This document shows, in pieces, positions 1-64,000 of a DNA stretch of 64,000 nt. The DNA comes from Babesia bigemina (lineage: Eukaryota). Positions within the stretch are counted from its first letter, which is position 1. Each line of letters begins with the position of its first letter. The notes beneath the pieces were generated by a model. That model saw only the letters and a list, made by a program, of their open reading frames with translations, was not told the origin of the DNA and searched no databases. Made by a program: the position numbers and the translations under genes. The stretch covers positions 1,302,001-1,366,000 of the forward strand of contig NC_027218.1 in assembly GCF_000981445.1 (NCBI RefSeq). Direction: 5' to 3'.

Positions 1-2878
1 CACTGGGGTCCAATGGTCCCTGGTCGCGAACTAACTGAGGAGGAGATTGACAGGATCTTTGATAATCTCTTCTCCAACCCGATATATGAGGCACGGGAAC
101 CAGATACACCTCCTGAGAAAACTGGCAGTGCCACTAAGAATGAGAATCGGTTGAAGGGCCTAGGAACGAAGCATTACCAGGGCATATTAGACGAGATCAG
201 AACCGAGGTGGCCGTTCGCGTTCGTCGTGAGCAGGGAGGAAAATCGCAAACCGTCGACACCAATGAAGATGTGGAAGACACTGTATCGTCAGCTGTGAGC
301 GATTCAGCTCCCCCAACCACCGCATCCCCGTTGCCTGTTGACACGGCAGCATCGGCTGCTGAACGCCGTGTCAAATTCGTGGCACGGAATAACTTCCCTA
401 CTGCAAAAGTGCTTAATTCTAAGCATTACGTGGAGGGTAAGTCAATATAAATCCAGTTGTCTGTTTAACATTGGCACCAGGGCTAAAGTTCCGTCGTCTG
501 GGGGAGAGCGAGTTGGTCGTTAGTGAGTTGGGCATCGGCACGTCAATGTACGACAACCCTGAACTCATCGATCACGACCATGCTGTTGAAGTATTGGAGA
601 CTGCTCACAAACAATACGGCATAAACTTTTATGTGAGCGTTATATGCTTGCGATTGTCATTGATTTTCAGGATACCTGCGAATACGACCCCTATCCATAC
701 GAGCCTCGTAGCTACCTGGAGGGCCAGCATCGCAGCATGCGCGAGTTTTTGCGCCGAGTTAAACGTGAAGATGTTGTGGTATCGGGAAGGATATCGTCTA
801 GCAACTTGGGGAAGTTTCGCACCCGGGGGCGTTTCTTGTCTTGGGTGCGCGGGGATATATCGTCACCACCCACTCTGTAAGTTGCCTTGTCGTTCATATT
901 ATCCATCTGGTCCACAGATCAGTGATAGAAAAAGCAGTAGACAAGCTTTTGGATCGCCTGGGTACAGACTACTTGGACATCTTGTCCTTTGTGCATCCTT
1001 ACCGATACGTGCCAAATGCTCACCTTGGGGAGGACACCTACTGCTGGGGCAATGAACGCGACGTGTTCAGCGGCGCGGCCTCAGAGAATGCGGACGAGTG
1101 TACGTACGATGCTGACGAATTACTCTCGGCTCAATGCGAAATATTCGAGACTCTGGTTAGCAAGGGTAAGGTGCGTTCCATCGGCCTGTCCAACGAGACG
1201 GTTTGGGGACTCTGCCATTTGAAGAACAAGTCGGGTCGAAAGTTCCCTGTAGCTTGTACACAGCAGATGTACAACATGCTTCATCGCAACGAGGTTGAGT
1301 CTAGTGGTTGGTGACCAGCTGATAGTTGTTATCGTGTTCAGGCATGTCGGAAGCAGTGCTAAAGGAAAATCTGAACTGCCCAATCGTCGCATACGGCATA
1401 CTTGCAGGGGGCATTCTGACGGGAAAGTACATAGACCCCGAGCGGTGCGTTTCCGGTTTGACGGCTCGCTTATTTGCATTAGACACAACCCTATGGGTCC
1501 CGACAAGACGAAGGAGAATGCAACATTTGCGGACAAGCACGACTACCCTGGTGATTGTAAGTTGCATTGCAGATCAATCGTGCCTCATCTTGATATCAGT
1601 TGAGATCCCTGAGGATTACGGTCATTTGAGCTTCGGCCCGGCCAATGCGCGGTGCAACCTCTTTCCCGACACCTTCCACACCCACAGGTTTGTTTTCGAA
1701 CACAGCTGTTTGTCTCATAACATCAATAGAACTATTTGGTGTCAGCACGCCACTGCCGAGTACCTGAAGGTTGCACGGACTCACGGCATGACCCTTGCGC
1801 AACTTAGCATGTCTTGGGTATTTAGTCGCCCTTTCGTAAGTTTATCATTGACCACATTTTAACTCCTAACCAGGTCGGTTCCAGCTTGTCATCGCCGCGT
1901 AGCATCGGTCAGCTGCACGAAACGATTGCAGCCCTGAACTACCCGATGACACGTGAGATAGAGAATGACGTTCACGAGATATTCCTGCGCTACCGCGCTC
2001 CAACCATGGGTGGACCGCAGCTACTTACTCGCCTAGACGACGACTTCGCCGTTCCGATGTCGCAGAACGACCGCATGCGAAAAGGCGCGGTACCCATCTG
2101 GAGCGGCGGGTCGCACTGGGATATGGACTCGATTCCACCTATTTCGCGAATAGCCGAGGAACGTAAGCATGACGAAGCATACGTGGAGACGGCTTCTTTG
2201 TTTGGTCTGTTCGACAAGCCTAACGACGAATGCTGGCGCAACTACCGCTGCTGGGTAGAGCGGACCAGCGAAGGCCTTCCAGGTTTGCATTCGATCTCGC
2301 TTGCGTATCATCTGAATTTCAGGCGAGTATTTCGCTGTGAAGGAGAGCAAGCTGTTCGGCTGGGATACAATGAAGCTTGACGAGTTCACAGTGGTGCCTA
2401 AAACCCCAGAGGAGGTTGCCCGTGACGACACTAGCGACTTCCACTTCTACTGGAAGGGCGGGCAGGTATTTACCGTTAAACCTGATTGCAATACCATTTT
2501 CAGGTATATGTGGGTCCTACCAGCGACGCAATCCGCGCATTTTACGACGACCAGATCGCGGTTTGCAATGTGATGCGTGCCCGTGAGGACAGCTTTAAAC
2601 GAGGCCTCGAGGTGGAGGAACTCCCCGAAGGGTGCAAAGTATGGTCATCCCTAGATGCGGATTTGGTGTTCAAGCGGTTGCGTGACAAATTCGGTATTGA
2701 CGTGACCGAGCCTCGCCTGCTTGAGCGGCTGCTGCTGGACTGCGGTCGCGAGGTGGTGGCCCTGTCTGCGGCGGAGCGTCGTTGCGAGAAGTTCGCCTAT
2801 TTCGAGGATCGTGAGCACCTTCTGAAGCAAGAAGTCGAAGTGTCGGATGTCGACAAGAGGCGTACTACCCCACTATAA
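1..2878 (+). CDS. Aldo/keto reductase-family (Tas-like) protein, multi-exon, 5' end probably outside the window
   Basis: ORF pieces join through short GT-AG introns (e.g. 437-480, 633-670, 877-917). AKR motifs: [70 protein letters not shown]. Stop at 2876-2878. Confidence 0.85.
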
Positions 2879-3182
2879 TTGTACCGATCAGGGCATGGCC
2901 TCCATACGACCTTGCACAAGCGCTATGCTGGCGGGTAGTGCCGAAGTCATCGATATACAGCTATATAATTTAAGGTTTTAGTCATTATTTAATAACCTAT
3001 AAGGCCTCATTAGGCAGCACAAAGCGCCAATGTTTTGCTACACGGCGCATTTTGTGAACAGCGAACTACTGTGGAGACTCACGTGACGAACGTGTTGCGC
3101 AGTCACCGTAGCGTGAACTTTGGCCAACTTGCGATTGCGATACTCTAGTGCCAACACGGCATATTGCAGTGTTTTGCACTAG

Positions 3183-3788
3183 TTATTCCTCCTCTGGTTC
3201 ATCCGATGCCTCTTCGTCAGCTTCTTCGTCCTGACGTATTATAATGAGGTCGCCGCCGACGTTGACCTTGCACCCTGCAGTGAATAGTGCTGCATTTACA
3301 ACCTCTTACCTTCGTTTCCCACCGTCTCTACCACAGTACCGGCAACCTGTGAGTGCACCCTCACAAACACCTTCGTAACGATGTCGTGCCATGCTGTCTA
3401 CTCTTACCTGGTCGGTCTCTATGACGCAAATGAGCTCGCCAAGATCCACCTGGTCGCCCCTGCGTTTGTGCCACTCGTGTATCTTCCCGTGCTCCACGCC
3501 GTTACCAATGGTTGGCACCTTGACGATGAACAAGGTGCCGCAATCGAGTGAATTGAGCGGCGTGCCCAAATGTTGCACCCTTGGCTCCAGGTATCCTCGT
3601 TCGTCGCCCGTCGAATAAGAACGGGCATCGTTTGACGCTCTGATTGCGATGTTTTGCGGCCTGGTGGCGTCACACCCCGGCCGTTCTCTGGGCGAGATCG
3701 AGAGTCGGCGCGCCTCTCTCCCCTGGAAGGTTGAGCGCGTTCTCGTGACCGCCGCCGTCACGCAACGCGAAGTGATTCGATCAAACAT
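3183..3788 (-). CDS. Stand-alone lipoyl/biotinyl-attachment domain protein with a probable mitochondrial presequence (3 exons)
   Basis: Exons 3788-3408, 3370-3310 and 3274-3183 give IVKVPTIGNGVEHGKIHEWHKRRGDQVDLGELICVIETDQVFVRVHSQVAGTVVETVGNEGCKVNVGGDLIII plus an acidic tail. The N-terminus is R/S/T-rich. Confidence 0.85.
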
Positions 3789-3930
3789 TATGCTACGTTA
3801 TTGGGTGTCATTTTCTGAGCCTGTCTGGACGCTCACGGCGTTTGACAGCCCATCGACGCTGAGACGCCCTAGCGTCGCGTCGGCTGAGAGAAGGCCACGG
3901 TGTGTGGCACCTCAGTGGCTCCAGACGTCG

Positions 3931-4820
3931 TTACTTATTGCCAGCAATATTTTGCACTTTCTCCAGGAGTTGCATGTAAAACGACAGCGTTTTGAAATGC
4001 TTAATGGCGGCGGTTTTGTCCTGCGCAAATGTGTACTCAACTGAGTCGAATAACTCACGTCGCTCTCAAAACCCTCCTCCAGCTCCTTCACAGCTGATGC
4101 GATGACCTCCTCGAACTCTTGTTGTACAATTTTCGCTTCGGAGGGATCCTGAAGCGCTTCTATCTTTTCATGAATCTGCTTCGCTATGACAAAAGAGCGC
4201 AATAATCTCACACACCTCCATGATTTCCTCCAGTTGTGACGTTTCCACACTTGCCAGCCCTTTATCGAATTCCTACGACAAGTTAAATTGTAGGTTTATG
4301 TCGCGGTACCTCTTTGCCGTACTTGATGCAGAACAGTACCCTCGCCCTTTGCTTATCGTCCAGCAACGTTCTATAATGGCTGTTGACGATGCTTGCATTC
4401 GAATTTATGATGTCTATCTCCTCGTCCTGCTTGGACGCGTGCTTGTCCGGATGCAGGGTGAACTGGTAGCTCTTGTACTGCTGATTGAGCCGCGCCTTGT
4501 CTATGCGATAGTTCAGCGGCCTAAGTTCCTCATTATTCTACTTGTATATTGAAACGCACAGCTGAAAAACTTCGAAGGCATTGAACTTCGCGATTACGTT
4601 GGATTCTATCGGCCACTGGCACGTCTAGCATACACATTAGCGTTAAATCGATTTATCTAACTTGACAGAAGAAGCAGACATCATTGTTTGGCGCCACAGT
4701 GGCGCCGCATTTCCGGCATTGCGCAGTCCACCTGGCGGTGGATGTGCTCCGGCCAAGGTGTGTCCGATAGACGTTGCGATAGTGGCACGGTTGCGTGCGG
4801 ACGCCGCAGATGCGCCACAT
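3931..4820 (-). CDS. hscB: Fe-S cluster co-chaperone HscB/Jac1 (mitochondrial), multi-exon
   Basis: Spliced reading: MWRICGVR...CRKC...CQ|TC (zinc-binding CxxC pair), FEVFQL...YRIDKARLNQQYKSYQFTLHPDK (J-domain HPD), S..VNSHYRTLLDDKQRA, and a helical C-terminus ending AIKHFKTLSFYMQLLEKVQNIAGNK*. It is not recovered as one ORF in the track. Confidence 0.85.
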
Positions 4821-4827
4821 GTTGGTA

Positions 4828-7800
4828 TTAGGTCGGTTTCAGCGGTAACACCGGCGTTTTTTCCGCTGGCGTCTTGCCGGCATCTGGCAGATGTGTGGCG
4901 GCTCCCACATGTTGCTTCGGCTCGAGTTCTAGCTGCAGCAGTGGGATCTTCTGCCTCTGAACGAGTGTGTAACACAGAGATGCAGCTTGACCAACGTTGT
5001 TTTGTATCATGAAGTTGCGATCGTCCTCAGAGAGCAATTCGTCTATGATCCAGTCCGGTATCATCTTCTCAACTTCTTCGCGCAGTTGCATGATCGCCTC
5101 CACAAAGTGCGGCTCCGTGTGTTCCAGGTCGTCCCTGCGACATTTAGCAACAACTTCGTGCCTACAAGTACCTTTCGTCGGCGGGTTTGCGTATGAGCGA
5201 CTCGCTGGCCGACATGATGAGGTCCTTGAAGCCCTTCCAGTCCGAGCGCGGCATGGTGGCCAGTATGAACTCCAGCATGTAGCTGCGCACTTGCGGATCG
5301 TCGAACGACACAATGGTAGTGATGAAATTGAGATCCTCGGCCATGTCGGCCTTGGCGATCGAATTGACTGCGCGTTGTATGATTGTGAGCACGCATAGCC
5401 ACGGTTGCGCCTCAGGGTTGGCAGCCCCACTGTCCAGAGACCCGTCTCCATGTTCCTCCCTGCACAATATCATTGGCTACCCTGTTGCAAATACCTAATG
5501 CGTTCCACCTCCTTGGAAATGGCCAGGTTGAGGTAGCACATGAAATTGGTGTCGTACTGCTGCTTGTTCTGCATGACCAGGTCGTTCAGATTCTGGAATT
5601 CGTTGCGCGCCCAGAGTATTATTTGCTTGATTTTCTGCAACTGGATCTTCTCGTCGTGCAAAAGGTATATCTTTTGGTCCTTGTAGAGGCTAAGGACGAA
5701 TTGGTTGAGGAACGCCAGTCGCTCTTTCTCGTGCTTGTCTTTAACTTCGTGGAAACAGAGGTAGCTCCGCATAAGTGTCGGGTAATCTTCTGAGATTAAC
5801 AAGTCTCTGATAACTTTTACAACACCTTTTTGTACGCCTTACGTGTAAGTGTTGCACAAGGTCGAGCACTTTTCCGGTGGCGCCTCCAGCAGCTCGGTGA
5901 TGAGAAGCTTGAGCCGTTTTTCCTGTGCGGATTGAATATGTTCAGACTAGGCGTAACCTACGTTTGTTTTCCAACGGCTTCTCAGTTGTTCCTTCTGCAC
6001 GCTGGAGAGTGTTGCGTACTTTTTGGCCAGCATGCTCCTCTCCGGGTGCGCCATGGCGATGTCGAACGTGTCCTTGCTTTTCGGCTGCGACACCTCCGCA
6101 ACGATCTCCTCAATGGTTGGTTGAGCTTCCATCAGCGCGGGTACAGATTTCATCTGACTGAATATTCTTTGCTTCTCTGCGATCAGAGCGTTTTCCCTGT
6201 TTATGCGTTCGTCTGCCTTCCTGCGGTATTTGATAGCTGTTCTCACGATGTAACAACCTACTGCATCAATTGGTCGTACTCCACGTCGCTGAGCGCCAAC
6301 GACTGCCGAACGTTGTTTACCAGCGACTTGACCGTTTCCTGGGGCTGTGGCCTCTTCGTATGCTTGATGGCCTCAGTGAGCTTGTTGATGAGTATCTTTT
6401 TCTTCTCCTCATTTTTCTGCGCCGTCACATGACAGGCTTCGCGTTACTAAAATTACCTCATTGGGGACATGCGGCGGGTCATCCGTTGGGTTCCAGTCTA
6501 TCGTGAGCCCCGCTTTGTCGTCCTTAAAAACCCGCTTGGGGTCATATTGCGCCGCTTTCTGCGGTGACAACGACCTCAGTTCCTCGTGGTACTTGGCGTA
6601 ACTCTCCAGGTTATCGGCATGTAGGTACGCCGCGCTGCCCATGTAGTCGAAGGACTCGCTTTGCTGCTGCCGGTGTTTCATCAGCCCTTCGATCTTGTGT
6701 ACGTCTCTTTCGAATGTTTGAATGAGTGTATTGAGCGCAGTTACGGTTTTCTCAGCCTTTTCAGCCCCCATTTGCCCCGATATCATTCGGGTAGTTGGGC
6801 TGTTGACGAAGGTGAGTTGCGCACCGCCTCCGGCGTGCTTATTCTCCTCGGTAATCACCGGTATGATTACGACCTGCAGATACTCATCCAGGTCGAGGTT
6901 ATCCGTTTGGTACACGACCTTCCCTCCGCCACTCTCTTGCACGTATGCGACATTCACCGGCAGCTTGGGCTTGCCAAACTCAGTCGTCTCCGACTGTTCG
7001 CGGCTCATCCACCTCACGAACATCTCTTCCAGTTGATGGGCGTCAATTGTCATGAACGTTCGCTGCCAAAATACCCCTTTAGGTTCCAGACTTTGCACCT
7101 TGGTGACACCGGCATCACGGTGGTCGACTGGTTCGTAGGTCTGTTGTTGCACCCTCTCGTTTCTGATGACACCGAACCAATCCCCAGCATGCTTTTCTGC
7201 CTTTTTGAGTGTGATTTTCAGCTCCAATATCCCGCGCTCTTCCTCGAGAGTCCAGAAGCTTCCGTCGACATCGATGCTACCCTGGACTTTGTTAATCGGT
7301 ATACATGGCATGGGTGTTCTCAACTACCCACCGATGACCTCTATATGTCGCAGTAATCGCACCTAACTCAACACAAGTATTTTATATGAAATATATAGTA
7401 CGCCATCGCGGTTACAAACCATGCATTTCAATATAGGCAGCTGCGGGATACATCTTTGCCATGCAGGGGCGCAGGGTCAGTATTTATGGGTGCACGTGAC
7501 TCAACGGTGACAACAAATGGTATATCAAAACGCAACTAACCTTTGTGTTGCCGCTTATGATGGGTATCAGCGGTGCTTTCCTGTTCGATGCGTGCAGGGA
7601 GTTACTTTGTATGGTGACGTCTATGTCGTCCGCGGATACCGTCGGCGGCACGGCCGCCGCTACGACCACATGTTGCGCATCTTCATTCCAGCAATAGCGG
7701 TCGGTCCTCCCCCATCCGGCTCCTAGAGGCAATGCGCGATTCCTGCTCGCAATAGCCGACGGTGCGGCCAAGTACGCAGTGCCGCACTGCTGTCTGCATG

Positions 7801-7921
7801 AGCGAACATTGCCGTTTCCACTGTAGCATTGCGATACGTAGGCCTCCGGGCCTATACTCCTCCCAGTTTGCCATCCGCAGCCTATGGCAGCCGCCAGAGT
7901 GGCGACAAGCCTCCCCTTCAT
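4828..7921 (-). CDS. Hypothetical multi-exon protein with N-terminal leader (possible apicoplast targeting) and a CS/p23-like domain
   Basis: MKGRLVATLAAAIG leader. RYCWNEDAQHVVV...DIDVTIQSNSL|GSIDVDGSFWTLEE...LKITLKK resembles a CS domain. Minus-strand ORF blocks at 7921, 7280, 6400, 5800, 5470 and 5130 are separated by GT-AG introns. A single-gene structure is inferred. Confidence 0.65.
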
Positions 7922-8195
7922 CTAGCTCCGTTCCTGGTCATGGTCGCCCGTGTCTGATGATGCATGGAGACCGCTGTGTAAGTGCCGCTATGACGTATGG
8001 CATTGAATAGCGCTATAAGTGTGGATTCGTCAGCTGGATGATCTGCCTTCCTAGCCGCGACCGGACATTTAGGGCTGCTGTGTACGGCGGCGCGTCGGCT
8101 GGGATGTCGCCCGCAAGCGGGACATGCGGAGATCGACACTACTTATACATCTGCAGCATTATAATTCGTTATATTAAATGCAATCTACATCAACA

Positions 8196-9492
8196 ATGGC
8201 GCGTCTGGTGGCCTGTGTGTACCTCTTTCTGCTCCCCGTCTGTGTCCTAGGGTCGGATGTTGCTTCCGAGGGGAACGACCGGGACAACCGTCTGGAGGAG
8301 TTCCCAGAAGCTATGGATGCGAGCGAATTGAGTAGGTTATAGTGCCATGTGTGCTGTCCATGTCACTGCGTGGCGTCCGTCGCAGATCTTGCCCAGCTGA
8401 CATCCTCATGTTATCGCAGAGCGCGCTCGCGAAGTGGCGGCCAAGGACGACGAGATCTACATGAGTCTCGAGGACCAGGCGAAGATGTTGGACACAATCG
8501 CCGAGGAGTTGGCTATGATGAACGAGTCGTGTACGTTTAACTGTATATGAGCTGTGCATCTATTTTCGCGTACACCACTAACTGACATGCAGCTGACGAC
8601 ATCTCCTACGAGGACATGCAGTAAGTGGCGAATTTCCGGTTGTGCTATTTGTCGTAGGCTGTTTCCCCCTGGCGGCTGGGACCAAGGCGACATGATGTAT
8701 TCTAGTAAGTATCGGTTACCGAGACGTAAGCAACGCCGTTCAGACGCTTCTATCGACAAAATGGAGGCGCCAGTGATATACCTTACTCCCCCGGTCGAGC
8801 TACCCGACGAACAGATGGAGGTACGTGGATGCTGATTAGCGCCGCAACCCCGCCTAAGGCTGACAAGGAGGTCGAGAAGCTTTTGATGGACACTGGGCTG
8901 GAGGACAAACCACATTCCCTCCCCGAGGATGACTTCGACCCGTTTACGGTACGTTTTGGTGTGACGGTAACTGCAAGAGCCGCAGCTCACGTCGATGGAC
9001 GAGGTCATGACGGCTATGAAGAAGACCAAGAGCACCATCGATACCTTGCGTGAGAAGAGGACCGCCCTGCTTAAGACGTACGTTTGTGCGCAAGATGCAA
9101 CTGATCACTTTCGTCAGGCTCAGGGAGAGCTCGATGTACGTCGCCACCGACCACTCGAAGATGCTCACCTACAAGGCCGTCAACCAGGGTTCGTGGCCGC
9201 CTCAACGGCTTACACAACCTTCGCAGAGCTGGACGAGGTCGACAACATCATAGAAAAGGAGACGACCACTCTCCTCAAGCTGGAGCACGTGAAAAGGACA
9301 CTCAGCAGGGTGAGCGCGCATGTCGGTTACCGCTGTCACATTGCCCTACAGAATCACGGCGCAGGACGCGATGTCGAGAACGAAGAGGCTAAGCTGGAAA
9401 AGCGCGAGGAGGAAATCGCCGAGGGTTACGCGACCGACGCCGACTCTGACGCCGAGTCCGACAAGGAAGACAACTCGAACGACGAATTCTAG
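8196..9492 (+). CDS. Secreted acidic coiled-coil hypothetical protein, many short exons
   Basis: ATG at 8196 gives a signal peptide MARLVACVYLFLLPVCVLG. Successive short exons are flanked by GT/AG (KRAREVAAKDDEIY, LFPPGGWDQGDM, EKLLMDTGLED, ELDEVDNIIEKE). Acidic end and stop at 9492. Confidence 0.65.
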
Positions 9493-9763
9493 GCTCCCTT
9501 ACCACGTATACGGTCCAGCAGTGACCTCGTCCAGGATTAACTGTCACGCTAACTGTTTAGTAGAATTATATGTATTTATGAGATCCACAACCTGTTTGCC
9601 TTCCGTCGTGTGGCTAGCTGTCGGTCGCCGTGGCCCCGCCGCCCCCAAATAGCGCTCAGAGGCTGTTTGCAGCCTTGGTGCGTTGTTTGCGGCGGCCATT
9701 CCGTGGATGTGTAGCGGTTTGTGCGATGCGGATTTGGAGCCGAGTGTGTAGGCGTGGTTCAGC

Positions 9764-12700
9764 ATGAGCTCTGCTCTCCGCAAGGAGCTGTTGGACGCGC
9801 TCCGTGCGCGTTTCGCGCCGCTGATACGCGATGCCGACCTGTCGAACTGCAACGCCGCGTTCTGCGGCGGCACTCGCGTGTACCGCACGGTCCAGCTGTA
9901 CCGGTTCTTCGACCTGTCTAGAGTGGACGTCTCCAGCGAGGGCGGCGTGAAGAGGCAGCTGGACAGCGACTTCGTGGAGAGCATCAAGCTGCTGGAGGTC
10001 ACGCCGCCGGATGACCTGCGCCTGTTCGAGATTTACCCGCTGCTCCGGCGCATCATGATACTCATAGAAGGCTTCCTCGGCCATGTCAGCGCCAGCCAGC
10101 GGTTCGAGGGCAGCCTGGCGCATGGCCGCGGGCTGTCGCTACCGGACCCGTCGCTGTACCTGGTTCTGGACGAGCTGTACGACAAGGTGTCCGGCAACAG
10201 CATAAATCGCGATCGGCTGCTGACCGGCCTCGCAACGCTGGTAGCAGCTGGTGGCGGCGGTTTGGACAGCGTGCTGCTGAGCGCGAGCACGTTCGCGAAC
10301 CTTATGGTACCCGTGATCGCCAATTCGTTCGACAAATACGGCGGCGACATCCTGGAAAGCGCTTTGGCGACGCTCACCTTCGGCGCCCTGCAGCGACTGT
10401 CTGCGCTGTTTCTTCTGATGGTGGTGGTGGACCAGAGCGCCGGCAGCGCCTCCGCTCGGAGCAGGGGCCGCGGAGAGCCGCTGTTGTCCCTGTCTGGTGA
10501 CGAGGCGTCGAACGACAACATGTTCCGTCTGCAGTTTTTGTGCAACGAGACGTTGCTCAAGCCGTTGGTGACCAAGGTGACCGACCACCACCTGGCTGTC
10601 TGCTGGAACGAGGACATAGTGTCGCCCGTCTTGAGCATGCTTCAGTATACGTTCGTCGCCTGCGGCAAGGTCGTCGCTAGGAGCGAGCCGCTGGCCGACC
10701 TCGTCATCGCTACCACCAAGGGGGTCCTGATGAAGGTGCCCGAAGACTGCTCTCCGTCTCGGGCCACTTTGGACCTGATATTGGGGTTCGGCCATCAGCT
10801 GCTGGGCATGTTTTACCAGGGCCTGGAGCTCGTGAACGTCGCGCTGTGGTACCACTTCGAGTCGCGGCTGTCGCATGTGTTGAAGCTGCAGCAGCAGCAG
10901 GCCCCTATGAACAAGAACGGTTCGCCGACTGTCACGCCTGCTGACCTGCATGCTCAAATGGCTGCGGGCGCTATTAACGGCTCAATGCGTCTTCCGTCGT
11001 CAGCTGATAACTCGCCCTACCGGCCACTCGGCCGCAGCCTCAACACGCTGCTGAGTGAGGGCGAGCTGAAGAGCACGCTGCTCGCATTCCTGGCGTCGCT
11101 CGACTACTACTCGCGCCACCAAGACGACCTCTTCGACGTGCTGTTCGGCAATTACACCCGGAAGGCTGACGTCGAGCTGCTGGATTGCCTGTCCCGCCTG
11201 TTCGTGCATTACACTTGCCTCGTGCAGCTCGGCGACGCCGTGGCGTACATCACCCAGCGGTCACCCAACGCTGAGGTCGGAGATCTCGTGAAGCAGGCCA
11301 TATCGATGTTGTGGTCCACGCTGTGCTCCCTGGGGAGCAGGGTCTCCTTCAACGCGCTGCGTGCCTGCTTCTACTACCTGGGCAGCAGCCTCCACTCCTG
11401 CAACGTGGCGGCCCAAATTTGCTGCTTCAACGCCATATCGCACAGCCAGGCGGATATCCGCCAGTGGCTGAACCTGCCGAGGGACACGTACGTGTTTCAG
11501 GTGGAGATGTTGAGGGCGCTTTTGCGCAACGCCTCCAGCGCGTGCTGCACGTGTATATCGTACGGCGCCAGCAAGACTCGGCGTTTCGGCGGCCAGTACC
11601 TGAGCATACCATCCTCTTTCGTGAGCCGGTGGTTCATCGCTGAGATCGTGAACTACGACGTATCAGAAAACCGAGGGTGTGTTGAACTACGCAATGCCCA
11701 CCTCATCGGTATGCAGCTTGGTTGACGCTTTCGTCGAGTGGTGCAACAGCGCGCGGCCTGAGGAATACATGCTATGCCGGTTCCTCTGCCGTGTACTAGC
11801 GAGGTGGGTGATGGTCAATGGTTTCGTGGCTAACTACTTGCTCAGGCTGTGCGCGGAGGACAATGCAGTTATCGATGGCGGCCGCTATATTTTGGACGTG
11901 CTATTGGGAATATGCATGCACAGAGACAGCGCGTCAGTAGGTCTGAAGAGTGTGATGCAGCCGTTGTCTCGTGGCCGCCTTAACGCCTTCAAGTGCCTCG
12001 GCGTGCTGCTCAGCACCGGCGTGTTCACAGACTGGGTTTTGCGGCACGTGCTACTGCCCTGTACCTGCGCATTCACGCAACAGGTGGGGGAGTACGTGTC
12101 GCAGTTTCTGGGTTCGTCCGATCCGGCGGACCGAGTGTCATCTGGCTGCTACTTTGCGAGTCAGGGTTCCGTTTGCAAGTGTCTGGATGCGCCAATAGTG
12201 TCGCATTCCGTGGGTCTGCTGCAGTACCTGGAGTTGGTTTCGTCATTGCCGTTGGACAAGCGCGATCCCAACGGCAAGGACGAGGCTTCACGGATCGTGC
12301 CCCACGTGTTCGGTGTGCTGTGCGGCCTGCTGCGCAAGCTGGCCGCGTTGCTAAACACGCACCAGGATCGCGCCGATGTGAACTCGCGTTATGCGTTGTT
12401 CGTCCTCTCCGCACGTCTGACCGGCGTGCTGGTGCGCAGCGGGCAGTTCGGCCGAAAGGACGCGGAGGTGATTGCGCTGCTGAAGCTATACGCGTTGCTC
12501 GGCAACCCTCGCATATGCGTGGTGGAGGAGGTGGATCTCTACCTCTCCCTCATTCTGGAGGCGCTGTGCACCTTCCATGCCATCTTCGACCACGTCCCCG
12601 TCAAGGAGCAGCTGCTCAAGTTGCACCGTGGCTTCCTGGCGCTGCTGTTGTCTAAGATAGAGGTCCATCCCAAATTCCTCTTACGCCACGGTAAGTCGCG

Positions 12701-13078
12701 TCTTATGCTATTACATAATCTAATTGTGCTTCAGAGCTATACAGCGGAGTGCCGCGGCCGATGTTCGACCAGCTCTGCGGCTCCTTCGCCAACATGTTGC
12801 GCATGGCGTCCTCGATGGGCCACTACCTGGGCGCGCTGTACAGTTTCCGGATCTGGAGCGTGCTCAGGCGTTACGGCGTCGATTGCGCAGATGTGAAGAA
12901 GGAGTACGCCGAGCAAGCGCTGAACGACCAGGACGTCCCTGCGGAGGCGCGCATCACCTTCAACACTGCGTTCATGGTTTCGTGCCGGACGCCCGCCATC
13001 ACCAGCGCCGCGGTCCCGTGCAGCGTTCGCGCCTTGGTTGAGCAGGGGAGCGCCATCGGGTTGTACAGTAAATCGTAG
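9764..13078 (+). CDS. Large conserved-hypothetical leucine-rich helical protein (about 3 exons)
   Basis: Three overlapping-frame long ORFs (653, 405, 109 aa) with strong GC3 bias are linked by short introns near 11.68-11.72 kb and 12.69-12.73 kb. No family recognised. Confidence 0.7.
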
Positions 13079-13341
13079 CTGTGTGTCACCCCGTCTGGAC
13101 ACCGGGGTGGTGCGGCGGCGGGCGTATGTCGCCGCGTCGACGCAGTCTTCCTGCATATAAACAAAGTTTAATAGCCATAGCATGTCTGTCCACAATTAGA
13201 CACGCCATTCGGTTCTCCAGGGTTCCCATGGAAGGCCCCGGAGCGGGATGTGCAGGGCCGTCGCCTCAGTCCGACGCGGATTCCTCGGCTCCCATATCGC
13301 AAAACGGCTACAAGCAACGGCGTCGCTGGTATGCGTACTCC

Positions 13342-13941
13342 ATGAGCGTGCCTTCCTACCTGTTTCTTGCGGTGGCGTGTGTGTTGCTGTGTTCCGCGTG
13401 CCCCTTGCAAGCGCTGCGAACCAGATGCTGGCGCCGCTCGCCGCACTGCTGGACGTTCGTGGGCGCTCCGCATCAGCCGATGCCGCCCTGGCCTGCCGGC
13501 CGCGGCCCTGGCGAGTTGCGTGCCTCCAAAGTGGATGACATCCTGGCTGAGCTCAAGACCCTCACCCTGCTCGAGACGTCGGAGCTGGTGAAGAAGATCG
13601 AGGAGGCGTTCGGCGTCTCGGCCAGCATGGCTGTCAGCGCGGCTCCTGCCGCGGCAGGCGCCCCTGCGATGGCCACGGCGCCCGAGGACGAGGAGGACGA
13701 CGAAGACAAGCCGAAGAAGACGTCGTTCGAGGTCGTGCTGCTGGAACGCCCCGAGGAGCAGAGCGTGCGCATGGCGCTGTTCAGGATCCTGCGGAAGGTG
13801 CTGCCTGACCAGCCGCTGACGGAGGTGAAGGCCGTCATCGACAACGCGCCGACGACCCTGAAGGTGGTGAACAAGGAGGAGGACGCCAAGGAGGCCGTGA
13901 AGCTCATTGAGGGCGCTGGAGGCAAGGCCGAAATCCGATGA
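13342..13941 (+). CDS. rpl12: 50S ribosomal protein L7/L12, apicoplast-targeted
   Basis: Signal peptide MSVPSYLFLAVACVLLCSA followed by a basic transit region. SKVDDILAELKTLTLLETSELVKKIEEAFGVSA, an Ala hinge, and C-terminal EVKAVIDNAP...EGAGGKAEIR. Confidence 0.9.
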   Translation: MSVPSYLFLAVACVLLCSACPLQALRTRCWRRSPHCWTFVGAPHQPMPPWPAGRGPGELRASKVDDILAELKTLTLLETSELVKKIEEAFGVSASMAVSAAPAAAGAPAMATAPEDEEDDEDKPKKTSFEVVLLERPEEQSVRMALFRILRKVLPDQPLTEVKAVIDNAPTTLKVVNKEEDAKEAVKLIEGAGGKAEIR

Positions 13942-14404
13942 CCACGGAATACATTGCGGCTAATGCCGCGTGCCACTCGGCAGCGGGGTCACATGGGCGG
14001 TAGCTGAAGATGTAACGGTTGTAATATGAACTGCTGCTGTCGGTGGTGTCGGCGGATGTTGCACCTCCCTGCTGGCCGTTACACCATCCAACCGTCGTTA
14101 TGAGCAGATAGTAACGGCATGAAAGTATGGAAGGCTGGCTGCAACTCAACGCCACAACGGCTGACCACCATGTCTGCTCTGCTCGCCATCTACATTGTAT
14201 ACCCCAAGGCAACCGTGGACGGAATCCACCGCGCGGTCCACACAATTCATCGCTATGTACACTCATTAATGCAAGTACTACTACATCTGGTAAACTTTTG
14301 CATCACGATATCATCGACGTAAACATGTATATCGAGCGTATGACGCCTAGCATATTATTAGCGTTTTGCTTGACCGATACAGCGCCGCTGGAGGCTGCCG
14401 CCAG

Positions 14405-14662
14405 TTAGTTCAACACGGGCGCGTTCGCAGCCTGCTGCGCCTGCAGCATCTGGTGCTGCATCTCGAGAAGCTGGCACTCCTTGTCGTAGTGGAACATGAC
14501 CGGGCCGACGAGGGTCACAGCCGCCGTCCCCGCTATCCACAGCACCCAGCCGATGTACGATACCGTCTTCTTCGTGAACCTGACGACCGCCCGCTTCGCG
14601 GTGGCGAATCGCCTCTTGACTCTGACCAGGAAGGTCGGACTCTGCTGCGCGTCCGCTATCAT
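14405..14662 (-). CDS. tom22: Mitochondrial import receptor Tom22-like (an upstream exon may exist)
   Basis: Basic segment followed by GWVLWIAGTAAVTLVGPVMFHYDKECQLLEMQ, matching the Tom22 W-x-x-x-T...P-x-x-x-x-x-x-x-E TM signature and Q-rich IMS tail. Confidence 0.75.
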   Translation of the reverse strand: MIADAQQSPTFLVRVKRRFATAKRAVVRFTKKTVSYIGWVLWIAGTAAVTLVGPVMFHYDKECQLLEMQHQMLQAQQAANAPVLN

Positions 14663-15052
14663 CGTGGAGGCGCTCGGTCGAGTAGCGATACGGTGGCCCT
14701 GCTCGCTGCAGGCCGTGAAACAGGCGCGTTAATATATCCCGATGACGTGGCGAAGCTCCGCTCGATATGTGTATTGGAAGGTTTGTGCCCGGCGTCGCTC
14801 TGTCAGGTGTACCGCAGCACTGTAACGGATTTCACCATGGGGCTTCCGCGCGGGTCCTATCGCGTTTTTACAGCGGACTCTGGCTAGTCTACTGTATTGC
14901 GACCGCATAATACACGGCGGCGTATCGTTGCCGCCTGCAGTGGAGCTGTTACCGTGTCTACGCGGCGCAGCGTCCTTCCAGGTTCAGGGGCACCAGCTCC
15001 CGTATAGCTGGGCTTTCGCTCCGAAACGCAGTCGTATATACCGGGATACAGA

Positions 15053-15578
15053 ATGCCGAAGTTCTACTGCGAGTACTGCGGCATTTACTTGACGCACAGC
15101 TCCCCCGCTGGCCGCAAGCAGCACTCACTGGGCCGCAAGCACATCAGCATGAAGGTCGACTACTACCAGAGTGAGTGGATGCAAGCTATCGTGTCACTTT
15201 AATCAGAGCTTGTTCGGGAGCACTTCTTCCAGCCGCCTCCGTACACCCTCGCCGCCGCTCCCCCGACCGGTACGTTGTGACATGTAATTATGTGCAATGG
15301 AATGTGCAGGCTTTCCACCTGTGGTGCCTGGTGGAGTGCCCGGCGGAGTCCCTGCGCCGATGCCAGGCCACATCGGTGCTCCCATGATGCCTCCAGCAGG
15401 CGCTGAAATCCCAGTCAGGCCACCTCAGCTTGGCTTCAGCCCTGATGTGCCGCCCCCGGTTGGCATGATTCCCCCGGCGCCGCACATGCCCGGACCCATG
15501 CCGCACCCTCCTCCACCGTTCGTGCCGCCAATGGGCGCTCCCATGATGGCCCCGGCGCCTCCTTACGGCATGCGGTGA
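15053..15578 (+). CDS. SNRPC: U1 snRNP protein C (3 exons)
   Basis: [30 protein letters not shown] matrin-type zinc finger and a Pro/Met/Gly-rich tail. Introns near 15171 and 15270. Confidence 0.93.
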
Positions 15579-16459
15579 AACGGCCCCTCATGACGTGAGG
15601 CAACGAAGGAGGGAGGTGTTCAAGACGAGTACGGCGCCATACATGCTCGGGGCATTATTGGAGTCAGAAAGAGACTGTGAACTTGGTTCAATGATCGCAT
15701 TTGTAATGTATGTTAGCGTAATGATTCTAAGCATGCTGCTGCAATCTGAACAAGTTGTTCCGTCTTCTACTGTGGAGCTTTGTTAATCGCAGTTTAATCG
15801 ATGCAAAGTGTCAAACCCGAAGTTGCGATGCGCCTACAGACCCGCAGAAATGCGGGCAGCCACCAGTGCCCTGGTGTGTTGGGATTCCGATTGAGATTCT
15901 ACAAACTGTGCATGATTCTTGGCTTTAGACAATTCAAGTTCGTGAAAATAAGCAATAATGTGTAGACTTATCGGCATGTAACCGTGTGGCTGTTTTTGCT
16001 AACTGCCTTTTTCGTGCGGATGTGCCTGTTCGATGCATACACACTGCCTCCGGGCGTAGCTCGTTTTAGGCTCCCCCAAAGCGCCAACATAATACCAGTC
16101 TACACATACACACTGCTCAACTCAACACCTAATGTGCCAAGGTGATTACGGCACATCGCGGAAGTGCTCCGCACGATCCGCCTCAGCGACTCATGGCGCC
16201 CCTTACCGACAGGCTTGCCCATCCACCTTTGGCACTTGTGGAACGCGTAGATACTGTTGCCTGCGTTATTGTGCAGATGTGTAACCAAAATAATGATACA
16301 ACCGCCTTTTAGCGTGCTCTGCGACTCGTAGACACTCTTGGCGGCGGCGCGGCCAAAACTGCTACGGGGCGTTATTGCCCTGCCGGTTTCTGTTTTTTTC
16401 ACAGCCACCCCTCTTTTGCGTTGCGCGAGCAGTTGCGGAATATAGGTCTTACGGGCGCG

Positions 16460-17580
16460 ATGGACGGCGAGGGCAACGCCGAGCCGGAGTACTACTTCGA
16501 CGTGGCGGAGCAGCAGTGGTGGGTGCTACAGCCGGGCGGTGCCGATTGGGAGGAGCTGGATAATGAGACGGCAGAATCACTGGGTCTGCACGAGGCCGTA
16601 ATGCAGCAGCAGTGTACCTTTGTGGAGTCGACACTCGAAGACTACACGGCGGCGGCGACATGCATCGGAGAGGCGCAAGGCACCGACGAGCCAGCGGTTG
16701 ACCACACGCAGTCACTGCTACTCGACCCGGTATCGATGCCATCAATTCAGTTCGGGGTCGATTCGCGCGCTGACTCTCTCCACAAAGCCGACTCCTCGGA
16801 GTGGCTGTCGTCCTGTCTGGATGACGAGAAACCGGAGCGCCATGAGAACCTGCAGGTCCGTTTCAGCCAGCACACTCAGGCATTGAGCCGCGGTTACACA
16901 ACGGGATCGATGGGTGAGGCGGGCTCGGGGAGCGATTGCGACAACCGCGTGAGCCACGGCACAGCGAGCAGCGCCCTCCTCAACGATCGGCTGAGCTCGC
17001 TGCTGACGAGCACTGCCAACATGTCGCTGCATCCACGACCTGAGTCGGGCGGGGTGCCTGCCAGGGGAGAGTCGTATGTGCGAAGCGCCGTTCGCCGTGC
17101 AACGCGGGTGGACGCCGGCCTCAGTGATTGCATCCGCGCGGTGGCTGCTGAGCGGGAACGCATGCGAACTTTGAGTAAGTCGACATTCGAATCTGCTCAT
17201 GGTCGTCAGCGTCCACCCAGGTGACAGAGGCGACGCCTGGTGAGCGTTACCAGAAGATGATCGACCGGGCGCGTACCCTGGCCATGTTTTCGCAGGAACA
17301 GGAGCCGGAGCAGGAACAGCCGCAGGAAAAGGCGCCAGATGAACACAGAGAGTCCATGTTGCGCGAGCTCCGCCTGGAAGGTTGGTCCACGTGTCAGTGT
17401 GTGTCTACACGTCATGCAGTCACTGGCGGGGAGCCCACAGCGGACCCCGCATTCGGCGCGTCTTCCGACTCTGAAAGCGAGCCCAAATTGGCACCATATG
17501 ACTCGCTGCAAAGTCTCATGTCGCAAAGGCTTTCACTGCGTCGTACCATGAGTCGCCCCGTAGGTGGCTCCTCGGGGTAG
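16460..17580 (+). CDS. Hypothetical protein (2-3 exons) with an aromatic N-terminal module
   Basis: ATG at 16460 (MDGEGNAEPEYYFDVAEQQWW), followed by a low-complexity acidic/Ser-rich body. Intron GTAAG(17176)...CAG(17220) joins the 17221 ORF. Confidence 0.6.
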
Positions 17581-17839
17581 CGGCAGCTTTTGTGGTGTGT
17601 ATGCGCACAGCAGCGTAAGAAGGTTTGTCAGCGCAGTTTGTATTTGTATTTTGTTGCTAAAAATCCGTTGTGTGTGGGCGAGGCGCACAAGTGAAAGCGC
17701 GTACTGGAAGAGCGTTACGCAGTGCTGCTCGACCTTATGTGTACTCGTTTTTTGGCTGCGCCTCCGACCATTTGTGTCTGAGCACAATTTGCGTATTTTA
17801 TTGGTGTTACTTTGACCACCGTGTGTAAATTTGTTGAAA

Positions 17840-19192
17840 ATGTCTCGACCGCGGCGTCGCGAACTGGGCCTGTCTACTCGGGAGTACGAGGAAGGTGTGG
17901 TTCTGGAGCGTATGTTCCAGCTGCTGAAGCGCAATCGCTGTGCGACCTGCTTGGTTCGGGTTGGTCCAAATACGCGTTTTAGTGTCAATTGTGTGCAGAA
18001 ACCGACCCATGTCGACCCGGATCGCGACGAGCTCCTCTGCGCCAGCTGCGTTAGGCGCTGCCCGTACGCAGCTAAAGTAGGCGATGATCACATACCGATG
18101 GCTGTCGTTGAGCGGCTGGAGGCGGCTTACTCGCGCTCCTCACGCGGCAAAAACGACACTGAGTCGAAGTCGGAAAAGAAGAAGCACAGTTCGCATCGCC
18201 GGAAGCGTTCGCCGTCTCCAAGACGCACATACGCATCTCCCTCCGTTTCCGTCGAGCGGCCCAAGTATTCTCACCACAGGAAGCAGTGGAACTCATCAGC
18301 CAGCGTTTCTACTGAAGGTAGCGTGTATGACCGAACGCCGACACGCTCTAAGCACCGCTCCTCGCACCGAGGCCGACATGCCTCGGTCTCGTCGGGCTCG
18401 GTGACCCCCCGCGGGGTTTCTTCAGCGAGGCGTGTCGAAGACGACTTGTTTGTCGGTGCTCCCAGCGGTTGGGACGACTTCGACAGTCGTCCTGCGCGGA
18501 TGCCCGGTCGCAAGAGCTACGACCACCCTCCTGCCGAGCCCCGCCGCATCGAAGAAGCCCGGCATGCATCATCTCGGCATCACAACCCCGCAGCGCGTGC
18601 GCCAGACATGCGTGCGCCGCGCCCACAGGTGGACCCGTATGGCTACGAGCTGCCTGTGACGGACGACATGCCGGGGATGATGGGCATTATGGCGAATCGG
18701 TCAACCGCGCGTGACGTGGGCCGGATGATGCGCCCCGCGGATGATCACTTCAACAGGCCGCGTGAAATCGTGGACCGACCCGAGTACTACGGCGAGGCTT
18801 ACGATGCGCGATACATGCCGCATCGTACGTCGCGGCCCGAGTACGACGGCGGTGAAGGCGATCGCAAACCACCGATGGATTACGGCATGCACGCCAACCC
18901 CTACGCTCCCAGGAACAAGGCTTATAACGGGGCGAACTACGACTACAACCCGCCGAGGAACGACTACGCCGCGCCCCCGCCCAGGCCCGTTGGCAGTAAC
19001 CCTTTCGCACAGGGCGCCAACGGCGGAGCTGATCGCTTCGATATGTCGAGCCTTCGTTTGGCGCTTGCGCCGTCAGCGCCCAACCCTGCACGCGAACCGC
19101 GCGCGACTAACGGCCGTTTCGATGCTGTACCACCGCAACCCTCTGGTGTTGCTGTCTACGGCGGCCTGTACGGCCGACGCACTCGCCGGTAG
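17840..19192 (+). CDS. ArfGAP-like zinc finger protein with a disordered S/R/P-rich tail and NPF motif
   Basis: Removing the in-frame 39-nt intron 17960-17998 gives CATC-x16-CASC, the ArfGAP spacing. GSNPF and NPY occur in the tail. Confidence 0.7.
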   Translation: MSRPRRRELGLSTREYEEGVVLERMFQLLKRNRCATCLVRVGPNTRFSVNCVQKPTHVDPDRDELLCASCVRRCPYAAKVGDDHIPMAVVERLEAAYSRSSRGKNDTESKSEKKKHSSHRRKRSPSPRRTYASPSVSVERPKYSHHRKQWNSSASVSTEGSVYDRTPTRSKHRSSHRGRHASVSSGSVTPRGVSSARRVEDDLFVGAPSGWDDFDSRPARMPGRKSYDHPPAEPRRIEEARHASSRHHNPAARAPDMRAPRPQVDPYGYELPVTDDMPGMMGIMANRSTARDVGRMMRPADDHFNRPREIVDRPEYYGEAYDARYMPHRTSRPEYDGGEGDRKPPMDYGMHANPYAPRNKAYNGANYDYNPPRNDYAAPPPRPVGSNPFAQGANGGADRFDMSSLRLALAPSAPNPAREPRATNGRFDAVPPQPSGVAVYGGLYGRRTRR

Positions 19193-19249
19193 TGGTGTCT
19201 ACCGCTACACATCCACCCGACCGTAGTTAAGATTTAGTTATTATTATAA

Positions 19250-21640
19250 ATGGCTGTGTGCGACGTGTCGTTGGTGCTCGGCGCAAGCGGCTTTGCGTGC
19301 CCGAGCCAGTGCCCGTACTGGTCGCAGAGCGCGGTGTGGAAGGGCGTCGGCGTCTGCACGACTGCGGAGCGCTGCAGTGTGTACAACCCTAGGCTGACGT
19401 ATGCCGACCCCGTCAGCCGCGTGTGTCTGCCCTGCGATGTCTACGGGTGTGCGACGTGCGCCTACTCCCAAGCCACGTCGGCGGCGCCCGTTTTCCGCCT
19501 AAACAATGCTGCTGGCAGCGCTACTCTCGCGGGTAGTCAGCCGGATTCCGGCGTCGCGCTCCCAGATGTGTGTCTCGAGTGCGCCCCGGGCTATCGCATG
19601 GCTGACGAGGGCCGCAGCTGCTACCTGGTGAAGAGCTCCATCTGGTCCCGGTCGTTCTACACCATGGTGGCAGGCATCACTATCGCATTAGCCGCGCTGT
19701 GCGTCCGTTTGCTGGTGCGGCCGTCCCTGTTCCGCGCCAACCTGGACCGCTATCGCCAGGAGTTGGGGTCGCATCGGGGAGGTCACGGGAGCTCGAAGTT
19801 GGGTCGAGGCATCATCGGCGCCATGCTGGCGCTTATGAACGAGGACATTGCTGGCATCGGGGTAATGCTGTACTTCCGATTCCTGGCGTTTGTGCTGGGC
19901 ACGACGCTGGTCCTGCTTCTGCTGAGCGTGGCCCACGCCCACATCCCGTGCTCCGACATGATCCGGTCGTTGGGAGAAGCCTTCTCCCTCGACCGGCCCG
20001 ACGACGTGCTCGTTGACCCCTCTTGGCTGAGCTGGCTAGGTTTTCGGCGGGCGCCTGGATGGCGCCAGCACCTGCTGAACTTCAGGATCGTCGACGACGC
20101 CATCACCTGGAGCGTCTCCCAGTACGTAGAGGACAACGTCCGTACCATGCACGTGTTGTACGTGGCGGTGATGGGAATTACTCTCGCATTCGCGTGGTCG
20201 CAGCACAAGTTCATCAGGGAGTACTTCAAGCGCAACCCCCGCGTGCAGAGCTTCACGCTGGTCCTGGAGCGGGTGCCGCCCTTCCACACGCTGGAGGACT
20301 TCGTCGAGAACGCCAGCGGCGTGCGCCCGAAGTCGGTGACCGTGGCGTACGACATCGAAAAAGCGTCCGAAGGCCTGCGGGAATTCCTGGACCTGCAAGA
20401 CGACGAGGCAAGCACCGGAGTGTACGTCAACCTCGACATGGCACTCGAGCACAGGCGCGTCCTCGAGTCCCTGGAGCCCAGCGGCACCGCCTACGCCGTG
20501 TTCCACACTCGCATGGAGATGCGGAAAGCGTTGATCTCGCTGAACAGGAGCGGCATCTGCAACGCCCGCTTGTGCGATGTGGAGCCCGAGGATGTCGACT
20601 GGTATAACATCTTCGAGGGCGACGGCCTCCTAAGGCGCGCAGCTGAGATGACGGCTGCGGTATGCGCCACCCAGCTGTTCTGGACGTTGGTTTTCTTCAT
20701 GCCGTACGCCGCTTACAAGCTGCACGCGGGCTCCACCGATCTGTTCGAGGCGCTGTGGTTGTACATGTTTACCGGAGTGGGTAACGGGCTGGTCGCCGCC
20801 TCCATCCGCAAGGCAACCGAGAAGGTGCAGTTCGCTAGTGTGCAGTCCGCGGAGAGCTACAACATGTGGTTGAGCACGTTGGCGGAGCTGCTCAACGTCG
20901 GGCTCAACGTGTTGCTCGCCCACTTCAATAACTACGGAGGGCACTACAAGGTGCTCTCCATGGTCAAGGACTTCGCGCTGTACAAGCGCACGGCGACGTT
21001 CAGCGTCGGTGAGGAGGTGTCGATAACGCAGAGCCTGAGTACCTACATGGTAAACGTGATACTGCTGGTCCCGGCGATGGCGTTCGTGTTGGTGCGCTAC
21101 GGCACGCCGCTGATGGGCGCGCTCTACGTGCTTGCAGCGGATTTGGACGGCCGCGTATCGCACCTGTTACGGCCGGCACCGTTTGAGCTCAACGGCCGGT
21201 ACGGCAGCGCGGTTGTCAACTTCACGTTCTCCCTGCTGCTGCAGTATGTGATACGGAGCAGGATGCAGTCCTTCATAATCGCATTTGCGCTGCTGGCTTC
21301 GTACGCTGTGCACTACGTCATCGACGCGTACGTGCTGATAAACAAGGCGGAGCCCTCTCGCTTGACCGGCACAACGGCGTTTCGCAACGCGCTGATGATG
21401 TGGGCAGTACCTACCGGAATCCTGGCCGCGTGCCCGTCGTACTGGCGCTGGCGTGGCATGGACGGGTATCTGGCGACAAGTTTTGTGATTTTTGGGTTGC
21501 ACGTGTTCTTCTACTGCACGTTCATCTACTTCATCTGCAGGCCACGCGACCACTTGGAGGGAGCCGAGGACAACACTTCGCCATCGGACTATAGTATCCA
21601 CAACCCCGTGTACAAGTTGCGGCGACTTGCGGGAATTTAA
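19250..21640 (+). CDS. OSCA/TMEM63 (CSC1)-like multipass membrane protein with a Cys-rich N-terminal domain
   Basis: Single 796-aa ORF with about 10-11 hydrophobic segments. Family-like motifs GIGVMLYFRFL, FTLVLERVP, GTAYAVF and EPEDVDWYNI. Confidence 0.7.
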   Translation: MAVCDVSLVLGASGFACPSQCPYWSQSAVWKGVGVCTTAERCSVYNPRLTYADPVSRVCLPCDVYGCATCAYSQATSAAPVFRLNNAAGSATLAGSQPDSGVALPDVCLECAPGYRMADEGRSCYLVKSSIWSRSFYTMVAGITIALAALCVRLLVRPSLFRANLDRYRQELGSHRGGHGSSKLGRGIIGAMLALMNEDIAGIGVMLYFRFLAFVLGTTLVLLLLSVAHAHIPCSDMIRSLGEAFSLDRPDDVLVDPSWLSWLGFRRAPGWRQHLLNFRIVDDAITWSVSQYVEDNVRTMHVLYVAVMGITLAFAWSQHKFIREYFKRNPRVQSFTLVLERVPPFHTLEDFVENASGVRPKSVTVAYDIEKASEGLREFLDLQDDEASTGVYVNLDMALEHRRVLESLEPSGTAYAVFHTRMEMRKALISLNRSGICNARLCDVEPEDVDWYNIFEGDGLLRRAAEMTAAVCATQLFWTLVFFMPYAAYKLHAGSTDLFEALWLYMFTGVGNGLVAASIRKATEKVQFASVQSAESYNMWLSTLAELLNVGLNVLLAHFNNYGGHYKVLSMVKDFALYKRTATFSVGEEVSITQSLSTYMVNVILLVPAMAFVLVRYGTPLMGALYVLAADLDGRVSHLLRPAPFELNGRYGSAVVNFTFSLLLQYVIRSRMQSFIIAFALLASYAVHYVIDAYVLINKAEPSRLTGTTAFRNALMMWAVPTGILAACPSYWRWRGMDGYLATSFVIFGLHVFFYCTFIYFICRPRDHLEGAEDNTSPSDYSIHNPVYKLRRLAGI

Positions 21641-21999
21641 AAGATCCTTGCTGGGGAGAATGTTGTATCGGTAACACGCCCTAAGTGGAGCGGTTGCACT
21701 CCGTGAAACCAAACGGGTTTTGTAGCTTCCCATGTGTGCTGGGATTTTGTATGTTAAGCAGCTTTGCGGCAACATTTGTTATAAGACTAAGTGTTCTGAA
21801 ACAATCGCTGCATGAAAACACCCTGCGCATCGCAGAGTACGTTGTCTATGTCTTAGCTGTTAGTATGTCCTTGTTTTGATGCTTACGTCGGGATGATGTG
21901 CCATTGCACCCGGAATTATGTTATAATGATGTTGGAATGTCTCGATTGATCAGCTGGATTGCCCACTTACGCAGCTGCCACTACTGTCAAAGTGGACGA

Positions 22000-23130
22000 T
22001 CAGAAGCCACCCTGAGATTGCCTATCACGGTGTTGCTTCATCAGATTTAGCATTTCATTTTGAGCCGGCGCGCTGAACTCGTCAAACCGCTTTACCGACT
22101 CGATTTGGGTGACGTCTATTTTGGGGTGCCCCTCCACGAGGCTATCCCACCAACGTTCCTCCGTTTTATCCAGCGAAATCACGAGCATGCGCTTATCCTC
22201 GATGCTCCAGGTCGCCTCAGCTGCATTGACGGGTTGCGGCAGCTTCCCCGAGAAGATATGCTTGCCCCAGAGGTTGAGCTGGATGTGGTCCCGCGTGACC
22301 CTCAAATCAACGTCTTTGGCAGCAAGAAATTCGCTCGTGACTACTTCGATGGTGACGTCGGTGAACGTCTGGTTCCAGCAATAGACATTTGTTTTACCGC
22401 CATTGAACGGTGACAGCGTAAAGTCAGTGCGTAACCGTTCCAGCGCATATGGATCTACTCCACTCACTTGCGGCAGCATAGGCCCATTAGCTGCACCTTT
22501 CTGATTCTCGATCATACCCTTATTGGGCACAGGAGCCTCAGCTTGGTTTGCATATCGGCTGGAGTCATTGCGTACCACGGTATTTTCACCTCCTTGATAT
22601 GAGCCACCATTAACCGTACTGGGATTCTTAGACATGCCTATTGATAAGCTTGAATCATAAAAGGCCGTTCCCTGTCCTGTTTTTACCGGTAATTCACTGG
22701 AGACTGTGCTGGAGCCGGTGGCATGTTTCTCAACGCTGTATTTGGCGGTTTCTCTTGGTAGAAATTGCCCTGGGACATAAGGTGTCTTAGCAAATTCCTC
22801 ATCGATTGGAGCGGAACGGTGATTGGTCGTTCGCGTTCGAGTTGGTGTACGTTCCACGGGGATCCCAAGCAGATAGGGTTGGTATCTTTCCCGGTACAAT
22901 CGCAGATTTTTATCAAATATCCGCGCAATCATGCTTCTCACGTGATCAGGCTTAAATCCGCGATTGTTGACGGAGCGGTCGAGGCCGAATTTGGCGATGT
23001 CACCGTCCGACAGCTGGGTGTGGTAAAAGTCCGTCTGTGTGCAAAGGAATCCGAAAAACGCCTCCAGCAGCTGCTCTATGTTACCAAAGCTGCGCGCAGC
23101 AGCGTGCATCATGTCGTTGAACCTATTCAT
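22000..23130 (-). CDS. nudC: NudC-family protein
   Basis: N-terminal RFNDMM...[19 protein letters not shown] and CS domain [19 protein letters not shown]...[18 protein letters not shown]. Confidence 0.9.
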
Positions 23131-23661
23131 TGTTTTCAATCTGCGTTTCCGCTGCCTCTATGCTTTCCAGTACCGCCTCCTTGACCTTCCGGATGTACTC
23201 GGCACGATGCTCGGTGTACAGTACGGCCGCCTCCTTGTTCGCCGGACTTCGGTTATTAGGGTCGGTGAGAAGCGACTGTATCGAAGTTAGTATCCCGCAT
23301 ATGTCGAAGACTGGGCTCCACTCCCTGTCCAGGATGTCCAGACAGATGCTGCCGTCCTGGTAGATGTTCGGGTGGTATATTCGCGTTGTGAACTTGACAG
23401 TCGGCGGTTTGTGTGGGTAATCGGTCGGAAACTTCAACGAGAGTGTGAATATGCCTGCGAGGGTAATATAAAAGGAATCACGCTATACCGCTTACCCCCT
23501 TCCCACTCGGTGTCGACCGGTCCCAGAATCACCGCCTGCCAGTTGAACAGGTCTCCGTCAGTCGGGCTGGCGCAGACTGACTCTGGGAGCTCTTGTTGCA
23601 GTTTCCGCAAGTCAAGCAGCAACCTTCTGCGCTGCGCGTATGTGAGCGCGTGTCTACACAT
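23123..23661 (-). CDS. Ubiquitin-conjugating enzyme E2, Rad6/Ubc2-like (intron 23455-23495)
   Basis: [32 protein letters not shown], and [15 protein letters not shown] containing the catalytic Cys, then WSP and SPAN. Start is either 23661 or 23691. Confidence 0.92.
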
Positions 23662-23832
23662 CACTGCCGCGAAACAGCGGCATTTTGACAAGCATTCACC
23701 GTTATTAACCTACCGCCTCGATACACATGTGTTCCAGTTTTGTAGGGAAAAAATGTTTGTGGTAGTGGTGCAGTATCTTCGATGTTGTGAGGCCGCGCGA
23801 CGACCTTATGCTGTCCACACTCGGCAGGTACA

Positions 23833-24865
23833 ATGGCCGACCCGTCTGCGGAGGACGATCGAAAAGTGCTCGTCAAGGAGTTCCTGGATCTTGACGAGCT
23901 CAAGGAGCGGGAGGCGAAGTCACGCGCTGTTGTACTTGAGATCCTCGGTGACATCCCCGACGCCGACGTCGCGCCTCCGAAGAATGTGCTCTTTGTGTGC
24001 AAGTTGAACCCAGTCACCGAGCAGGATGACTTAAAGCTTATATTTTCGCGGTTAGTGTCGTGTGTTCCGATCCCATATGTTCGCAGATTCGGCCCCGTGC
24101 GGAGCTGCGATGTTATCCGTGACTACAAGACCGGCGACTCGCTGCAGTACGCCTTCGTGGAGTTTGAGACCGAAGAGGCGTGCAACGACGCGTACTTCAA
24201 GATGCAAAATGTGCTAGTAGACGACCGGAGGTACGTGTATTACGCGGTTGATTGTAGCATGCATTCTCAGGATCCACGTCGATTTCTGCCAGTCAGTGTC
24301 TGGCTTCTGGAAACGTTTCAAAGAGAACGGCACATTCACACGCGAAGTTAAGGGCGGTCCTAGTCAAGCGGAAACCACTAGGCAAGGACAGTGGCGACGA
24401 GACTACGACCGGTACCGCCGTCAGCGAGGCCCCGTCCGTGACGTACGTCGCCAAGAATATCGCAATCGAGGTGTATCGAGGAGGTCTCGTTCACGGAGTA
24501 GATCCATAGATTACCGCTACCGTGGTGGTGTTTCCAATCGCCGATACAGGAGCAGGGAGAGATATGGATATCGAAGCCATGGCCGAGATCGACCAGTGTA
24601 CCGTCGGCGCCGCAGCTACAGTAGCAGATCAAGCAGTACTTTGCCCAGCATTGCAAGTGACAGATCTAGTCTGCGTCGTCGAGGGGACTCTAGGCATATC
24701 TCTAGGGACCGATCACAAGACAGCTACAGGAATCGTCATAGCCAGAGATATCGTGACAGGCCACAACGCTCTCCACATCGACGGGACCGCATCAGTGATA
24801 TTTCACGAAGCAACTCATCGAACAGCACCTCAAGTCGCCGTAGGCCCTATGGGAGCGGCGAATAA
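23833..24865 (+). CDS. PPIL4/CYP59-type RRM protein with RS-rich tail (3 exons)
   Basis: [31 protein letters not shown]...[17 protein letters not shown]...[20 protein letters not shown] is the PPIL4 RRM region, followed by an RS/RD tail. Confidence 0.85.
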
Positions 24866-26589
24866 GCGCCGCAAAACAACTTTCACTGTCTTGCCATACA
24901 TCGGTTTGCCTGATACTCCCAACTTGATGACATTCACCATGCGGACTGCGCAGCGCATCAAACGTCCAATGTAAACTACAAATTGAGATTCGTGCGAAGT
25001 AAATTGTATAGGTTTAGAATCATTACTATATATATACACGATTGTTTAGTTGTACTCTTTTGATTACTACCTGTGTCAGTGAGGCGATATTTTTTGATGA
25101 AAACGTGTGTAATCCACCGGTACTATTTTCAACTGGGTGTACGCATTGTAATGGGGCGAACAGTAAGCGTCGTGTACGCGTAGGGGCTTCGAACTATGCC
25201 GTTGGCACTGCACCACTAGGACATCGTAAATGATGATGCATGAGGCCTACGACGTATTAAACACCACAACACTAGGCATCAGATCCAATTGTTCCTAGAA
25301 ATACGCGCAGCCATTGTGAAGACGCATAAAGGACTTTTAGCAAATAGGTAACGTAAAATGTAAGTATTTCGGATAAGAACAGATTGGCATAACCCATCAT
25401 ACAAAAATGCAACTTAAGAACGGGTAACACAGGCTTATCAATTTCGTCAATCTATTAAGAGACACGGTACAAGAAAATGTGACGTTATACAAAGTGGACG
25501 CCTACTACAGACGAGACAAGTATAAACGAAAACTTATGTTTACATGTCTGGAACCCAATGCGGTTTGTCAACTTATGGTTTCATCTCCATTTCTCACTTA
25601 GTAAGCATATTTGGAGTCTATACATCATCATGCGAGACAATCGCCTGCTTGTCCTCACCCATCCCATCGAGCTATAGGCTGTGGCTGAGTCCGGTAACAC
25701 CAAGAGATCTGAACTTTGCAATTTTCAATAACTCTCTGTCGTATCAAATTGTTTGTGATGTATATCGACGTGAATCCAGTGATCACCGGAAAATTGCTTT
25801 GTATGTCTTCCTACATCTGTTTCACGTGGCCATGCACCGACAAGGTAGCTGGTTGGCAACATTGGTAGAGTTAATGAACCACATTAATGAGTATAGTATG
25901 TTGCGCTTTGGCGCGTGTGGCAAAAATTGTAAGCCCTCTATAATGTAATATATTATAGCGATGGCTTGATCACACCCCACCCATTTCGGCAGTTCTAATT
26001 GCACAGCAACAACATTATGACACTTAGCTCACGGTACACACCGTAACAGGGGCCGTATACGTTTGCAGAGATTCGGAGGAGCTGTGAGAACAAAATGTAT
26101 CTGACATGGTAATGGCCATAATTATTCACGAGTTTGGGTCTATTTCAAGTTGTTCACTGCTATGTAATAACCTTTGTCTTACACCGCTTTCTGCAGCCAT
26201 TAAGACTTCATTACCTAGACGCTATTGATTTATGTTGAGGGTTCCACGTCACATTGTTGCAGACAATGTTCGGTGACGTCATTCCTGTATGGGCAGGAGT
26301 GTAGTTGACCGAGTCATAATATCATTTGAGATTCCTATCATTCATTAGGTCGAAGATTACCCTGAGCTTTTTATGTTAATTGGGTGGTATCCCGTTTATT
26401 CCTCAGTTATATCTTCATGCTTGCGTTTCTTGAACTTCTCCATCTCCACTAGGCCCTCTTAGCTGGCGTTCAGGATATGGAGACGATGCTTATGTACTTC
26501 CAACCATCTTACATGCGTCAAATTGGCTAATTAGCTTGAGTATTCCTCTCACTCTTGAGTTCCTATTCAATGCATAGTTATGATAATCT

Positions 26590-27200
26590 GCCTACTCCTT
26601 ACTACTCTTAATTCACACAATTGCTTCTCATCTGAATCCACCTTCAGTCATATTCATAGTTAGATCGGCAACCTTCCATACTGACGTCACATTCTCATCG
26701 ATCACGCACCGAAGGTTCAACTACTTGTGGCGGCGGAATAGGTAAAATGCCATTGCGCTTTCCGCATCTCGATTACAACATGCTTATATTCGTGTAATCT
26801 CCGCCCAGTTACTCGAGTCTCATTGTGATAATACCGTATTAGTATTATGTTAACACCGTGCAGTGGCAGTGGGGTGGCCCAGTAACTGCAGAGAAGCGGG
26901 ATAGAATTCGATGCGAATATTAACACGCAGCTTGCATCACCTCTAGCTGGTTCTTAAGGAAGTTTAACATTGTACTGCAGTTTGGAGGTTTTACCCCTCC
27001 TCCTAAGTGGAATATAATTTCGAGCTGTCTGGCTATTGGCGGTTGGATTAGGTGAGCGAGGCTGATGCCGTTTTTGTGGTAAATTTCAAATACGCCCTCA
27101 ATCGGGTATATGCGCAAGTAATGTAGTTTGGAGCACTGAAAGAGGAGTTTTCTAGCCGTCCAGTGCGTATCACATTATTGCAGGGGAATCAAGTATATGC
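26590..27200 (+). promoter_or_regulatory. Conserved ves upstream region, copy 1
   Basis: Collinear similarity with 47980-48600, e.g. GCCATTGC.CTTTCCGCATC, TTAGTATTATGTTAA.ACCGTGCAGTGGCAGTGGGG, GATGCGAATATTAA, AAGTAATGTAGT and GCCGTCCAGTGC.TATC. Confidence 0.75.
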
Positions 27201-27262
27201 AACCTCAAATTGTTGGTGGGCATATTGAAATTGCGCACTCATTAACCTCTTGCTTCTGAAGC

Positions 27263-30200
27263 ATGGCGCCTAAGAAGCTGACTGACTGCCCGGAAAACCT
27301 CCGGGAGGCTATCGACTGGTTGATCCAGGTCAAGAATGGCGGTGATGGTAGAGGTCTTGAAAATCTGGTGAAAGCTTTGAAAAAGTTGATTGAAAAGGCC
27401 AAAACTAATGCTACCAAGAGCCTCGATACCAGGAAAGACCAACTCGAATGTCCTACTAAATCCGCTTCTGGCAACGGTGTCTCCTACTGTAAGCAGAAGC
27501 AAGATGAAATTAAGCAAGCTAAAGAAGAACTTGAAACATGCAAAAATGATTCCGAACAAAAATCCAAAAAAGACAAAGACCTAAAAAAGCTTCAATCCGG
27601 CTTAGATGAGCATATTGCCAAAGATCATCCTCTTGATGAGTCTACTAGGCAGACTAAAATTGATGAAGTCAAAAAGCATCAAGAATTTGTTACAGAGTTT
27701 CAGAAGAATTTTAAAGACGCTTTAGATAATAACATCCTTGATAACCTCTGTTCCGGCCTCGAGAAATTCGTCGGCTTCGACTCTGCCACCAAAGGCTACG
27801 ACGGTACTGGCATCGTCTACTCCGACCTTGATAGGTTGTGTGACGCAGTGATGGCGTTCTTGCACGGGGTGTTGGAGAGTGTTAAGGATGATGATGCAGT
27901 TAAAACGTACGATAAATACATTACTTCAGGTAATTTAGATAGTGTTCTCACAAAATTAACTAAACAAATTGGCTCCGGGCGTACTGGGCTTGCAGAGTCT
28001 GTCGACGCGGTGAAGGGGTGGTTGGAGGGGTATGATGGGAAAGTAAGGGAGATGACAAAAAGTGTTGTAGGCGATGAAGGGACGATTAGGGATCTTGAAA
28101 ACCAGATTATCCAGAACATTCGCAATGTGAAATCGCTGGAGTCTAAAGGTTTTGACATTGCGCAATCTACGTGGGTCCAAACAGTGGCTAGGGATTTGTA
28201 CAGTAAGTTAAGTGACATTAAAAAAGCCATTAACGTGTTAGATCCGGAGCTGAAACATAAGTTGCAATGCGACTTTAATATAATTGAAATGGGAGTTAAA
28301 AATTTGGAGAGGTGCGCTGAGAGTGATCAGATTGAGTTAAATACGTTGGGCAGTATGTTGAGTGAACAACTCAGAGAAATGGAAGAAGCCATCAGCAAGG
28401 AGGCCATAGATAGAGGAAATATGTGCATTAATACTTTGGTAAGAGAATTCAAGACAAATATTCAGGCGCCTTTACTTTATGTTACCCATTCGTTGGAAGC
28501 TGTTAAAGCACGCCTGCAAGCTTGGAGCGATAAGGCTAAAGCGGTCGTGAGTATGGCGATAAAGAACATCGAAAAAATAAATAATAAGTTATTGAGAAAT
28601 GATAGAGATTATGGAAATGTGGAATTGGCTGTTCACACATTGAAACACCAGGCTGACGCACTTTGGAAGGCCATTGGAGCGGCTAAGATTAAGTTGAATA
28701 GTAAGGTAAGAGATGCGCTTTTGGAAGTTGACACTGTGGAGAGAGCGGTAAAAACGGGGTTGTATGAAGTAAGAGACGCTATTAATATGGGTATGGCGGA
28801 ATATGTGAAGAAATTTAAAAACTCATTAGAAGCTGGTATCAAAGCGGCCGGTAGTCTCAGTAAAGGCCAAACTGATTCATATAATGGGATTGACGCGTTA
28901 TGGCCGAATATGATTGAAAACGGTGTATTGAGGGAATTGGCATCTGGAATTAAAGTGGCCAAAACATCTCTCGATACAAGCAGTGTTGCATACAATTTGG
29001 AATATGCCCTAAAGTGGATTAACGAAGCCAATGAGACATGGAAAACTCAGCTTTCGAAGCCCGCAAATCTTCTCGATAGTCTACAAACAACTCTTACCGC
29101 CGACCTTCAGGCGCCCGTTGAAAAAGTGTTGCAGCAAGACCTAGGTGACTCTGGGAGAGGTGAAATGCAAATCAAGCTTGATCCCACGTATTTTTCGTTT
29201 TATCTTGGCGGTGGCGGAATGAGGGGCAAGAAACAAGCGCTTAACGAAACTATAAGTACGATTAAGACCGAGGTAGAAAATGAACTTACTAACATCGAAC
29301 ACGTTACCACTAATGTAGACAATAAAGCACTAAATTCAGCTTTCCAGGATATAAAAGATAAACTTGCAACTTTTATCGAAGCTATTAGAAAAATAATTGT
29401 GAATGTAGGAAACAGTAAGAAAATCGATAGCCCATCGGAGGACAGAGGCGTAATGAATCTGTTACACGATGCAGAAACGATGCTAAACAGAACGGAAGGT
29501 GGCAAAGGGATCACATATGATCTTTCCTTGGATCTTCAAGGGATTATGACGGCTACTGCTAGAATACTGGGTGAACCTGGTCAGGGCAATTCAGAAGGGA
29601 ATTTAAAAGATATATTAAAGCAGGCCGGTATATTCTACAGCACAACCATTCAGCAAAATATCGAATCCTTCATCTATGGAATAACCAATTTCATCCACGA
29701 CCAAGTTCACTTGAGATCAAATAACATGCGGCAAGACGCCCTAATTAGGTATGTTGAGACAACTAGAGTACAGCTGGAGGGATTGAAGAGCAGTATTAAA
29801 ATGCGACACTTTGAAATAGATAAAATCATAAATGCTGATAAATACACGAGTCTCAAAGGTCTTATAAAACAATTGCGCAACGCTTTAAGATCCGCGAATT
29901 TGGACGAACTGGCCAATGTGTCCCATCTGACATACAAGATGAACGATGTCTTCAAAAGTTTCTTTGAAGAGCTACAAAATCAGGAAGATGTAAAGCCGTT
30001 GACAGGATACGTGAACAAAGTATACAAATCGTTGGATGCATTAATGCGTGAGATGTTGACTAAAAGGCATTTCCACCATGAAGTCACGGTGCATCTTACA
30101 AGGTTCGGCAGCACTCTCAGTAAATTGGTCGTCGAAAGTATGCACGACGCGCCTAAGAGGGTGTTAAATCCCCTGAAAAATGGATTTGAGAAACTGCTTG

Positions 30201-32392
30201 TGGAACTCAATCAGACCTACGTCAACACCTACTCTGGGAACCCTTCGATTGAGAGCGACGAGAAATATGCTAAAATTTGTTTGACATCACTTAAGATTCT
30301 GCAGCGTGACATGGGAGCATTGAGGTCATGCTCTAACAAATGGCGTAAAGAACATATCAACTTATCGACCCATGTCGGCAATTTGCTGAAAAGCTACGGT
30401 TATGGTGTTGCGACAAATCCGGGAACTCGAGACGGCGAATTGCGAAATTGTGATGAGTTTACGGGTTCTAATATACAGGTAAAAATTAACGCCGCGATTT
30501 CAGGCGCGAACGGTAATGAACATCTCAACAACTGTAAACTTAGGGAACAGAAAGACATTAATATTATGGTCGTTCTTGCCTGCTTATGCAATCACCTGGG
30601 GCAGTATTATAATTGCTGCCATTACGTGATCCACCCTAAACCTACTCCTCCCTGTAACATATATCAGATGCTCGAGTGGCTGTGCGGCCTACCGCATAAT
30701 CCTGTTTATAGCAAACTTAAGGGAGAATGTAAAACGTTGTTTGACAAACCAAAAGAACGAGAACAAGACGAGTATTCCACCTTCAAACCATACGAACTCA
30801 CCCTAGATGCCACTACTGAGTTGTCGGCGGAATGTGTATTAAGCGAATTAGAAAAAGTATGTTACCACGCCGAAAGAGTATTGATTGCAATTCAAGGCAA
30901 CGGTCACGCCGAAGGGCGTTATGCCTGTGACTTTAGCACTAACGTGGACCAGTTGTCGTACCCGTCTGGCCCTGGTGCTTGCTTTGAATTACTGATAGAT
31001 ATTTTATCTAGAATATACCATCAACTCTACTTCCTAATGGCACAGTGTTCTCATAGTTCTGAGCTCAATGGTTGGAGTGACTGCTGGTACGGTAGTGGAG
31101 TTGCCGGTTCGTCATGGAAGTGCAATAGCCTTCAATGCCCCAACAAAACAGGTGACCTAATCCACAACCAAAGCTGTGACCAAAACTGTAGCCAAAAGCC
31201 TGAGTGTGGCCTTAAGTCACCTCTGCAATCATTCCTCGAAGATGGACTCCCTGGATTTTTGCCGCACTCTTTCACCAAACCTGGTTGCAAATTGGAATGC
31301 AGTGTGCCTAACCACAACGGTATTCCATGTATCACTCCCATGGGATTCAAGGATCTTAGCGTTAGAGCTTCACACAGGCAGACTGGTCAGTGTATCTACA
31401 GTGTACTTAATGATTTCTGTGGCTATTCGGATAAGCCACTTAGCAGAATAGATGCTTATGTTCTATGCCTAATGCGTACGCCGCCCACAACACTGGGTGA
31501 CATGTTCGCATTCTATTACAATTTCCTCGAAGGATTGAAAAGTATCGCTGGAGAGCATCAAATAAGCGCTCTCCATAACGCCGTCATTGAAGCCAATTTT
31601 GAAAATTCCTCCACAACATTAGACATTACTCCAATGTTTCACAGCAGAGAGCACTCACAGAAAACACACGACAAAGGTGACCTTCAATCTCTCGTTAGCT
31701 GTGATCTAACCTACATTCCTGCATACCCCTGCGGTCCATATGTAAGACCATTCACTAGAGACGTCCGTTGCATATTCTCCTCAAAATACAAGATGCAATA
31801 TCTCTCGTGGGTTTTGTATATCACTGAGACGTTTCACAAATTGCTTAAACAATTGTACGACGAATGCTGTAAGAATTGTACCGCCAAGGGAACCATATGC
31901 TATGAATTGAATTGCGCTCATGGTTGTAAAGTTAAGAACAAAGAAAAGCCGTCATCCACAGCTGAACATCAACGTGCTTGCAAGTCCATTGTCATGTGCA
32001 ATTTAACACTTCCGACATTACACAAATACGGCCTCTACTTCGGAAGCGCAACATGGCTCAGTGGCGCCAAAGATCACAGAGTGAAGAGGACTTGCGAAGA
32101 TTTTTGCCACACACTAAAAAAGGTCGTGTCTGACAGCTCCGTTATTTCACAACTTGTCCATGAAACAATTCCCAAATTCCTTTGGGAAATTAGAAGTAAA
32201 TTCTTCTACACCCTCCTTTCCCTCTGGCTCCTCTCTTTGTTGTACCTCACCCACATCATGGTCATCCGCCTTGACCTGCTCCACATCAAATCGCATTTGC
32301 ACTCACCCTCATCTCATCGCATAGCTGCTCAATCACTACTTGCTGCTGCACGCGTTGGCAAACTTGCCAAGATCACATACCTGCAACCTTGA
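27263..32392 (+). CDS. ves1: Variant erythrocyte surface antigen (VESA1-like), 1709 aa, intronless
   Basis: MAPKKLTDCPENLREAIDWL, GYDGTGIVYSDLDRLCD, Cys-rich C-terminal region SPLQSFLEDGLPG / PCITPMGF, a TM segment, and the tail RLDLLHIKSHLHSPSSHRIAAQSLLAAARV. Confidence 0.92.
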   Translation: MAPKKLTDCPENLREAIDWLIQVKNGGDGRGLENLVKALKKLIEKAKTNATKSLDTRKDQLECPTKSASGNGVSYCKQKQDEIKQAKEELETCKNDSEQKSKKDKDLKKLQSGLDEHIAKDHPLDESTRQTKIDEVKKHQEFVTEFQKNFKDALDNNILDNLCSGLEKFVGFDSATKGYDGTGIVYSDLDRLCDAVMAFLHGVLESVKDDDAVKTYDKYITSGNLDSVLTKLTKQIGSGRTGLAESVDAVKGWLEGYDGKVREMTKSVVGDEGTIRDLENQIIQNIRNVKSLESKGFDIAQSTWVQTVARDLYSKLSDIKKAINVLDPELKHKLQCDFNIIEMGVKNLERCAESDQIELNTLGSMLSEQLREMEEAISKEAIDRGNMCINTLVREFKTNIQAPLLYVTHSLEAVKARLQAWSDKAKAVVSMAIKNIEKINNKLLRNDRDYGNVELAVHTLKHQADALWKAIGAAKIKLNSKVRDALLEVDTVERAVKTGLYEVRDAINMGMAEYVKKFKNSLEAGIKAAGSLSKGQTDSYNGIDALWPNMIENGVLRELASGIKVAKTSLDTSSVAYNLEYALKWINEANETWKTQLSKPANLLDSLQTTLTADLQAPVEKVLQQDLGDSGRGEMQIKLDPTYFSFYLGGGGMRGKKQALNETISTIKTEVENELTNIEHVTTNVDNKALNSAFQDIKDKLATFIEAIRKIIVNVGNSKKIDSPSEDRGVMNLLHDAETMLNRTEGGKGITYDLSLDLQGIMTATARILGEPGQGNSEGNLKDILKQAGIFYSTTIQQNIESFIYGITNFIHDQVHLRSNNMRQDALIRYVETTRVQLEGLKSSIKMRHFEIDKIINADKYTSLKGLIKQLRNALRSANLDELANVSHLTYKMNDVFKSFFEELQNQEDVKPLTGYVNKVYKSLDALMREMLTKRHFHHEVTVHLTRFGSTLSKLVVESMHDAPKRVLNPLKNGFEKLLVELNQTYVNTYSGNPSIESDEKYAKICLTSLKILQRDMGALRSCSNKWRKEHINLSTHVGNLLKSYGYGVATNPGTRDGELRNCDEFTGSNIQVKINAAISGANGNEHLNNCKLREQKDINIMVVLACLCNHLGQYYNCCHYVIHPKPTPPCNIYQMLEWLCGLPHNPVYSKLKGECKTLFDKPKEREQDEYSTFKPYELTLDATTELSAECVLSELEKVCYHAERVLIAIQGNGHAEGRYACDFSTNVDQLSYPSGPGACFELLIDILSRIYHQLYFLMAQCSHSSELNGWSDCWYGSGVAGSSWKCNSLQCPNKTGDLIHNQSCDQNCSQKPECGLKSPLQSFLEDGLPGFLPHSFTKPGCKLECSVPNHNGIPCITPMGFKDLSVRASHRQTGQCIYSVLNDFCGYSDKPLSRIDAYVLCLMRTPPTTLGDMFAFYYNFLEGLKSIAGEHQISALHNAVIEANFENSSTTLDITPMFHSREHSQKTHDKGDLQSLVSCDLTYIPAYPCGPYVRPFTRDVRCIFSSKYKMQYLSWVLYITETFHKLLKQLYDECCKNCTAKGTICYELNCAHGCKVKNKEKPSSTAEHQRACKSIVMCNLTLPTLHKYGLYFGSATWLSGAKDHRVKRTCEDFCHTLKKVVSDSSVISQLVHETIPKFLWEIRSKFFYTLLSLWLLSLLYLTHIMVIRLDLLHIKSHLHSPSSHRIAAQSLLAAARVGKLAKITYLQP

Positions 32393-33000
32393 ATCACCTC
32401 ACCACCACTCACCTAACGCACTACCTAGCAACCCACCGCCTAACCTATCACTCACCAGAATATATTAGCTAATGCCTGCTCAGCAATTTGGCAGTTAATG
32501 TAGTTCATAAATAGATGTGTTCGTGGTTTGGAATGTAGAGTTGTGAGCTACCTGTAAAGCGTGCCCACGCCCTCCCATGGTTTCAGTGGGCAGTGATGTT
32601 GGGTGATAAGCCACCAACGTACGCTGCTGAAGCGTGGTATGATATGCGAAAGTGCGTTGTATGGAGCGTGGTTTATTGGTGAGCTAGCTAACATGTTTGT
32701 TGCTACGCAATGAATGTAGCCGGAGCAGTGATGTGATGGCCAGTGGACGGCGTAGTTAGGTGGCATTAATATGAACAGCTCAAATGATAAGTATATCAAA
32801 TGCGTATTTCAGCTCACATAGGCATTCGTTAGCGCAAGAATGTAGTGGCAGATGAAGGTATCTACAAGGTGGATTGACCAGATATAGGTGGAGTTGACTG
32901 CTCAACTGGTACCCGTTCACCTGCATGCCACGGACAGGACACCAGCCACATGCGTTACTTTGGCATCGCCTTTGTTGTGATATCTTCATAGTCGTGATGT
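32393..33000 (+). repeat. Conserved ves 3' flank / Cys-rich gene upstream element, copy 1
   Basis: Aligns by eye with 54496-55090 and the reverse complement of 62690-63289 (CTAGCAACCCACCGCCTAA, GTGCCCACGCCCTCCCATGG). Confidence 0.85.
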
Positions 33001-33149
33001 GACTGACCCTGCTTTAGACGGCGGTCACCTTGCTGCTAACGTAGCGTCGGTGGGAGACCATCAGTGTCCTTGGCTGAGGTACGCGGTTCATGCCTGTGCT
33101 GGTTGATGTGACGGGCTACGCCTTGCATAGGTGCGTGTTGATGAGTGTT

Positions 33150-33432
33150 TGGTGAGTGCTTGCTTGAGTGATTGATATGTTCGCAGGTTGAGGGAACTGG
33201 GAGCGGCAGTGTACGTGTTGCAGTAGGTGAGTGCGTTGCTTGAGTGATTGACATGTCTGCAGGTTGAGGGGACTGGGAGCGGCAGTGTACGTGTTGCAGT
33301 AGGTGAGTGCGTTGCTTGAGTGATTGATATGTTCGCAGTTTGAGGGGACTGGGAGGGGGAGTGGTACGTGTTGCAGTTGGTGAGTGCGTTGCTCAGGTGA
33401 TTGATATGGTTGCAGGTTGAGTGGACTGGGAG
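33150..33432 (+). repeat. 76-77 bp tandem repeat, about 3.7 copies
   Basis: GCTTGAGTGATTGA recurs at 33162, 33238 and 33314, with a variant at 33391. Confidence 0.92.
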
Positions 33433-33444
33433 GAGAGCGGGAAG

Positions 33445-33918
33445 ATGAGCGGAAAACTATGCTCCGATTGTAGTAGAAGTTGTTATCTTCCAATTTCTTG
33501 TAATTGCTGCCCCTGGTGTTGTACAAAATGTAGTAGTAGCGACAGGTGCAGTATATGTTCGCAACTCTACCAAGTGCGCATTGGTAACAAAACATGCCAT
33601 CCTTCTGGATGTGGTGCCGGAAATTATAGATGTACTAGCACCACCTGTCAATGTAACTGTTGTCTTCAGAAACGCCGTTCCTCCGGAGACTCCTCTCACA
33701 CCAGTGCTCAGCGTTCCACGAATGACATTGCCTCCACTGGCCTCACCGTTCCCATCATCATCGTCCCCGTCCTCATCCTCGTCATTATTTTCATATTGAT
33801 TTACGTCCTGTGCCTTATGCATCGTAAACACACAGACGATGGTGCTTGCAATAAGGAGTTTGAGCACGGATGCATAACTTGCGCCTTAGGCAACGCCTAT
33901 CCCTCTACCCTAGTATAG
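33445..33918 (+). CDS. Small Cys-rich single-TM protein (ves-linked), 157 aa
   Basis: CNCCPWCCTKC...CSIC...YQVRI...CQCNCC, a Ser/Thr stalk, and TM VPIIIVPVLILVIIFILIYVL. Paralogues occur elsewhere in the window. Confidence 0.8.
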   Translation: MSGKLCSDCSRSCYLPISCNCCPWCCTKCSSSDRCSICSQLYQVRIGNKTCHPSGCGAGNYRCTSTTCQCNCCLQKRRSSGDSSHTSAQRSTNDIASTGLTVPIIIVPVLILVIIFILIYVLCLMHRKHTDDGACNKEFEHGCITCALGNAYPSTLV

Positions 33919-34491
33919 CCTCACCTAACCGGCAAGTTTTTAGTTGATGAAGATTTGATGAGATGGCGTCGTGCTGGTTGATCTATTGGGATTGGTGGCT
34001 TCATGTGAATAGAAAAGTGGAACTTGTCCGCTGATAATCCAGGCCGTCATCCGATGGGTGATAGGCCCTCTATTAGGTTAGCAAGCGGCATGTGAGTGAG
34101 ACATTGCTGTATACCGACGTGATCGGTGGCAGCGTTGTGGTGATCGGAAACAACAAAGAAGCGACTTAGGTCACTTGGCCACATATCAGAGTAACCATGG
34201 TGGAACAAAGCAGATGTTTGACAGACTTGGCGCCTTGAGTGGATAGTACATTGTTAGTTGCTCTATTGCTAAATCACAATCAAGATGTCTTATGAATGCA
34301 TGCGGGAGGGTTTGTTAATGGCGTGTCAGCGTTGTGAGGTATGGATTTACGGCTGCCCCAGCACAAGGGGGATGGCATGGTAGGGGTGGGGGGTATAGGC
34401 ATTGTGAATCGTCAGTTGGTTGAGGGTGTTTGAAAGTTAAGGTTCGTTGTTCATCGTTGCGCAGTTTAATCGTCAAGTGCTCTGAATTAAG

Positions 34492-34659
34492 ATGGCTGGT
34501 GAAGAATACTGGGGCCCAGTTATTGGTGGCCTTATTGCATTCCCTGCCCTCGTTGTCTTGGTCCTTTATATTTGCGGTAAAGTCCATAACATGAGTCTTG
34601 GTGAGACCTTCGGCCGACTGCGTGACGCATTCCGTGATTCAAAGCCTTCACTCCAGTAA
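34492..34659 (+). CDS. 55-aa single-TM microprotein (below the ORF-track cutoff)
   Basis: MAGEEYWGPVIGGLIAFPALVVLVLYICGKVHNMSLGETFGRLRDAFRDSKPSLQ. The tail is identical to that of 60265-60483. Confidence 0.75.
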   Translation: MAGEEYWGPVIGGLIAFPALVVLVLYICGKVHNMSLGETFGRLRDAFRDSKPSLQ

Positions 34660-35028
34660 TACCATGGCCTTAGTCAGGTCAGATAGCGACCTTGTTGACA
34701 TGTAACATCTGGTGTCAATCTGATGACTTCCAATATCTAACATGATCGTAATGCATGTGGTCACTTGCAGCACGTTTAATTGAAGGTGGCCGAACAATGT
34801 AGCTATCGCAGCGTCATACATTCGTCGGACACCATGACAGTGCAGACATACTGTGCTATATCTAATCGCTACTGTAAACATTAATTTGGTCAGGTGCTAG
34901 GTCACCTCACTGCTCATGTGTTTGGTTATAAACGCAATCACTACCTTGTCTAGAACATTAGATGTCAGTTGCCAGTTAGGTGATCAGTGGGATTTTGATT
35001 ACGATGTTTGCGCTAACAATCGCTGAGT

Positions 35029-35634
35029 TTAGCTGTAAAACGCGATGCAGAACGGTACTTTGCGGACGAGGAAATCGCGGATGTTGCGGCCCACCGGGAA
35101 GCGGAAGATGCACAGGTCGAGCAGGATGATGGCGACGATTATGGCAACGATGACGGCGGCGATGGCTTGGGGAGAGGTGGAGGGATCTGGGGAGACAGTG
35201 ATGGAATGACCGTCACCATCGGAACCGAGATCACCGGACCGAGCAGCGGTAACGGGGAGAACAGCGGGCTGCTGTTCACCGGTGGAAGGCAGGGAATGCT
35301 CTCGACTGCTGGAAGACTCGGAAGCAGAGGCAGAGGAAGGCTGTAGAGGGGGGAGGACGGGGTTTTTACAGCTGTCAGGCTGCTCTGTACATTTCTTAAC
35401 ACAACAGTCACATTTGCAGTCTTTCTCCTTGCCTTCACATTGTTTCTTACATCTCGAAAGTTCGCATTCGTACTTTTTACCTCTGTTTTTGATGCGCACC
35501 ATGTAATGTGCCTTACATCCATTGCAACCGCTGCTACTCTTACATTTTTCACAACACCAGGTACAACAGTAACACCCGATACCCATTCGACATCCCATAC
35601 CACATATACACTTCATCCAATCCATCCCCGTCAT
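35029..35634 (-). CDS. Small Cys-rich single-TM protein (ves-linked), 201 aa
   Basis: CYCCTWCCEKC...CNGC...YMVRI...CKCDCC, an S/P stalk, TM AIAAVIVAIIVAIILLDLCIF, and tail ending PFCIAFYS. Confidence 0.85.
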   Translation of the reverse strand: MTGMDWMKCICGMGCRMGIGCYCCTWCCEKCKSSSGCNGCKAHYMVRIKNRGKKYECELSRCKKQCEGKEKDCKCDCCVKKCTEQPDSCKNPVLPPLQPSSASASESSSSREHSLPSTGEQQPAVLPVTAARSGDLGSDGDGHSITVSPDPSTSPQAIAAVIVAIIVAIILLDLCIFRFPVGRNIRDFLVRKVPFCIAFYS

Positions 35635-36423
35635 CTTCCCCTCCCAGTCCCGTCAACCTGCAAACATATCAATCACTTAAGCAACGCACTCATCAACCAC
35701 TCATGAACACGCACCTCAGCAGCGACACTGGCCGTCTCCCATCTGGGCCCCAACGAACCATACAACCGCCATCCACCGCACCGCCAGTCACATCACATCT
35801 ATTCAGATATCAGAACAGAAATACAGCTAAGTCAACGCATGTTGAAAGTATCATGGACTTGGCATGCATGTCAACCGGTACCAGTGTAGCAGTCAGCTCC
35901 ATCCATCACAGACCGTACAACGTTGGCAGTGCCTAAGACTGCTGTAACATTTCTGTCATAATGGTAGTCCGTGTAAGCAACTGTACGTGATTATTACGTT
36001 TCTCATCTCTGCCGTTGCCATCAATGCTACCTAACCGCGGCGGTCACTGGTTATCATGCCACAGAGTCGGCGATGCTCATCACCTAACTCCTCATCAGAA
36101 CACTAACATGTCAGTGACCAATCTAACAGGCGACCTACAATATTACACAGTACAGCAATTGTCATCTGCCTATGTTAGTGGCCAATCAACCGGCTTCACA
36201 TAGCACTGGCTATGTAGGATGGCCTAGGCATGTCTCACAGATAACTCACAACTAAACAACCCAAACTGAATCATCTATTAAGTGTTATACATAAGCCAGG
36301 TTATGCCTGTAATTAGCCACCTTTTTCACACCACGGTGCCGTAGATGCTGCGGTAGCACAACTCTTCACTACTACTCCCCACCCCATTGTTATCTAAAAA
36401 TGACTACGTTAATGCGATAATTA

Positions 36424-38095
36424 CTATTTTAAGTTGAGTAGCTCGTCGGGATCGTCTTCGAAGTAATCGACGTCTTTGTATAGTGATAGCATTTTTCTGC
36501 TCGGTATGAGTAGCGCCTTAACATCGATGATGTGCGACGCCTTGGTGCGTATAAGGTGTGATCGGATGTAGAGGACGTCCATGCGGTAGAGGAAAGTGTG
36601 GAGTATGTACAGCGCCACAAGAGACCACAGTGCAATGAGAAAGTAGAGGAACGGCATCCGGATGTGCCATGTGATTTGGTCGATTTGCCGGAACAACTCG
36701 GTGAAGTGGTCGGATTGCAGCGCCTTTTTGAGTTGGGCGTTGAGGTCTCCGCAGCGAATGGCACGATTATCGGTGACCAAGAGATTTGCGTTGCGATACG
36801 TGAATCCGTAGCGGTAGAGTGTAGGCAGCAGTCCGGCGCACTGGACGGTGGACAGGCAGTGACAAGTGTCCTTCCCACCGTGGGTTCCGGGTTGGCAAGG
36901 GCATGTGGCGCAGCCGGAGGCCGTGCAGTCGATGTTGCCCAGCGCGTGGAGTACGTTGTAGAGCAACTCCCAGAACTGCCATGCCAGGTGTAGTATCCAC
37001 GTGATGTATAGCCCGGCGTGCTTCTGCGGGTAGGTGTGGCGGGCGTGGAGTCCTAGGGGTTGGAGGTAAGGAGCGCATCCACGGGGTGACTTGCAAGTGG
37101 AGTCGTTGAAGAGGCTCGAAAGAGCACCGTGACTTTCGTGGTCATGACCGGCGAGCGACACAATGGCACTGGTGAGTTTCGGATTCTGGTAGCTGCCGTG
37201 GAGCTGTGTCCACAGTGGGAAGAGGCCGTCGATGCCGTCGCTGTTGAGATGCGATATGAGATCGGAGGCATCGGTGTACGTGCCGCCACGGTGCTTAAGA
37301 TGGTCATGACTGTCCCACTTCCGTAGCAGCTGAGCATACAATGCAAACACGTCGGCGAGTGAAGAGGGTGCAGCGGGACATAGAAAAAACAGGGTCCGAT
37401 AGAGCACGAACAGGCATGAGTCGGCGTCACGGCACATATCTCCGAGGCGCCTGGCGAGATCCCAGCCGGTGCCACTTATGGAGGCAGCAAATCCAAGGTC
37501 CCAGAAGCCGAGCGGAGTGAGACACTGCTGGCCGAGTTGGTTGGAGGTGCAGTTGGCACATTCTATGACCATGTCAGCAATGGTGAGGGTATGCGGCAGT
37601 AGTCCATTGCATCGGTCGGAGAGGAACGACTGGAGAGGCGATGTAGGAGGGCAGCCGTGACTGGTGGTAGAGGAAGTGGTTGTTGTAGTTGCACCACTAG
37701 TGGTAGTAGTGGACTCCGTGTCAAATATATGACACTGCCAGTGGTGTGACTGCACCTGCCGGCCGTACGCGCACTCCCGCCACCCCTTGACCCGGGCGGT
37801 GCTGCGGCAGCACTGGGAGTACAGGAAGTAGAGCACTTTACAAAGGCGGCACACCATCTCGCATAGCATATCAAGCAGTGCGTCAGGGTCAGCTGGGTAG
37901 CGGAGCCTGGCGCGGTTGTTGGAGAAGTCCACCGAATACGGATAGGCGGCCAGGTCGAAGCCGTGGCCGTTGCCCTGGATGGCGGTTAGTAGGGCGGTGG
38001 AATGTGAACATGTTTCCCTTATGGTGAACGGCAAGCCTTCAATGCACTTAGCCATGATCGCATCCTCCTTGTTGGGGATATCGCCGTCGTGGCAT
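36424..38095 (-). CDS. 5'-truncated ves-family gene (C-terminal VESA domain, TM and tail), open reading frame
   Basis: AIQGNGHG, GWRECAYG, SPLQSFLSD, CLTPLGF, CAPYL, LPTLYRYGF, TM, and tail MDVLYIRSHL...YKDVDYF. The N-terminal VESA region is absent. The frame stays open to 38220 through antisense sequence. Confidence 0.75.
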
Positions 38096-38299
38096 CTGCG
38101 GTCTCTCGCATTCCTCATCTTCGTTAACACGATGCTATACCGCTTGGATGTGCTGCGCATACGATCACACTTTATACGCTCCAAGGCTTCACACCGCATC
38201 GACGTCATGGCCTTACTCACTAAAGGCCGGAAGATGCTTTCACTTTACAAGGACGTCGGCTACTTCGACGAAGACCCTATTGGTGGAATCGGAATCTAA
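38096..38299 (+). pseudogene. 3' terminal fragment of a paralogous ves-family gene in opposite orientation
   Basis: LRSLAFLIFVNTMLYRLDVLRIRSHFIRSKASHRIDVMALLTKGRKMLSLYKDVGYFDEDP parallels the C-terminus of the 36424 gene. Confidence 0.85.
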
Positions 38300-38464
38300 C
38301 AGTAATTGGCGCATATATGTAATACATTTCACATATTTGATGCGATTTTGTAATATATCTACTGGCCATGCGTGCCCATGGAGGTGAATTGGCGATGATG
38401 TTTTCTGGAAATACATACACTCTTTTTGCGCAAATGGGTTCTATCACGGCGATGTGAAATATAA

Positions 38465-41400
38465 TTAATATTTAATGTCACTGTCTTTGTAGTATTGTGT
38501 ACCTATCGCACCTATAGAAGTGTTAGCAGGAGTTGTGGCACTGCCCGCCTTCTGTGGCATTACTCCTGCCAACTTAAACAGCTCGATATCGGCCTGCGCA
38601 TACTCATATCCCGAATCAGTCATCTGCTGGATAATGTACTTAAGCCTTTCAGATAGATGGCGCGGCAACTGTACACCGGATTTAGGCTTGATTTTGCCAG
38701 AATACGGTGGTGGGTCCCTGATGCTCTGCTGCATGACATATTTCAATTCCCCGCTAGGGTAATATGCCTTCGACCCATGCATCTTGTATGGCGCAAATAG
38801 ATTGTTGAAAAGTCGAAGCCGTTCACCTGGCGTGCCTTTTCCCACAGGTCTCTTCCATCCACGGAAGTCCACTTCGTAGTCCAGTTTTTCTCCAACCATG
38901 TCCATCGCCAGTCTGTCCATGTCGCGTTCTGGAATATCGTGGAATTTCAGGTAGAGGAACCATCGCAGCAACTTCGTGGGGTCGATCTTAATAGACAGAG
39001 CTAGTTCCATGATATCGCATAAGGTATCGGGTGACGTGTACGGCATCACCTCCACAATATCGCACATGCGACGTATCAACAAGTCACCCACGTCGGATAA
39101 AGATGTGTACTTGGCTGCTTTGAGAGCAAGAAGGGTTTCCTTTATGTCCTGCAACGTTTTAACTAACTAGACTGTTATACCCACCTTTACAGATAAAGTG
39201 TGTTTAAAAAACTTCAACAGATCAAGGAAAATCTTCCACACCTGCAAAGCACATTTGAACGCTGTATAGGTGAACTTACATTGTCTATGCGTACACCGCA
39301 TGTGGCCGATACTCGAAGAACATGTGCCATCTCCCTCAAAGGATAGTCCAAGCGCTCGGCATTAAGAGCCTGCAATTGTAAATGTGCGTAGTCACAAACA
39401 GCCTCGCACATTTGGCTGAAGAGTTCCTGTCGCTGGTTCTTTGAGAGAACACTTGAGAAATCACTCAGCAGGTCCACCGTTCTCCGAAGTATCTGCCAGC
39501 TTGGCTGCCTGTTTTCAACAAAACGGTTCATCATGGCAGCGATGAAAGCACTGTCTGGTTCAATCCTTGGTTCGGCTCCTTCAGGTCCTGTGTTGGTCGC
39601 ATCACGATAAATTTCCATGGCCTCTAACCACGCCTCATCACTTATCATAGCTCGTGCGTCCCTGAGAGCAGATAATGCTTTACCAATAAGCACTCTCTCT
39701 TTATCGGTCTTATGAGAGCATGTTTGTAACACGGCTAGGGCCCCCACAGAGCTTAACTCGAAATCTTGTAGAACGGATTCCATATCAAACGTATCCACCA
39801 CATGTTTATACTCCTTTATTAGGTCGCACCAGCTTAGGCAGCTTAGCAAGGACCAGATATGTTGCACAACTCGACCTCTAATTCCACGCACGTTTAGGGC
39901 GTGTTTTAATTGATGCGCACGCTTATCTTGCCGACGGTGTACCGCAGCCATCTCTTCGTCAACTGCCTGCCGGAGGTATTCCCAGTACTGAGGTCCCACC
40001 ACTAACCCCACGCCATTATCATCATTAGACGTTACATTGACGTCACACGGTCCTTGGGGATTGCTTGTAGATGCACTTGATTTGGCGCATTCCAACTGTG
40101 TACCTGGGTCACCGTTATCACCTTCCTTACGTGGTGCATTTTGCGATAAGTAGCCCTCTGCACAAGCAAAACCACTCTCCGGTTCATGTAAAGCTGAGGT
40201 TACCATGATGTCCTTGTTGCCCTTAAAATCTGGCACCTTGAGTTGCATGATGTCGCGTTTGTATAACTGCATAAATGCAACCATAAAATCGCGGGTAAGA
40301 GCACCGGGATACCTGGCCAAGAGGTTCAGACATTGTGCCCCTGTATCGAAATCCATGCACTTCGGGTGGTCAACATCAACAGCACATTTCACCAGATCTG
40401 CTGCCATATGGTGCTGCACATGTTGCGCTACCGCTTTGACAAACTTCAGAAAAACCGATTTGGGCAGTTTGTGAACATTGGCTAAGTTGACGGCAATAGG
40501 GATGAGGTACTTTGGGCGCATTTGCGCCATTTTTGCCGTTGTTAACACAATTATCTCATCCACAATGGTTTCAATACCGTCACGGACGTTCCAAAAGGCC
40601 AATGTGGCGGATAGAGTCGCCAAATAAGCGTCATCTACTTTGCAAAGTTGCGCGTCAATGCCTGGCACTTCAATATCCGCTATTCGCAGTTTTAACCGCG
40701 TAATCTCAAGTTCCAGTGAGCGTTCTATTGAAGTGAGTATTGCCTTCACACGCTGTTCCTGAAACAAATCCGCAGCCGGCGTTAGCAAGAGTTGCTTCGC
40801 CTTCAAAAGAGCGACCATAGCGTTTATTGCATTGACTCTATACGTTTCGGGAGATTTATCCGGCGTCAATGTCAGGGGGTAAACTGGGTCTGGTGGCGGC
40901 TTTGGGAACCCTTCCCACCCAGGGAATATGATGCCGAACAACCGGTCATGCGCGTCGGGGATCTCAGGCTCCGGTTTGGGCTCCTCTCTATCAAACGGGT
41001 CGAAGTACCTGAGTACGTCGTACAGGTATTCAGCTTTTTCGAACACTTGCATCATCTGATGGTCTTCAGGCAGCATGAGAAAATGGTGCAAGTAGTCTTG
41101 TAAAAAGTTCGGAGGGAGTTGGACGTTATGATTAGTTTGTTCGTTATTGGTTGTTGCAGTCAACTCCGTCGCTACACCCTCTACGTTTGTTTGTCTGCCG
41201 TCCATTTGCATGATGTCTCCCTGGCTGGGAATGTTGTCCGTCGTATCACCCGTCGATTCCCGGCTCAACAGAGGGTCAGTAGAGTTGTCTTCCGCTCCAA
41301 CGCCAGTGTTAGCTGAAGAATCAAATTTGACCTTCAAATCAACTGTATTGAGTTTATAATTGACTTCAATAGGTTCTTTTAGTTGCAACCCAGATTTAAT

Positions 41401-43260
41401 CCGTGTCATCCGTCTGTATTCGTCCCACGGGTTGTAGGGGTTTAATGAGAGCAGTAATTCCAGCTGCCTCTGCCGTTCACTTCTCAGGAAATCGGTGTCA
41501 ACCAATTTGTATTCCCCATCTATAGTGGCGGTGAACGTTGTTGCGGCAACCCTTGGCAGCGCTTGTATATCATCATTGCCAACGTTATGCCCATCAGTCG
41601 CTGTAGCGCTCTCTTCACGTATATCGTTTTCAGACTTGATTTCCACATTCGTATCACTCAGTGATCCTATACTCCTGCATTCAACCGATTCTGTGGTGGT
41701 AGTTGTCGAATCTGTGGTCGTGTTGTCAATCGCTTCTGGCAAGGAATTGATACACGTTTCCGCGTTCACACTTTCGATGTGTCCAATCTCCTTTTCTAGC
41801 CTTTTGTGTCTGATCTCCTCAAGCTGTTTCTCTATTTCATCCATATCTTTAAGGAGCGAGTTTGAGATTATTAGTTCTTCCAAAGTATGGTTCCTTTCCT
41901 CTACCTCGCCACAGGTGGTACTCGGCCTTTTCAAATATTGGGTCTGATGAAGCGACGTACGCCCCCACGCCTTGTACACGTTCGGATCGCTGTAGGTTTC
42001 GTCAGGTGTGCCTGTTATAGGGTATCTGTATCCGCATGCCTCTTCCCGCTTGAGTTGCCTTAGACATTTGTCGACGACGTCACTTGCCGTCAGTTGCTTG
42101 CTGCGCCTTGCAGCCCGGATCTTATCGTCGTAACCCGATTTAATGATTTCCATGTAGCGGTGCCACTTGTAAGGGAGGTCAGGATGGTCCTCAATTTCAT
42201 ATTGCAACCCGTCTATTGCTTCAAGGAAATCATCCACAGTCATGCCGTCTGCGTCCTCAGCATATTGAACTTCGGCTGATTGCTGAACGTCCTTTAGCCT
42301 TCTTTTGAGGAACCTATAAACATCGCGATCGCCTTTTTTGTCGGATCGCCCCCATGACTCCATGGTTGTGTATAGGTCTTCGTATTGTTCTACTTCCTCG
42401 CCGATCGATGTGCCCTCCTTCCGCACGTAAGCAACACTCTCACCGTCCTCATCGCCATTGACATCGTTTTGGTTGTCTGAAGGGTCTTTGCTTGCGAGAT
42501 CATCAGATATACGATCCACATGTGCCACACCGAACCGTTTTCCCGTCACATCCTCACGAATTTTGGATTCCCCCTCCAAACCGGCACGCCTAATACCCTT
42601 CGCTATTTTTCCATCCTTTGCGTTGCTACGAATGGTTGCGGGTGTCTTCATCGAGCCTCTGTATGACTTTATTATAGGGGGTATGAAGTTGTCATCCTCT
42701 AACAATTCATGTCGGTTGCTGGAGTGCAGTTTACCTTTTTGGCCACCCAGTACATTTCCTTCCATATTGTCATCCATGGCATGCACGCCATCGGAGTCAT
42801 TATAGCTGCCCCTACCATCATCTTCAAAATCATTGTCACCGTTCTCCCCTTGGATTTCACAGTCGCTGGATGTCGGCGTATAACTTGCAGCCATATTCGA
42901 AGGTGCCCGTCTTCCTCGTTGTATTCGATGTGCCTTTGGCTTTCTTCCGTATAATCCGTCTGCATTCATTCCAATCATTGGCACAAACGCAGGGTTGCAG
43001 GTGACGCTTTGCAGTCCAGCTCTATTTCGTGCCAAATCACCAGGAAACCAAGCACTGTATCCACACATATGAGAACACAGATAGCTCCTATTAGCTCCAT
43101 CTTTAACCCCAGATGTCACATGAGCGGAATAACGGTGTCTAAGGTTAATCCCGATCCGAGAGTTGTTTAGAGCGTCCACGATACGGAACTGTGTCAACGT
43201 TATCGCCTGCAACAGACATATTATGGCACACAGCCCTCTTAAGCGCCATATATGGCGCAT
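38465..43260 (-). CDS. Large hypothetical protein with signal peptide and basic transit-like region (possibly apicoplast), 2-3 exons
   Basis: 1348-aa ORF starting MRHIWRLRGLCAIICLLQAITL, a GTAAG donor near 39279, and a downstream 229-aa ORF after a CAG acceptor near 39150. No family recognised. Confidence 0.75.
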
Positions 43261-43672
43261 TGTGCCGCTAATAACCGCTCAACATTTTCACAGCGCCAGG
43301 ACAATGCATGGAATCCACGTCATATTTAGCCTTCCACGCAATTGGGGCGGTAGGCTACCAACCTAAGCGCAATGAAGCCAGCAAATATACACATAAATTG
43401 CGATATGCGCGTTTATGGGCGCCAAAGAGGGTCAGCAAAGGGATTGCTGCCGCACTCAGCCGGAGCTGCGAATGTGCACCGCCAACTCCCTCCCGTTCTT
43501 ATGAATCTAGCGTCAAACTACATGTATTTTACACTTTGTTCGTTCTGCAATGTGGCAAAGGGGTTACAGCTCTCCCTGTGCATGTTACAGTGTGTGGGAG
43601 CGGCGCCTAGTGTGTCGCGCCGTTGGAGTGCGATACCCGGGAGCATCGGACGGCGTTGATGCTGCTGTATAG

Positions 43673-44540
43673 TTACATGGTATCTGCGAAGATGTGTGGT
43701 TGGTAACTGTTCTGCTCACCCTTGCGGCTGACGTAAATCCCGTTTTGGAGGTGGAACTTGCTGCACAGCCAATCAAGCGCCTCGCGAATCCCCTCGCCGG
43801 TGGCAGCCGAGCACGCGTAAATGCGCCTGCGCAGTATAATAATCCATCTAAGTTCACCTACACATGGCGGTCTCTGATCTGGTCGAGGTTCAGCGCATCG
43901 TGCGCCTCTTCGAGGAACACGAAGGAGTGCTTGTCGCACTTGTTTAGCAGAATCAGCAAATTGGGAGTGCCAGTGGTTTCTTGCAGTTGTGTGAACAGGT
44001 AGTCGCGAGCTGCGGCCAACTTGTCAGGGTCCGATCCGTCAACGACGCATACGAGCGCTCTGGCAACATCGGTTGCATTGGCAACTTCCTTTTGTGCAGT
44101 GTGCTCGGATACCCATAGTAGCATCCTGACTTTGCGGTGCGTGATCCATTGCATGTCTACTTCAACTGCATAATTGTGAGAAGGCGTGTCTAAAAGCGGA
44201 AAGAGCGCCGCTGATCTCACAGCAACGCCATGAACTAGTCGGCATGAGACGCGCCTGTTTTCAAAACACATGTAAAAAACAACGAGTCCAAAGTCATGTA
44301 ATTACAATCAACTGCCATTTCCTCAAAAGGATTCGAATACATAAGACAGTTGGGATAGTTAGACACAGGGTGGAACATACCATCATCTCGCTTAGCATCC
44401 AAAACAGGTACACCGTACTTGAGGAATCTCACGATAGAATGCTTGCCGGAGCCCGCAAGTCCAAATACGTGTAGCTGCAGCGTAGGGTACGATTGAGGTG
44501 ATACGCTTAGAGGACGGCGGCACGAAAGTGAGCCTCCCAT
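43673..44540 (-). CDS. Divergent ARF-like small GTPase (3 exons)
   Basis: MG N-terminus, VFGLAGSGKHS, ALVCVVDGSD, LLILLNKCD and IYACSAATGEGIREALDWL. Confidence 0.8.
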
Positions 44541-45658
44541 GTTGCAGCCGCGTTAGGTGTATGATCGCGATGAGATTTACCTTAAACACTCAGCGATCTG
44601 CGTGTTATTATCGTTGAGATCTATTTAGTTTACTTTTGTCATATGGTGCAGCGCGACGCGCCATTCGGGATCGTTGTACTCCTACCGGCAGCTCGTGACC
44701 GCGGTGGCCACGCACACCTGGATACCGGGCGACGCCCATGAGTACGCCTAGATACTTTTGATTGTCTGACGTAAAATATTGGCGCGGATTCGTGCTCGGT
44801 CTCGTTGTTTGTTGTATGTTATAACGTCGCCACTGCAGCATGCGCTACACACACCTCCCCGCGATAACACCTGTCTGCGAGTCGTTGTCGTTGTGATACT
44901 GATTTTTTGAATGTGCAATTTCAGTGGCCATGCGGAGACGTCATTCAAATTCGCGATTTTTCGATGTTTAGTGTGTGACTTGGACATGCATGATGTCGCA
45001 TCGAATTAATTTGGAATCTTGCCGCAAATGGCAATACCATCTTTACGTAGCTAGCATGCTGTTATAAAATTGTAATTACACATGTCGTGTTACAAAATAA
45101 GTGTGTCATCGCGGGATCGAGTTAGCCGATTCGTATCGATAAAAACTGAGTTGTAGGAACCATAACGATTCGCTACATTTAGACATGCGTTTGTAAATAA
45201 GCGTGATAGCTCCACCTTTGCACACCCACGACCGTTTCGACTTCCATTTCCAGCTCTTGCGAGACATGCGAATCATTAAGGGAGTCAAAAGATGTCATCG
45301 GCTATATTTAAAGCTACACATTTCGGCACACTATTAATATAGGGGTTTCAATCGTCAGTTGGTATAGAACATCATCACATCTGTACGCCTCTGCAAGGTA
45401 CTTGCCACCCTACAGATTCACCGTCGGGGATCAGTTTGGATTATTTCACGAGTCCTGCCACTAAAAATTGTAGGTCAGCATTTGGGTTAGTTAAAAAATT
45501 TGTCTGTGAGAAGCGGAGGGCACGGTTTCGTACCCGCTTTTTGGTAGCCTAGGCGCCGCCACTCGGCGGTAGCTGTCGTTTATTAGACATGCGATAGCTC
45601 GGTTTCTACGCATTCGACTAGCTTCCGACATCTTCATGTATTAGGTGTGTATTGGGAG

Positions 45659-47410
45659 ATGTCGGACGAAAATCCTGCCGGGCCGCCGGAGCATCATTCG
45701 GATAATGATGAAACCAAGGCCTCGGCAGTGGTCGAGATGCAGTCTATTGAGCCAGGTAACGCTAATGATGAGATACAGGGTGACAAGTCTAAGGTTGAGG
45801 GGCTAGTAAATCGTAGAATATGCTACATTTTCGCTCTCATGGCGGTTCTGGAGTGCTTCGTGAACTATGACCTAGGCGCTATGTCGGTCATGGTGCCGCT
45901 GATCCAGAGTCAGTATGCATTCTCCACAACTGATCTTGGCATCATGGGAGCACTGCCGTTCTTAGGGTTGATCGTGTTGAGCCCGATTATTGGAACTGTT
46001 TTCACGTTCTTCAAGGCGAGGACGATCATAGCATTGGGGCTAGTCATGAACGTTTCGTCGCTTCTCGTCTTTGCGTTGGCTTACAACAAGGTCATGTTCT
46101 ACCTTTCTCGGTTTCTTGTGGGCGCAACCCAGTCCTTCTTCGTTATTTACGCCCCGGTGTGGGTCGGATGTTTTGCGCCCGATGCCCGCAAGAACCTTTG
46201 GATGGCCATACTGCAAGGGTCGATTGTTGGGGGCTTCATGCTCGGCTATGCCTTCACTGCCATACTCAAAGACGCCAGTGATGATGGGTGGCGAATCAGC
46301 ATCGGATCGCAGATGGGCGTTTTGTCGGTTCTTGTTTACCTGTTCATGTGGACTCCCAGCCAGTACATCAACCTGCCGTCGATGGAAACCCCCAAGAAGG
46401 AAGCTGATGAGACTCCAGTTGAGGCAGATAGCGAGGGGAGCGTGGTAGTTATGTCGAACATGGCTGCTCTCCGAAGCCGAGCTGAGCGGAGTCCGAGTTC
46501 GCCGAGGAGCATCGACGACAGCACTGTTTTACACAACCGCGGATACTCCTGCGAGCCAGTTACTAAACGCCCAAGCATTCTTCCCGGAGACACGCTGCAG
46601 ATGTTGCCGTCCAGAAATAGCTGCATCGGTAGAATCAACACTGATATCATGAAGCGTCCGAGCATTATCAGCGCAACCTGCCATCTGCCGTGCAGGTCCA
46701 ATGAATCCATGGTATCTGGAGCGCCACAAGATCCCGAAAATGGGGAGTCATACACCTTGTGGTCGAGTTGCAAGATAATATTGTCGAACCCATACTTCTG
46801 CTTCTCCACGATGACCGTCTCCGCCTTGTTCTACGTAGTCACTGCCATCCAGTACTGGACCACCAAGGTTGCAATAGCGTTGTACGAAGTGCCGGAATCG
46901 TTACTCTACACTCTATTTGTGGCAACATCGACGACGGCGCCAGTGATGGGCGTCATTGCGGGTTCGTGGATTATCGATGTACTCAGTGCACGATACCCGA
47001 GCAAACCGATCATCATCGACCTCGTTCTCGTATCGTGGACGTTGGTGACTCTGTTGTGCGCACTTTCGGTGACGTTGTGGCACAGCTTCTACAATCTGGT
47101 TGGCTGCATCTGGGTCATCTTATTTTTCGGCGGTGGTCTTCTCCCGCCCATCACTTTGATCACCATCAACACCATCTCAGAGCCCCTGAGGCCCATGGCG
47201 TCAAGCATATGCATGTGCCTCTATCACATTTTCGGCTACATAGGCGGAACTTTGCTTCCCGGCGTCATAATGGACCTAACAGAGACGGACCGATCCGCCA
47301 TTTTCGCGACCTACTTCCCCGTTATTTTGGGCACCTTAGGTGCGATGGGGAACGCCTTGGCGCGTTACTATGAATACAAACGCGCTCCAGCAGCGGAATC
47401 TAATGTTTAA
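45659..47410 (+). CDS. Major facilitator superfamily transporter (Spinster-like)
   Basis: About 12 hydrophobic segments in 6+6 arrangement around a long loop. Motifs FVNYDLG, SRFLVGATQSFFVIYAPVWV, GFMLGY, WR and LRPMASS. Confidence 0.88.
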   Translation: MSDENPAGPPEHHSDNDETKASAVVEMQSIEPGNANDEIQGDKSKVEGLVNRRICYIFALMAVLECFVNYDLGAMSVMVPLIQSQYAFSTTDLGIMGALPFLGLIVLSPIIGTVFTFFKARTIIALGLVMNVSSLLVFALAYNKVMFYLSRFLVGATQSFFVIYAPVWVGCFAPDARKNLWMAILQGSIVGGFMLGYAFTAILKDASDDGWRISIGSQMGVLSVLVYLFMWTPSQYINLPSMETPKKEADETPVEADSEGSVVVMSNMAALRSRAERSPSSPRSIDDSTVLHNRGYSCEPVTKRPSILPGDTLQMLPSRNSCIGRINTDIMKRPSIISATCHLPCRSNESMVSGAPQDPENGESYTLWSSCKIILSNPYFCFSTMTVSALFYVVTAIQYWTTKVAIALYEVPESLLYTLFVATSTTAPVMGVIAGSWIIDVLSARYPSKPIIIDLVLVSWTLVTLLCALSVTLWHSFYNLVGCIWVILFFGGGLLPPITLITINTISEPLRPMASSICMCLYHIFGYIGGTLLPGVIMDLTETDRSAIFATYFPVILGTLGAMGNALARYYEYKRAPAAESNV

Positions 47411-47979
47411 CGAGTATAATTCGCAGCGTACAACACGGATATAACATCCTTGTCTATGTGGTTCCCCTGTACTTAATTATTATTATGTTCTGTTGATTAT
47501 TATTGTTGTTGTGGTTTCTCATCCTATAGTGAGTTATGTGGCTGCCTTCAGGTTGGGACGATTTTCATGCTTATTAAAGGTTGCCTGTCACATTGTTGAT
47601 ATAAGTTGAGTGCTCAACGCCGGTCCATTGCCGATCGTCACTGGTGCCATCCATGCGGGGATCCATCCAGTTTGGGCTTGAGGGTCAGTCACAGAGCCAG
47701 CCTTATCTTGGTTTCATGTACCTCATCATATAACCTATAACCATGAAACTATTCTGCTAGATGAAAGCTCTCCGCTTCATACCCTCAACCACGTCTCTGC
47801 ATCTCCTCTTCTTTTATGCCCCGTCTACACCAGGTTGCCTTCGTTGACAGCCCCGTTCACCACGGTTGTGAAGGCGTTCTCTATACTATCTACGATGTTT
47901 TCTTCTGGTATAGTATGCTCTCAGCCCTCATGAGACTCCTGAGTTTGGCATGGCACTTCTCATTACTACAATCCTCCAC

Positions 47980-48600
47980 CTGCCCCTTACTGCTATTCAC
48001 TCATACCATCGCCTTTCATCTAGATATATCTTGACTGTGCTTCACAGTTACATCAGTAATCCTTCAAATTGAGGTCACATCCTCATCCATCACGCATCGA
48101 GGATTCCACTAGTTGTGAGAGGTGCGGAGGGGTGAAACGCCATTGCCCTTTCCGCATCACGATTGCAGCATGCTTGTATTCGTGTAGTCGCCACCCAGTT
48201 AGTCGAGTCACATTTAGGAAGACCGTTTTAGTATTATGTTAAAACCGTGCAGTGGCAGTGGGGCAGACCAGTTATTGCAAAGGAGTGGGAGAGAAACAGA
48301 TGCGAATATTAATGAACCGTCCTATAGGTTTCAACTATTGCAATGAGCCTTTGAACATTGGAATGTATGTTGGTGGTCTGACGTCACCTCCGAAGTGGAT
48401 TGTAATTTCAAGCTGTCTGGGTGCTGGCGGTTGTAATGAGGTGAGCTAGGCGGATGCTAGTTTTGTAGTGAATTTCAAATGCGCCCTCATAACTGTAGTC
48501 GTTTAAGTAATGTAGTCTAGAGTACTGAGGGGAGAGTTTGTCGGCCGTCCAGTGCTTATCGCAGTTTTGCGGCAGGGTAGAGGATCTGCAACATCGAAGT
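47980..48600 (+). promoter_or_regulatory. Conserved ves upstream region, copy 2
   Basis: Collinear similarity to 26590-27200 at the same distance from the ves ATG. Confidence 0.75.
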
Positions 48601-48651
48601 GGTATTGGGTTCCGTGAAGTCGTGTATATGGTAGTCCCATGAAATTTAAGG

Positions 48652-51600
48652 ATGGCACCGCAATTTAAGAAGCTCACTGACTGCCCGGAAAACCTCCGTG
48701 AGTCCATCGACTGGCTCATACAGGTGAGGCATGGGAATGGTATGGATGGTATTGGTGAGTTGGCCAAAGCTTTGCAAAAGCTGATTGGGGAGGCTATTGA
48801 AAAAGCGTATACTACTAATATTGATGCGCTTCTTAAGCTTCTTGATTCTGCCAAGTCTTACAACTGTTGCAAGGATAAAGTGGCTGAAATTGGGAAACTT
48901 AAGGACTCCGAAAAAATTGAAGATGAGAGTTTAAAGAAACTCTTACAGTGTGTTGAAGATCATAAAACGTCCTGTTACAATCACCTGGACCATTCCCAGC
49001 AGAAATCATACGATGAGATTGAGTCCAAGTTGGATCAACTTAAAAATCATAAAGAGAGTCTTGAAGGATTGACGGATGAAAGTCAATGTAAAGTGTTACT
49101 TACTAATTTATGTGATGGCCTCGAGACCTTCCTAGGTTACGACTCAAAATCCAAAGGCTACACTGGCCAGGGGATTGTGTACTCCGACCTTGACAGGCTG
49201 TGTGACGGGGTGATGGGATTTTTGCTTGGTGTGCTTAAAGAGGTACATGAAAATAACAACTTATCACCTTATAAAACAACATTAAATGAAGCAGTAACTA
49301 AATTAAAAGAACAGCGATATAATGGTAAAAAAGGTTTGGTGGCTGTGATTGACCCGGTCAAGCAGGGGATTGCGGGGTGGTTGGGGGAGGTGGAAAAAAG
49401 AAATAATGATGTAACGAAATATATCAATTTTTTACAAAATGACGCAATTAACGCTGCTACTGGTATCGAAAAATGGAAAAATCAAGCATTTGATGAAGCC
49501 TCCAAAAAACATGGTGAGTTGCACAATTGGATCAAATCCATCAAGGCGCTATCCAACCAACCGTATTATGCCATTCATGCGCTCGAATACGTCGATAAAA
49601 ATCTCAAAAACGATTTACTTCCGCATATCACTTTACTTAATAACGCCATTGATACTTTCAAGCAGAATACGGTTGAAGATTATAATGGACTCAACGCGGT
49701 GGCAAGCGATGCAAAATTTCAAATTAATGCTCTTGAAAACATGGTTAAACAAGTTGCTGTAGAACAGCAGCAGATTTGTAGGAAGAAGCTGGAAGATGCG
49801 TTTCTCGAAAAAATTCAGTCGCCGATTGAAAAACTGAATGAGAAGCTGAAGGGTCTTAATGGTGAATTAAAGACGTGGATAGATAAGGCCCATTTGTTAG
49901 TGAGCAAAGCAACCGCACAATGTGAAAGGATAGTAAGGGAGGTTCAAGATCAAGGCCATGGAAAACAAAAATCCGCGAATCGTACAGCCGTGGAGACAGC
50001 GGCGGAAACATTAAGGGACAGAGCGAATGTGCTCTACAAGGCGGCGAATAACGTAACGAAAAACATTGACAGCTGGGTTAGGGCGGCACAGAGCCAATTG
50101 CAGCAGTTGGAAGATGCTGTAATGTGGGATTTAAATGGCGTTAAAGATAACCTGTTGGCAGGGTTTGGGAAGTATTTGACGGGTTACGTTGGCAAAATTC
50201 AACAGGAGGTAAAGAAGATTACGGACTATAAGACAGGTTTACAAAAAATCGAACATGCGGTGAAGGCCTATGCTACGGACTTCAAGAGTGAAGAGGGTTT
50301 TGGGACAAAAGTGAAGATGTGGGTTGAGGAGATTATTGAAGACAGTGCTTACGTCAAGGAGAAGCTTAAGGCTTATGCTGGCAGTAAGGTCCATCAAGGT
50401 AGGTTCAGGCAGCCACAATATACAGCGTCGCAGCCAGATATAGCAATTTCCAAGTTTTACCAGGATATTGCAGAGGTTTTCAAGACCATGCTAAGAGCAG
50501 AAATCCGTGATGCAGCTTTAATGGTACAACAGATGATCGACTCTGATGGCGGACCTGCAGAAAAAATCGAAGATAATATCGTAGCTATTCATACTGGTTG
50601 TGAGCAATTCGCAAGTGGCATTGAAGCAGCCATTGAAAAGAAAGCATCTGGTATTATGAATCCAATGTCTGCAGGTTTTTATACGTTTGCTAAGGATATA
50701 GCTAGGGAAATTGAGAAAGTTGTTTTGGAAAACCCTGCACGACCTGATTCTCTACAACTTGAAGATTCTCTTGAAAACGCAGTCCGCTATACTCTTGCCA
50801 AACTCATTGCCTCTGCTAGGCAAAAAGCTGCTGACCTTGGATGGCTCACCGGCGAGGACAACAACCAAGCCAACATCGGTAAAGTGGACGTCTCTCTCGA
50901 TGTGGCTACAAAGCTTAATGAGGCTCTCAGAACGGCGACTGATCCCGATTCCTCAACTGGCAAATCCTACGTCGAGGATAAAAAGGCTCTCGCCGATTAC
51001 TCTGTAATCCAGGACATATCTCAGGAGCTGGAAAGAGAGTTACCATTAGCAATTGTAGATGGCAGTTCTACGAATAAAGTCCAATTAACTAAGTTTACAT
51101 CGTCGTTCACCAATGCTCGGCCTGATGGCGCCAACGAAACCAAGAAAAAATTACTCACAGAGAAAATCAAAGAAATAGAAACAAAGGTGCTACAGAAGCA
51201 ACATTTGGGGCAAGTTATGAGCACCACGACTAACGGTGCTACGGATGATAAATTCTACAGTGATACCTTCCAAAAATTGTGCGAAGTCGTAGAAAATAAA
51301 CTAAAAACTCTGTGCAAAGCTGTTGCCGATTTGGTTACGAATAAGGGAGATGAGAACACTATCACTCCAGATGACAAACGTGGCCTACAAAACCTCATGG
51401 CTGACATGAAATCCATGCTTGATGAGAAATATTTAGATGGTAAATTTTATAAACTTCCAAACAGACTCAGACAGATACAGAAACGTCTCAACGGCATAAT
51501 AGGCACCGAGGATGATTATGATAACAGTGAAACCCTTGTCGGCATACTCGATGCCTGTGGGAAATTTTGCGGCCAAACGATCAATGAGATAGTGAAAGAT

Positions 51601-54495
51601 AGCATCACCCAAATCAAGACTACCGTGAAAGTAGAAGTCGCGTCCAAAATCGCGAGCATCCAAAGATCGGCTCTCGCCAATTTCGCAAAGTCCAAGGAGG
51701 CCGAGCTTCACAATCTGCAAGAGCTGATCAAGGATAAAAATAGGGTGATTGCAAAAATAATTAGAGACGATTTGGAAAGCGAATTGAAGGGTATGATGAA
51801 GAAAATGAATGCGCAAAAAGGTACGCTTGATACAATCCACGGTCTTGCAACACCTTCGCCAGGTACACCTGTTAAGGACAACGCTCAAAAATTCCGACAA
51901 ATCTCAACTAATTTCAAATCGTATTACAATACAATTCACGAGCATATTGAAGACCAACTTATCCCAAAGCCGAAGTCCAGTCCACCCCCACCTCCCATTT
52001 CCGGTGGCGGTTACAGAGCACGTCCGGCAGCACCTATCCCTCAACCTAAAGGGAATCCACCAGGCCGAGTCGGAATGTCTGCCAAAACTGCGCCAACAGG
52101 CCAGCAGCCTCCACAAACCACCAAGAATCTCATTGCAGAATACATTGAGAGACTTAAAGTGCATTCCGACAGACTTTTCGGCACGCTCTCCGCTGGTTAC
52201 TTTAGTAGATCCTTCGCAACAAAACTGGAAAATCTAAAAGAGTTCCTCAGCTCCATGCGCTTTTCAAATTTTGCAGGTATTGGCAGTCCATTATTCGACA
52301 TCCTTAGGTTTGGCATTCAGTCTCTCACAACCGAACTTGGGAAGGCGTATATATCGGTGTGTGATACTCAGGCGTACAATTTCCAATGGAATGTTGATAA
52401 AAATTCGGAGAACTGCGCCAAGGTTTTCGTTACCATACTCGGAATGATTTTCGAAGATTTGAGTACGTTAAAAACAGAATGTGACAGACGTTTCTCCATA
52501 AGTACAATAAGCCTATCTTCGGATCTTGGAGGTTTGTTTAAGCGCTACGGTTACGTCGTAGCCAAGGACTCCAAATCACAAGACGGTGAGCTGAGGCGTA
52601 GTGACGAGATGAATGGTACGGCAGTTCGAGGGAGAATCGTCGGCGATTATCCACGTGTTTTTAATTCCTCTGCTGATACTAGACATGCCATCAACAGTCT
52701 CTTCGATTGCTTAGAAACGTATAATCAGGTATGTCACCTGTCCACTTTCTATGCATGGAGGCAGCCATGCTCCGTGTACGAGATGCTTGTTTGGTTGGCC
52801 GGTTTGCCTTACAACAACGTATATGCCGTGTTACTATCTGACGGTTTAACTAACGTTCTGACGAAGCCGAAGAGGAAACCGATAGAGACGGGTGAGGATG
52901 ACTTCGAAGTGGAGTTCGACGACCTGAAAGCCTACTACGCCGATACCTATCCTAATCGGGTAACACATGGCGACATTATTGCAGCGTTGGGCCATGTCTG
53001 CTCAACGTCATATGACGTGTTGGCCACTATTGCTGGTCACGGTGACGAATTCACAACGTACGCAGCTGACTTCTGTACGAACTCACTTAATCTAAAATAC
53101 CCTGCGTCAGGGGAGGAATGCTTGCATAACATCGTTGATATCCTACGTAGAATGTTACCGCAGCTCCAATATCTGTTCAGCCGATGCAAACTAAGTGCTA
53201 TGCACGGTGGATGGTCGCAATGCCTTTACGGCAAGGACGTCACGACAACCAAATGGCCATGTAACAACCACTCATCCGACAAACCTAGCACTAAAGCAAA
53301 TTGCCAACCAACGTCGCCACTAATGAGCTACATAACTGACTCACTTCCCGGTCACCAGCCTCACCAATTGAGTTCCATTGGATGCAAGTATGACTGCGCC
53401 AACTGTCCGTCCGTGTCCAGAAAAGGTATGCCTTGCCTAACTCCACTTGGATTCAGAGGTTTCTCTGGGTCCACGCGCAAAGGTGAGGATATATGTGAAA
53501 TTTTGGAAAAACTCTTCTCAAACTTCTATTTGTCGTCTCTATTCTGTATAGTTCCCAAAACGCCGGCATCATTGCCCGAACACTACGGTTTCGTATTATC
53601 GTTGGTTGAGGGTTGGCACAGTACCAAAACGTCACGCAAAGGCCTCATTATGGAGTCCATTGAAACATCAATCGGGAAACAATCGATTGGACTATATGAC
53701 GACACGAGCAAGCTGACAAATGCGCTTGCAAATGCGTATGGAAGCAGCCAGACTATTCATCAAGATAAAAACCACCTAGGTCCACTTGTTGACTTGTCAA
53801 GTCTGTCGATGAATACCGTATGCCAGAAGAAAGATGCGAAACTTCAATGCGCACCTTACCTTACATCACTGTGCGTAGATGCGTATATTTACTCAACCCA
53901 AAAGCAATCCAACACCTACCTGTCCTGGGCCATCTACCTCCCATGGACATTCTGGGATCTGCTCAACAATCTCTACAACGCTTTCTGCTCAATTAACTGC
54001 CAGGACTGGGCATGTCGTGAATGTCTTCGTGGTGATAAGTGCAAAAAGGGAGGGCATGGTGTTGTTGATGAAGATAAGCCAAATAACAAATGCCAATGCC
54101 CTTCCATCGTCGACTGCAAAGGCGTCGCACCAACGCTCTACCAGTATGGTTTCGTCTTTGGTGAAGCGTCGACGCTGAATGACAAGGCATCGCCGAAGAC
54201 GTGTTCCGATTTCTGTAGCCAGTTGAAGAATGTTCTCAATTCAGAATATTTCAAGAAGCTGTTCAGAGAATGTGACAACTTCCTATATTATATCCGGTTC
54301 CCCTTCATGACATTAACCCTCGCCCTCTGGCTCCTCTCCTTGTTGTACCTTTTCCACATCATGATCATCCGCCTCGACCTGCTCCACATCAAATCGCATC
54401 TTCACTCACCCTCATCACACCGCATCACCGCTCAATCACTACTCGCAGCCGCACGTGTCGGCAAACTTGCCAAGCTCACCTACCTGCAACCTTGA
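48652..54495 (+). CDS. ves1: Variant erythrocyte surface antigen (VESA1-like), 1947 aa, intronless
   Basis: MAPQFKKLTDCPENLRESIDWL, GYTGQGIVYSDLDRLCD, PCSVYEMLVWLAGLPY, PCLTPLGFRGF, TM, and tail HIKSHLHSPSSHRITAQSLLAAARVGKLAKLTYLQP. Confidence 0.92.
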   Translation: MAPQFKKLTDCPENLRESIDWLIQVRHGNGMDGIGELAKALQKLIGEAIEKAYTTNIDALLKLLDSAKSYNCCKDKVAEIGKLKDSEKIEDESLKKLLQCVEDHKTSCYNHLDHSQQKSYDEIESKLDQLKNHKESLEGLTDESQCKVLLTNLCDGLETFLGYDSKSKGYTGQGIVYSDLDRLCDGVMGFLLGVLKEVHENNNLSPYKTTLNEAVTKLKEQRYNGKKGLVAVIDPVKQGIAGWLGEVEKRNNDVTKYINFLQNDAINAATGIEKWKNQAFDEASKKHGELHNWIKSIKALSNQPYYAIHALEYVDKNLKNDLLPHITLLNNAIDTFKQNTVEDYNGLNAVASDAKFQINALENMVKQVAVEQQQICRKKLEDAFLEKIQSPIEKLNEKLKGLNGELKTWIDKAHLLVSKATAQCERIVREVQDQGHGKQKSANRTAVETAAETLRDRANVLYKAANNVTKNIDSWVRAAQSQLQQLEDAVMWDLNGVKDNLLAGFGKYLTGYVGKIQQEVKKITDYKTGLQKIEHAVKAYATDFKSEEGFGTKVKMWVEEIIEDSAYVKEKLKAYAGSKVHQGRFRQPQYTASQPDIAISKFYQDIAEVFKTMLRAEIRDAALMVQQMIDSDGGPAEKIEDNIVAIHTGCEQFASGIEAAIEKKASGIMNPMSAGFYTFAKDIAREIEKVVLENPARPDSLQLEDSLENAVRYTLAKLIASARQKAADLGWLTGEDNNQANIGKVDVSLDVATKLNEALRTATDPDSSTGKSYVEDKKALADYSVIQDISQELERELPLAIVDGSSTNKVQLTKFTSSFTNARPDGANETKKKLLTEKIKEIETKVLQKQHLGQVMSTTTNGATDDKFYSDTFQKLCEVVENKLKTLCKAVADLVTNKGDENTITPDDKRGLQNLMADMKSMLDEKYLDGKFYKLPNRLRQIQKRLNGIIGTEDDYDNSETLVGILDACGKFCGQTINEIVKDSITQIKTTVKVEVASKIASIQRSALANFAKSKEAELHNLQELIKDKNRVIAKIIRDDLESELKGMMKKMNAQKGTLDTIHGLATPSPGTPVKDNAQKFRQISTNFKSYYNTIHEHIEDQLIPKPKSSPPPPPISGGGYRARPAAPIPQPKGNPPGRVGMSAKTAPTGQQPPQTTKNLIAEYIERLKVHSDRLFGTLSAGYFSRSFATKLENLKEFLSSMRFSNFAGIGSPLFDILRFGIQSLTTELGKAYISVCDTQAYNFQWNVDKNSENCAKVFVTILGMIFEDLSTLKTECDRRFSISTISLSSDLGGLFKRYGYVVAKDSKSQDGELRRSDEMNGTAVRGRIVGDYPRVFNSSADTRHAINSLFDCLETYNQVCHLSTFYAWRQPCSVYEMLVWLAGLPYNNVYAVLLSDGLTNVLTKPKRKPIETGEDDFEVEFDDLKAYYADTYPNRVTHGDIIAALGHVCSTSYDVLATIAGHGDEFTTYAADFCTNSLNLKYPASGEECLHNIVDILRRMLPQLQYLFSRCKLSAMHGGWSQCLYGKDVTTTKWPCNNHSSDKPSTKANCQPTSPLMSYITDSLPGHQPHQLSSIGCKYDCANCPSVSRKGMPCLTPLGFRGFSGSTRKGEDICEILEKLFSNFYLSSLFCIVPKTPASLPEHYGFVLSLVEGWHSTKTSRKGLIMESIETSIGKQSIGLYDDTSKLTNALANAYGSSQTIHQDKNHLGPLVDLSSLSMNTVCQKKDAKLQCAPYLTSLCVDAYIYSTQKQSNTYLSWAIYLPWTFWDLLNNLYNAFCSINCQDWACRECLRGDKCKKGGHGVVDEDKPNNKCQCPSIVDCKGVAPTLYQYGFVFGEASTLNDKASPKTCSDFCSQLKNVLNSEYFKKLFRECDNFLYYIRFPFMTLTLALWLLSLLYLFHIMIIRLDLLHIKSHLHSPSSHRITAQSLLAAARVGKLAKLTYLQP

Positions 54496-55090
54496 TAGGC
54501 CATCTCACCACCACCCACCTAACCCACTACTTAGCAACCCACCGCCTAATCAAACACTCACCCAAATATATTACCTAATACCTAGTCAGCAATTGGTAGC
54601 CAGTGTACTTCATGTATTGATAGGTTCGTGGTTTGGGATGTAGAGTTGTAAGCTACGGGTGAAATGTGCCCACGCCCTCCCATGGCATTAGTGGGCAGCG
54701 ATGTTGGGTGATGGGCCACTAATGGAGGCTGCTGAAGAGTGTTGTGATATGTGAAAGTGCGTCGTATGTAACGTGATTCTTTGGCGTGATAGCCATTATG
54801 TGCGTCGCTAGGCAATGAACGTTGCCGGGGCTCTCCTACGTGATGGCCAATGGAAGGCGTGGTTAGGTGGAATTTATGGGAACAGCGTAAATGAGAAGCA
54901 TGTTAACTTAGGAATATAGCTCATACGGGCACTCATTATAGGACAAAAGTAACACCAGTCATATGCACTGGTAACGTGCAGTATGTGACGGATGGAGTTG
55001 ACTGCGCAACCGGTACCGGTTAATCTGCATGCCACGGCCAGGATGGTATCAACATGCTTTATCTTGGTTGTACTTCAGTTGTGATAGCTC
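54496..55090 (+). repeat. Conserved ves 3' flank element, copy 2
   Basis: Similar to 32393-33000. Confidence 0.85.
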
Positions 55091-55242
55091 CATATGAGTT
55101 ATTTAACCGGCGGTGCGCTGGATGGCGATCATCCGGTTGGCCGTGTATCACTGATGGGATACGGCATAGTGGTGTCACCTGTGGGTGCCTAGGCTACGCA
55201 TTGTATGCCCTTGCAGGCTTATCGTGGTGGATATGTAAAAAG

Positions 55243-55623
55243 ATGGTGGTGCAGGAGTGCCCTTGTGGCAATGGTTGTGATACATCTACTTGTAAGTGCT
55301 GTATCGTGTGTTGTGATAGATGTAATGGTGACAGTACTTGCTCACAATGTTTGGGGAGGATACGTGAGTCCATGGTGAGTTTGCCATGTAGGCCTGAGTA
55401 CTGTCAGAAAGCATGTAAGAAAAAAGATGGACGTTGCCACTGTGGTTGTTGTGAAAACGATGATACACACGTTGCCGCAGGTGTCACCGTTCCCGTAATC
55501 ATTGCCATAATCTTCATCTTCATCCTCCTGTTCGATTTATGCATCTTTCGCATTCGAGCCTTCCAATACGTCCGCGAATATATCGTAAGCAAATTACCGT
55601 TTTGTATCGCATTTTACAATTAA
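55243..55623 (+). CDS. Small Cys-rich single-TM protein (ves-linked), 126 aa
   Basis: 18 Cys in the first 70 aa (CKCCIVCCDRC...CHCGCC), TM VPVIIAIIFIFILLFDLCIF, and tail PFCIAFYN shared with the 35029 gene. Confidence 0.82.
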   Translation: MVVQECPCGNGCDTSTCKCCIVCCDRCNGDSTCSQCLGRIRESMVSLPCRPEYCQKACKKKDGRCHCGCCENDDTHVAAGVTVPVIIAIIFIFILLFDLCIFRIRAFQYVREYIVSKLPFCIAFYN

Positions 55624-57083
55624 CTCCAAGACTTTTTGTTATCGCACTTAGCTGATGGCGTCAGACATTAATGGCCAAACGCTTGTCTAATGACGTATTG
55701 TAAAATGTCTCAAGGTTGTGCATCCACAGGCAGTCAGTGAAAAGTTCATGCATTATGTCGACAACGCATTTAATAATAATCGGCAAATTGAACGGAGTCA
55801 ACCAATGCGGCCTTTTTATGTCTACCTCCACCACCTCTACAGGCCACCAATCCCCTCCCAATTTCCCACCTGAAATGTAATTGGGTCACATAACCTAGTA
55901 ACATATATGTAGCCATTATTCACAAGTCCGATATAATTTAATCACAGTTTAACATTTTAGTCTTTCGTTACCATACCTGGCGGCAATCCCTTGTTCACTT
56001 ACTGACCTGTATAAGTCTGTAAAAGGCCAACAAATTAAACCCTAAAGTACCTCATCAATCCACTGTTTCGTTAAGCTCTGAATCCTATTTCGCCAGGATC
56101 ACGTCCACCTCTTGAATTCCCAGTCCCTGTAACTCTGTCGTATTGTTCGCTTGTCTACCATGCCTTGCAACCCTCTTTCCAAATCGATTTCAATAGCTCC
56201 CTTTGAACCTGAAATATGATCTCTGCAGGCTGTTTATTCATCATTTGCATGCCAATCAAAAACCATTTGCATAGCGCCCAGGAGGCTATTGAGTGCAAAT
56301 CTCACCCTCCACTGGGGTTTGGTTGACTGACATAGCAGGAGAGGTTTTGTGTAAACATAGCGCTTCCTGTAATCACCATTCTACTTTTCGGATGGCGAAT
56401 TATTAGCCGACTTAGTGTTGTCGTTGATGTCATTGGTGAAACGAAAAACGTGTGTTACCGATGGCAGATGGTAGTGGAAACTAGTTTGAGCATTGTGGCT
56501 CAATATCAACTAAGGCCTGTACGAATGTTCGTTAACTGCCGTATGAACAAACAACGTCACGATAGTCTCACTCCATCATTTCGGACCCATTGTCGTTAGA
56601 TGTTTGCAGGAACATGGTGTCGTGGGTGTGGATGGGCTAGGCCCAAGAAGCGACAAAGGTACGGGCAAATTTCAAATAAACGTATACACAAATCGCATAA
56701 ACCTTAAGCTAAAAAGTGAACTGAAGAGCACTAGCCTTATGACATGAATTTTGACGTTGCTAAAAGAGGCTATGTACGCTGAGTCTTAGTGAGAATGTTA
56801 AGGGAAACATTATGGCAAAACGATCAACATGTAGGAATCTGGGCGTGCATTGACATACATTTCCGGTTCCTAAACATGTAGGCCGCTTTGAGCATGGCGA
56901 GCGAAAGAGCGACTACGCAGGCACCATTCAGTACACCAACGTCAGCCATTGGCCAATTTAGGTCAACTACACCATTTATGCAAGCAACCCTAGTTATGAT
57001 AAGGAGGCAATAAGATAGCATTAGCGTGTGTTGCTACTACAGGGCCGTGATATAACTATTGCGATATTAAGGCCCAACGTATT

Positions 57084-57950
57084 CTACGACAAGCCAGCGT
57101 ATGTCCTCCGACTGAAGGCGGGGTAGCGGTCAATGTTCACCTCATCGGGAATTCTGTCACCGACGAGATGACTCGGGGATCTGCAGGAAGACACAGGCGA
57201 GATGGGAAATGCGGCGCGGATTCCAGTCGTCATCCGGTGGAATGTCTCGGGAAACATGCCCCACATGACAATAAAGCATGATAAAATGATCAAACCGATG
57301 ATTAGAACACCTAGCCATATTCTGCACCAGTCTTGGGAACATAGTTTGTTGCAGTATGTGCATATAATGACGCAATTTTTGTTCATGTCTCGTACACCAA
57401 TGGCCCACCTATCGCAGTTGTAGGTACAGTTAACACCGTGAAGTTTCCTGCAGTTGTTTTCGTATTCTTTGCGATCCCATACAGGTTTGCCGTTGTCGTA
57501 TTTGACATGGCCTTGGCATTTGATGCCATCTGGGCACCTGCCAATTACGTAGCCGTCGCAAGGACCTCCATTACAATTCCTCGGATCACACCACCTACAG
57601 CAGCTACAAATCACGCCATTACATTGCGTTCCGCAGCTGCATTGATAACATATGCATTTCTCAGATTCTGCGCATTTCCTCTCGCAGCGCTTACAATTGT
57701 TACTAGGTTTTTTCTTACAGCTCTTGCCATCGCTACCATTTGCATAACAATCAGTCGGACAACCACAGAGACGAATATAACACTTACATGGCTCATTCGT
57801 GCTGCAGTTCTTTATGCAGCCCTTACATCCGGGGCTACAGCACGACTTGCACGTTTTACATGCGTCCTTAGAGCATGGACCATTGATGTTCTCATCACAT
57901 GTAATATTTAAGCATTTACACTTGTTACCCTCCACCTGCTTCTCCGTCAT
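57084..57950 (-). CDS. Long Cys/Lys-rich single-TM protein, 288 aa
   Basis: About 210 aa of dense CxC/CxxC/CC including CSCCRWC, TM IWLGVLIIGLIILSCFIVMWGMF, and a ~55-aa tail. Confidence 0.8.
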   Translation of the reverse strand: MTEKQVEGNKCKCLNITCDENINGPCSKDACKTCKSCCSPGCKGCIKNCSTNEPCKCYIRLCGCPTDCYANGSDGKSCKKKPSNNCKRCERKCAESEKCICYQCSCGTQCNGVICSCCRWCDPRNCNGGPCDGYVIGRCPDGIKCQGHVKYDNGKPVWDRKEYENNCRKLHGVNCTYNCDRWAIGVRDMNKNCVIICTYCNKLCSQDWCRIWLGVLIIGLIILSCFIVMWGMFPETFHRMTTGIRAAFPISPVSSCRSPSHLVGDRIPDEVNIDRYPAFSRRTYAGLS

Positions 57951-59499
57951 CCTCTCCCGACCTCATTCACACGCCACCTACGGCAACTGACAATATGTTT
58001 CACCGCTCTGCCATATTTGAAGAAGCACTGTAATACATAGCTTACGTCCTCACATGCGTGGCGCCGTGCATCCAGCTGCGCATGCAGACTTGGACCGCAA
58101 ACTCAGAGCACTGACACCATGGGCACCCATATCCACGACATGCATTGACAAGGCAATTCGCCCAGATGATGACATCGGCATTATAATCAACATTCGGTTG
58201 TTCAATAACGTATACGCTAACTCATTCAGCTCACCTCATGTCACCGTACCACTGCCTCCGCTGTGGTACTACCATGGTAGAATGTGGCAACGCATCGATC
58301 CCGACAAGAGGATGGATCCTTGAGTTGCCTATATTATTGACATATGACTAACGCAATCCTTGTTCCACAACTGTTGTTAATAAAATGTTTCGTAGCGATC
58401 AACATTTTGTTATGATGCGCAACGTTTTTACGTGTCAACTCAACATCCCCTCCGAATGATGGCACGTCAGACCCGCGCTGCTGTCAGTGATTACATAAAA
58501 CGGATGATCGCAATTGTCCACAATGGGTAATCCATACTCATCAGTTGGCCCACCTTCAGTCACCTGCTCAATAGTAACCCTTCGTCTCTCAACGGTGCGT
58601 TACCAGGGAGCACTCACGATAAGATACAATAAGCGTGGCAACAACGTTCTGTGTTCTAGTGCCGTGAACCGATTATTAACTGGATCGACGACTACCCTAC
58701 CAAAGTAATCTTTTACAACATTTGCTGATGCTAACAACGCTCCCTCGCCCTCCACTCATCATCTGATTTACGGTGATCGCAACGAATATCATTTTGGATT
58801 GGAAGGCGATATAATGTGGACAAGTTGTAAGCAAAAACTGTGAATCTCTGTAACAAGGAACCAGTAAAATAGTGGTGGGTGATGCTTTACATAGTTATGC
58901 CTAATCTACTATTGGTAGCCAAAGCATTGGACGCTCTTGTGGATGAAACGTTTCGAGGACTCAGCTACCTCCTACCCATGGAAACAGCACTAGATATTGC
59001 CCGTCGAATGCTACAGTAAAGAAGATCATCACTCTACAAACTACTGTATCAACACGTGCGCCTTTGGTTACGGCAACGCTCTCCTTTAACACTTCTCGCA
59101 TCATTCACCTTTTAAAGCTCGTGTGACTCAGAGAATGGAATACGTTAGGCGATACGATTTTAAGTTTTGCATAACATATCAGAACAACAAATATACGGTA
59201 GACAAGTAACTGTTATGCAACGACCGGAAAAGAGACGGGTGCACCTATGCCTGCCCACTGTGCCAAGGATAGTCAGCGCGGCATTACAACTAACAACTTC
59301 GGTACTGCTGCTTTATGACTATCCAACGCAATCACGCTCCATCTGCCAGATATATAATTGCAGTAATCAGGGCATACATCCACCAACTGCTACCACCTCC
59401 AGGGAAGGTCGGTCATTGCTTGGCGGTACGGAATTGCGTGAGCATAGTAGAATGGCAAGTTGTACATGATGTAAGCAGGCATATAAATATAAGGTCACA

Positions 59500-59700
59500 T
59501 GTAAAAAGCTTAGTGGCCGTCCTATCTATTGTACTCATTGCGCTCCTCGTCATCATTTTCATATTGCTTGATGGCTTGTGGTCTGTGCATCGTAAATACA
59601 CATGGTGAATGGTGCTTCCCATAGGGGTAGTTGTAAAACTTATGCGAAACCTGCGCTTTATGCACTGTCCATCCCTCTACTCTACTATAGCCTCAACTAA
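59500..59700 (+). pseudogene. Relic of the TM/tail part of the 33445-type Cys-rich gene
   Basis: LLVIIFILLDGLWSVHRKYTW* versus ILVIIFILIYVLCLMHRKHT. DNA similarity continues past a premature stop, and there is no Cys-rich N-terminus. Confidence 0.6.
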
Positions 59701-60560
59701 CCAGCAAGTTGTTAGGTAATGGAGATTCGATGACAGTATCTCACTAGCTGATATGTTTGACTCGATGATCTCATCTCAAGAGAAAAGTGGAACTTATGTG
59801 GTGGTAATCCAGTCCGTCACCTGATAAGCGATAGGCCATCTGTTAGGTTAGCAAGTGGCATGTGGTTGACGTGGCGCTGCATACTGGCGTGCTTGGTGAC
59901 AGCATTGTGCCAATCAGAAACAACAAACTAGGATTTCAGGGGAGCTGGTCACTGAACGGAATAACCAGGGTAGAACAAAGCGGATGATAGACAGACTTGG
60001 CGCTTCTTGTGGATACCGCATTGTTAGTTGCTGTATTGTTAAATCACGGTAAAGACATGTCTTATTAGTGCATGTGGGAGGGCATATTTGTGTCATGGCA
60101 GCGTTGGGAGATCCGGACTCACGGTTGCCCCAGCACAAGGTGAATGGCATGGTAGGGGTTGGAGGATGCTCATTGTATACCTTCAGTTGGTTGAGGGTGT
60201 TAGAGTATTGAGGTACGTGATTAATAGCTGTGCAGAGTTTATTGCCAATTAGACTGCAAGAAAGATGGGTAATTGCGTCGGTTGTAGTAAAAGTAGGCAA
60301 GAGGCTCATGACGGCACGTGCAAGGCCATTGCTTTTGGCTACATCTTTGGAGGCACTATTCTAATGCTCGGCATTCTTCTATTGACACTATACATCTGCG
60401 GAAAAGTCCATAACATGAGTCTTGGTGAGACGTTCGGCCGACTGCGAGACGCATTCCGTGATTCCAAGCCTTCACTCAATTAATCCCCTAGCCTCATCCA
60501 GTCCACATATTCTCACTGTTGCCATGTCACATCCGATCTCAATTTTATGACTTTAACTGA
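59520..60560 (+). repeat. Segmental duplicate of 33760-34740
   Basis: Shared blocks TATAGCCTCA.CTAACC.GCAAGTT, GAAAAGTGGAACTT, TTAGGTTAGCAAG.GGCATGTG, GACAGACTTGGCGC and the microprotein tail. Confidence 0.85.
60265..60483 (+). CDS. 72-aa single-TM microprotein
   Basis: MGNCVGC N-terminus, TM AIAFGYIFGGTILMLGILLLTLYIC, and a tail identical to the 34492 ORF. Confidence 0.75.
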   Translation: MGNCVGCSKSRQEAHDGTCKAIAFGYIFGGTILMLGILLLTLYICGKVHNMSLGETFGRLRDAFRDSKPSLN

Positions 60561-60740
60561 TGCATAGTATGGCTATTATAAATTTTCTGCTGACGGCACG
60601 CTAGGTAACCAGTGGTGGTACTAGGCTGTTATAGCAGTTTCATAGTTTCTACGGCTATCATGACACTGAGTACCATGCCTTAATACATTTAATCAATACT
60701 GTACCACAAAGTATCACATTACCGCTCATAGCTACAATTA

Positions 60741-61460
60741 CTATTTCGTGTCGACTAGCGAATCATGCTGCTCACCTCCGCAGCTGGGAGTGAGGATGGA
60801 AGAAAGGGTGTCGCCAGTTTGTTGACTACTCGGTAAATCTCTGTCCCTGAATCCCATCCTGACCCTGCTCTTGTGGCACAGGTTGCACGGGTCGAAGAGG
60901 TGAGTGTCGAAGTCGGAGTCCCAGCCGTCGGTCAGGAACGCCTGGAGGGGGGAGTTGGGAGAAATTAGGTCACTACCGTACTTATAATCCTTCCAACCAC
61001 CACTTAGTTTGTCCCTATTACACTGCGACTTCAGGAACTCCAACTGGTGGTGGCAGGCGTACACGTAGTCACGCAGCTGGCAGAGGAGGGCGCAGCAATC
61101 AGGCTCCTCGGATTGGTCAGATGACTTAGGCTTCACAAATCTTGATGACACGTTCGCTTTCCATTTAGGTGCGATGGAACTGAGCACTGAACCTGCAAAC
61201 ATGGCGGTAAGCTGGAGTATGTCAAAGACATCTTTGGGCCTGATTTTGGTGTGGTTGATGAATATTGCAAGTTGTGAAGGTTCATGATGTAAGCCACCAA
61301 ATGCCTTGTTGATACATTGTTTCAGAGTCTCATGATGCTTTTCGTGCTTAAGTCCAGCTATCCACTGAAGCATCTCCCGGACGGTGCGCGGGGCCTCGGC
61401 GGGGAACAGCTCGGTCTCGGGGATATCGGTGGAGTCATGCGCGGGTTTTGAGGTAGCCCA
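60741..61460 (-). pseudogene. Internal ves-family fragment, truncated at both ends
   Basis: FPAEAPRTVREMLQWIAGL, CALLCQLRDYVYACHHQLEFLKSQC, GGW.DY.YG and SPLQAFLTD. No N-terminal region, TM or tail. Confidence 0.75.
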
Positions 61461-61847
61461 GGGAGCAAGGCCTAATTCAATGTCCGGTTGTTTGATAGTC
61501 TTTTGGTCAAAGTCTTCGGTAATTGAATGAGGAGCAGCGTCAAACGGTTCTATGTTGAGATCGATGGCGGAAGTGGGCGGGCTTATTACGTCGAGTGGCT
61601 GGACGCTTGGGTGGTGGATGATCGTATCCCATGTCTATGTCAGACATTAAATAATGTATTAAGTTCTGCATTTAATCAGTCACTAACGCAGCCACTTGGT
61701 CACTCAATATGTCATGTACTAGGTCAGTTGCTTGCTCACCACTTTGGTCAGGTGGTTGATCACCTCACTGCTCATGTGATTTATAATCAATGCAATCATT
61801 ACTTTGTCTAGCACATTAGATGTCAGTCGCCATTCAGGTGATTGTGA

Positions 61848-62291
61848 TTAGCTGCGCAGTAGATACCGCACCCTGTGGAACGGCCGGATGCGGAAGTAGA
61901 TCATGGCGCAGATGACGACGATGATGAGGGCGACGGCGGCGATGATGTAAGGGGCGGGGTTGGAAGCGGTGGTAGACTGTCGACCGGTTTGGTGCTCTAC
62001 AAGGGGGGGAGTGGCGGGACCGGAGGCAGAGACGCCAGTGGAGGAAGTGGAGCGATGCTGGGCATAGCTTACGGAAAAGCGTGCACTTCTACGACAGAAA
62101 CATGGACAGTTGGTGTCACAACCAAGACACCCCGATTCATGGCATTCTTGTATTCCTACGCGTCCAAAGTAGATATCGCGACATTCAGGACAAGATGGAC
62201 AACGTTTGCAAAACACGCGGCAGCATCTACAAATAGGCTTCGTACATTTAATAGTACATTTACACTGCGTCATTGTTCCTCCTCTCGACAT
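61848..62291 (-). CDS. Small Cys-rich single-TM protein (ves-linked), 147 aa
   Basis: CRCCRVFCKRCPSCPEC...YFGRV...CPCFC, an S/T/P stalk, TM YIIAAVALIIVVICAMIYF, and a basic tail. Confidence 0.82.
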   Translation of the reverse strand: MSRGGTMTQCKCTIKCTKPICRCCRVFCKRCPSCPECRDIYFGRVGIQECHESGCLGCDTNCPCFCRRSARFSVSYAQHRSTSSTGVSASGPATPPLVEHQTGRQSTTASNPAPYIIAAVALIIVVICAMIYFRIRPFHRVRYLLRS

Positions 62292-62301
62292 CTTCACCTT
62301 C

Positions 62302-62592
62302 CGCTCCCAGTCTCTCAACCTGCAAACATATCAATCACTCAAGCAGCACTCACCAACTGCAACACTACCACTGCCGCTACCACTCCCCTCAACCTGCGAA
62401 CATGTCAATCACCTATGCAGCACTCACCAACTGCAACACTACCACTGCCGCTACCACTCCCCTCAACCTGCGAACATATCAATCACTTAAGCATACACTC
62501 ACCAACTGCAACACGTACCACTGCCGCTCCCAGTCCCCTCAACCTGCAACCATATCAATCACTTAAGCATACACTCACCAACTGCAACACGA
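62302..62592 (-). repeat. 74-76 bp tandem repeat, about 4 copies (reverse complement of the 33150 repeat)
   Basis: CTCAACCTGC recurs at 62314, 62388, 62462 and 62538. Confidence 0.92.
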
Positions 62593-62689
62593 ACACGCAC
62601 CTCAGCAGCGACACTGACCGTATCACATCGGCGTCACGGTAGTAGCCAGATGAACGCCATCCAAATCACAGCCGATTACATCACTACTA

Positions 62690-63289
62690 TGCAGCTATCA
62701 TAGCTGAATTAGCGCCCAGTCAAGGCATGTGAACGGTATCCTCGCCGTGGCATGCAGGTCAACCAGTGCCAGTGGAGCAGTCATTCTCAATCATCAATGA
62801 CAGTACAAAGTTGCCATTGCCTATGACTGCTTTTACATTTGTGTTATAATATGTACCTCAATGAGTTACACTGCGTTATTAATAAGTTTGTCATTCACCC
62901 TGTTACCACCAATTACACTTAACCATGCCGTACCCGGGCCATCACGTCGCGTAACCACGGCTACATTCATTGCCTAGCAACAAACATGTTAACCATCTCA
63001 CCATACAATCACGTTGCATACGACGCACTTTCAGTTATCACAGCACGCTTCAGCAGCCTACATTGGTGGCTCATCACCCGGCATCACTGCCCACTATAAC
63101 CATGGGAGGGCGTGGGCACATTTCACCCGTAGCTGGCAGCTCTACATCCCAAACCACAAACCTTTAAATGCATGAACTACATTAACTGCCAGTTGATGAG
63201 TAGGCATTAGGTAATATACTTGGGTGAGTATCAGGTTAGGCGGTGGGTTGCTAGGTAGTGGGTTAGGTGAGCGGTGGTGAGGTGGTCTA
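62690..63289 (-). repeat. Conserved ves 3' flank element, copy 3
   Basis: Reverse complement of the 32393-33000 blocks (CCATGGGAGGGCGTGGGCAC, TTAGGCGGTGGGTTGCTAG). Confidence 0.85.
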
Positions 63290-64000
63290 TCAAGGTTGCA
63301 GATAGAATATCTTGGCAAGCCTGCCGACACGTGCGGCGGCAAGTAGTGATTGAGCAGCGATACGATGTGATGATGGTGAGTGCAAATGCGATTTGATGTG
63401 GAGCAGGTCGAGGCGGACGAGGAGGACGTAGAATAGGTAGAGTAGAGACAGTGACCACCAGGTGATGATGAGGTAGGAGAAGGGTTGTCGAATGGTCCAG
63501 AGGAAGTTGGGAATAGTGTCGTGTAATATTTTGGATAATATACTTCGCTCATTAAGCACTATCTGTAGTTGCTGAACTAAATCTTTGCAAGAACGTTTTA
63601 TTATATAATTGTTGTGATTACGACCGGATAATTGGCGTCTTCCGCCAAATACTAATCCGAAGGAATATAATGTTGGAAATGTCATGCTGCAGGAGAGCAT
63701 GGAGTTGCAAAGTTGAGTATGCATTTGACCGATTTCCTGCCCTATTTGTGGTTTGAATGCGAAACAATAGTTCTTATCACATCCGGTGATTCGGCACTTG
63801 GATTCACCGCTACCACAGTTGTTTTCACATTCCTTCAACAATTTATAAAATAGATCATACAATGTCTCTGTTAAATATACCATCCAGGAGAGATACAAGG
63901 CCGCATTACGTTTGCTAAACGTACCACATATCTCATAGCTCAAGGAATCAAGATATGCGCCACATTTGCCGTTACTAACATAACACGCATTGTCTACGGT
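63290..64000 (-). CDS. ves1: VESA1-like gene, 3' end (continues beyond the window)
   Basis: YLSWMVYLTE, PTLYSFGL, TM, and tail RLDLLHIKSHLHSPSSHRIAAQSLLAAARVGRLAKIFYLQP. Confidence 0.9.
   Translation of the reverse strand, partial: TVDNACYVSNGKCGAYLDSLSYEICGTFSKRNAALYLSWMVYLTETLYDLFYKLLKECENNCGSGESKCRITGCDKNYCFAFKPQIGQEIGQMHTQLCNSMLSCSMTFPTLYSFGLVFGGRRQLSGRNHNNYIIKRSCKDLVQQLQIVLNERSILSKILHDTIPNFLWTIRQPFSYLIITWWSLSLLYLFYVLLVRLDLLHIKSHLHSPSSHRIAAQSLLAAARVGRLAKIFYLQP

What the first reader, a model, noticed from the sequence alone, without database searches (positions are those of the whole stretch)
32393..63289. Recurrent cassette: each ves gene is followed by a small variant Cys-rich membrane protein gene
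Seen: four ves 3' ends (32392+, 36424-, 54495+, 63290-) are each followed on the same strand, 1053, 790, 748 and 999 bp later, by an ORF of 126-201 aa. Each has CxCCxx(C/F)CxxC..CxxC..CxCxC(C), a variable S/T/P stalk, one TM, a short tail and no signal peptide. Cys positions are kept while intervening residues vary. The topology mirrors VESA (no signal peptide, C-terminal TM). Known: B. bovis ves genes are accompanied by signal-peptide SmORFs, and its VESA1 has a Cys/Lys-rich domain. These ORFs do not look like SmORFs. Inference: a possibly undescribed ves-linked multigene family of variant mini-antigens or VESA partner subunits, perhaps a split-off Cys/Lys-rich domain, co-duplicated and co-regulated with ves.
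Basis: partly seen in the sequence, partly recalled or inferred. Interest (0 to 1): 0.88.

Follow-up and report, generated by a model that had tools for sequence, protein, structure and literature searches.

The report
Cys-rich mini-antigen genes trailing Babesia ves
In the cattle parasite Babesia bigemina, dozens of small, cysteine-rich, highly variable membrane-protein genes sit close to the main surface-antigen (ves1) genes, here at a fixed distance behind them, and likely encode a second, apparently unnamed set of variant proteins on infected red cells.

Summary
Four ves 3' ends are followed at the stated distances by ORFs of 157, 201, 126 and 147 aa with a Cys-rich domain, one TM and a short tail. 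The family is larger than the window: 46 annotated proteins match, the 45 named ones all B. bigemina 'hypothetical'. In 18 intact members 18 Cys columns are conserved; among 12 with the main tail type the residues between Cys are 22% identical and TM+tail 96%. Genome-wide, 22 of 34 placeable members neighbour a published ves1 gene, against 1.7 expected. The spacer is a conserved module: 685-709 nt from ves stop to a predicted first intron, TGCATGC 154-157 nt before it, then one to four predicted leader introns. 'Each ves' is overstated, and the family shows no similarity to B. bigemina/B. ovata VESA. Expression, localisation and VESA binding are unshown; 0 of 34 members appear in a shallow published proteome. 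Best reading: a ves-linked accessory variant membrane protein using VESA's signal-peptide-free route. My seven paper searches found no paper naming it. New variant of a known kind.

The parts
27263..32392 (+). ves1b-type gene, intact ORF of 1709 aa (cassette A)
   Evidence: C-terminus of the HIKSH...YLQP type shared with a protein labelled BbigVes1b
32393..33444 (+). Conserved spacer A: ves 3' flank, TGCATGC at 32922, first predicted donor 33079, 76-nt intron/mini-exon repeat x3.7 at 33151-33432
   Evidence: splicing predicted from sequence only
33445..33918 (+). Family gene A, 157 aa, 18 Cys before the TM, tail type T3 (MHRKH...)
35029..35634 (-). Family gene B, 201 aa (P0001), 20 Cys before the TM, long stalk, tail type T1 (DLCIFR...CIAFYS)
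35635..36423 (-). Conserved spacer B: TGCATGC at 35862-35868, one predicted 57-nt intron 35714-35658; first ~200 nt differ from A, C, D
36424..38103 (-). 5'-truncated ves fragment with a ves1a-type 3' end (within a 594-aa ORF, 36424-38208)
   Evidence: 82% identity to residues 480-1039 of P0053, whose interpolated accession is labelled ves1ba
48652..54495 (+). ves1b-type gene, intact ORF of 1947 aa (cassette C)
54496..55242 (+). Conserved spacer C: TGCATGC at 55026, one predicted 36-nt intron 55181-55216
55243..55623 (+). Family gene C, 126 aa, 18 Cys, minimal stalk, T1-like tail (upstream in-frame ATG at 55054 would give 189 aa)
59465..59608 (+). Remnant of a T3-type TM/tail without a Cys domain; starts a block homologous to the DNA behind gene A
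   Evidence: tblastn E 1.9e-5; blastn 33776-34464 vs 59544-60235, 75% (sequence)
61848..62291 (-). Family gene D, 147 aa, 16 Cys, tail type T2 (YFRIRPFHRVRYLLRS)
62292..63289 (-). Conserved spacer D: TGCATGC at 62750-62756, first predicted donor 62600, 74-nt intron/mini-exon repeat x3.7 at 62314-62590
63290..64000 (-). 3' end of a ves1b-type gene running off the window (cassette D)

Best explanation
These ORFs are a B. bigemina multigene family carried as a fixed module behind ves1 3' ends, and they likely encode small accessory variant proteins that are predicted to sit in the infected red-cell membrane with a hypervariable, likely disulfide-bonded Cys domain outside and a conserved anchor and tail inside. 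Shown: the family, the Cys framework, the variable/conserved split, the linkage to ves1 and the conserved spacer. Inferred steps: (1) the spacer holds the ves 3' end and then the small gene's own promoter around TGCATGC; (2) a non-coding leader with one to four short introns is spliced, removing every upstream ATG in the repeats; (3) the protein is inserted by its single TM without a signal peptide, as reported for VESA1, and exported; (4) the nearly invariant TM/tail engages one conserved trafficking or anchoring partner while the Cys domain varies under antibody pressure; (5) a copy is switched on when the chromatin of its ves locus opens, so it varies along with ves.
For: 46 proteins at E<=0.01, 45 named, all B. 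bigemina hypothetical. 18 columns >=90% Cys in 18 intact members; identity in 12 T1 members 22% between Cys, 30% stalk, 96% TM+tail. Coding constraint: TGT/TGC exchange at 7 of 18 Cys columns; B vs C TM+tail pS 0.63, pN 0.27 over 44 codons. Linkage: 22 of 34 next to a labelled ves1 gene (1.73 expected, 0 of 10000 shuffles); 4 of 10 for those with directly read accessions, which I picked because they had no known ves neighbour (0.39 expected, 2 of 10000). Spacer 65-78% identical over 633-680 aligned nt, ves stop to first donor 686/709/685/689 nt, TGCATGC 154-157 nt before it; it follows both ves1a-type and ves1b-type 3' ends. No in-frame upstream ATG in 315, 3 and 128 splice combinations for A, B, D. 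Positive charge after the TM in 18 of 18. VESA1 has no signal peptide, one C-terminal TM and reaches the red-cell surface (PMC6630957, PMC9477259 passages).
Against: No expression shown: 0 of 34 tagged members in the published proteome sheet read in full (it covers 8.2% of the proteome, another strain, searched against gene models that are often wrong for this family). Topology is not shown: a TM 14-35 aa from the C-terminus also fits a tail-anchored protein with a cytosolic Cys domain. 9 of 34 members have no labelled ves within two genes, and only 26 of 115 labelled ves have a listed member adjacent. Of 10 members beside a large gene of known strand, 6 lie on its 3' side and 4 on its 5' side; the members' own strands are unknown. 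pN>=pS between Cys is near saturation and does not prove positive selection; B vs D TM+tail has pN 0.46 > pS 0.22 (different tail types). One cassette follows a truncated ves and one copy is a remnant.
Confidence: 0.45

Rival explanations
1. Tail-anchored metal-binding adaptor: the protein is inserted after translation with the Cys domain in the cytosol (parasite or red cell), where 16-20 Cys bind zinc; it helps traffic or regulate VESA and is not an antigen.
For: No signal peptide; TM 14-35 aa from the end; CxxC/CxC/CC spacing also occurs in metal-binding domains (own knowledge); no conserved N-glycosylation site.
Against: Positive charges lie after the TM in 18 of 18 members, which favours tail-in; 22% identity between Cys against 96% in TM+tail is the pattern of an exposed antigen, not of a hidden adaptor; a stalk spaces the domain from the membrane.
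Confidence: 0.2
2. Dedicated VESA subunit: each small protein binds the VESA1 encoded in front of it and stands in for the second chain of the B. bovis heterodimer.
For: Fixed one-to-one position behind ves; only 35% of B. bigemina ves1 genes are in a/b pairs and no VESA1a was detected in the proteome (PMC4066756).
Against: Most labelled ves have no listed member adjacent (26 of 115, lower bound); the T1-type tail follows both ves1a-type and ves1b-type ends (cassettes B and C); a member sits behind a truncated ves.
Confidence: 0.15
3. Passenger: an ordinary small gene lay in the 3' homology block that ves genes use for transposition and conversion, and was multiplied with it; its role is unrelated to ves (for example tick-stage) or most copies are decaying.
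For: ves1 genes move between loci routinely (PMC4066756 abstract and discussion); a remnant copy at 59465-59608; no peptides in the blood-stage proteome.
Against: All four window copies behind ves ends are open; Cys framework and tail are under coding constraint; the Cys domain is more diverged in protein than a neutral passenger homogenised with its flank would suggest, while spacer lengths stay fixed.
Confidence: 0.15
4. Part of ves itself: a split-off Cys/Lys-rich domain, or an alternative last exon that swaps the VESA anchor.
For: Cys/Lys-rich, variable, same strand, splice acceptors just before the ATG; B. bigemina VESA lacks the CKRD.
Against: Family Cys profile: 0 hits in 121 VESA proteins. 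In A and B the last leader exon has an in-frame TGA right after the acceptor (sequence), so no upstream exon can join in frame through it. The CKRD lies near the VESA N-terminus, not behind the gene. B. bovis VESA was not compared.
Confidence: 0.05

Closest known systems
B. bovis SmORF
   Same: Small, variable, about 44 copies, tied to ves1 clusters, function open (PMC2034396 passages).
   Different: SmORFs have a signal peptide (43 of 44) and no TM and are reported absent from B. bigemina; this family has a TM, no signal peptide, a Cys framework and a fixed position.
B. bigemina ves2
   Same: Small, multi-copy, same species, near ves1 loci.
   Different: ves2 derives from the ves1b 5' end, has a signal peptide and no TM; this family has no detectable similarity to VESA.
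VESA1 (ves1a/ves1b; B. bovis CKRD)
   Same: No signal peptide, variable N-terminal part, one C-terminal TM, short conserved tail.
   Different: Ten times smaller, unrelated TM/tail, no profile match in 121 VESA proteins.
Giardia variant-specific surface proteins (recalled)
   Same: Variable CxxC-rich ectodomain on a near-invariant TM and Cys-bearing tail.
   Different: VSPs have signal peptides, are larger, coat the parasite itself; no Pfam match here. Analogy only.
Plasmodium rif/stevor beside var; trypanosome ESAGs beside vsg (recalled)
   Same: A second, smaller gene family physically coupled to the main variant-antigen gene.
   Different: No homology (RIFIN E 0.0016 in 2 of 34 members, below cut-off where shown, TM region); here the gene lies behind the antigen gene with a predicted promoter and spliced leader of its own.

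Membership tests
SmORF | N-terminal signal peptide, no TM | tested here: not met
   Best 11-aa hydropathy in the first 35 aa <=1.33 in 18 members, TM 2.9-3.6; no spliced extension for A, B, D. No SignalP run.
SmORF | Sequence similarity to SmORF conserved blocks | not tested
   No SmORF sequence was in hand; no B. bovis protein among the hits.
SmORF | Association with ves1 loci | tested here: met
   22 of 34 adjacent, 1.73 expected.
ves2 | Homology to the 5' end of ves1b | tested here: not met
   Cys-domain profile 0 hits, TM profile best E 0.14, in 121 VESA proteins; 8 VESA queries give no tblastn hit on the ORFs.
ves2 | Signal peptide and no membrane anchor | tested here: not met
VESA1 | Conserved VESA C-terminal domain with TM | tested here: not met
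VESA1 CKRD (B. bovis) | Sequence similarity to the CKRD | not tested
   No B. bovis VESA among the 120 of 358 hits listed; the deep profile search could not be run.
VESA1-like exported antigen | Exposure on the infected red-cell surface | not testable with these tools
   Needs localisation.
6-Cys (s48/45) family | s48/45 domain and signal peptide | tested here: not met
   No such Pfam family in 34 members at E<=0.01; no signal peptide.
Any solved Cys-rich fold (metallothionein, zinc finger, knottin) | Structural match | tested here: inconclusive
   Models poor (pTM 0.29, 0.30); best Z 3.6; no Foldseek match.

The most novel reading that the evidence does not exclude
The unit of antigenic variation in B. 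bigemina is a two-gene cassette: each active ves1 allele switches on, and may pair with, its own small Cys-rich variant partner, whose dose is tuned by a variable number of ATG-bearing leader introns, replacing the a/b heterodimer logic of B. bovis.
Probability: 0.2. Interest if true: 0.85.

Novelty: new variant of a known kind. Interest (0 to 1): 0.66.

Why it matters
[quoted passage not shown] A third ves-associated family of at least 46 annotated genes plus unannotated copies changes the parts list for antigenic variation in this cattle parasite and gives direct tests: does the gene behind the active ves switch with it, and is it on the red-cell surface? The near-invariant TM/tail gives one probe for most of the family. 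It also shows why the family was easy to miss: 24 of 46 public gene models start with words translated from the leader repeats and only 15 of 46 keep the whole central Cys block.

Tried and rejected
No whole genome was held, so the linkage test used public annotation order instead of base distances. No RNA holder was listed for cassette B; no evidence either way. Complex prediction of VESA residues 1480-1947 of cassette C with protein C gave no verdict (score 0.00, alignments not used). Two AlphaFold models were poor; fold searches gave nothing. ESM Atlas: nothing at 0.9 or more for protein B or for 57084-57950. Pfam: nothing at cut-off for the four ORFs, only weak TM-region matches in 34 members. 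Metagenome contigs: 591 pattern matches, none confirmed. The deep profile search over all protein representatives never ran, so distant relatives in other Babesia species are not excluded. A first tag test with 31 confirmed ves tags was weak (5 of 34 within two, 99 of 5000 shuffles); with 46 size-inferred tags added it gave 16 of 34; it was replaced by published labels. The search of six locus tags in the B. ovata paper's supplements was uninformative because Table S2 uses accession numbers; whether the family is an undiscussed numbered cluster there is untested. The shuffled control for spacer identity was spoiled by very short alignments and is not used. Earlier findings of the scan: nothing. 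Rejected: N-terminal signal peptide through spliced leader exons; 57084-57950 as a member.
Full report
Organism and setting. The right half of the window holds two intact large ORFs (27263-32392+, 48652-54495+), a 594-aa ORF (36424-38208-) and a gene end at 63290-. A profile of their C-termini finds 358 proteins at E<=1e-10; the 120 listed are B. bigemina or B. ovata (three unnamed window proteins), among them tags labelled BbigVes1b in a published table. The organism is therefore inferred to be B. bigemina, not B. bovis. No whole genome was held.

The observation. They form two tail-to-tail pairs of cassettes (A/B, C/D). 17 Cys columns are invariant in the four. Five ORFs in the window pass a Cys-rich + TM filter and 0 of 100 Markov resamples give one. 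The fifth (57084-57950-, 288 aa, 41 Cys) got tblastn E 2.8e-7 without composition correction but scores below its own shuffles with the family profile, so it is left out. A fifth ves 3' end (37979-38299+) has no such ORF, and the ves before B is only a 3' fragment, 82% identical to residues 480-1039 of P0053.

The family. Protein B finds 36 proteins and a 20-sequence profile finds 46: one is the window's own, 45 are named, all B. bigemina hypothetical proteins; only lengths 69-352 aa were searched and the search needs shared words. Three of the four window proteins are not in the collection as exact sequences, so the family is probably larger than annotated. 37 of 46 end in tail T1, 8 in T2, 1 otherwise; copy A has T3. 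For the conservation count I kept 18 sequences with the whole Cys block (4 window, 14 annotated, three of them cut at the Met after the leader words) and left out the 31 models without it. 18 columns are >=90% Cys. In the 12 T1 members mean identity is 22% between the Cys, 30% in the stalk, 96% in TM+tail. All 18 have one TM, net positive charge after it and no hydrophobic N-terminus. Across A-D, TGT/TGC exchange at 7 of 18 Cys columns; B vs C TM+tail has pS 0.63 and pN 0.27 (44 codons, uncorrected); between the Cys pN is equal to or above pS but near saturation; B vs D tails, of different types, give pS 0.22, pN 0.46. No Pfam family, Atlas cluster or fold explains it.

Linkage beyond the window. 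Table S2 of PMC5660447 labels B. bigemina ves genes by accession; I read all 55 ves1a rows and 60 of 81 ves1b/ves1ba rows. Accessions run in gene order. Ten family accessions were read directly, chosen because they had no known ves neighbour; 24 were interpolated from locus tags (uncertain by about one; offsets partly calibrated on ves genes); 11 members on unplaced contigs and the window's own were left out. 22 of 34 are adjacent to a labelled ves (1.73 expected, 0 of 10000 shuffles), 25 of 34 within two; direct only, 4 of 10 adjacent (0.39 expected, 2 of 10000). Nine have no labelled ves within two genes; unlabelled fragments like the one before B, or the 21 unread rows, may explain some. 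Conversely 14 of 55 ves1a, 10 of 46 ves1b and 2 of 14 ves1ba have a listed member adjacent. On two unplaced contigs members lie two and three accessions from a ves. Side is only partly tested: of 10 members beside a large gene of known strand, 6 are on its 3' side and 4 on its 5' side, two of the latter with another labelled ves1b on the far side.

The spacer. The DNA between ves stop and ORF is homologous in all four: 65-78% identity over 633-680 aligned nt, and 686, 709, 685, 689 nt from stop to the first predicted splice donor; TGCATGC lies 154-157 nt before that donor in each, though it occurs only 14 times in the 64 kb. TGCATG is the Plasmodium AP2-Sp element and the AP2 domains are conserved in Babesia (PMC5104403 passage); its use here is inferred. 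Nearly all length difference comes from a 74-76 nt tandem repeat (3.7 copies in A and D) that reads as a 34-36 nt GTGAGT...GCAG intron plus a 40-41 nt exon; B has one 57-nt and C one 36-nt candidate intron. Every candidate intron holds an ATG and the repeat exons hold none; none of 315, 3 and 128 splice combinations gives an in-frame upstream start in A, B, D, while C has a non-conserved open extension from 55054. In A and B the last leader exon carries an in-frame stop. So the leader is most likely non-coding. B follows a ves1a-type end and differs only in the first ~200 nt, so the same module is attached to both ves types. Gene finders were misled by these repeats: 24 of 46 models begin with words translated from them.

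Expression. None shown. No RNA run was listed. In sheet 1 of the PMC4066756 proteome table, read by eye in full, 0 of 34 tagged members appear; the table covers 8.2% of the proteome, comes from another strain and was searched against the faulty models, so it is weak evidence against.

Mechanism. Best reading (0.45): a separately transcribed accessory variant membrane protein that follows VESA1's signal-peptide-free path (PMC6630957, PMC9477259 passages), exposes a Cys-scaffolded variable domain, keeps a conserved anchor and tail, and is likely co-activated with its ves locus. Family, framework, linkage and spacer are shown; promoter, splicing, topology, export and co-regulation are inferred. 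Rivals: cytosolic metal-binding tail-anchored adaptor (0.2), dedicated VESA subunit (0.15), passenger of ves transposition (0.15), part of ves or split CKRD (0.05; 0 hits in 121 VESA proteins; B. bovis not compared).

Literature. Seven searches found no paper that names this family; the library lacks most subscription papers. Seen: PMC4066756 abstract, passages, Results parts 1-2 of 4, Discussion, supplement 3 parts 1-7 of 11 (supplementary figures not read); PMC10463595 parts 1-2 of 5; PMC5660447 passages, section 28, searches in Table S2; passages only of PMC9806345, PMC9477259, PMC6630957, PMC10975891, PMC5104403, PMC9531838, PMC10471129, PMC2034396. These list ves1a/b/ba, ves2, mfs and 6-Cys expansions for B. 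bigemina. [quoted passage not shown] Unread supplements of the RNA-seq and single-cell papers may hold expression values for its members, and Table S2 of PMC5660447 was not searched with family accessions. Giardia VSP, rif/stevor and ESAG comparisons are recalled.

Verdict. Real, constrained, ves-linked and apparently uncharacterised; the kind (small variable family beside a major variant antigen) is known, this form is not. New variant of a known kind, interest 0.66.

Noticed in passing
window 57084-57950 (-): 288-aa ORF with 41 Cys before a single TM and a 59-aa tail, no signal peptide, no ves within 1.5 kb upstream; not in the protein collection as an exact sequence; no Pfam or Atlas match; possibly another Cys-rich membrane family.
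   Followed up: partly
window 37979-38299 (+) against 36424-38103 (-): Two ves1a-type 3' ends joined back to back at about 38103, a rearrangement junction that leaves both genes 5'-truncated.
   Followed up: partly
window 33776-34984 and 59544-61842: The DNA between the tail-to-tail small genes is itself duplicated (75-85% in three blocks), with an internal ves-like fragment (60777-61391, -) lying between blocks of the second copy; the double cassette seems to move as a unit.
   Followed up: partly
window 26741-27220 and 48131-48609: The 5' flanks of the two intact ves1b-type genes are homologous (71-86% in blocks), a candidate ves1b promoter module.
   Followed up: no
window 38465-39067 (-): 200-aa ORF just upstream of the ves junction, no Pfam match, not in the collection as an exact sequence.
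   Followed up: no
window 45659-47410 (+): Major facilitator superfamily transporter beside a ves gene (Pfam MFS_1 E 3e-19); mfs genes are an expanded family in this species.
   Followed up: no
P0035, P0036, P0040, P0050: Four public models join two tail modules (T2 then T1 or T3), so some loci carry a second TM/tail sequence behind the first; alternative 3' splicing or prediction artefact.
   Followed up: no
P0051-P0169: VESA1 proteins of B. bigemina and B. ovata carry unrelated database names (C3H1-type domain, extracellular matrix-binding ebh, ribosome-binding protein), and VESA1 has no Pfam hit at cut-off in this window.
   Followed up: no
window 25000-26000: GC drops from 0.50-0.64 in the housekeeping left part to mostly 0.40-0.51 at the edge of the ves-rich right part.
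   Followed up: no

What the first reader, a model, noticed from the sequence alone, without database searches (positions are those of the whole stretch)
34492..34659. Unannotated 55-aa TM microprotein with a tail under clear purifying selection
Seen: this ORF and 60265-60483 share an identical 30-aa stretch LYICGKVHNMSLGETFGRLRDAFRDSKPSL. All 7 nucleotide differences in it are synonymous third positions (CTT/CTA, TAT/TAC, ATT/ATC, GGT/GGA, ACC/ACG, CGT/CGA, TCA/TCC), while the N-termini and TMs differ and flanking DNA is more diverged. Both lie downstream of a 33445-type gene. Inference: a third cassette component, with a variable outside and an invariant cytoplasmic docking motif with a juxtamembrane Cys that may be palmitoylated.
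Basis: seen in the sequence. Interest (0 to 1): 0.8.

Follow-up and report, generated by a model that had tools for sequence, protein, structure and literature searches.

The report
Tiny membrane-protein family beside Babesia antigens
This 55-amino-acid reading frame is one of at least twelve related short genes of the cattle parasite Babesia bigemina, with a variable front end and a conserved tail, which likely encode tiny single-pass membrane proteins that may be sent to the infected red-cell membrane like the variant surface antigens beside them.

Summary
ORFs 34492-34659 and 60265-60483 share 30 identical residues, and all 7 nucleotide differences are synonymous (pS 0.31, pN 0; flanks 25-31% diverged). 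VESA1b tails in the window show the same signature, while a co-duplicated gene remnant decays neutrally. A profile search extends the pair to at least 12 copies, all from B. bigemina. Eleven are annotated as hypothetical proteins, including the sister ORF. I found no record of the 55-aa copy and no paper on the family.

The tail is conserved but not invariant: L36/F40/L43/F47 stay hydrophobic in 11 of 11 members with a TM while polar positions vary, which fits an amphipathic helix. The juxtamembrane Cys is present in only 3 of 11. The gene upstream of copy B is only a frameshifted remnant.

Best reading: small N-out/C-in membrane proteins without signal peptide, from ves1 loci, likely trafficked like VESA1, with the tail helix as a membrane or partner anchor. 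There is no expression evidence: the two annotated members checked are missing from one RNA-seq table and one proteome, neither of which is a sensitive test. This is an undescribed family of a known general kind.

The parts
34492..34659 (+). Copy A, 55-aa ORF: short acidic N-terminus (1-9), TM (about 10-28), tail 29-55 with a predicted amphipathic helix at 36-49
34564..34653 (+). 30-codon stretch identical in protein to copy B, with 7 synonymous differences
60265..60483 (+). Copy B, 72-aa ORF with a Cys-bearing N-terminus. Annotated as the 91-aa spliced model P0001 (start 60166, introns 60213-60235 and 60269-60287); the unspliced start is likely the right one
   Evidence: P0012 and P0002 have similar N-termini
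33919..34491 (+). Non-coding 5' flank duplicated with the gene: 75% identical to about 59691-60235; its last ~140 nt are also echoed in upstream extensions of paralogue models P0010 and P0012
34442..34464 (+). Candidate 23-nt GT-CAG 5'-UTR intron, at the same place as 60213-60235; removing it does not open copy A upstream (inferred, no RNA data)
33445..33918 (+). Upstream Cys-rich single-TM gene (157 aa), member of a separate four-copy family in the window
59528..59690 (+). Frameshifted 3' remnant of a 33445-type gene upstream of copy B; pN close to pS (neutral internal control)
27263..32392 (+). ves1b-type gene (1709 aa) heading the locus of copy A; C-terminal TM and 41-aa tail shared with 48652-54495 and the gene ending at 63290
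   Evidence: ves1b names for its paralogues
35029..35634 (-). Convergent Cys-rich single-TM gene (201 aa, P0003) downstream of copy A

Best explanation
The ORF is one of at least twelve copies of a Babesia bigemina gene family whose tail is under purifying selection, and it likely encodes a tiny single-pass membrane protein, predicted to sit N-terminus out and C-terminus in, that would enter the secretory route through its transmembrane helix and probably reach the infected red-cell membrane as VESA1 does. Its predicted amphipathic tail helix (residues 36-49; face L36, F40, L/I43, F47) would anchor it at the inner leaflet or dock on one shared trafficking or skeleton partner, while the short N-terminus varies between copies. 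Shown: family, selection on the tail, conserved hydrophobic periodicity, and ves-locus position of the two window copies. Inferred: translation, topology, export, partner.
For: Selection: pS 0.31 / pN 0, with pS close to the flank divergence. VESA1b tails in the window give pS 0.29-0.37 and pN 0.03-0.07 (3 of 3 pairs), while the co-duplicated remnant gives pN 0.18-0.22 against pS 0.22-0.31. Family: 9 of 10 profile hits are B. bigemina hypothetical proteins of 67-95 aa; with P0002, P0017 and copy A this makes 12. Helix: four positions hydrophobic in 11 of 11; profile hydrophobic moment 0.59, column-shuffle p = 0.0025; residues 36-49 helical in both AlphaFold models. One TM in each of copies A, B and P0002 (mean hydropathy 2.3-2.7) and no Rx(x)L motif in them. 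Both window copies start in an AAG-ATG context, as do three Cys-rich neighbours, against 54 of 2527 ATGs in the window. VESA1 itself has no signal peptide, one TM and a short, relatively conserved tail in the erythrocyte cytoplasm (PMC6630957, passages).
Against: No evidence of expression or location. BBBOND_0305410 and 0307670 are absent from the RNA-seq table of 3,721 genes (PMC9806345) and from the 366-protein proteome (PMC4066756). Neither test is sensitive: the ten consecutive gene numbers of the two ves blocks are missing from that table too, the strain differs from the reference, and each protein gives only 2-4 tryptic peptides of 7-25 residues. The other nine annotated members were not checked. 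Amphipathicity of copy A alone is weak against shuffles (p 0.24 on the Eisenberg scale; 0.007-0.056 on Fauchere-Pliska). The two models disagree on a break between TM and tail, with pTM 0.45 and 0.36. No homology to the VESA1b C-terminus (hhalign probability 0.2%). One member (P0014) has the tail without a TM.
Confidence: 0.5

Rival explanations
1. A real protein that stays in a parasite membrane (ER, spherical body or plasma membrane) and acts as an accessory or escort subunit for VESA1b or the Cys-rich TM neighbours.
For: Same selection evidence. A 9-residue N-terminus in copy A is a poor surface antigen. Small-xxx-small motifs in the TM of 10 of 11 members suggest helix packing. Babesia has export helpers such as BbVEAP (PMC9477259, passages).
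Against: A housekeeping escort does not need 12 copies with divergent N-termini and TMs (TM pN 0.48-0.55, about equal to or above pS). All named hits are from one species.
Confidence: 0.25
2. An oligomeric membrane-shaping or small-pore protein built like influenza M2 (short ectodomain, one TM, amphipathic cytoplasmic helix).
For: Architecture. Atlas feature hits include M2 and NB at 0.80-0.81. The M2 architecture is recalled, not tested.
Against: The Atlas scores are below 0.9 with low recognition, a level that shuffled proteins often reach. The TM has no conserved polar or His residue and is only 49% identical between copies.
Confidence: 0.1
3. The ORF is the last exon of a longer spliced gene, as in several annotated models.
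For: P0001 has two upstream exons. P0008, P0010, P0011 and P0012 carry N-terminal extensions. Lengths of 127-160 aa were not covered by the word-based searches.
Against: In copy A the homologous upstream frame has ATA for ATG and an in-frame stop. All 11 candidate introns near the start leave at most 6 open codons and no Met. The unfiltered profile search found no long relative. The models come from ab initio prediction with manual improvement (PMC4066756 section 8).
Confidence: 0.07
4. Silent, co-duplicated DNA whose tail stays alike through gene conversion or a non-coding function; no protein is made.
For: Ves loci are known for conversion and transposition (PMC4066756 section 24). No expression was seen.
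Against: Conversion would erase synonymous differences too, yet pS matches the flanks (p = 0.41). All 7 differences fall on third positions. No RNA structure (z 0.3 to 1.4 in 4 of 4 folds) and no Rfam match. Family substitutions are conservative on the helix face.
Confidence: 0.08

Closest known systems
VESA1 (ves1a/ves1b of B. bigemina; ves1-alpha/beta of B. bovis)
   Same: No signal peptide, one TM, variable N-terminal part, short conserved C-terminal tail (PMC6630957). Same loci, and the same tail dN/dS signature.
   Different: 55-95 aa against 1,700-1,950 aa; no detectable homology to the VESA1b C-terminal 199 aa; unrelated tail sequence.
smORF (B. bovis) and ves2 (B. bigemina)
   Same: Small multicopy genes interspersed with ves1 (PMC4066756, PMC6630957).
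   Different: Those have signal peptides and no TM anchor; smORF has an RxxL motif and is reported only in B. bovis; ves2 is homologous to the 5' end of ves1b. This family has a TM and no RxxL in the three copies tested, and shows no similarity to the ves1b N-terminus in the window.
Unnamed B. bigemina species-specific TM genes noted by Jackson et al. 2014 (PMC4066756)
   Same: [quoted passage not shown]
   Different: In the parts I read no such family is defined, named, counted or tested.
Plasmodium small PEXEL-negative exported proteins (SEMP1, REX2)
   Same: Small, single TM, no signal peptide, no export motif, species-restricted (PMC4111544, passages).
   Different: No sequence relation found. 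In SEMP1 the N-terminus is needed for export and the C-terminus is dispensable; here the C-terminus is the conserved part, and the gene is multicopy.

Membership tests
ves1 / VESA1 | Homology in the conserved C-terminal domain | tested here: not met
   hhalign of the family profile against the last 199 aa of the 27263 ves1b: probability 0.2%, E 0.25; tblastn of ves tails does not hit either ORF
ves1 / VESA1 | Single C-terminal TM, no N-terminal signal peptide, short conserved tail | tested here: met
   Hydropathy scan and alignment; no dedicated signal-peptide predictor was run
ves1 / VESA1 | Displayed on the infected red-cell surface | not testable with these tools
   Needs localisation experiments
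ves2 | Homology to the 5' 500 bp of ves1b, with signal peptide and no TM | tested here: not met
   The ves1b N-terminal 200 aa hit only the two ves1b starts in the window; a TM is present
smORF | Signal peptide, RxxL motif, A/B repeats, no TM | tested here: not met
   No RxL or RxxL in copies A, B or P0002; TM present; no direct alignment to smORF sequences was possible
Cys-rich TM neighbours (33445 type) | 15-Cys ectodomain pattern and homologous TM-tail | tested here: inconclusive
   Copy A has no such domain; profile-profile probability 9%, E 0.0035, over TM and tail, with a shared IRD-x-[FL] word
Plasmodium PNEP-like small exported proteins | Export across the parasite boundary without a cleaved motif | not testable with these tools
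   Only the architecture matches
Palmitoylated juxtamembrane-Cys proteins | Conserved Cys at the cytoplasmic end of the TM | tested here: not met
   Cys in 3 of 11 members, Met in 4, Leu in 4

The most novel reading that the evidence does not exclude
B. bigemina has a fourth variant surface family beside ves1a, ves1b and ves2: miniature VESA-like proteins with ectodomains of 9 to about 35 residues, switched on with the active ves1b locus. Their amphipathic tail is the portable signal that routes and anchors signal-peptide-less membrane proteins in the red-cell membrane, which makes the open question of how VESA1-type proteins are trafficked testable with a 27-residue tag.
Probability: 0.22. 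Interest if true: 0.72.

Novelty: new variant of a known kind. Interest (0 to 1): 0.5.

Why it matters
How membrane proteins without a signal peptide, such as VESA1, reach the red-cell membrane in Babesia is stated to be unknown (PMC6630957), and only 13 exported proteins or families are confirmed (PMC9477259). A 55-residue protein with the same layout and a defined conserved helix would be a minimal reporter for that route. The family also shows that ves loci of B. bigemina carry small genes that are missed or mis-modelled: copy A appears unannotated, and several annotated models seem to have spurious 5' extensions.

Tried and rejected
No whole genome is held for the window, so paralogue DNA and context could not be read. 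No RNA holder was listed, which says nothing either way, and no reads were laid. The complex predictor was not available, so oligomer state and partners are untested.

Word-based protein searches found only 2 of the 11 annotated members and nothing among 161-2000 aa proteins. They are too insensitive to show absence from other Babesia species, and the 50%-identity library can hide such members behind a representative. Metagenome contigs: 196 pattern matches, none confirmed. Pfam: no family for either ORF; 4 weak families at E 0.018-0.074, each in 1-2 of 11 members. PDB sequence search: best E 3.3 and 0.35, not meaningful. Atlas: only sub-0.9 generic small-TM hits. No fold search was run because a one- or two-helix model at pTM 0.36-0.45 would match anything.

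P0016 (606-aa leafhopper repeat protein, E 8e-4) was dropped as spurious. P0014 (tail without TM) counts as a family member but was left out of the 11-row column counts. RNA structure or an Rfam family as the cause of conservation was rejected, as was coding in another frame. Similarity to 57084-57950(-) is unresolved: BLASTP E 0.047; hhalign probability 51% over the Cys/TM part only. Earlier findings of the scan: none returned.

Full report
Observation. The two ORFs exist as stated: 34492-34659 (copy A, 55 aa) and 60265-60483 (copy B, 72 aa). They share exactly 30 residues, with seven base differences, all synonymous third positions. Over those codons pS is 7/22.75 = 0.31 and pN is 0/67.25. 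The homologous flanks differ at 137 of 543 sites upstream and 22 of 71 downstream, and the TM codons have pN 0.48-0.55. The 30-codon window is picked after the fact, so I also used the 27 codons after the TM: pS 4/19.8, pN 2/61.2, Fisher p 0.03. Against the flank rate the deficit of replacements has p 4.7e-6, while the synonymous count fits the flank rate (p 0.41). Neutral simulation gave such a run in at most 27 of 100,000 trials at any of five divergence levels. The other five frames differ at 9-11 residues; the stretch has no unusual RNA fold and no Rfam match. Selection therefore acts on this protein frame, and recent gene conversion does not explain it.

Internal controls. The tails of the three ves1b-type genes in the window give pS 0.29-0.37 and pN 0.03-0.07 (3 of 3 pairs). 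The remnant of a 33445-type gene that was duplicated in the same block as copy B gives pN 0.18-0.22 against pS 0.22-0.31. The microprotein tail behaves like a VESA1 tail; its neighbour of the same age behaves like dead DNA.

Organism and annotation. The nearest database proteins are named Babesia bigemina hypothetical proteins. P0001 (BBBOND_0305410) is letter for letter a spliced model of copy B, with introns of 23 and 19 nt, so the sister ORF is annotated. Copy A's sequence is not on record, and no hit carries its N-terminus; word-based searches did not cover 127-160 aa. The annotated 5' exons are doubtful. The homologous frame in copy A has no ATG and contains a stop, none of 11 candidate introns opens copy A upstream, and paralogues P0002 and P0012 have N-termini like the unspliced copy B.

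Family. A profile of four sequences against 1.84 billion representatives gave 10 hits at E <= 0.001. Nine are B. bigemina hypothetical proteins of 67-95 aa and one is an unrelated leafhopper repeat protein, which I dropped. With P0002, the cluster mate P0017 and copy A, the family has at least 12 members on three contigs (8, 2 and 2). Eleven have a TM; P0014 has only the tail. No member from another species was named, but the libraries are clustered and small ORFs are often not called, so the range is open. Upstream extensions of P0010 and P0012 match the non-coding 5' flank of copies A and B, so the unit that spreads includes its 5' flank. Trimming the models at their likely starts (inferred) gives two N-terminal types: short, acidic and Cys-free (A, P0008, P0010), and Cys-bearing (the other eight).

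Anatomy. One hydrophobic segment is followed by a 27-residue tail (32 in P0015) with net charge +2 or +3 in 11 of 11 members, which predicts N-out, C-in by the positive-inside rule (established knowledge). Mean pairwise identity is 49% in the TM and 61% in the first 22 tail residues (55 pairs). S35 and G37 are invariant, and positions 36, 40, 43 and 47 are hydrophobic in 11 of 11 while 38, 41, 42 and 46 vary. The profile hydrophobic moment is 0.59, with column-shuffle p 0.0025. For copy A alone the signal is weaker (p 0.24; 0.007-0.056). Two AlphaFold models put residues 36-49 in a helix but disagree on a break after the TM, at pTM 0.45 and 0.36. The juxtamembrane residue is Cys in 3 of 11, so palmitoylation there is not a family trait. 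Small-xxx-small motifs occur in 10 of 11 TMs, but oligomer state is untested.

Context. In the window each of four intact Cys-rich single-TM genes (33445+, 35634-, 55210+, 62291-) lies 0.7-1.1 kb downstream of a ves1 gene or fragment, and they share 15 Cys. Only two microprotein copies are present. Copy A follows an intact Cys-rich gene; copy B follows only the frameshifted 3' end of one. The microprotein is thus an optional passenger of ves loci here, not a fixed third part. Its profile shows no homology to the VESA1b C-terminus and only faint likeness to the Cys-rich neighbours (probability 9%) and to 57084-57950 (51%, Cys/TM part).

Expression. No RNA run was listed. BBBOND_0305410 and 0307670 are absent from the RNA-seq table of PMC9806345 (Mexico strain mapped on the reference, 1 CPM filter) and from the proteome table of PMC4066756. 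The gene numbers 0305310-0305340 and 0305380-0305430, which include genes named ves1b, are missing from that RNA table too, while 0305300, 0305350-370 and 0305440-490 are listed. Ves1b genes at shared positions are orthologous between strains in only 0-3.3% of cases. The proteome's iBAQ sheet asks for two peptides per protein, and these proteins give 2-4 peptides of 7-25 residues. These blanks are weak, but there is no positive evidence. Nine annotated members were not looked up.

Mechanism. Most likely the TM acts as an uncleaved signal-anchor, as proposed for VESA1 (PMC6630957; PMC9477259), and the protein follows VESA1 to the red-cell membrane. There the short variable N-terminus would face out and the tail helix would lie on the inner leaflet or bind one shared partner. 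I put about 0.9 on a functional protein and 0.5 on this whole reading. Rivals are a parasite-internal escort subunit (0.25), an M2-like membrane shaper (0.1), silent DNA (0.08) and a terminal exon (0.07).

Literature. Seen: PMC4066756 (abstract, Results parts 1-2 of 4, sections 8 and 24, passages, rows of supplement 3; supplement 1 not searchable); PMC9806345 (passages, rows of supplement 1); PMC6630957, PMC9477259 and PMC4111544 (passages); PMC10463595, PMC10471129 and PMC5660447 (passages, and supplement searches without hits); PMC9531838 (supplement search only). Main-text searches for eight member gene numbers found no paper, and topic searches showed none on this family. The library lacks most subscription papers, figures are not held, and some supplements were not seen, so the multi-copy genes marked in Figure 2 of PMC4066756 may include these. 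That paper does note the general class: species-specific genes with a TM and a conserved C-terminal end.

Verdict. A real, selected, multicopy family of very small membrane-protein genes at B. bigemina variant-antigen loci. It is undescribed as far as I could search and of a general kind already noted. Interest 0.5.

Noticed in passing
window 33445-33918(+), 35029-35634(-), 55210-55623(+), 61848-62291(-): Four Cys-rich single-TM genes share 15 invariant Cys, and each lies 0.7-1.1 kb downstream of a ves1 gene or fragment. No convincing Pfam or Atlas family. Possibly a larger undescribed ves-linked family than the microprotein.
   Followed up: partly
window 33151-33432 and 62314-62590; single unit near 35635-35716: 74-76-bp tandem repeats (3.7 copies each) end just upstream of the Cys-rich genes' start codons; candidate promoter or 5'-UTR element.
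   Followed up: no
window 57084-57950(-): 288-aa protein with 43 Cys, one TM and a 59-aa tail; faint likeness to the microprotein family around the TM.
   Followed up: partly
window 34442-34464 and 60213-60235: 23-nt GT-CAG segment at the same place upstream of both copies, with ends kept and the inside diverged; candidate 5'-UTR intron.
   Followed up: partly
window 34230-34383: Differences between the two flanks avoid one position in three (permutation p 0.019). Copy A has a 32-codon ORF at 34285-34383 with AAG-ATG; the matching frame of copy B has two stops. May be chance.
   Followed up: no
window 36424-38208(-), 38087-38278(+), 60741-61373(-): ves fragments: a 594-aa C-terminal ves1a-like ORF, an inverted partial copy of its tail, and a 210-aa ORF that looks ves-like by eye only.
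   Followed up: no
P0008, P0010, P0011, P0012, P0001: Annotated models of the family carry N-terminal extensions; those of P0001, P0010 and P0012 translate the shared non-coding flank. True starts are probably further downstream.
   Followed up: partly
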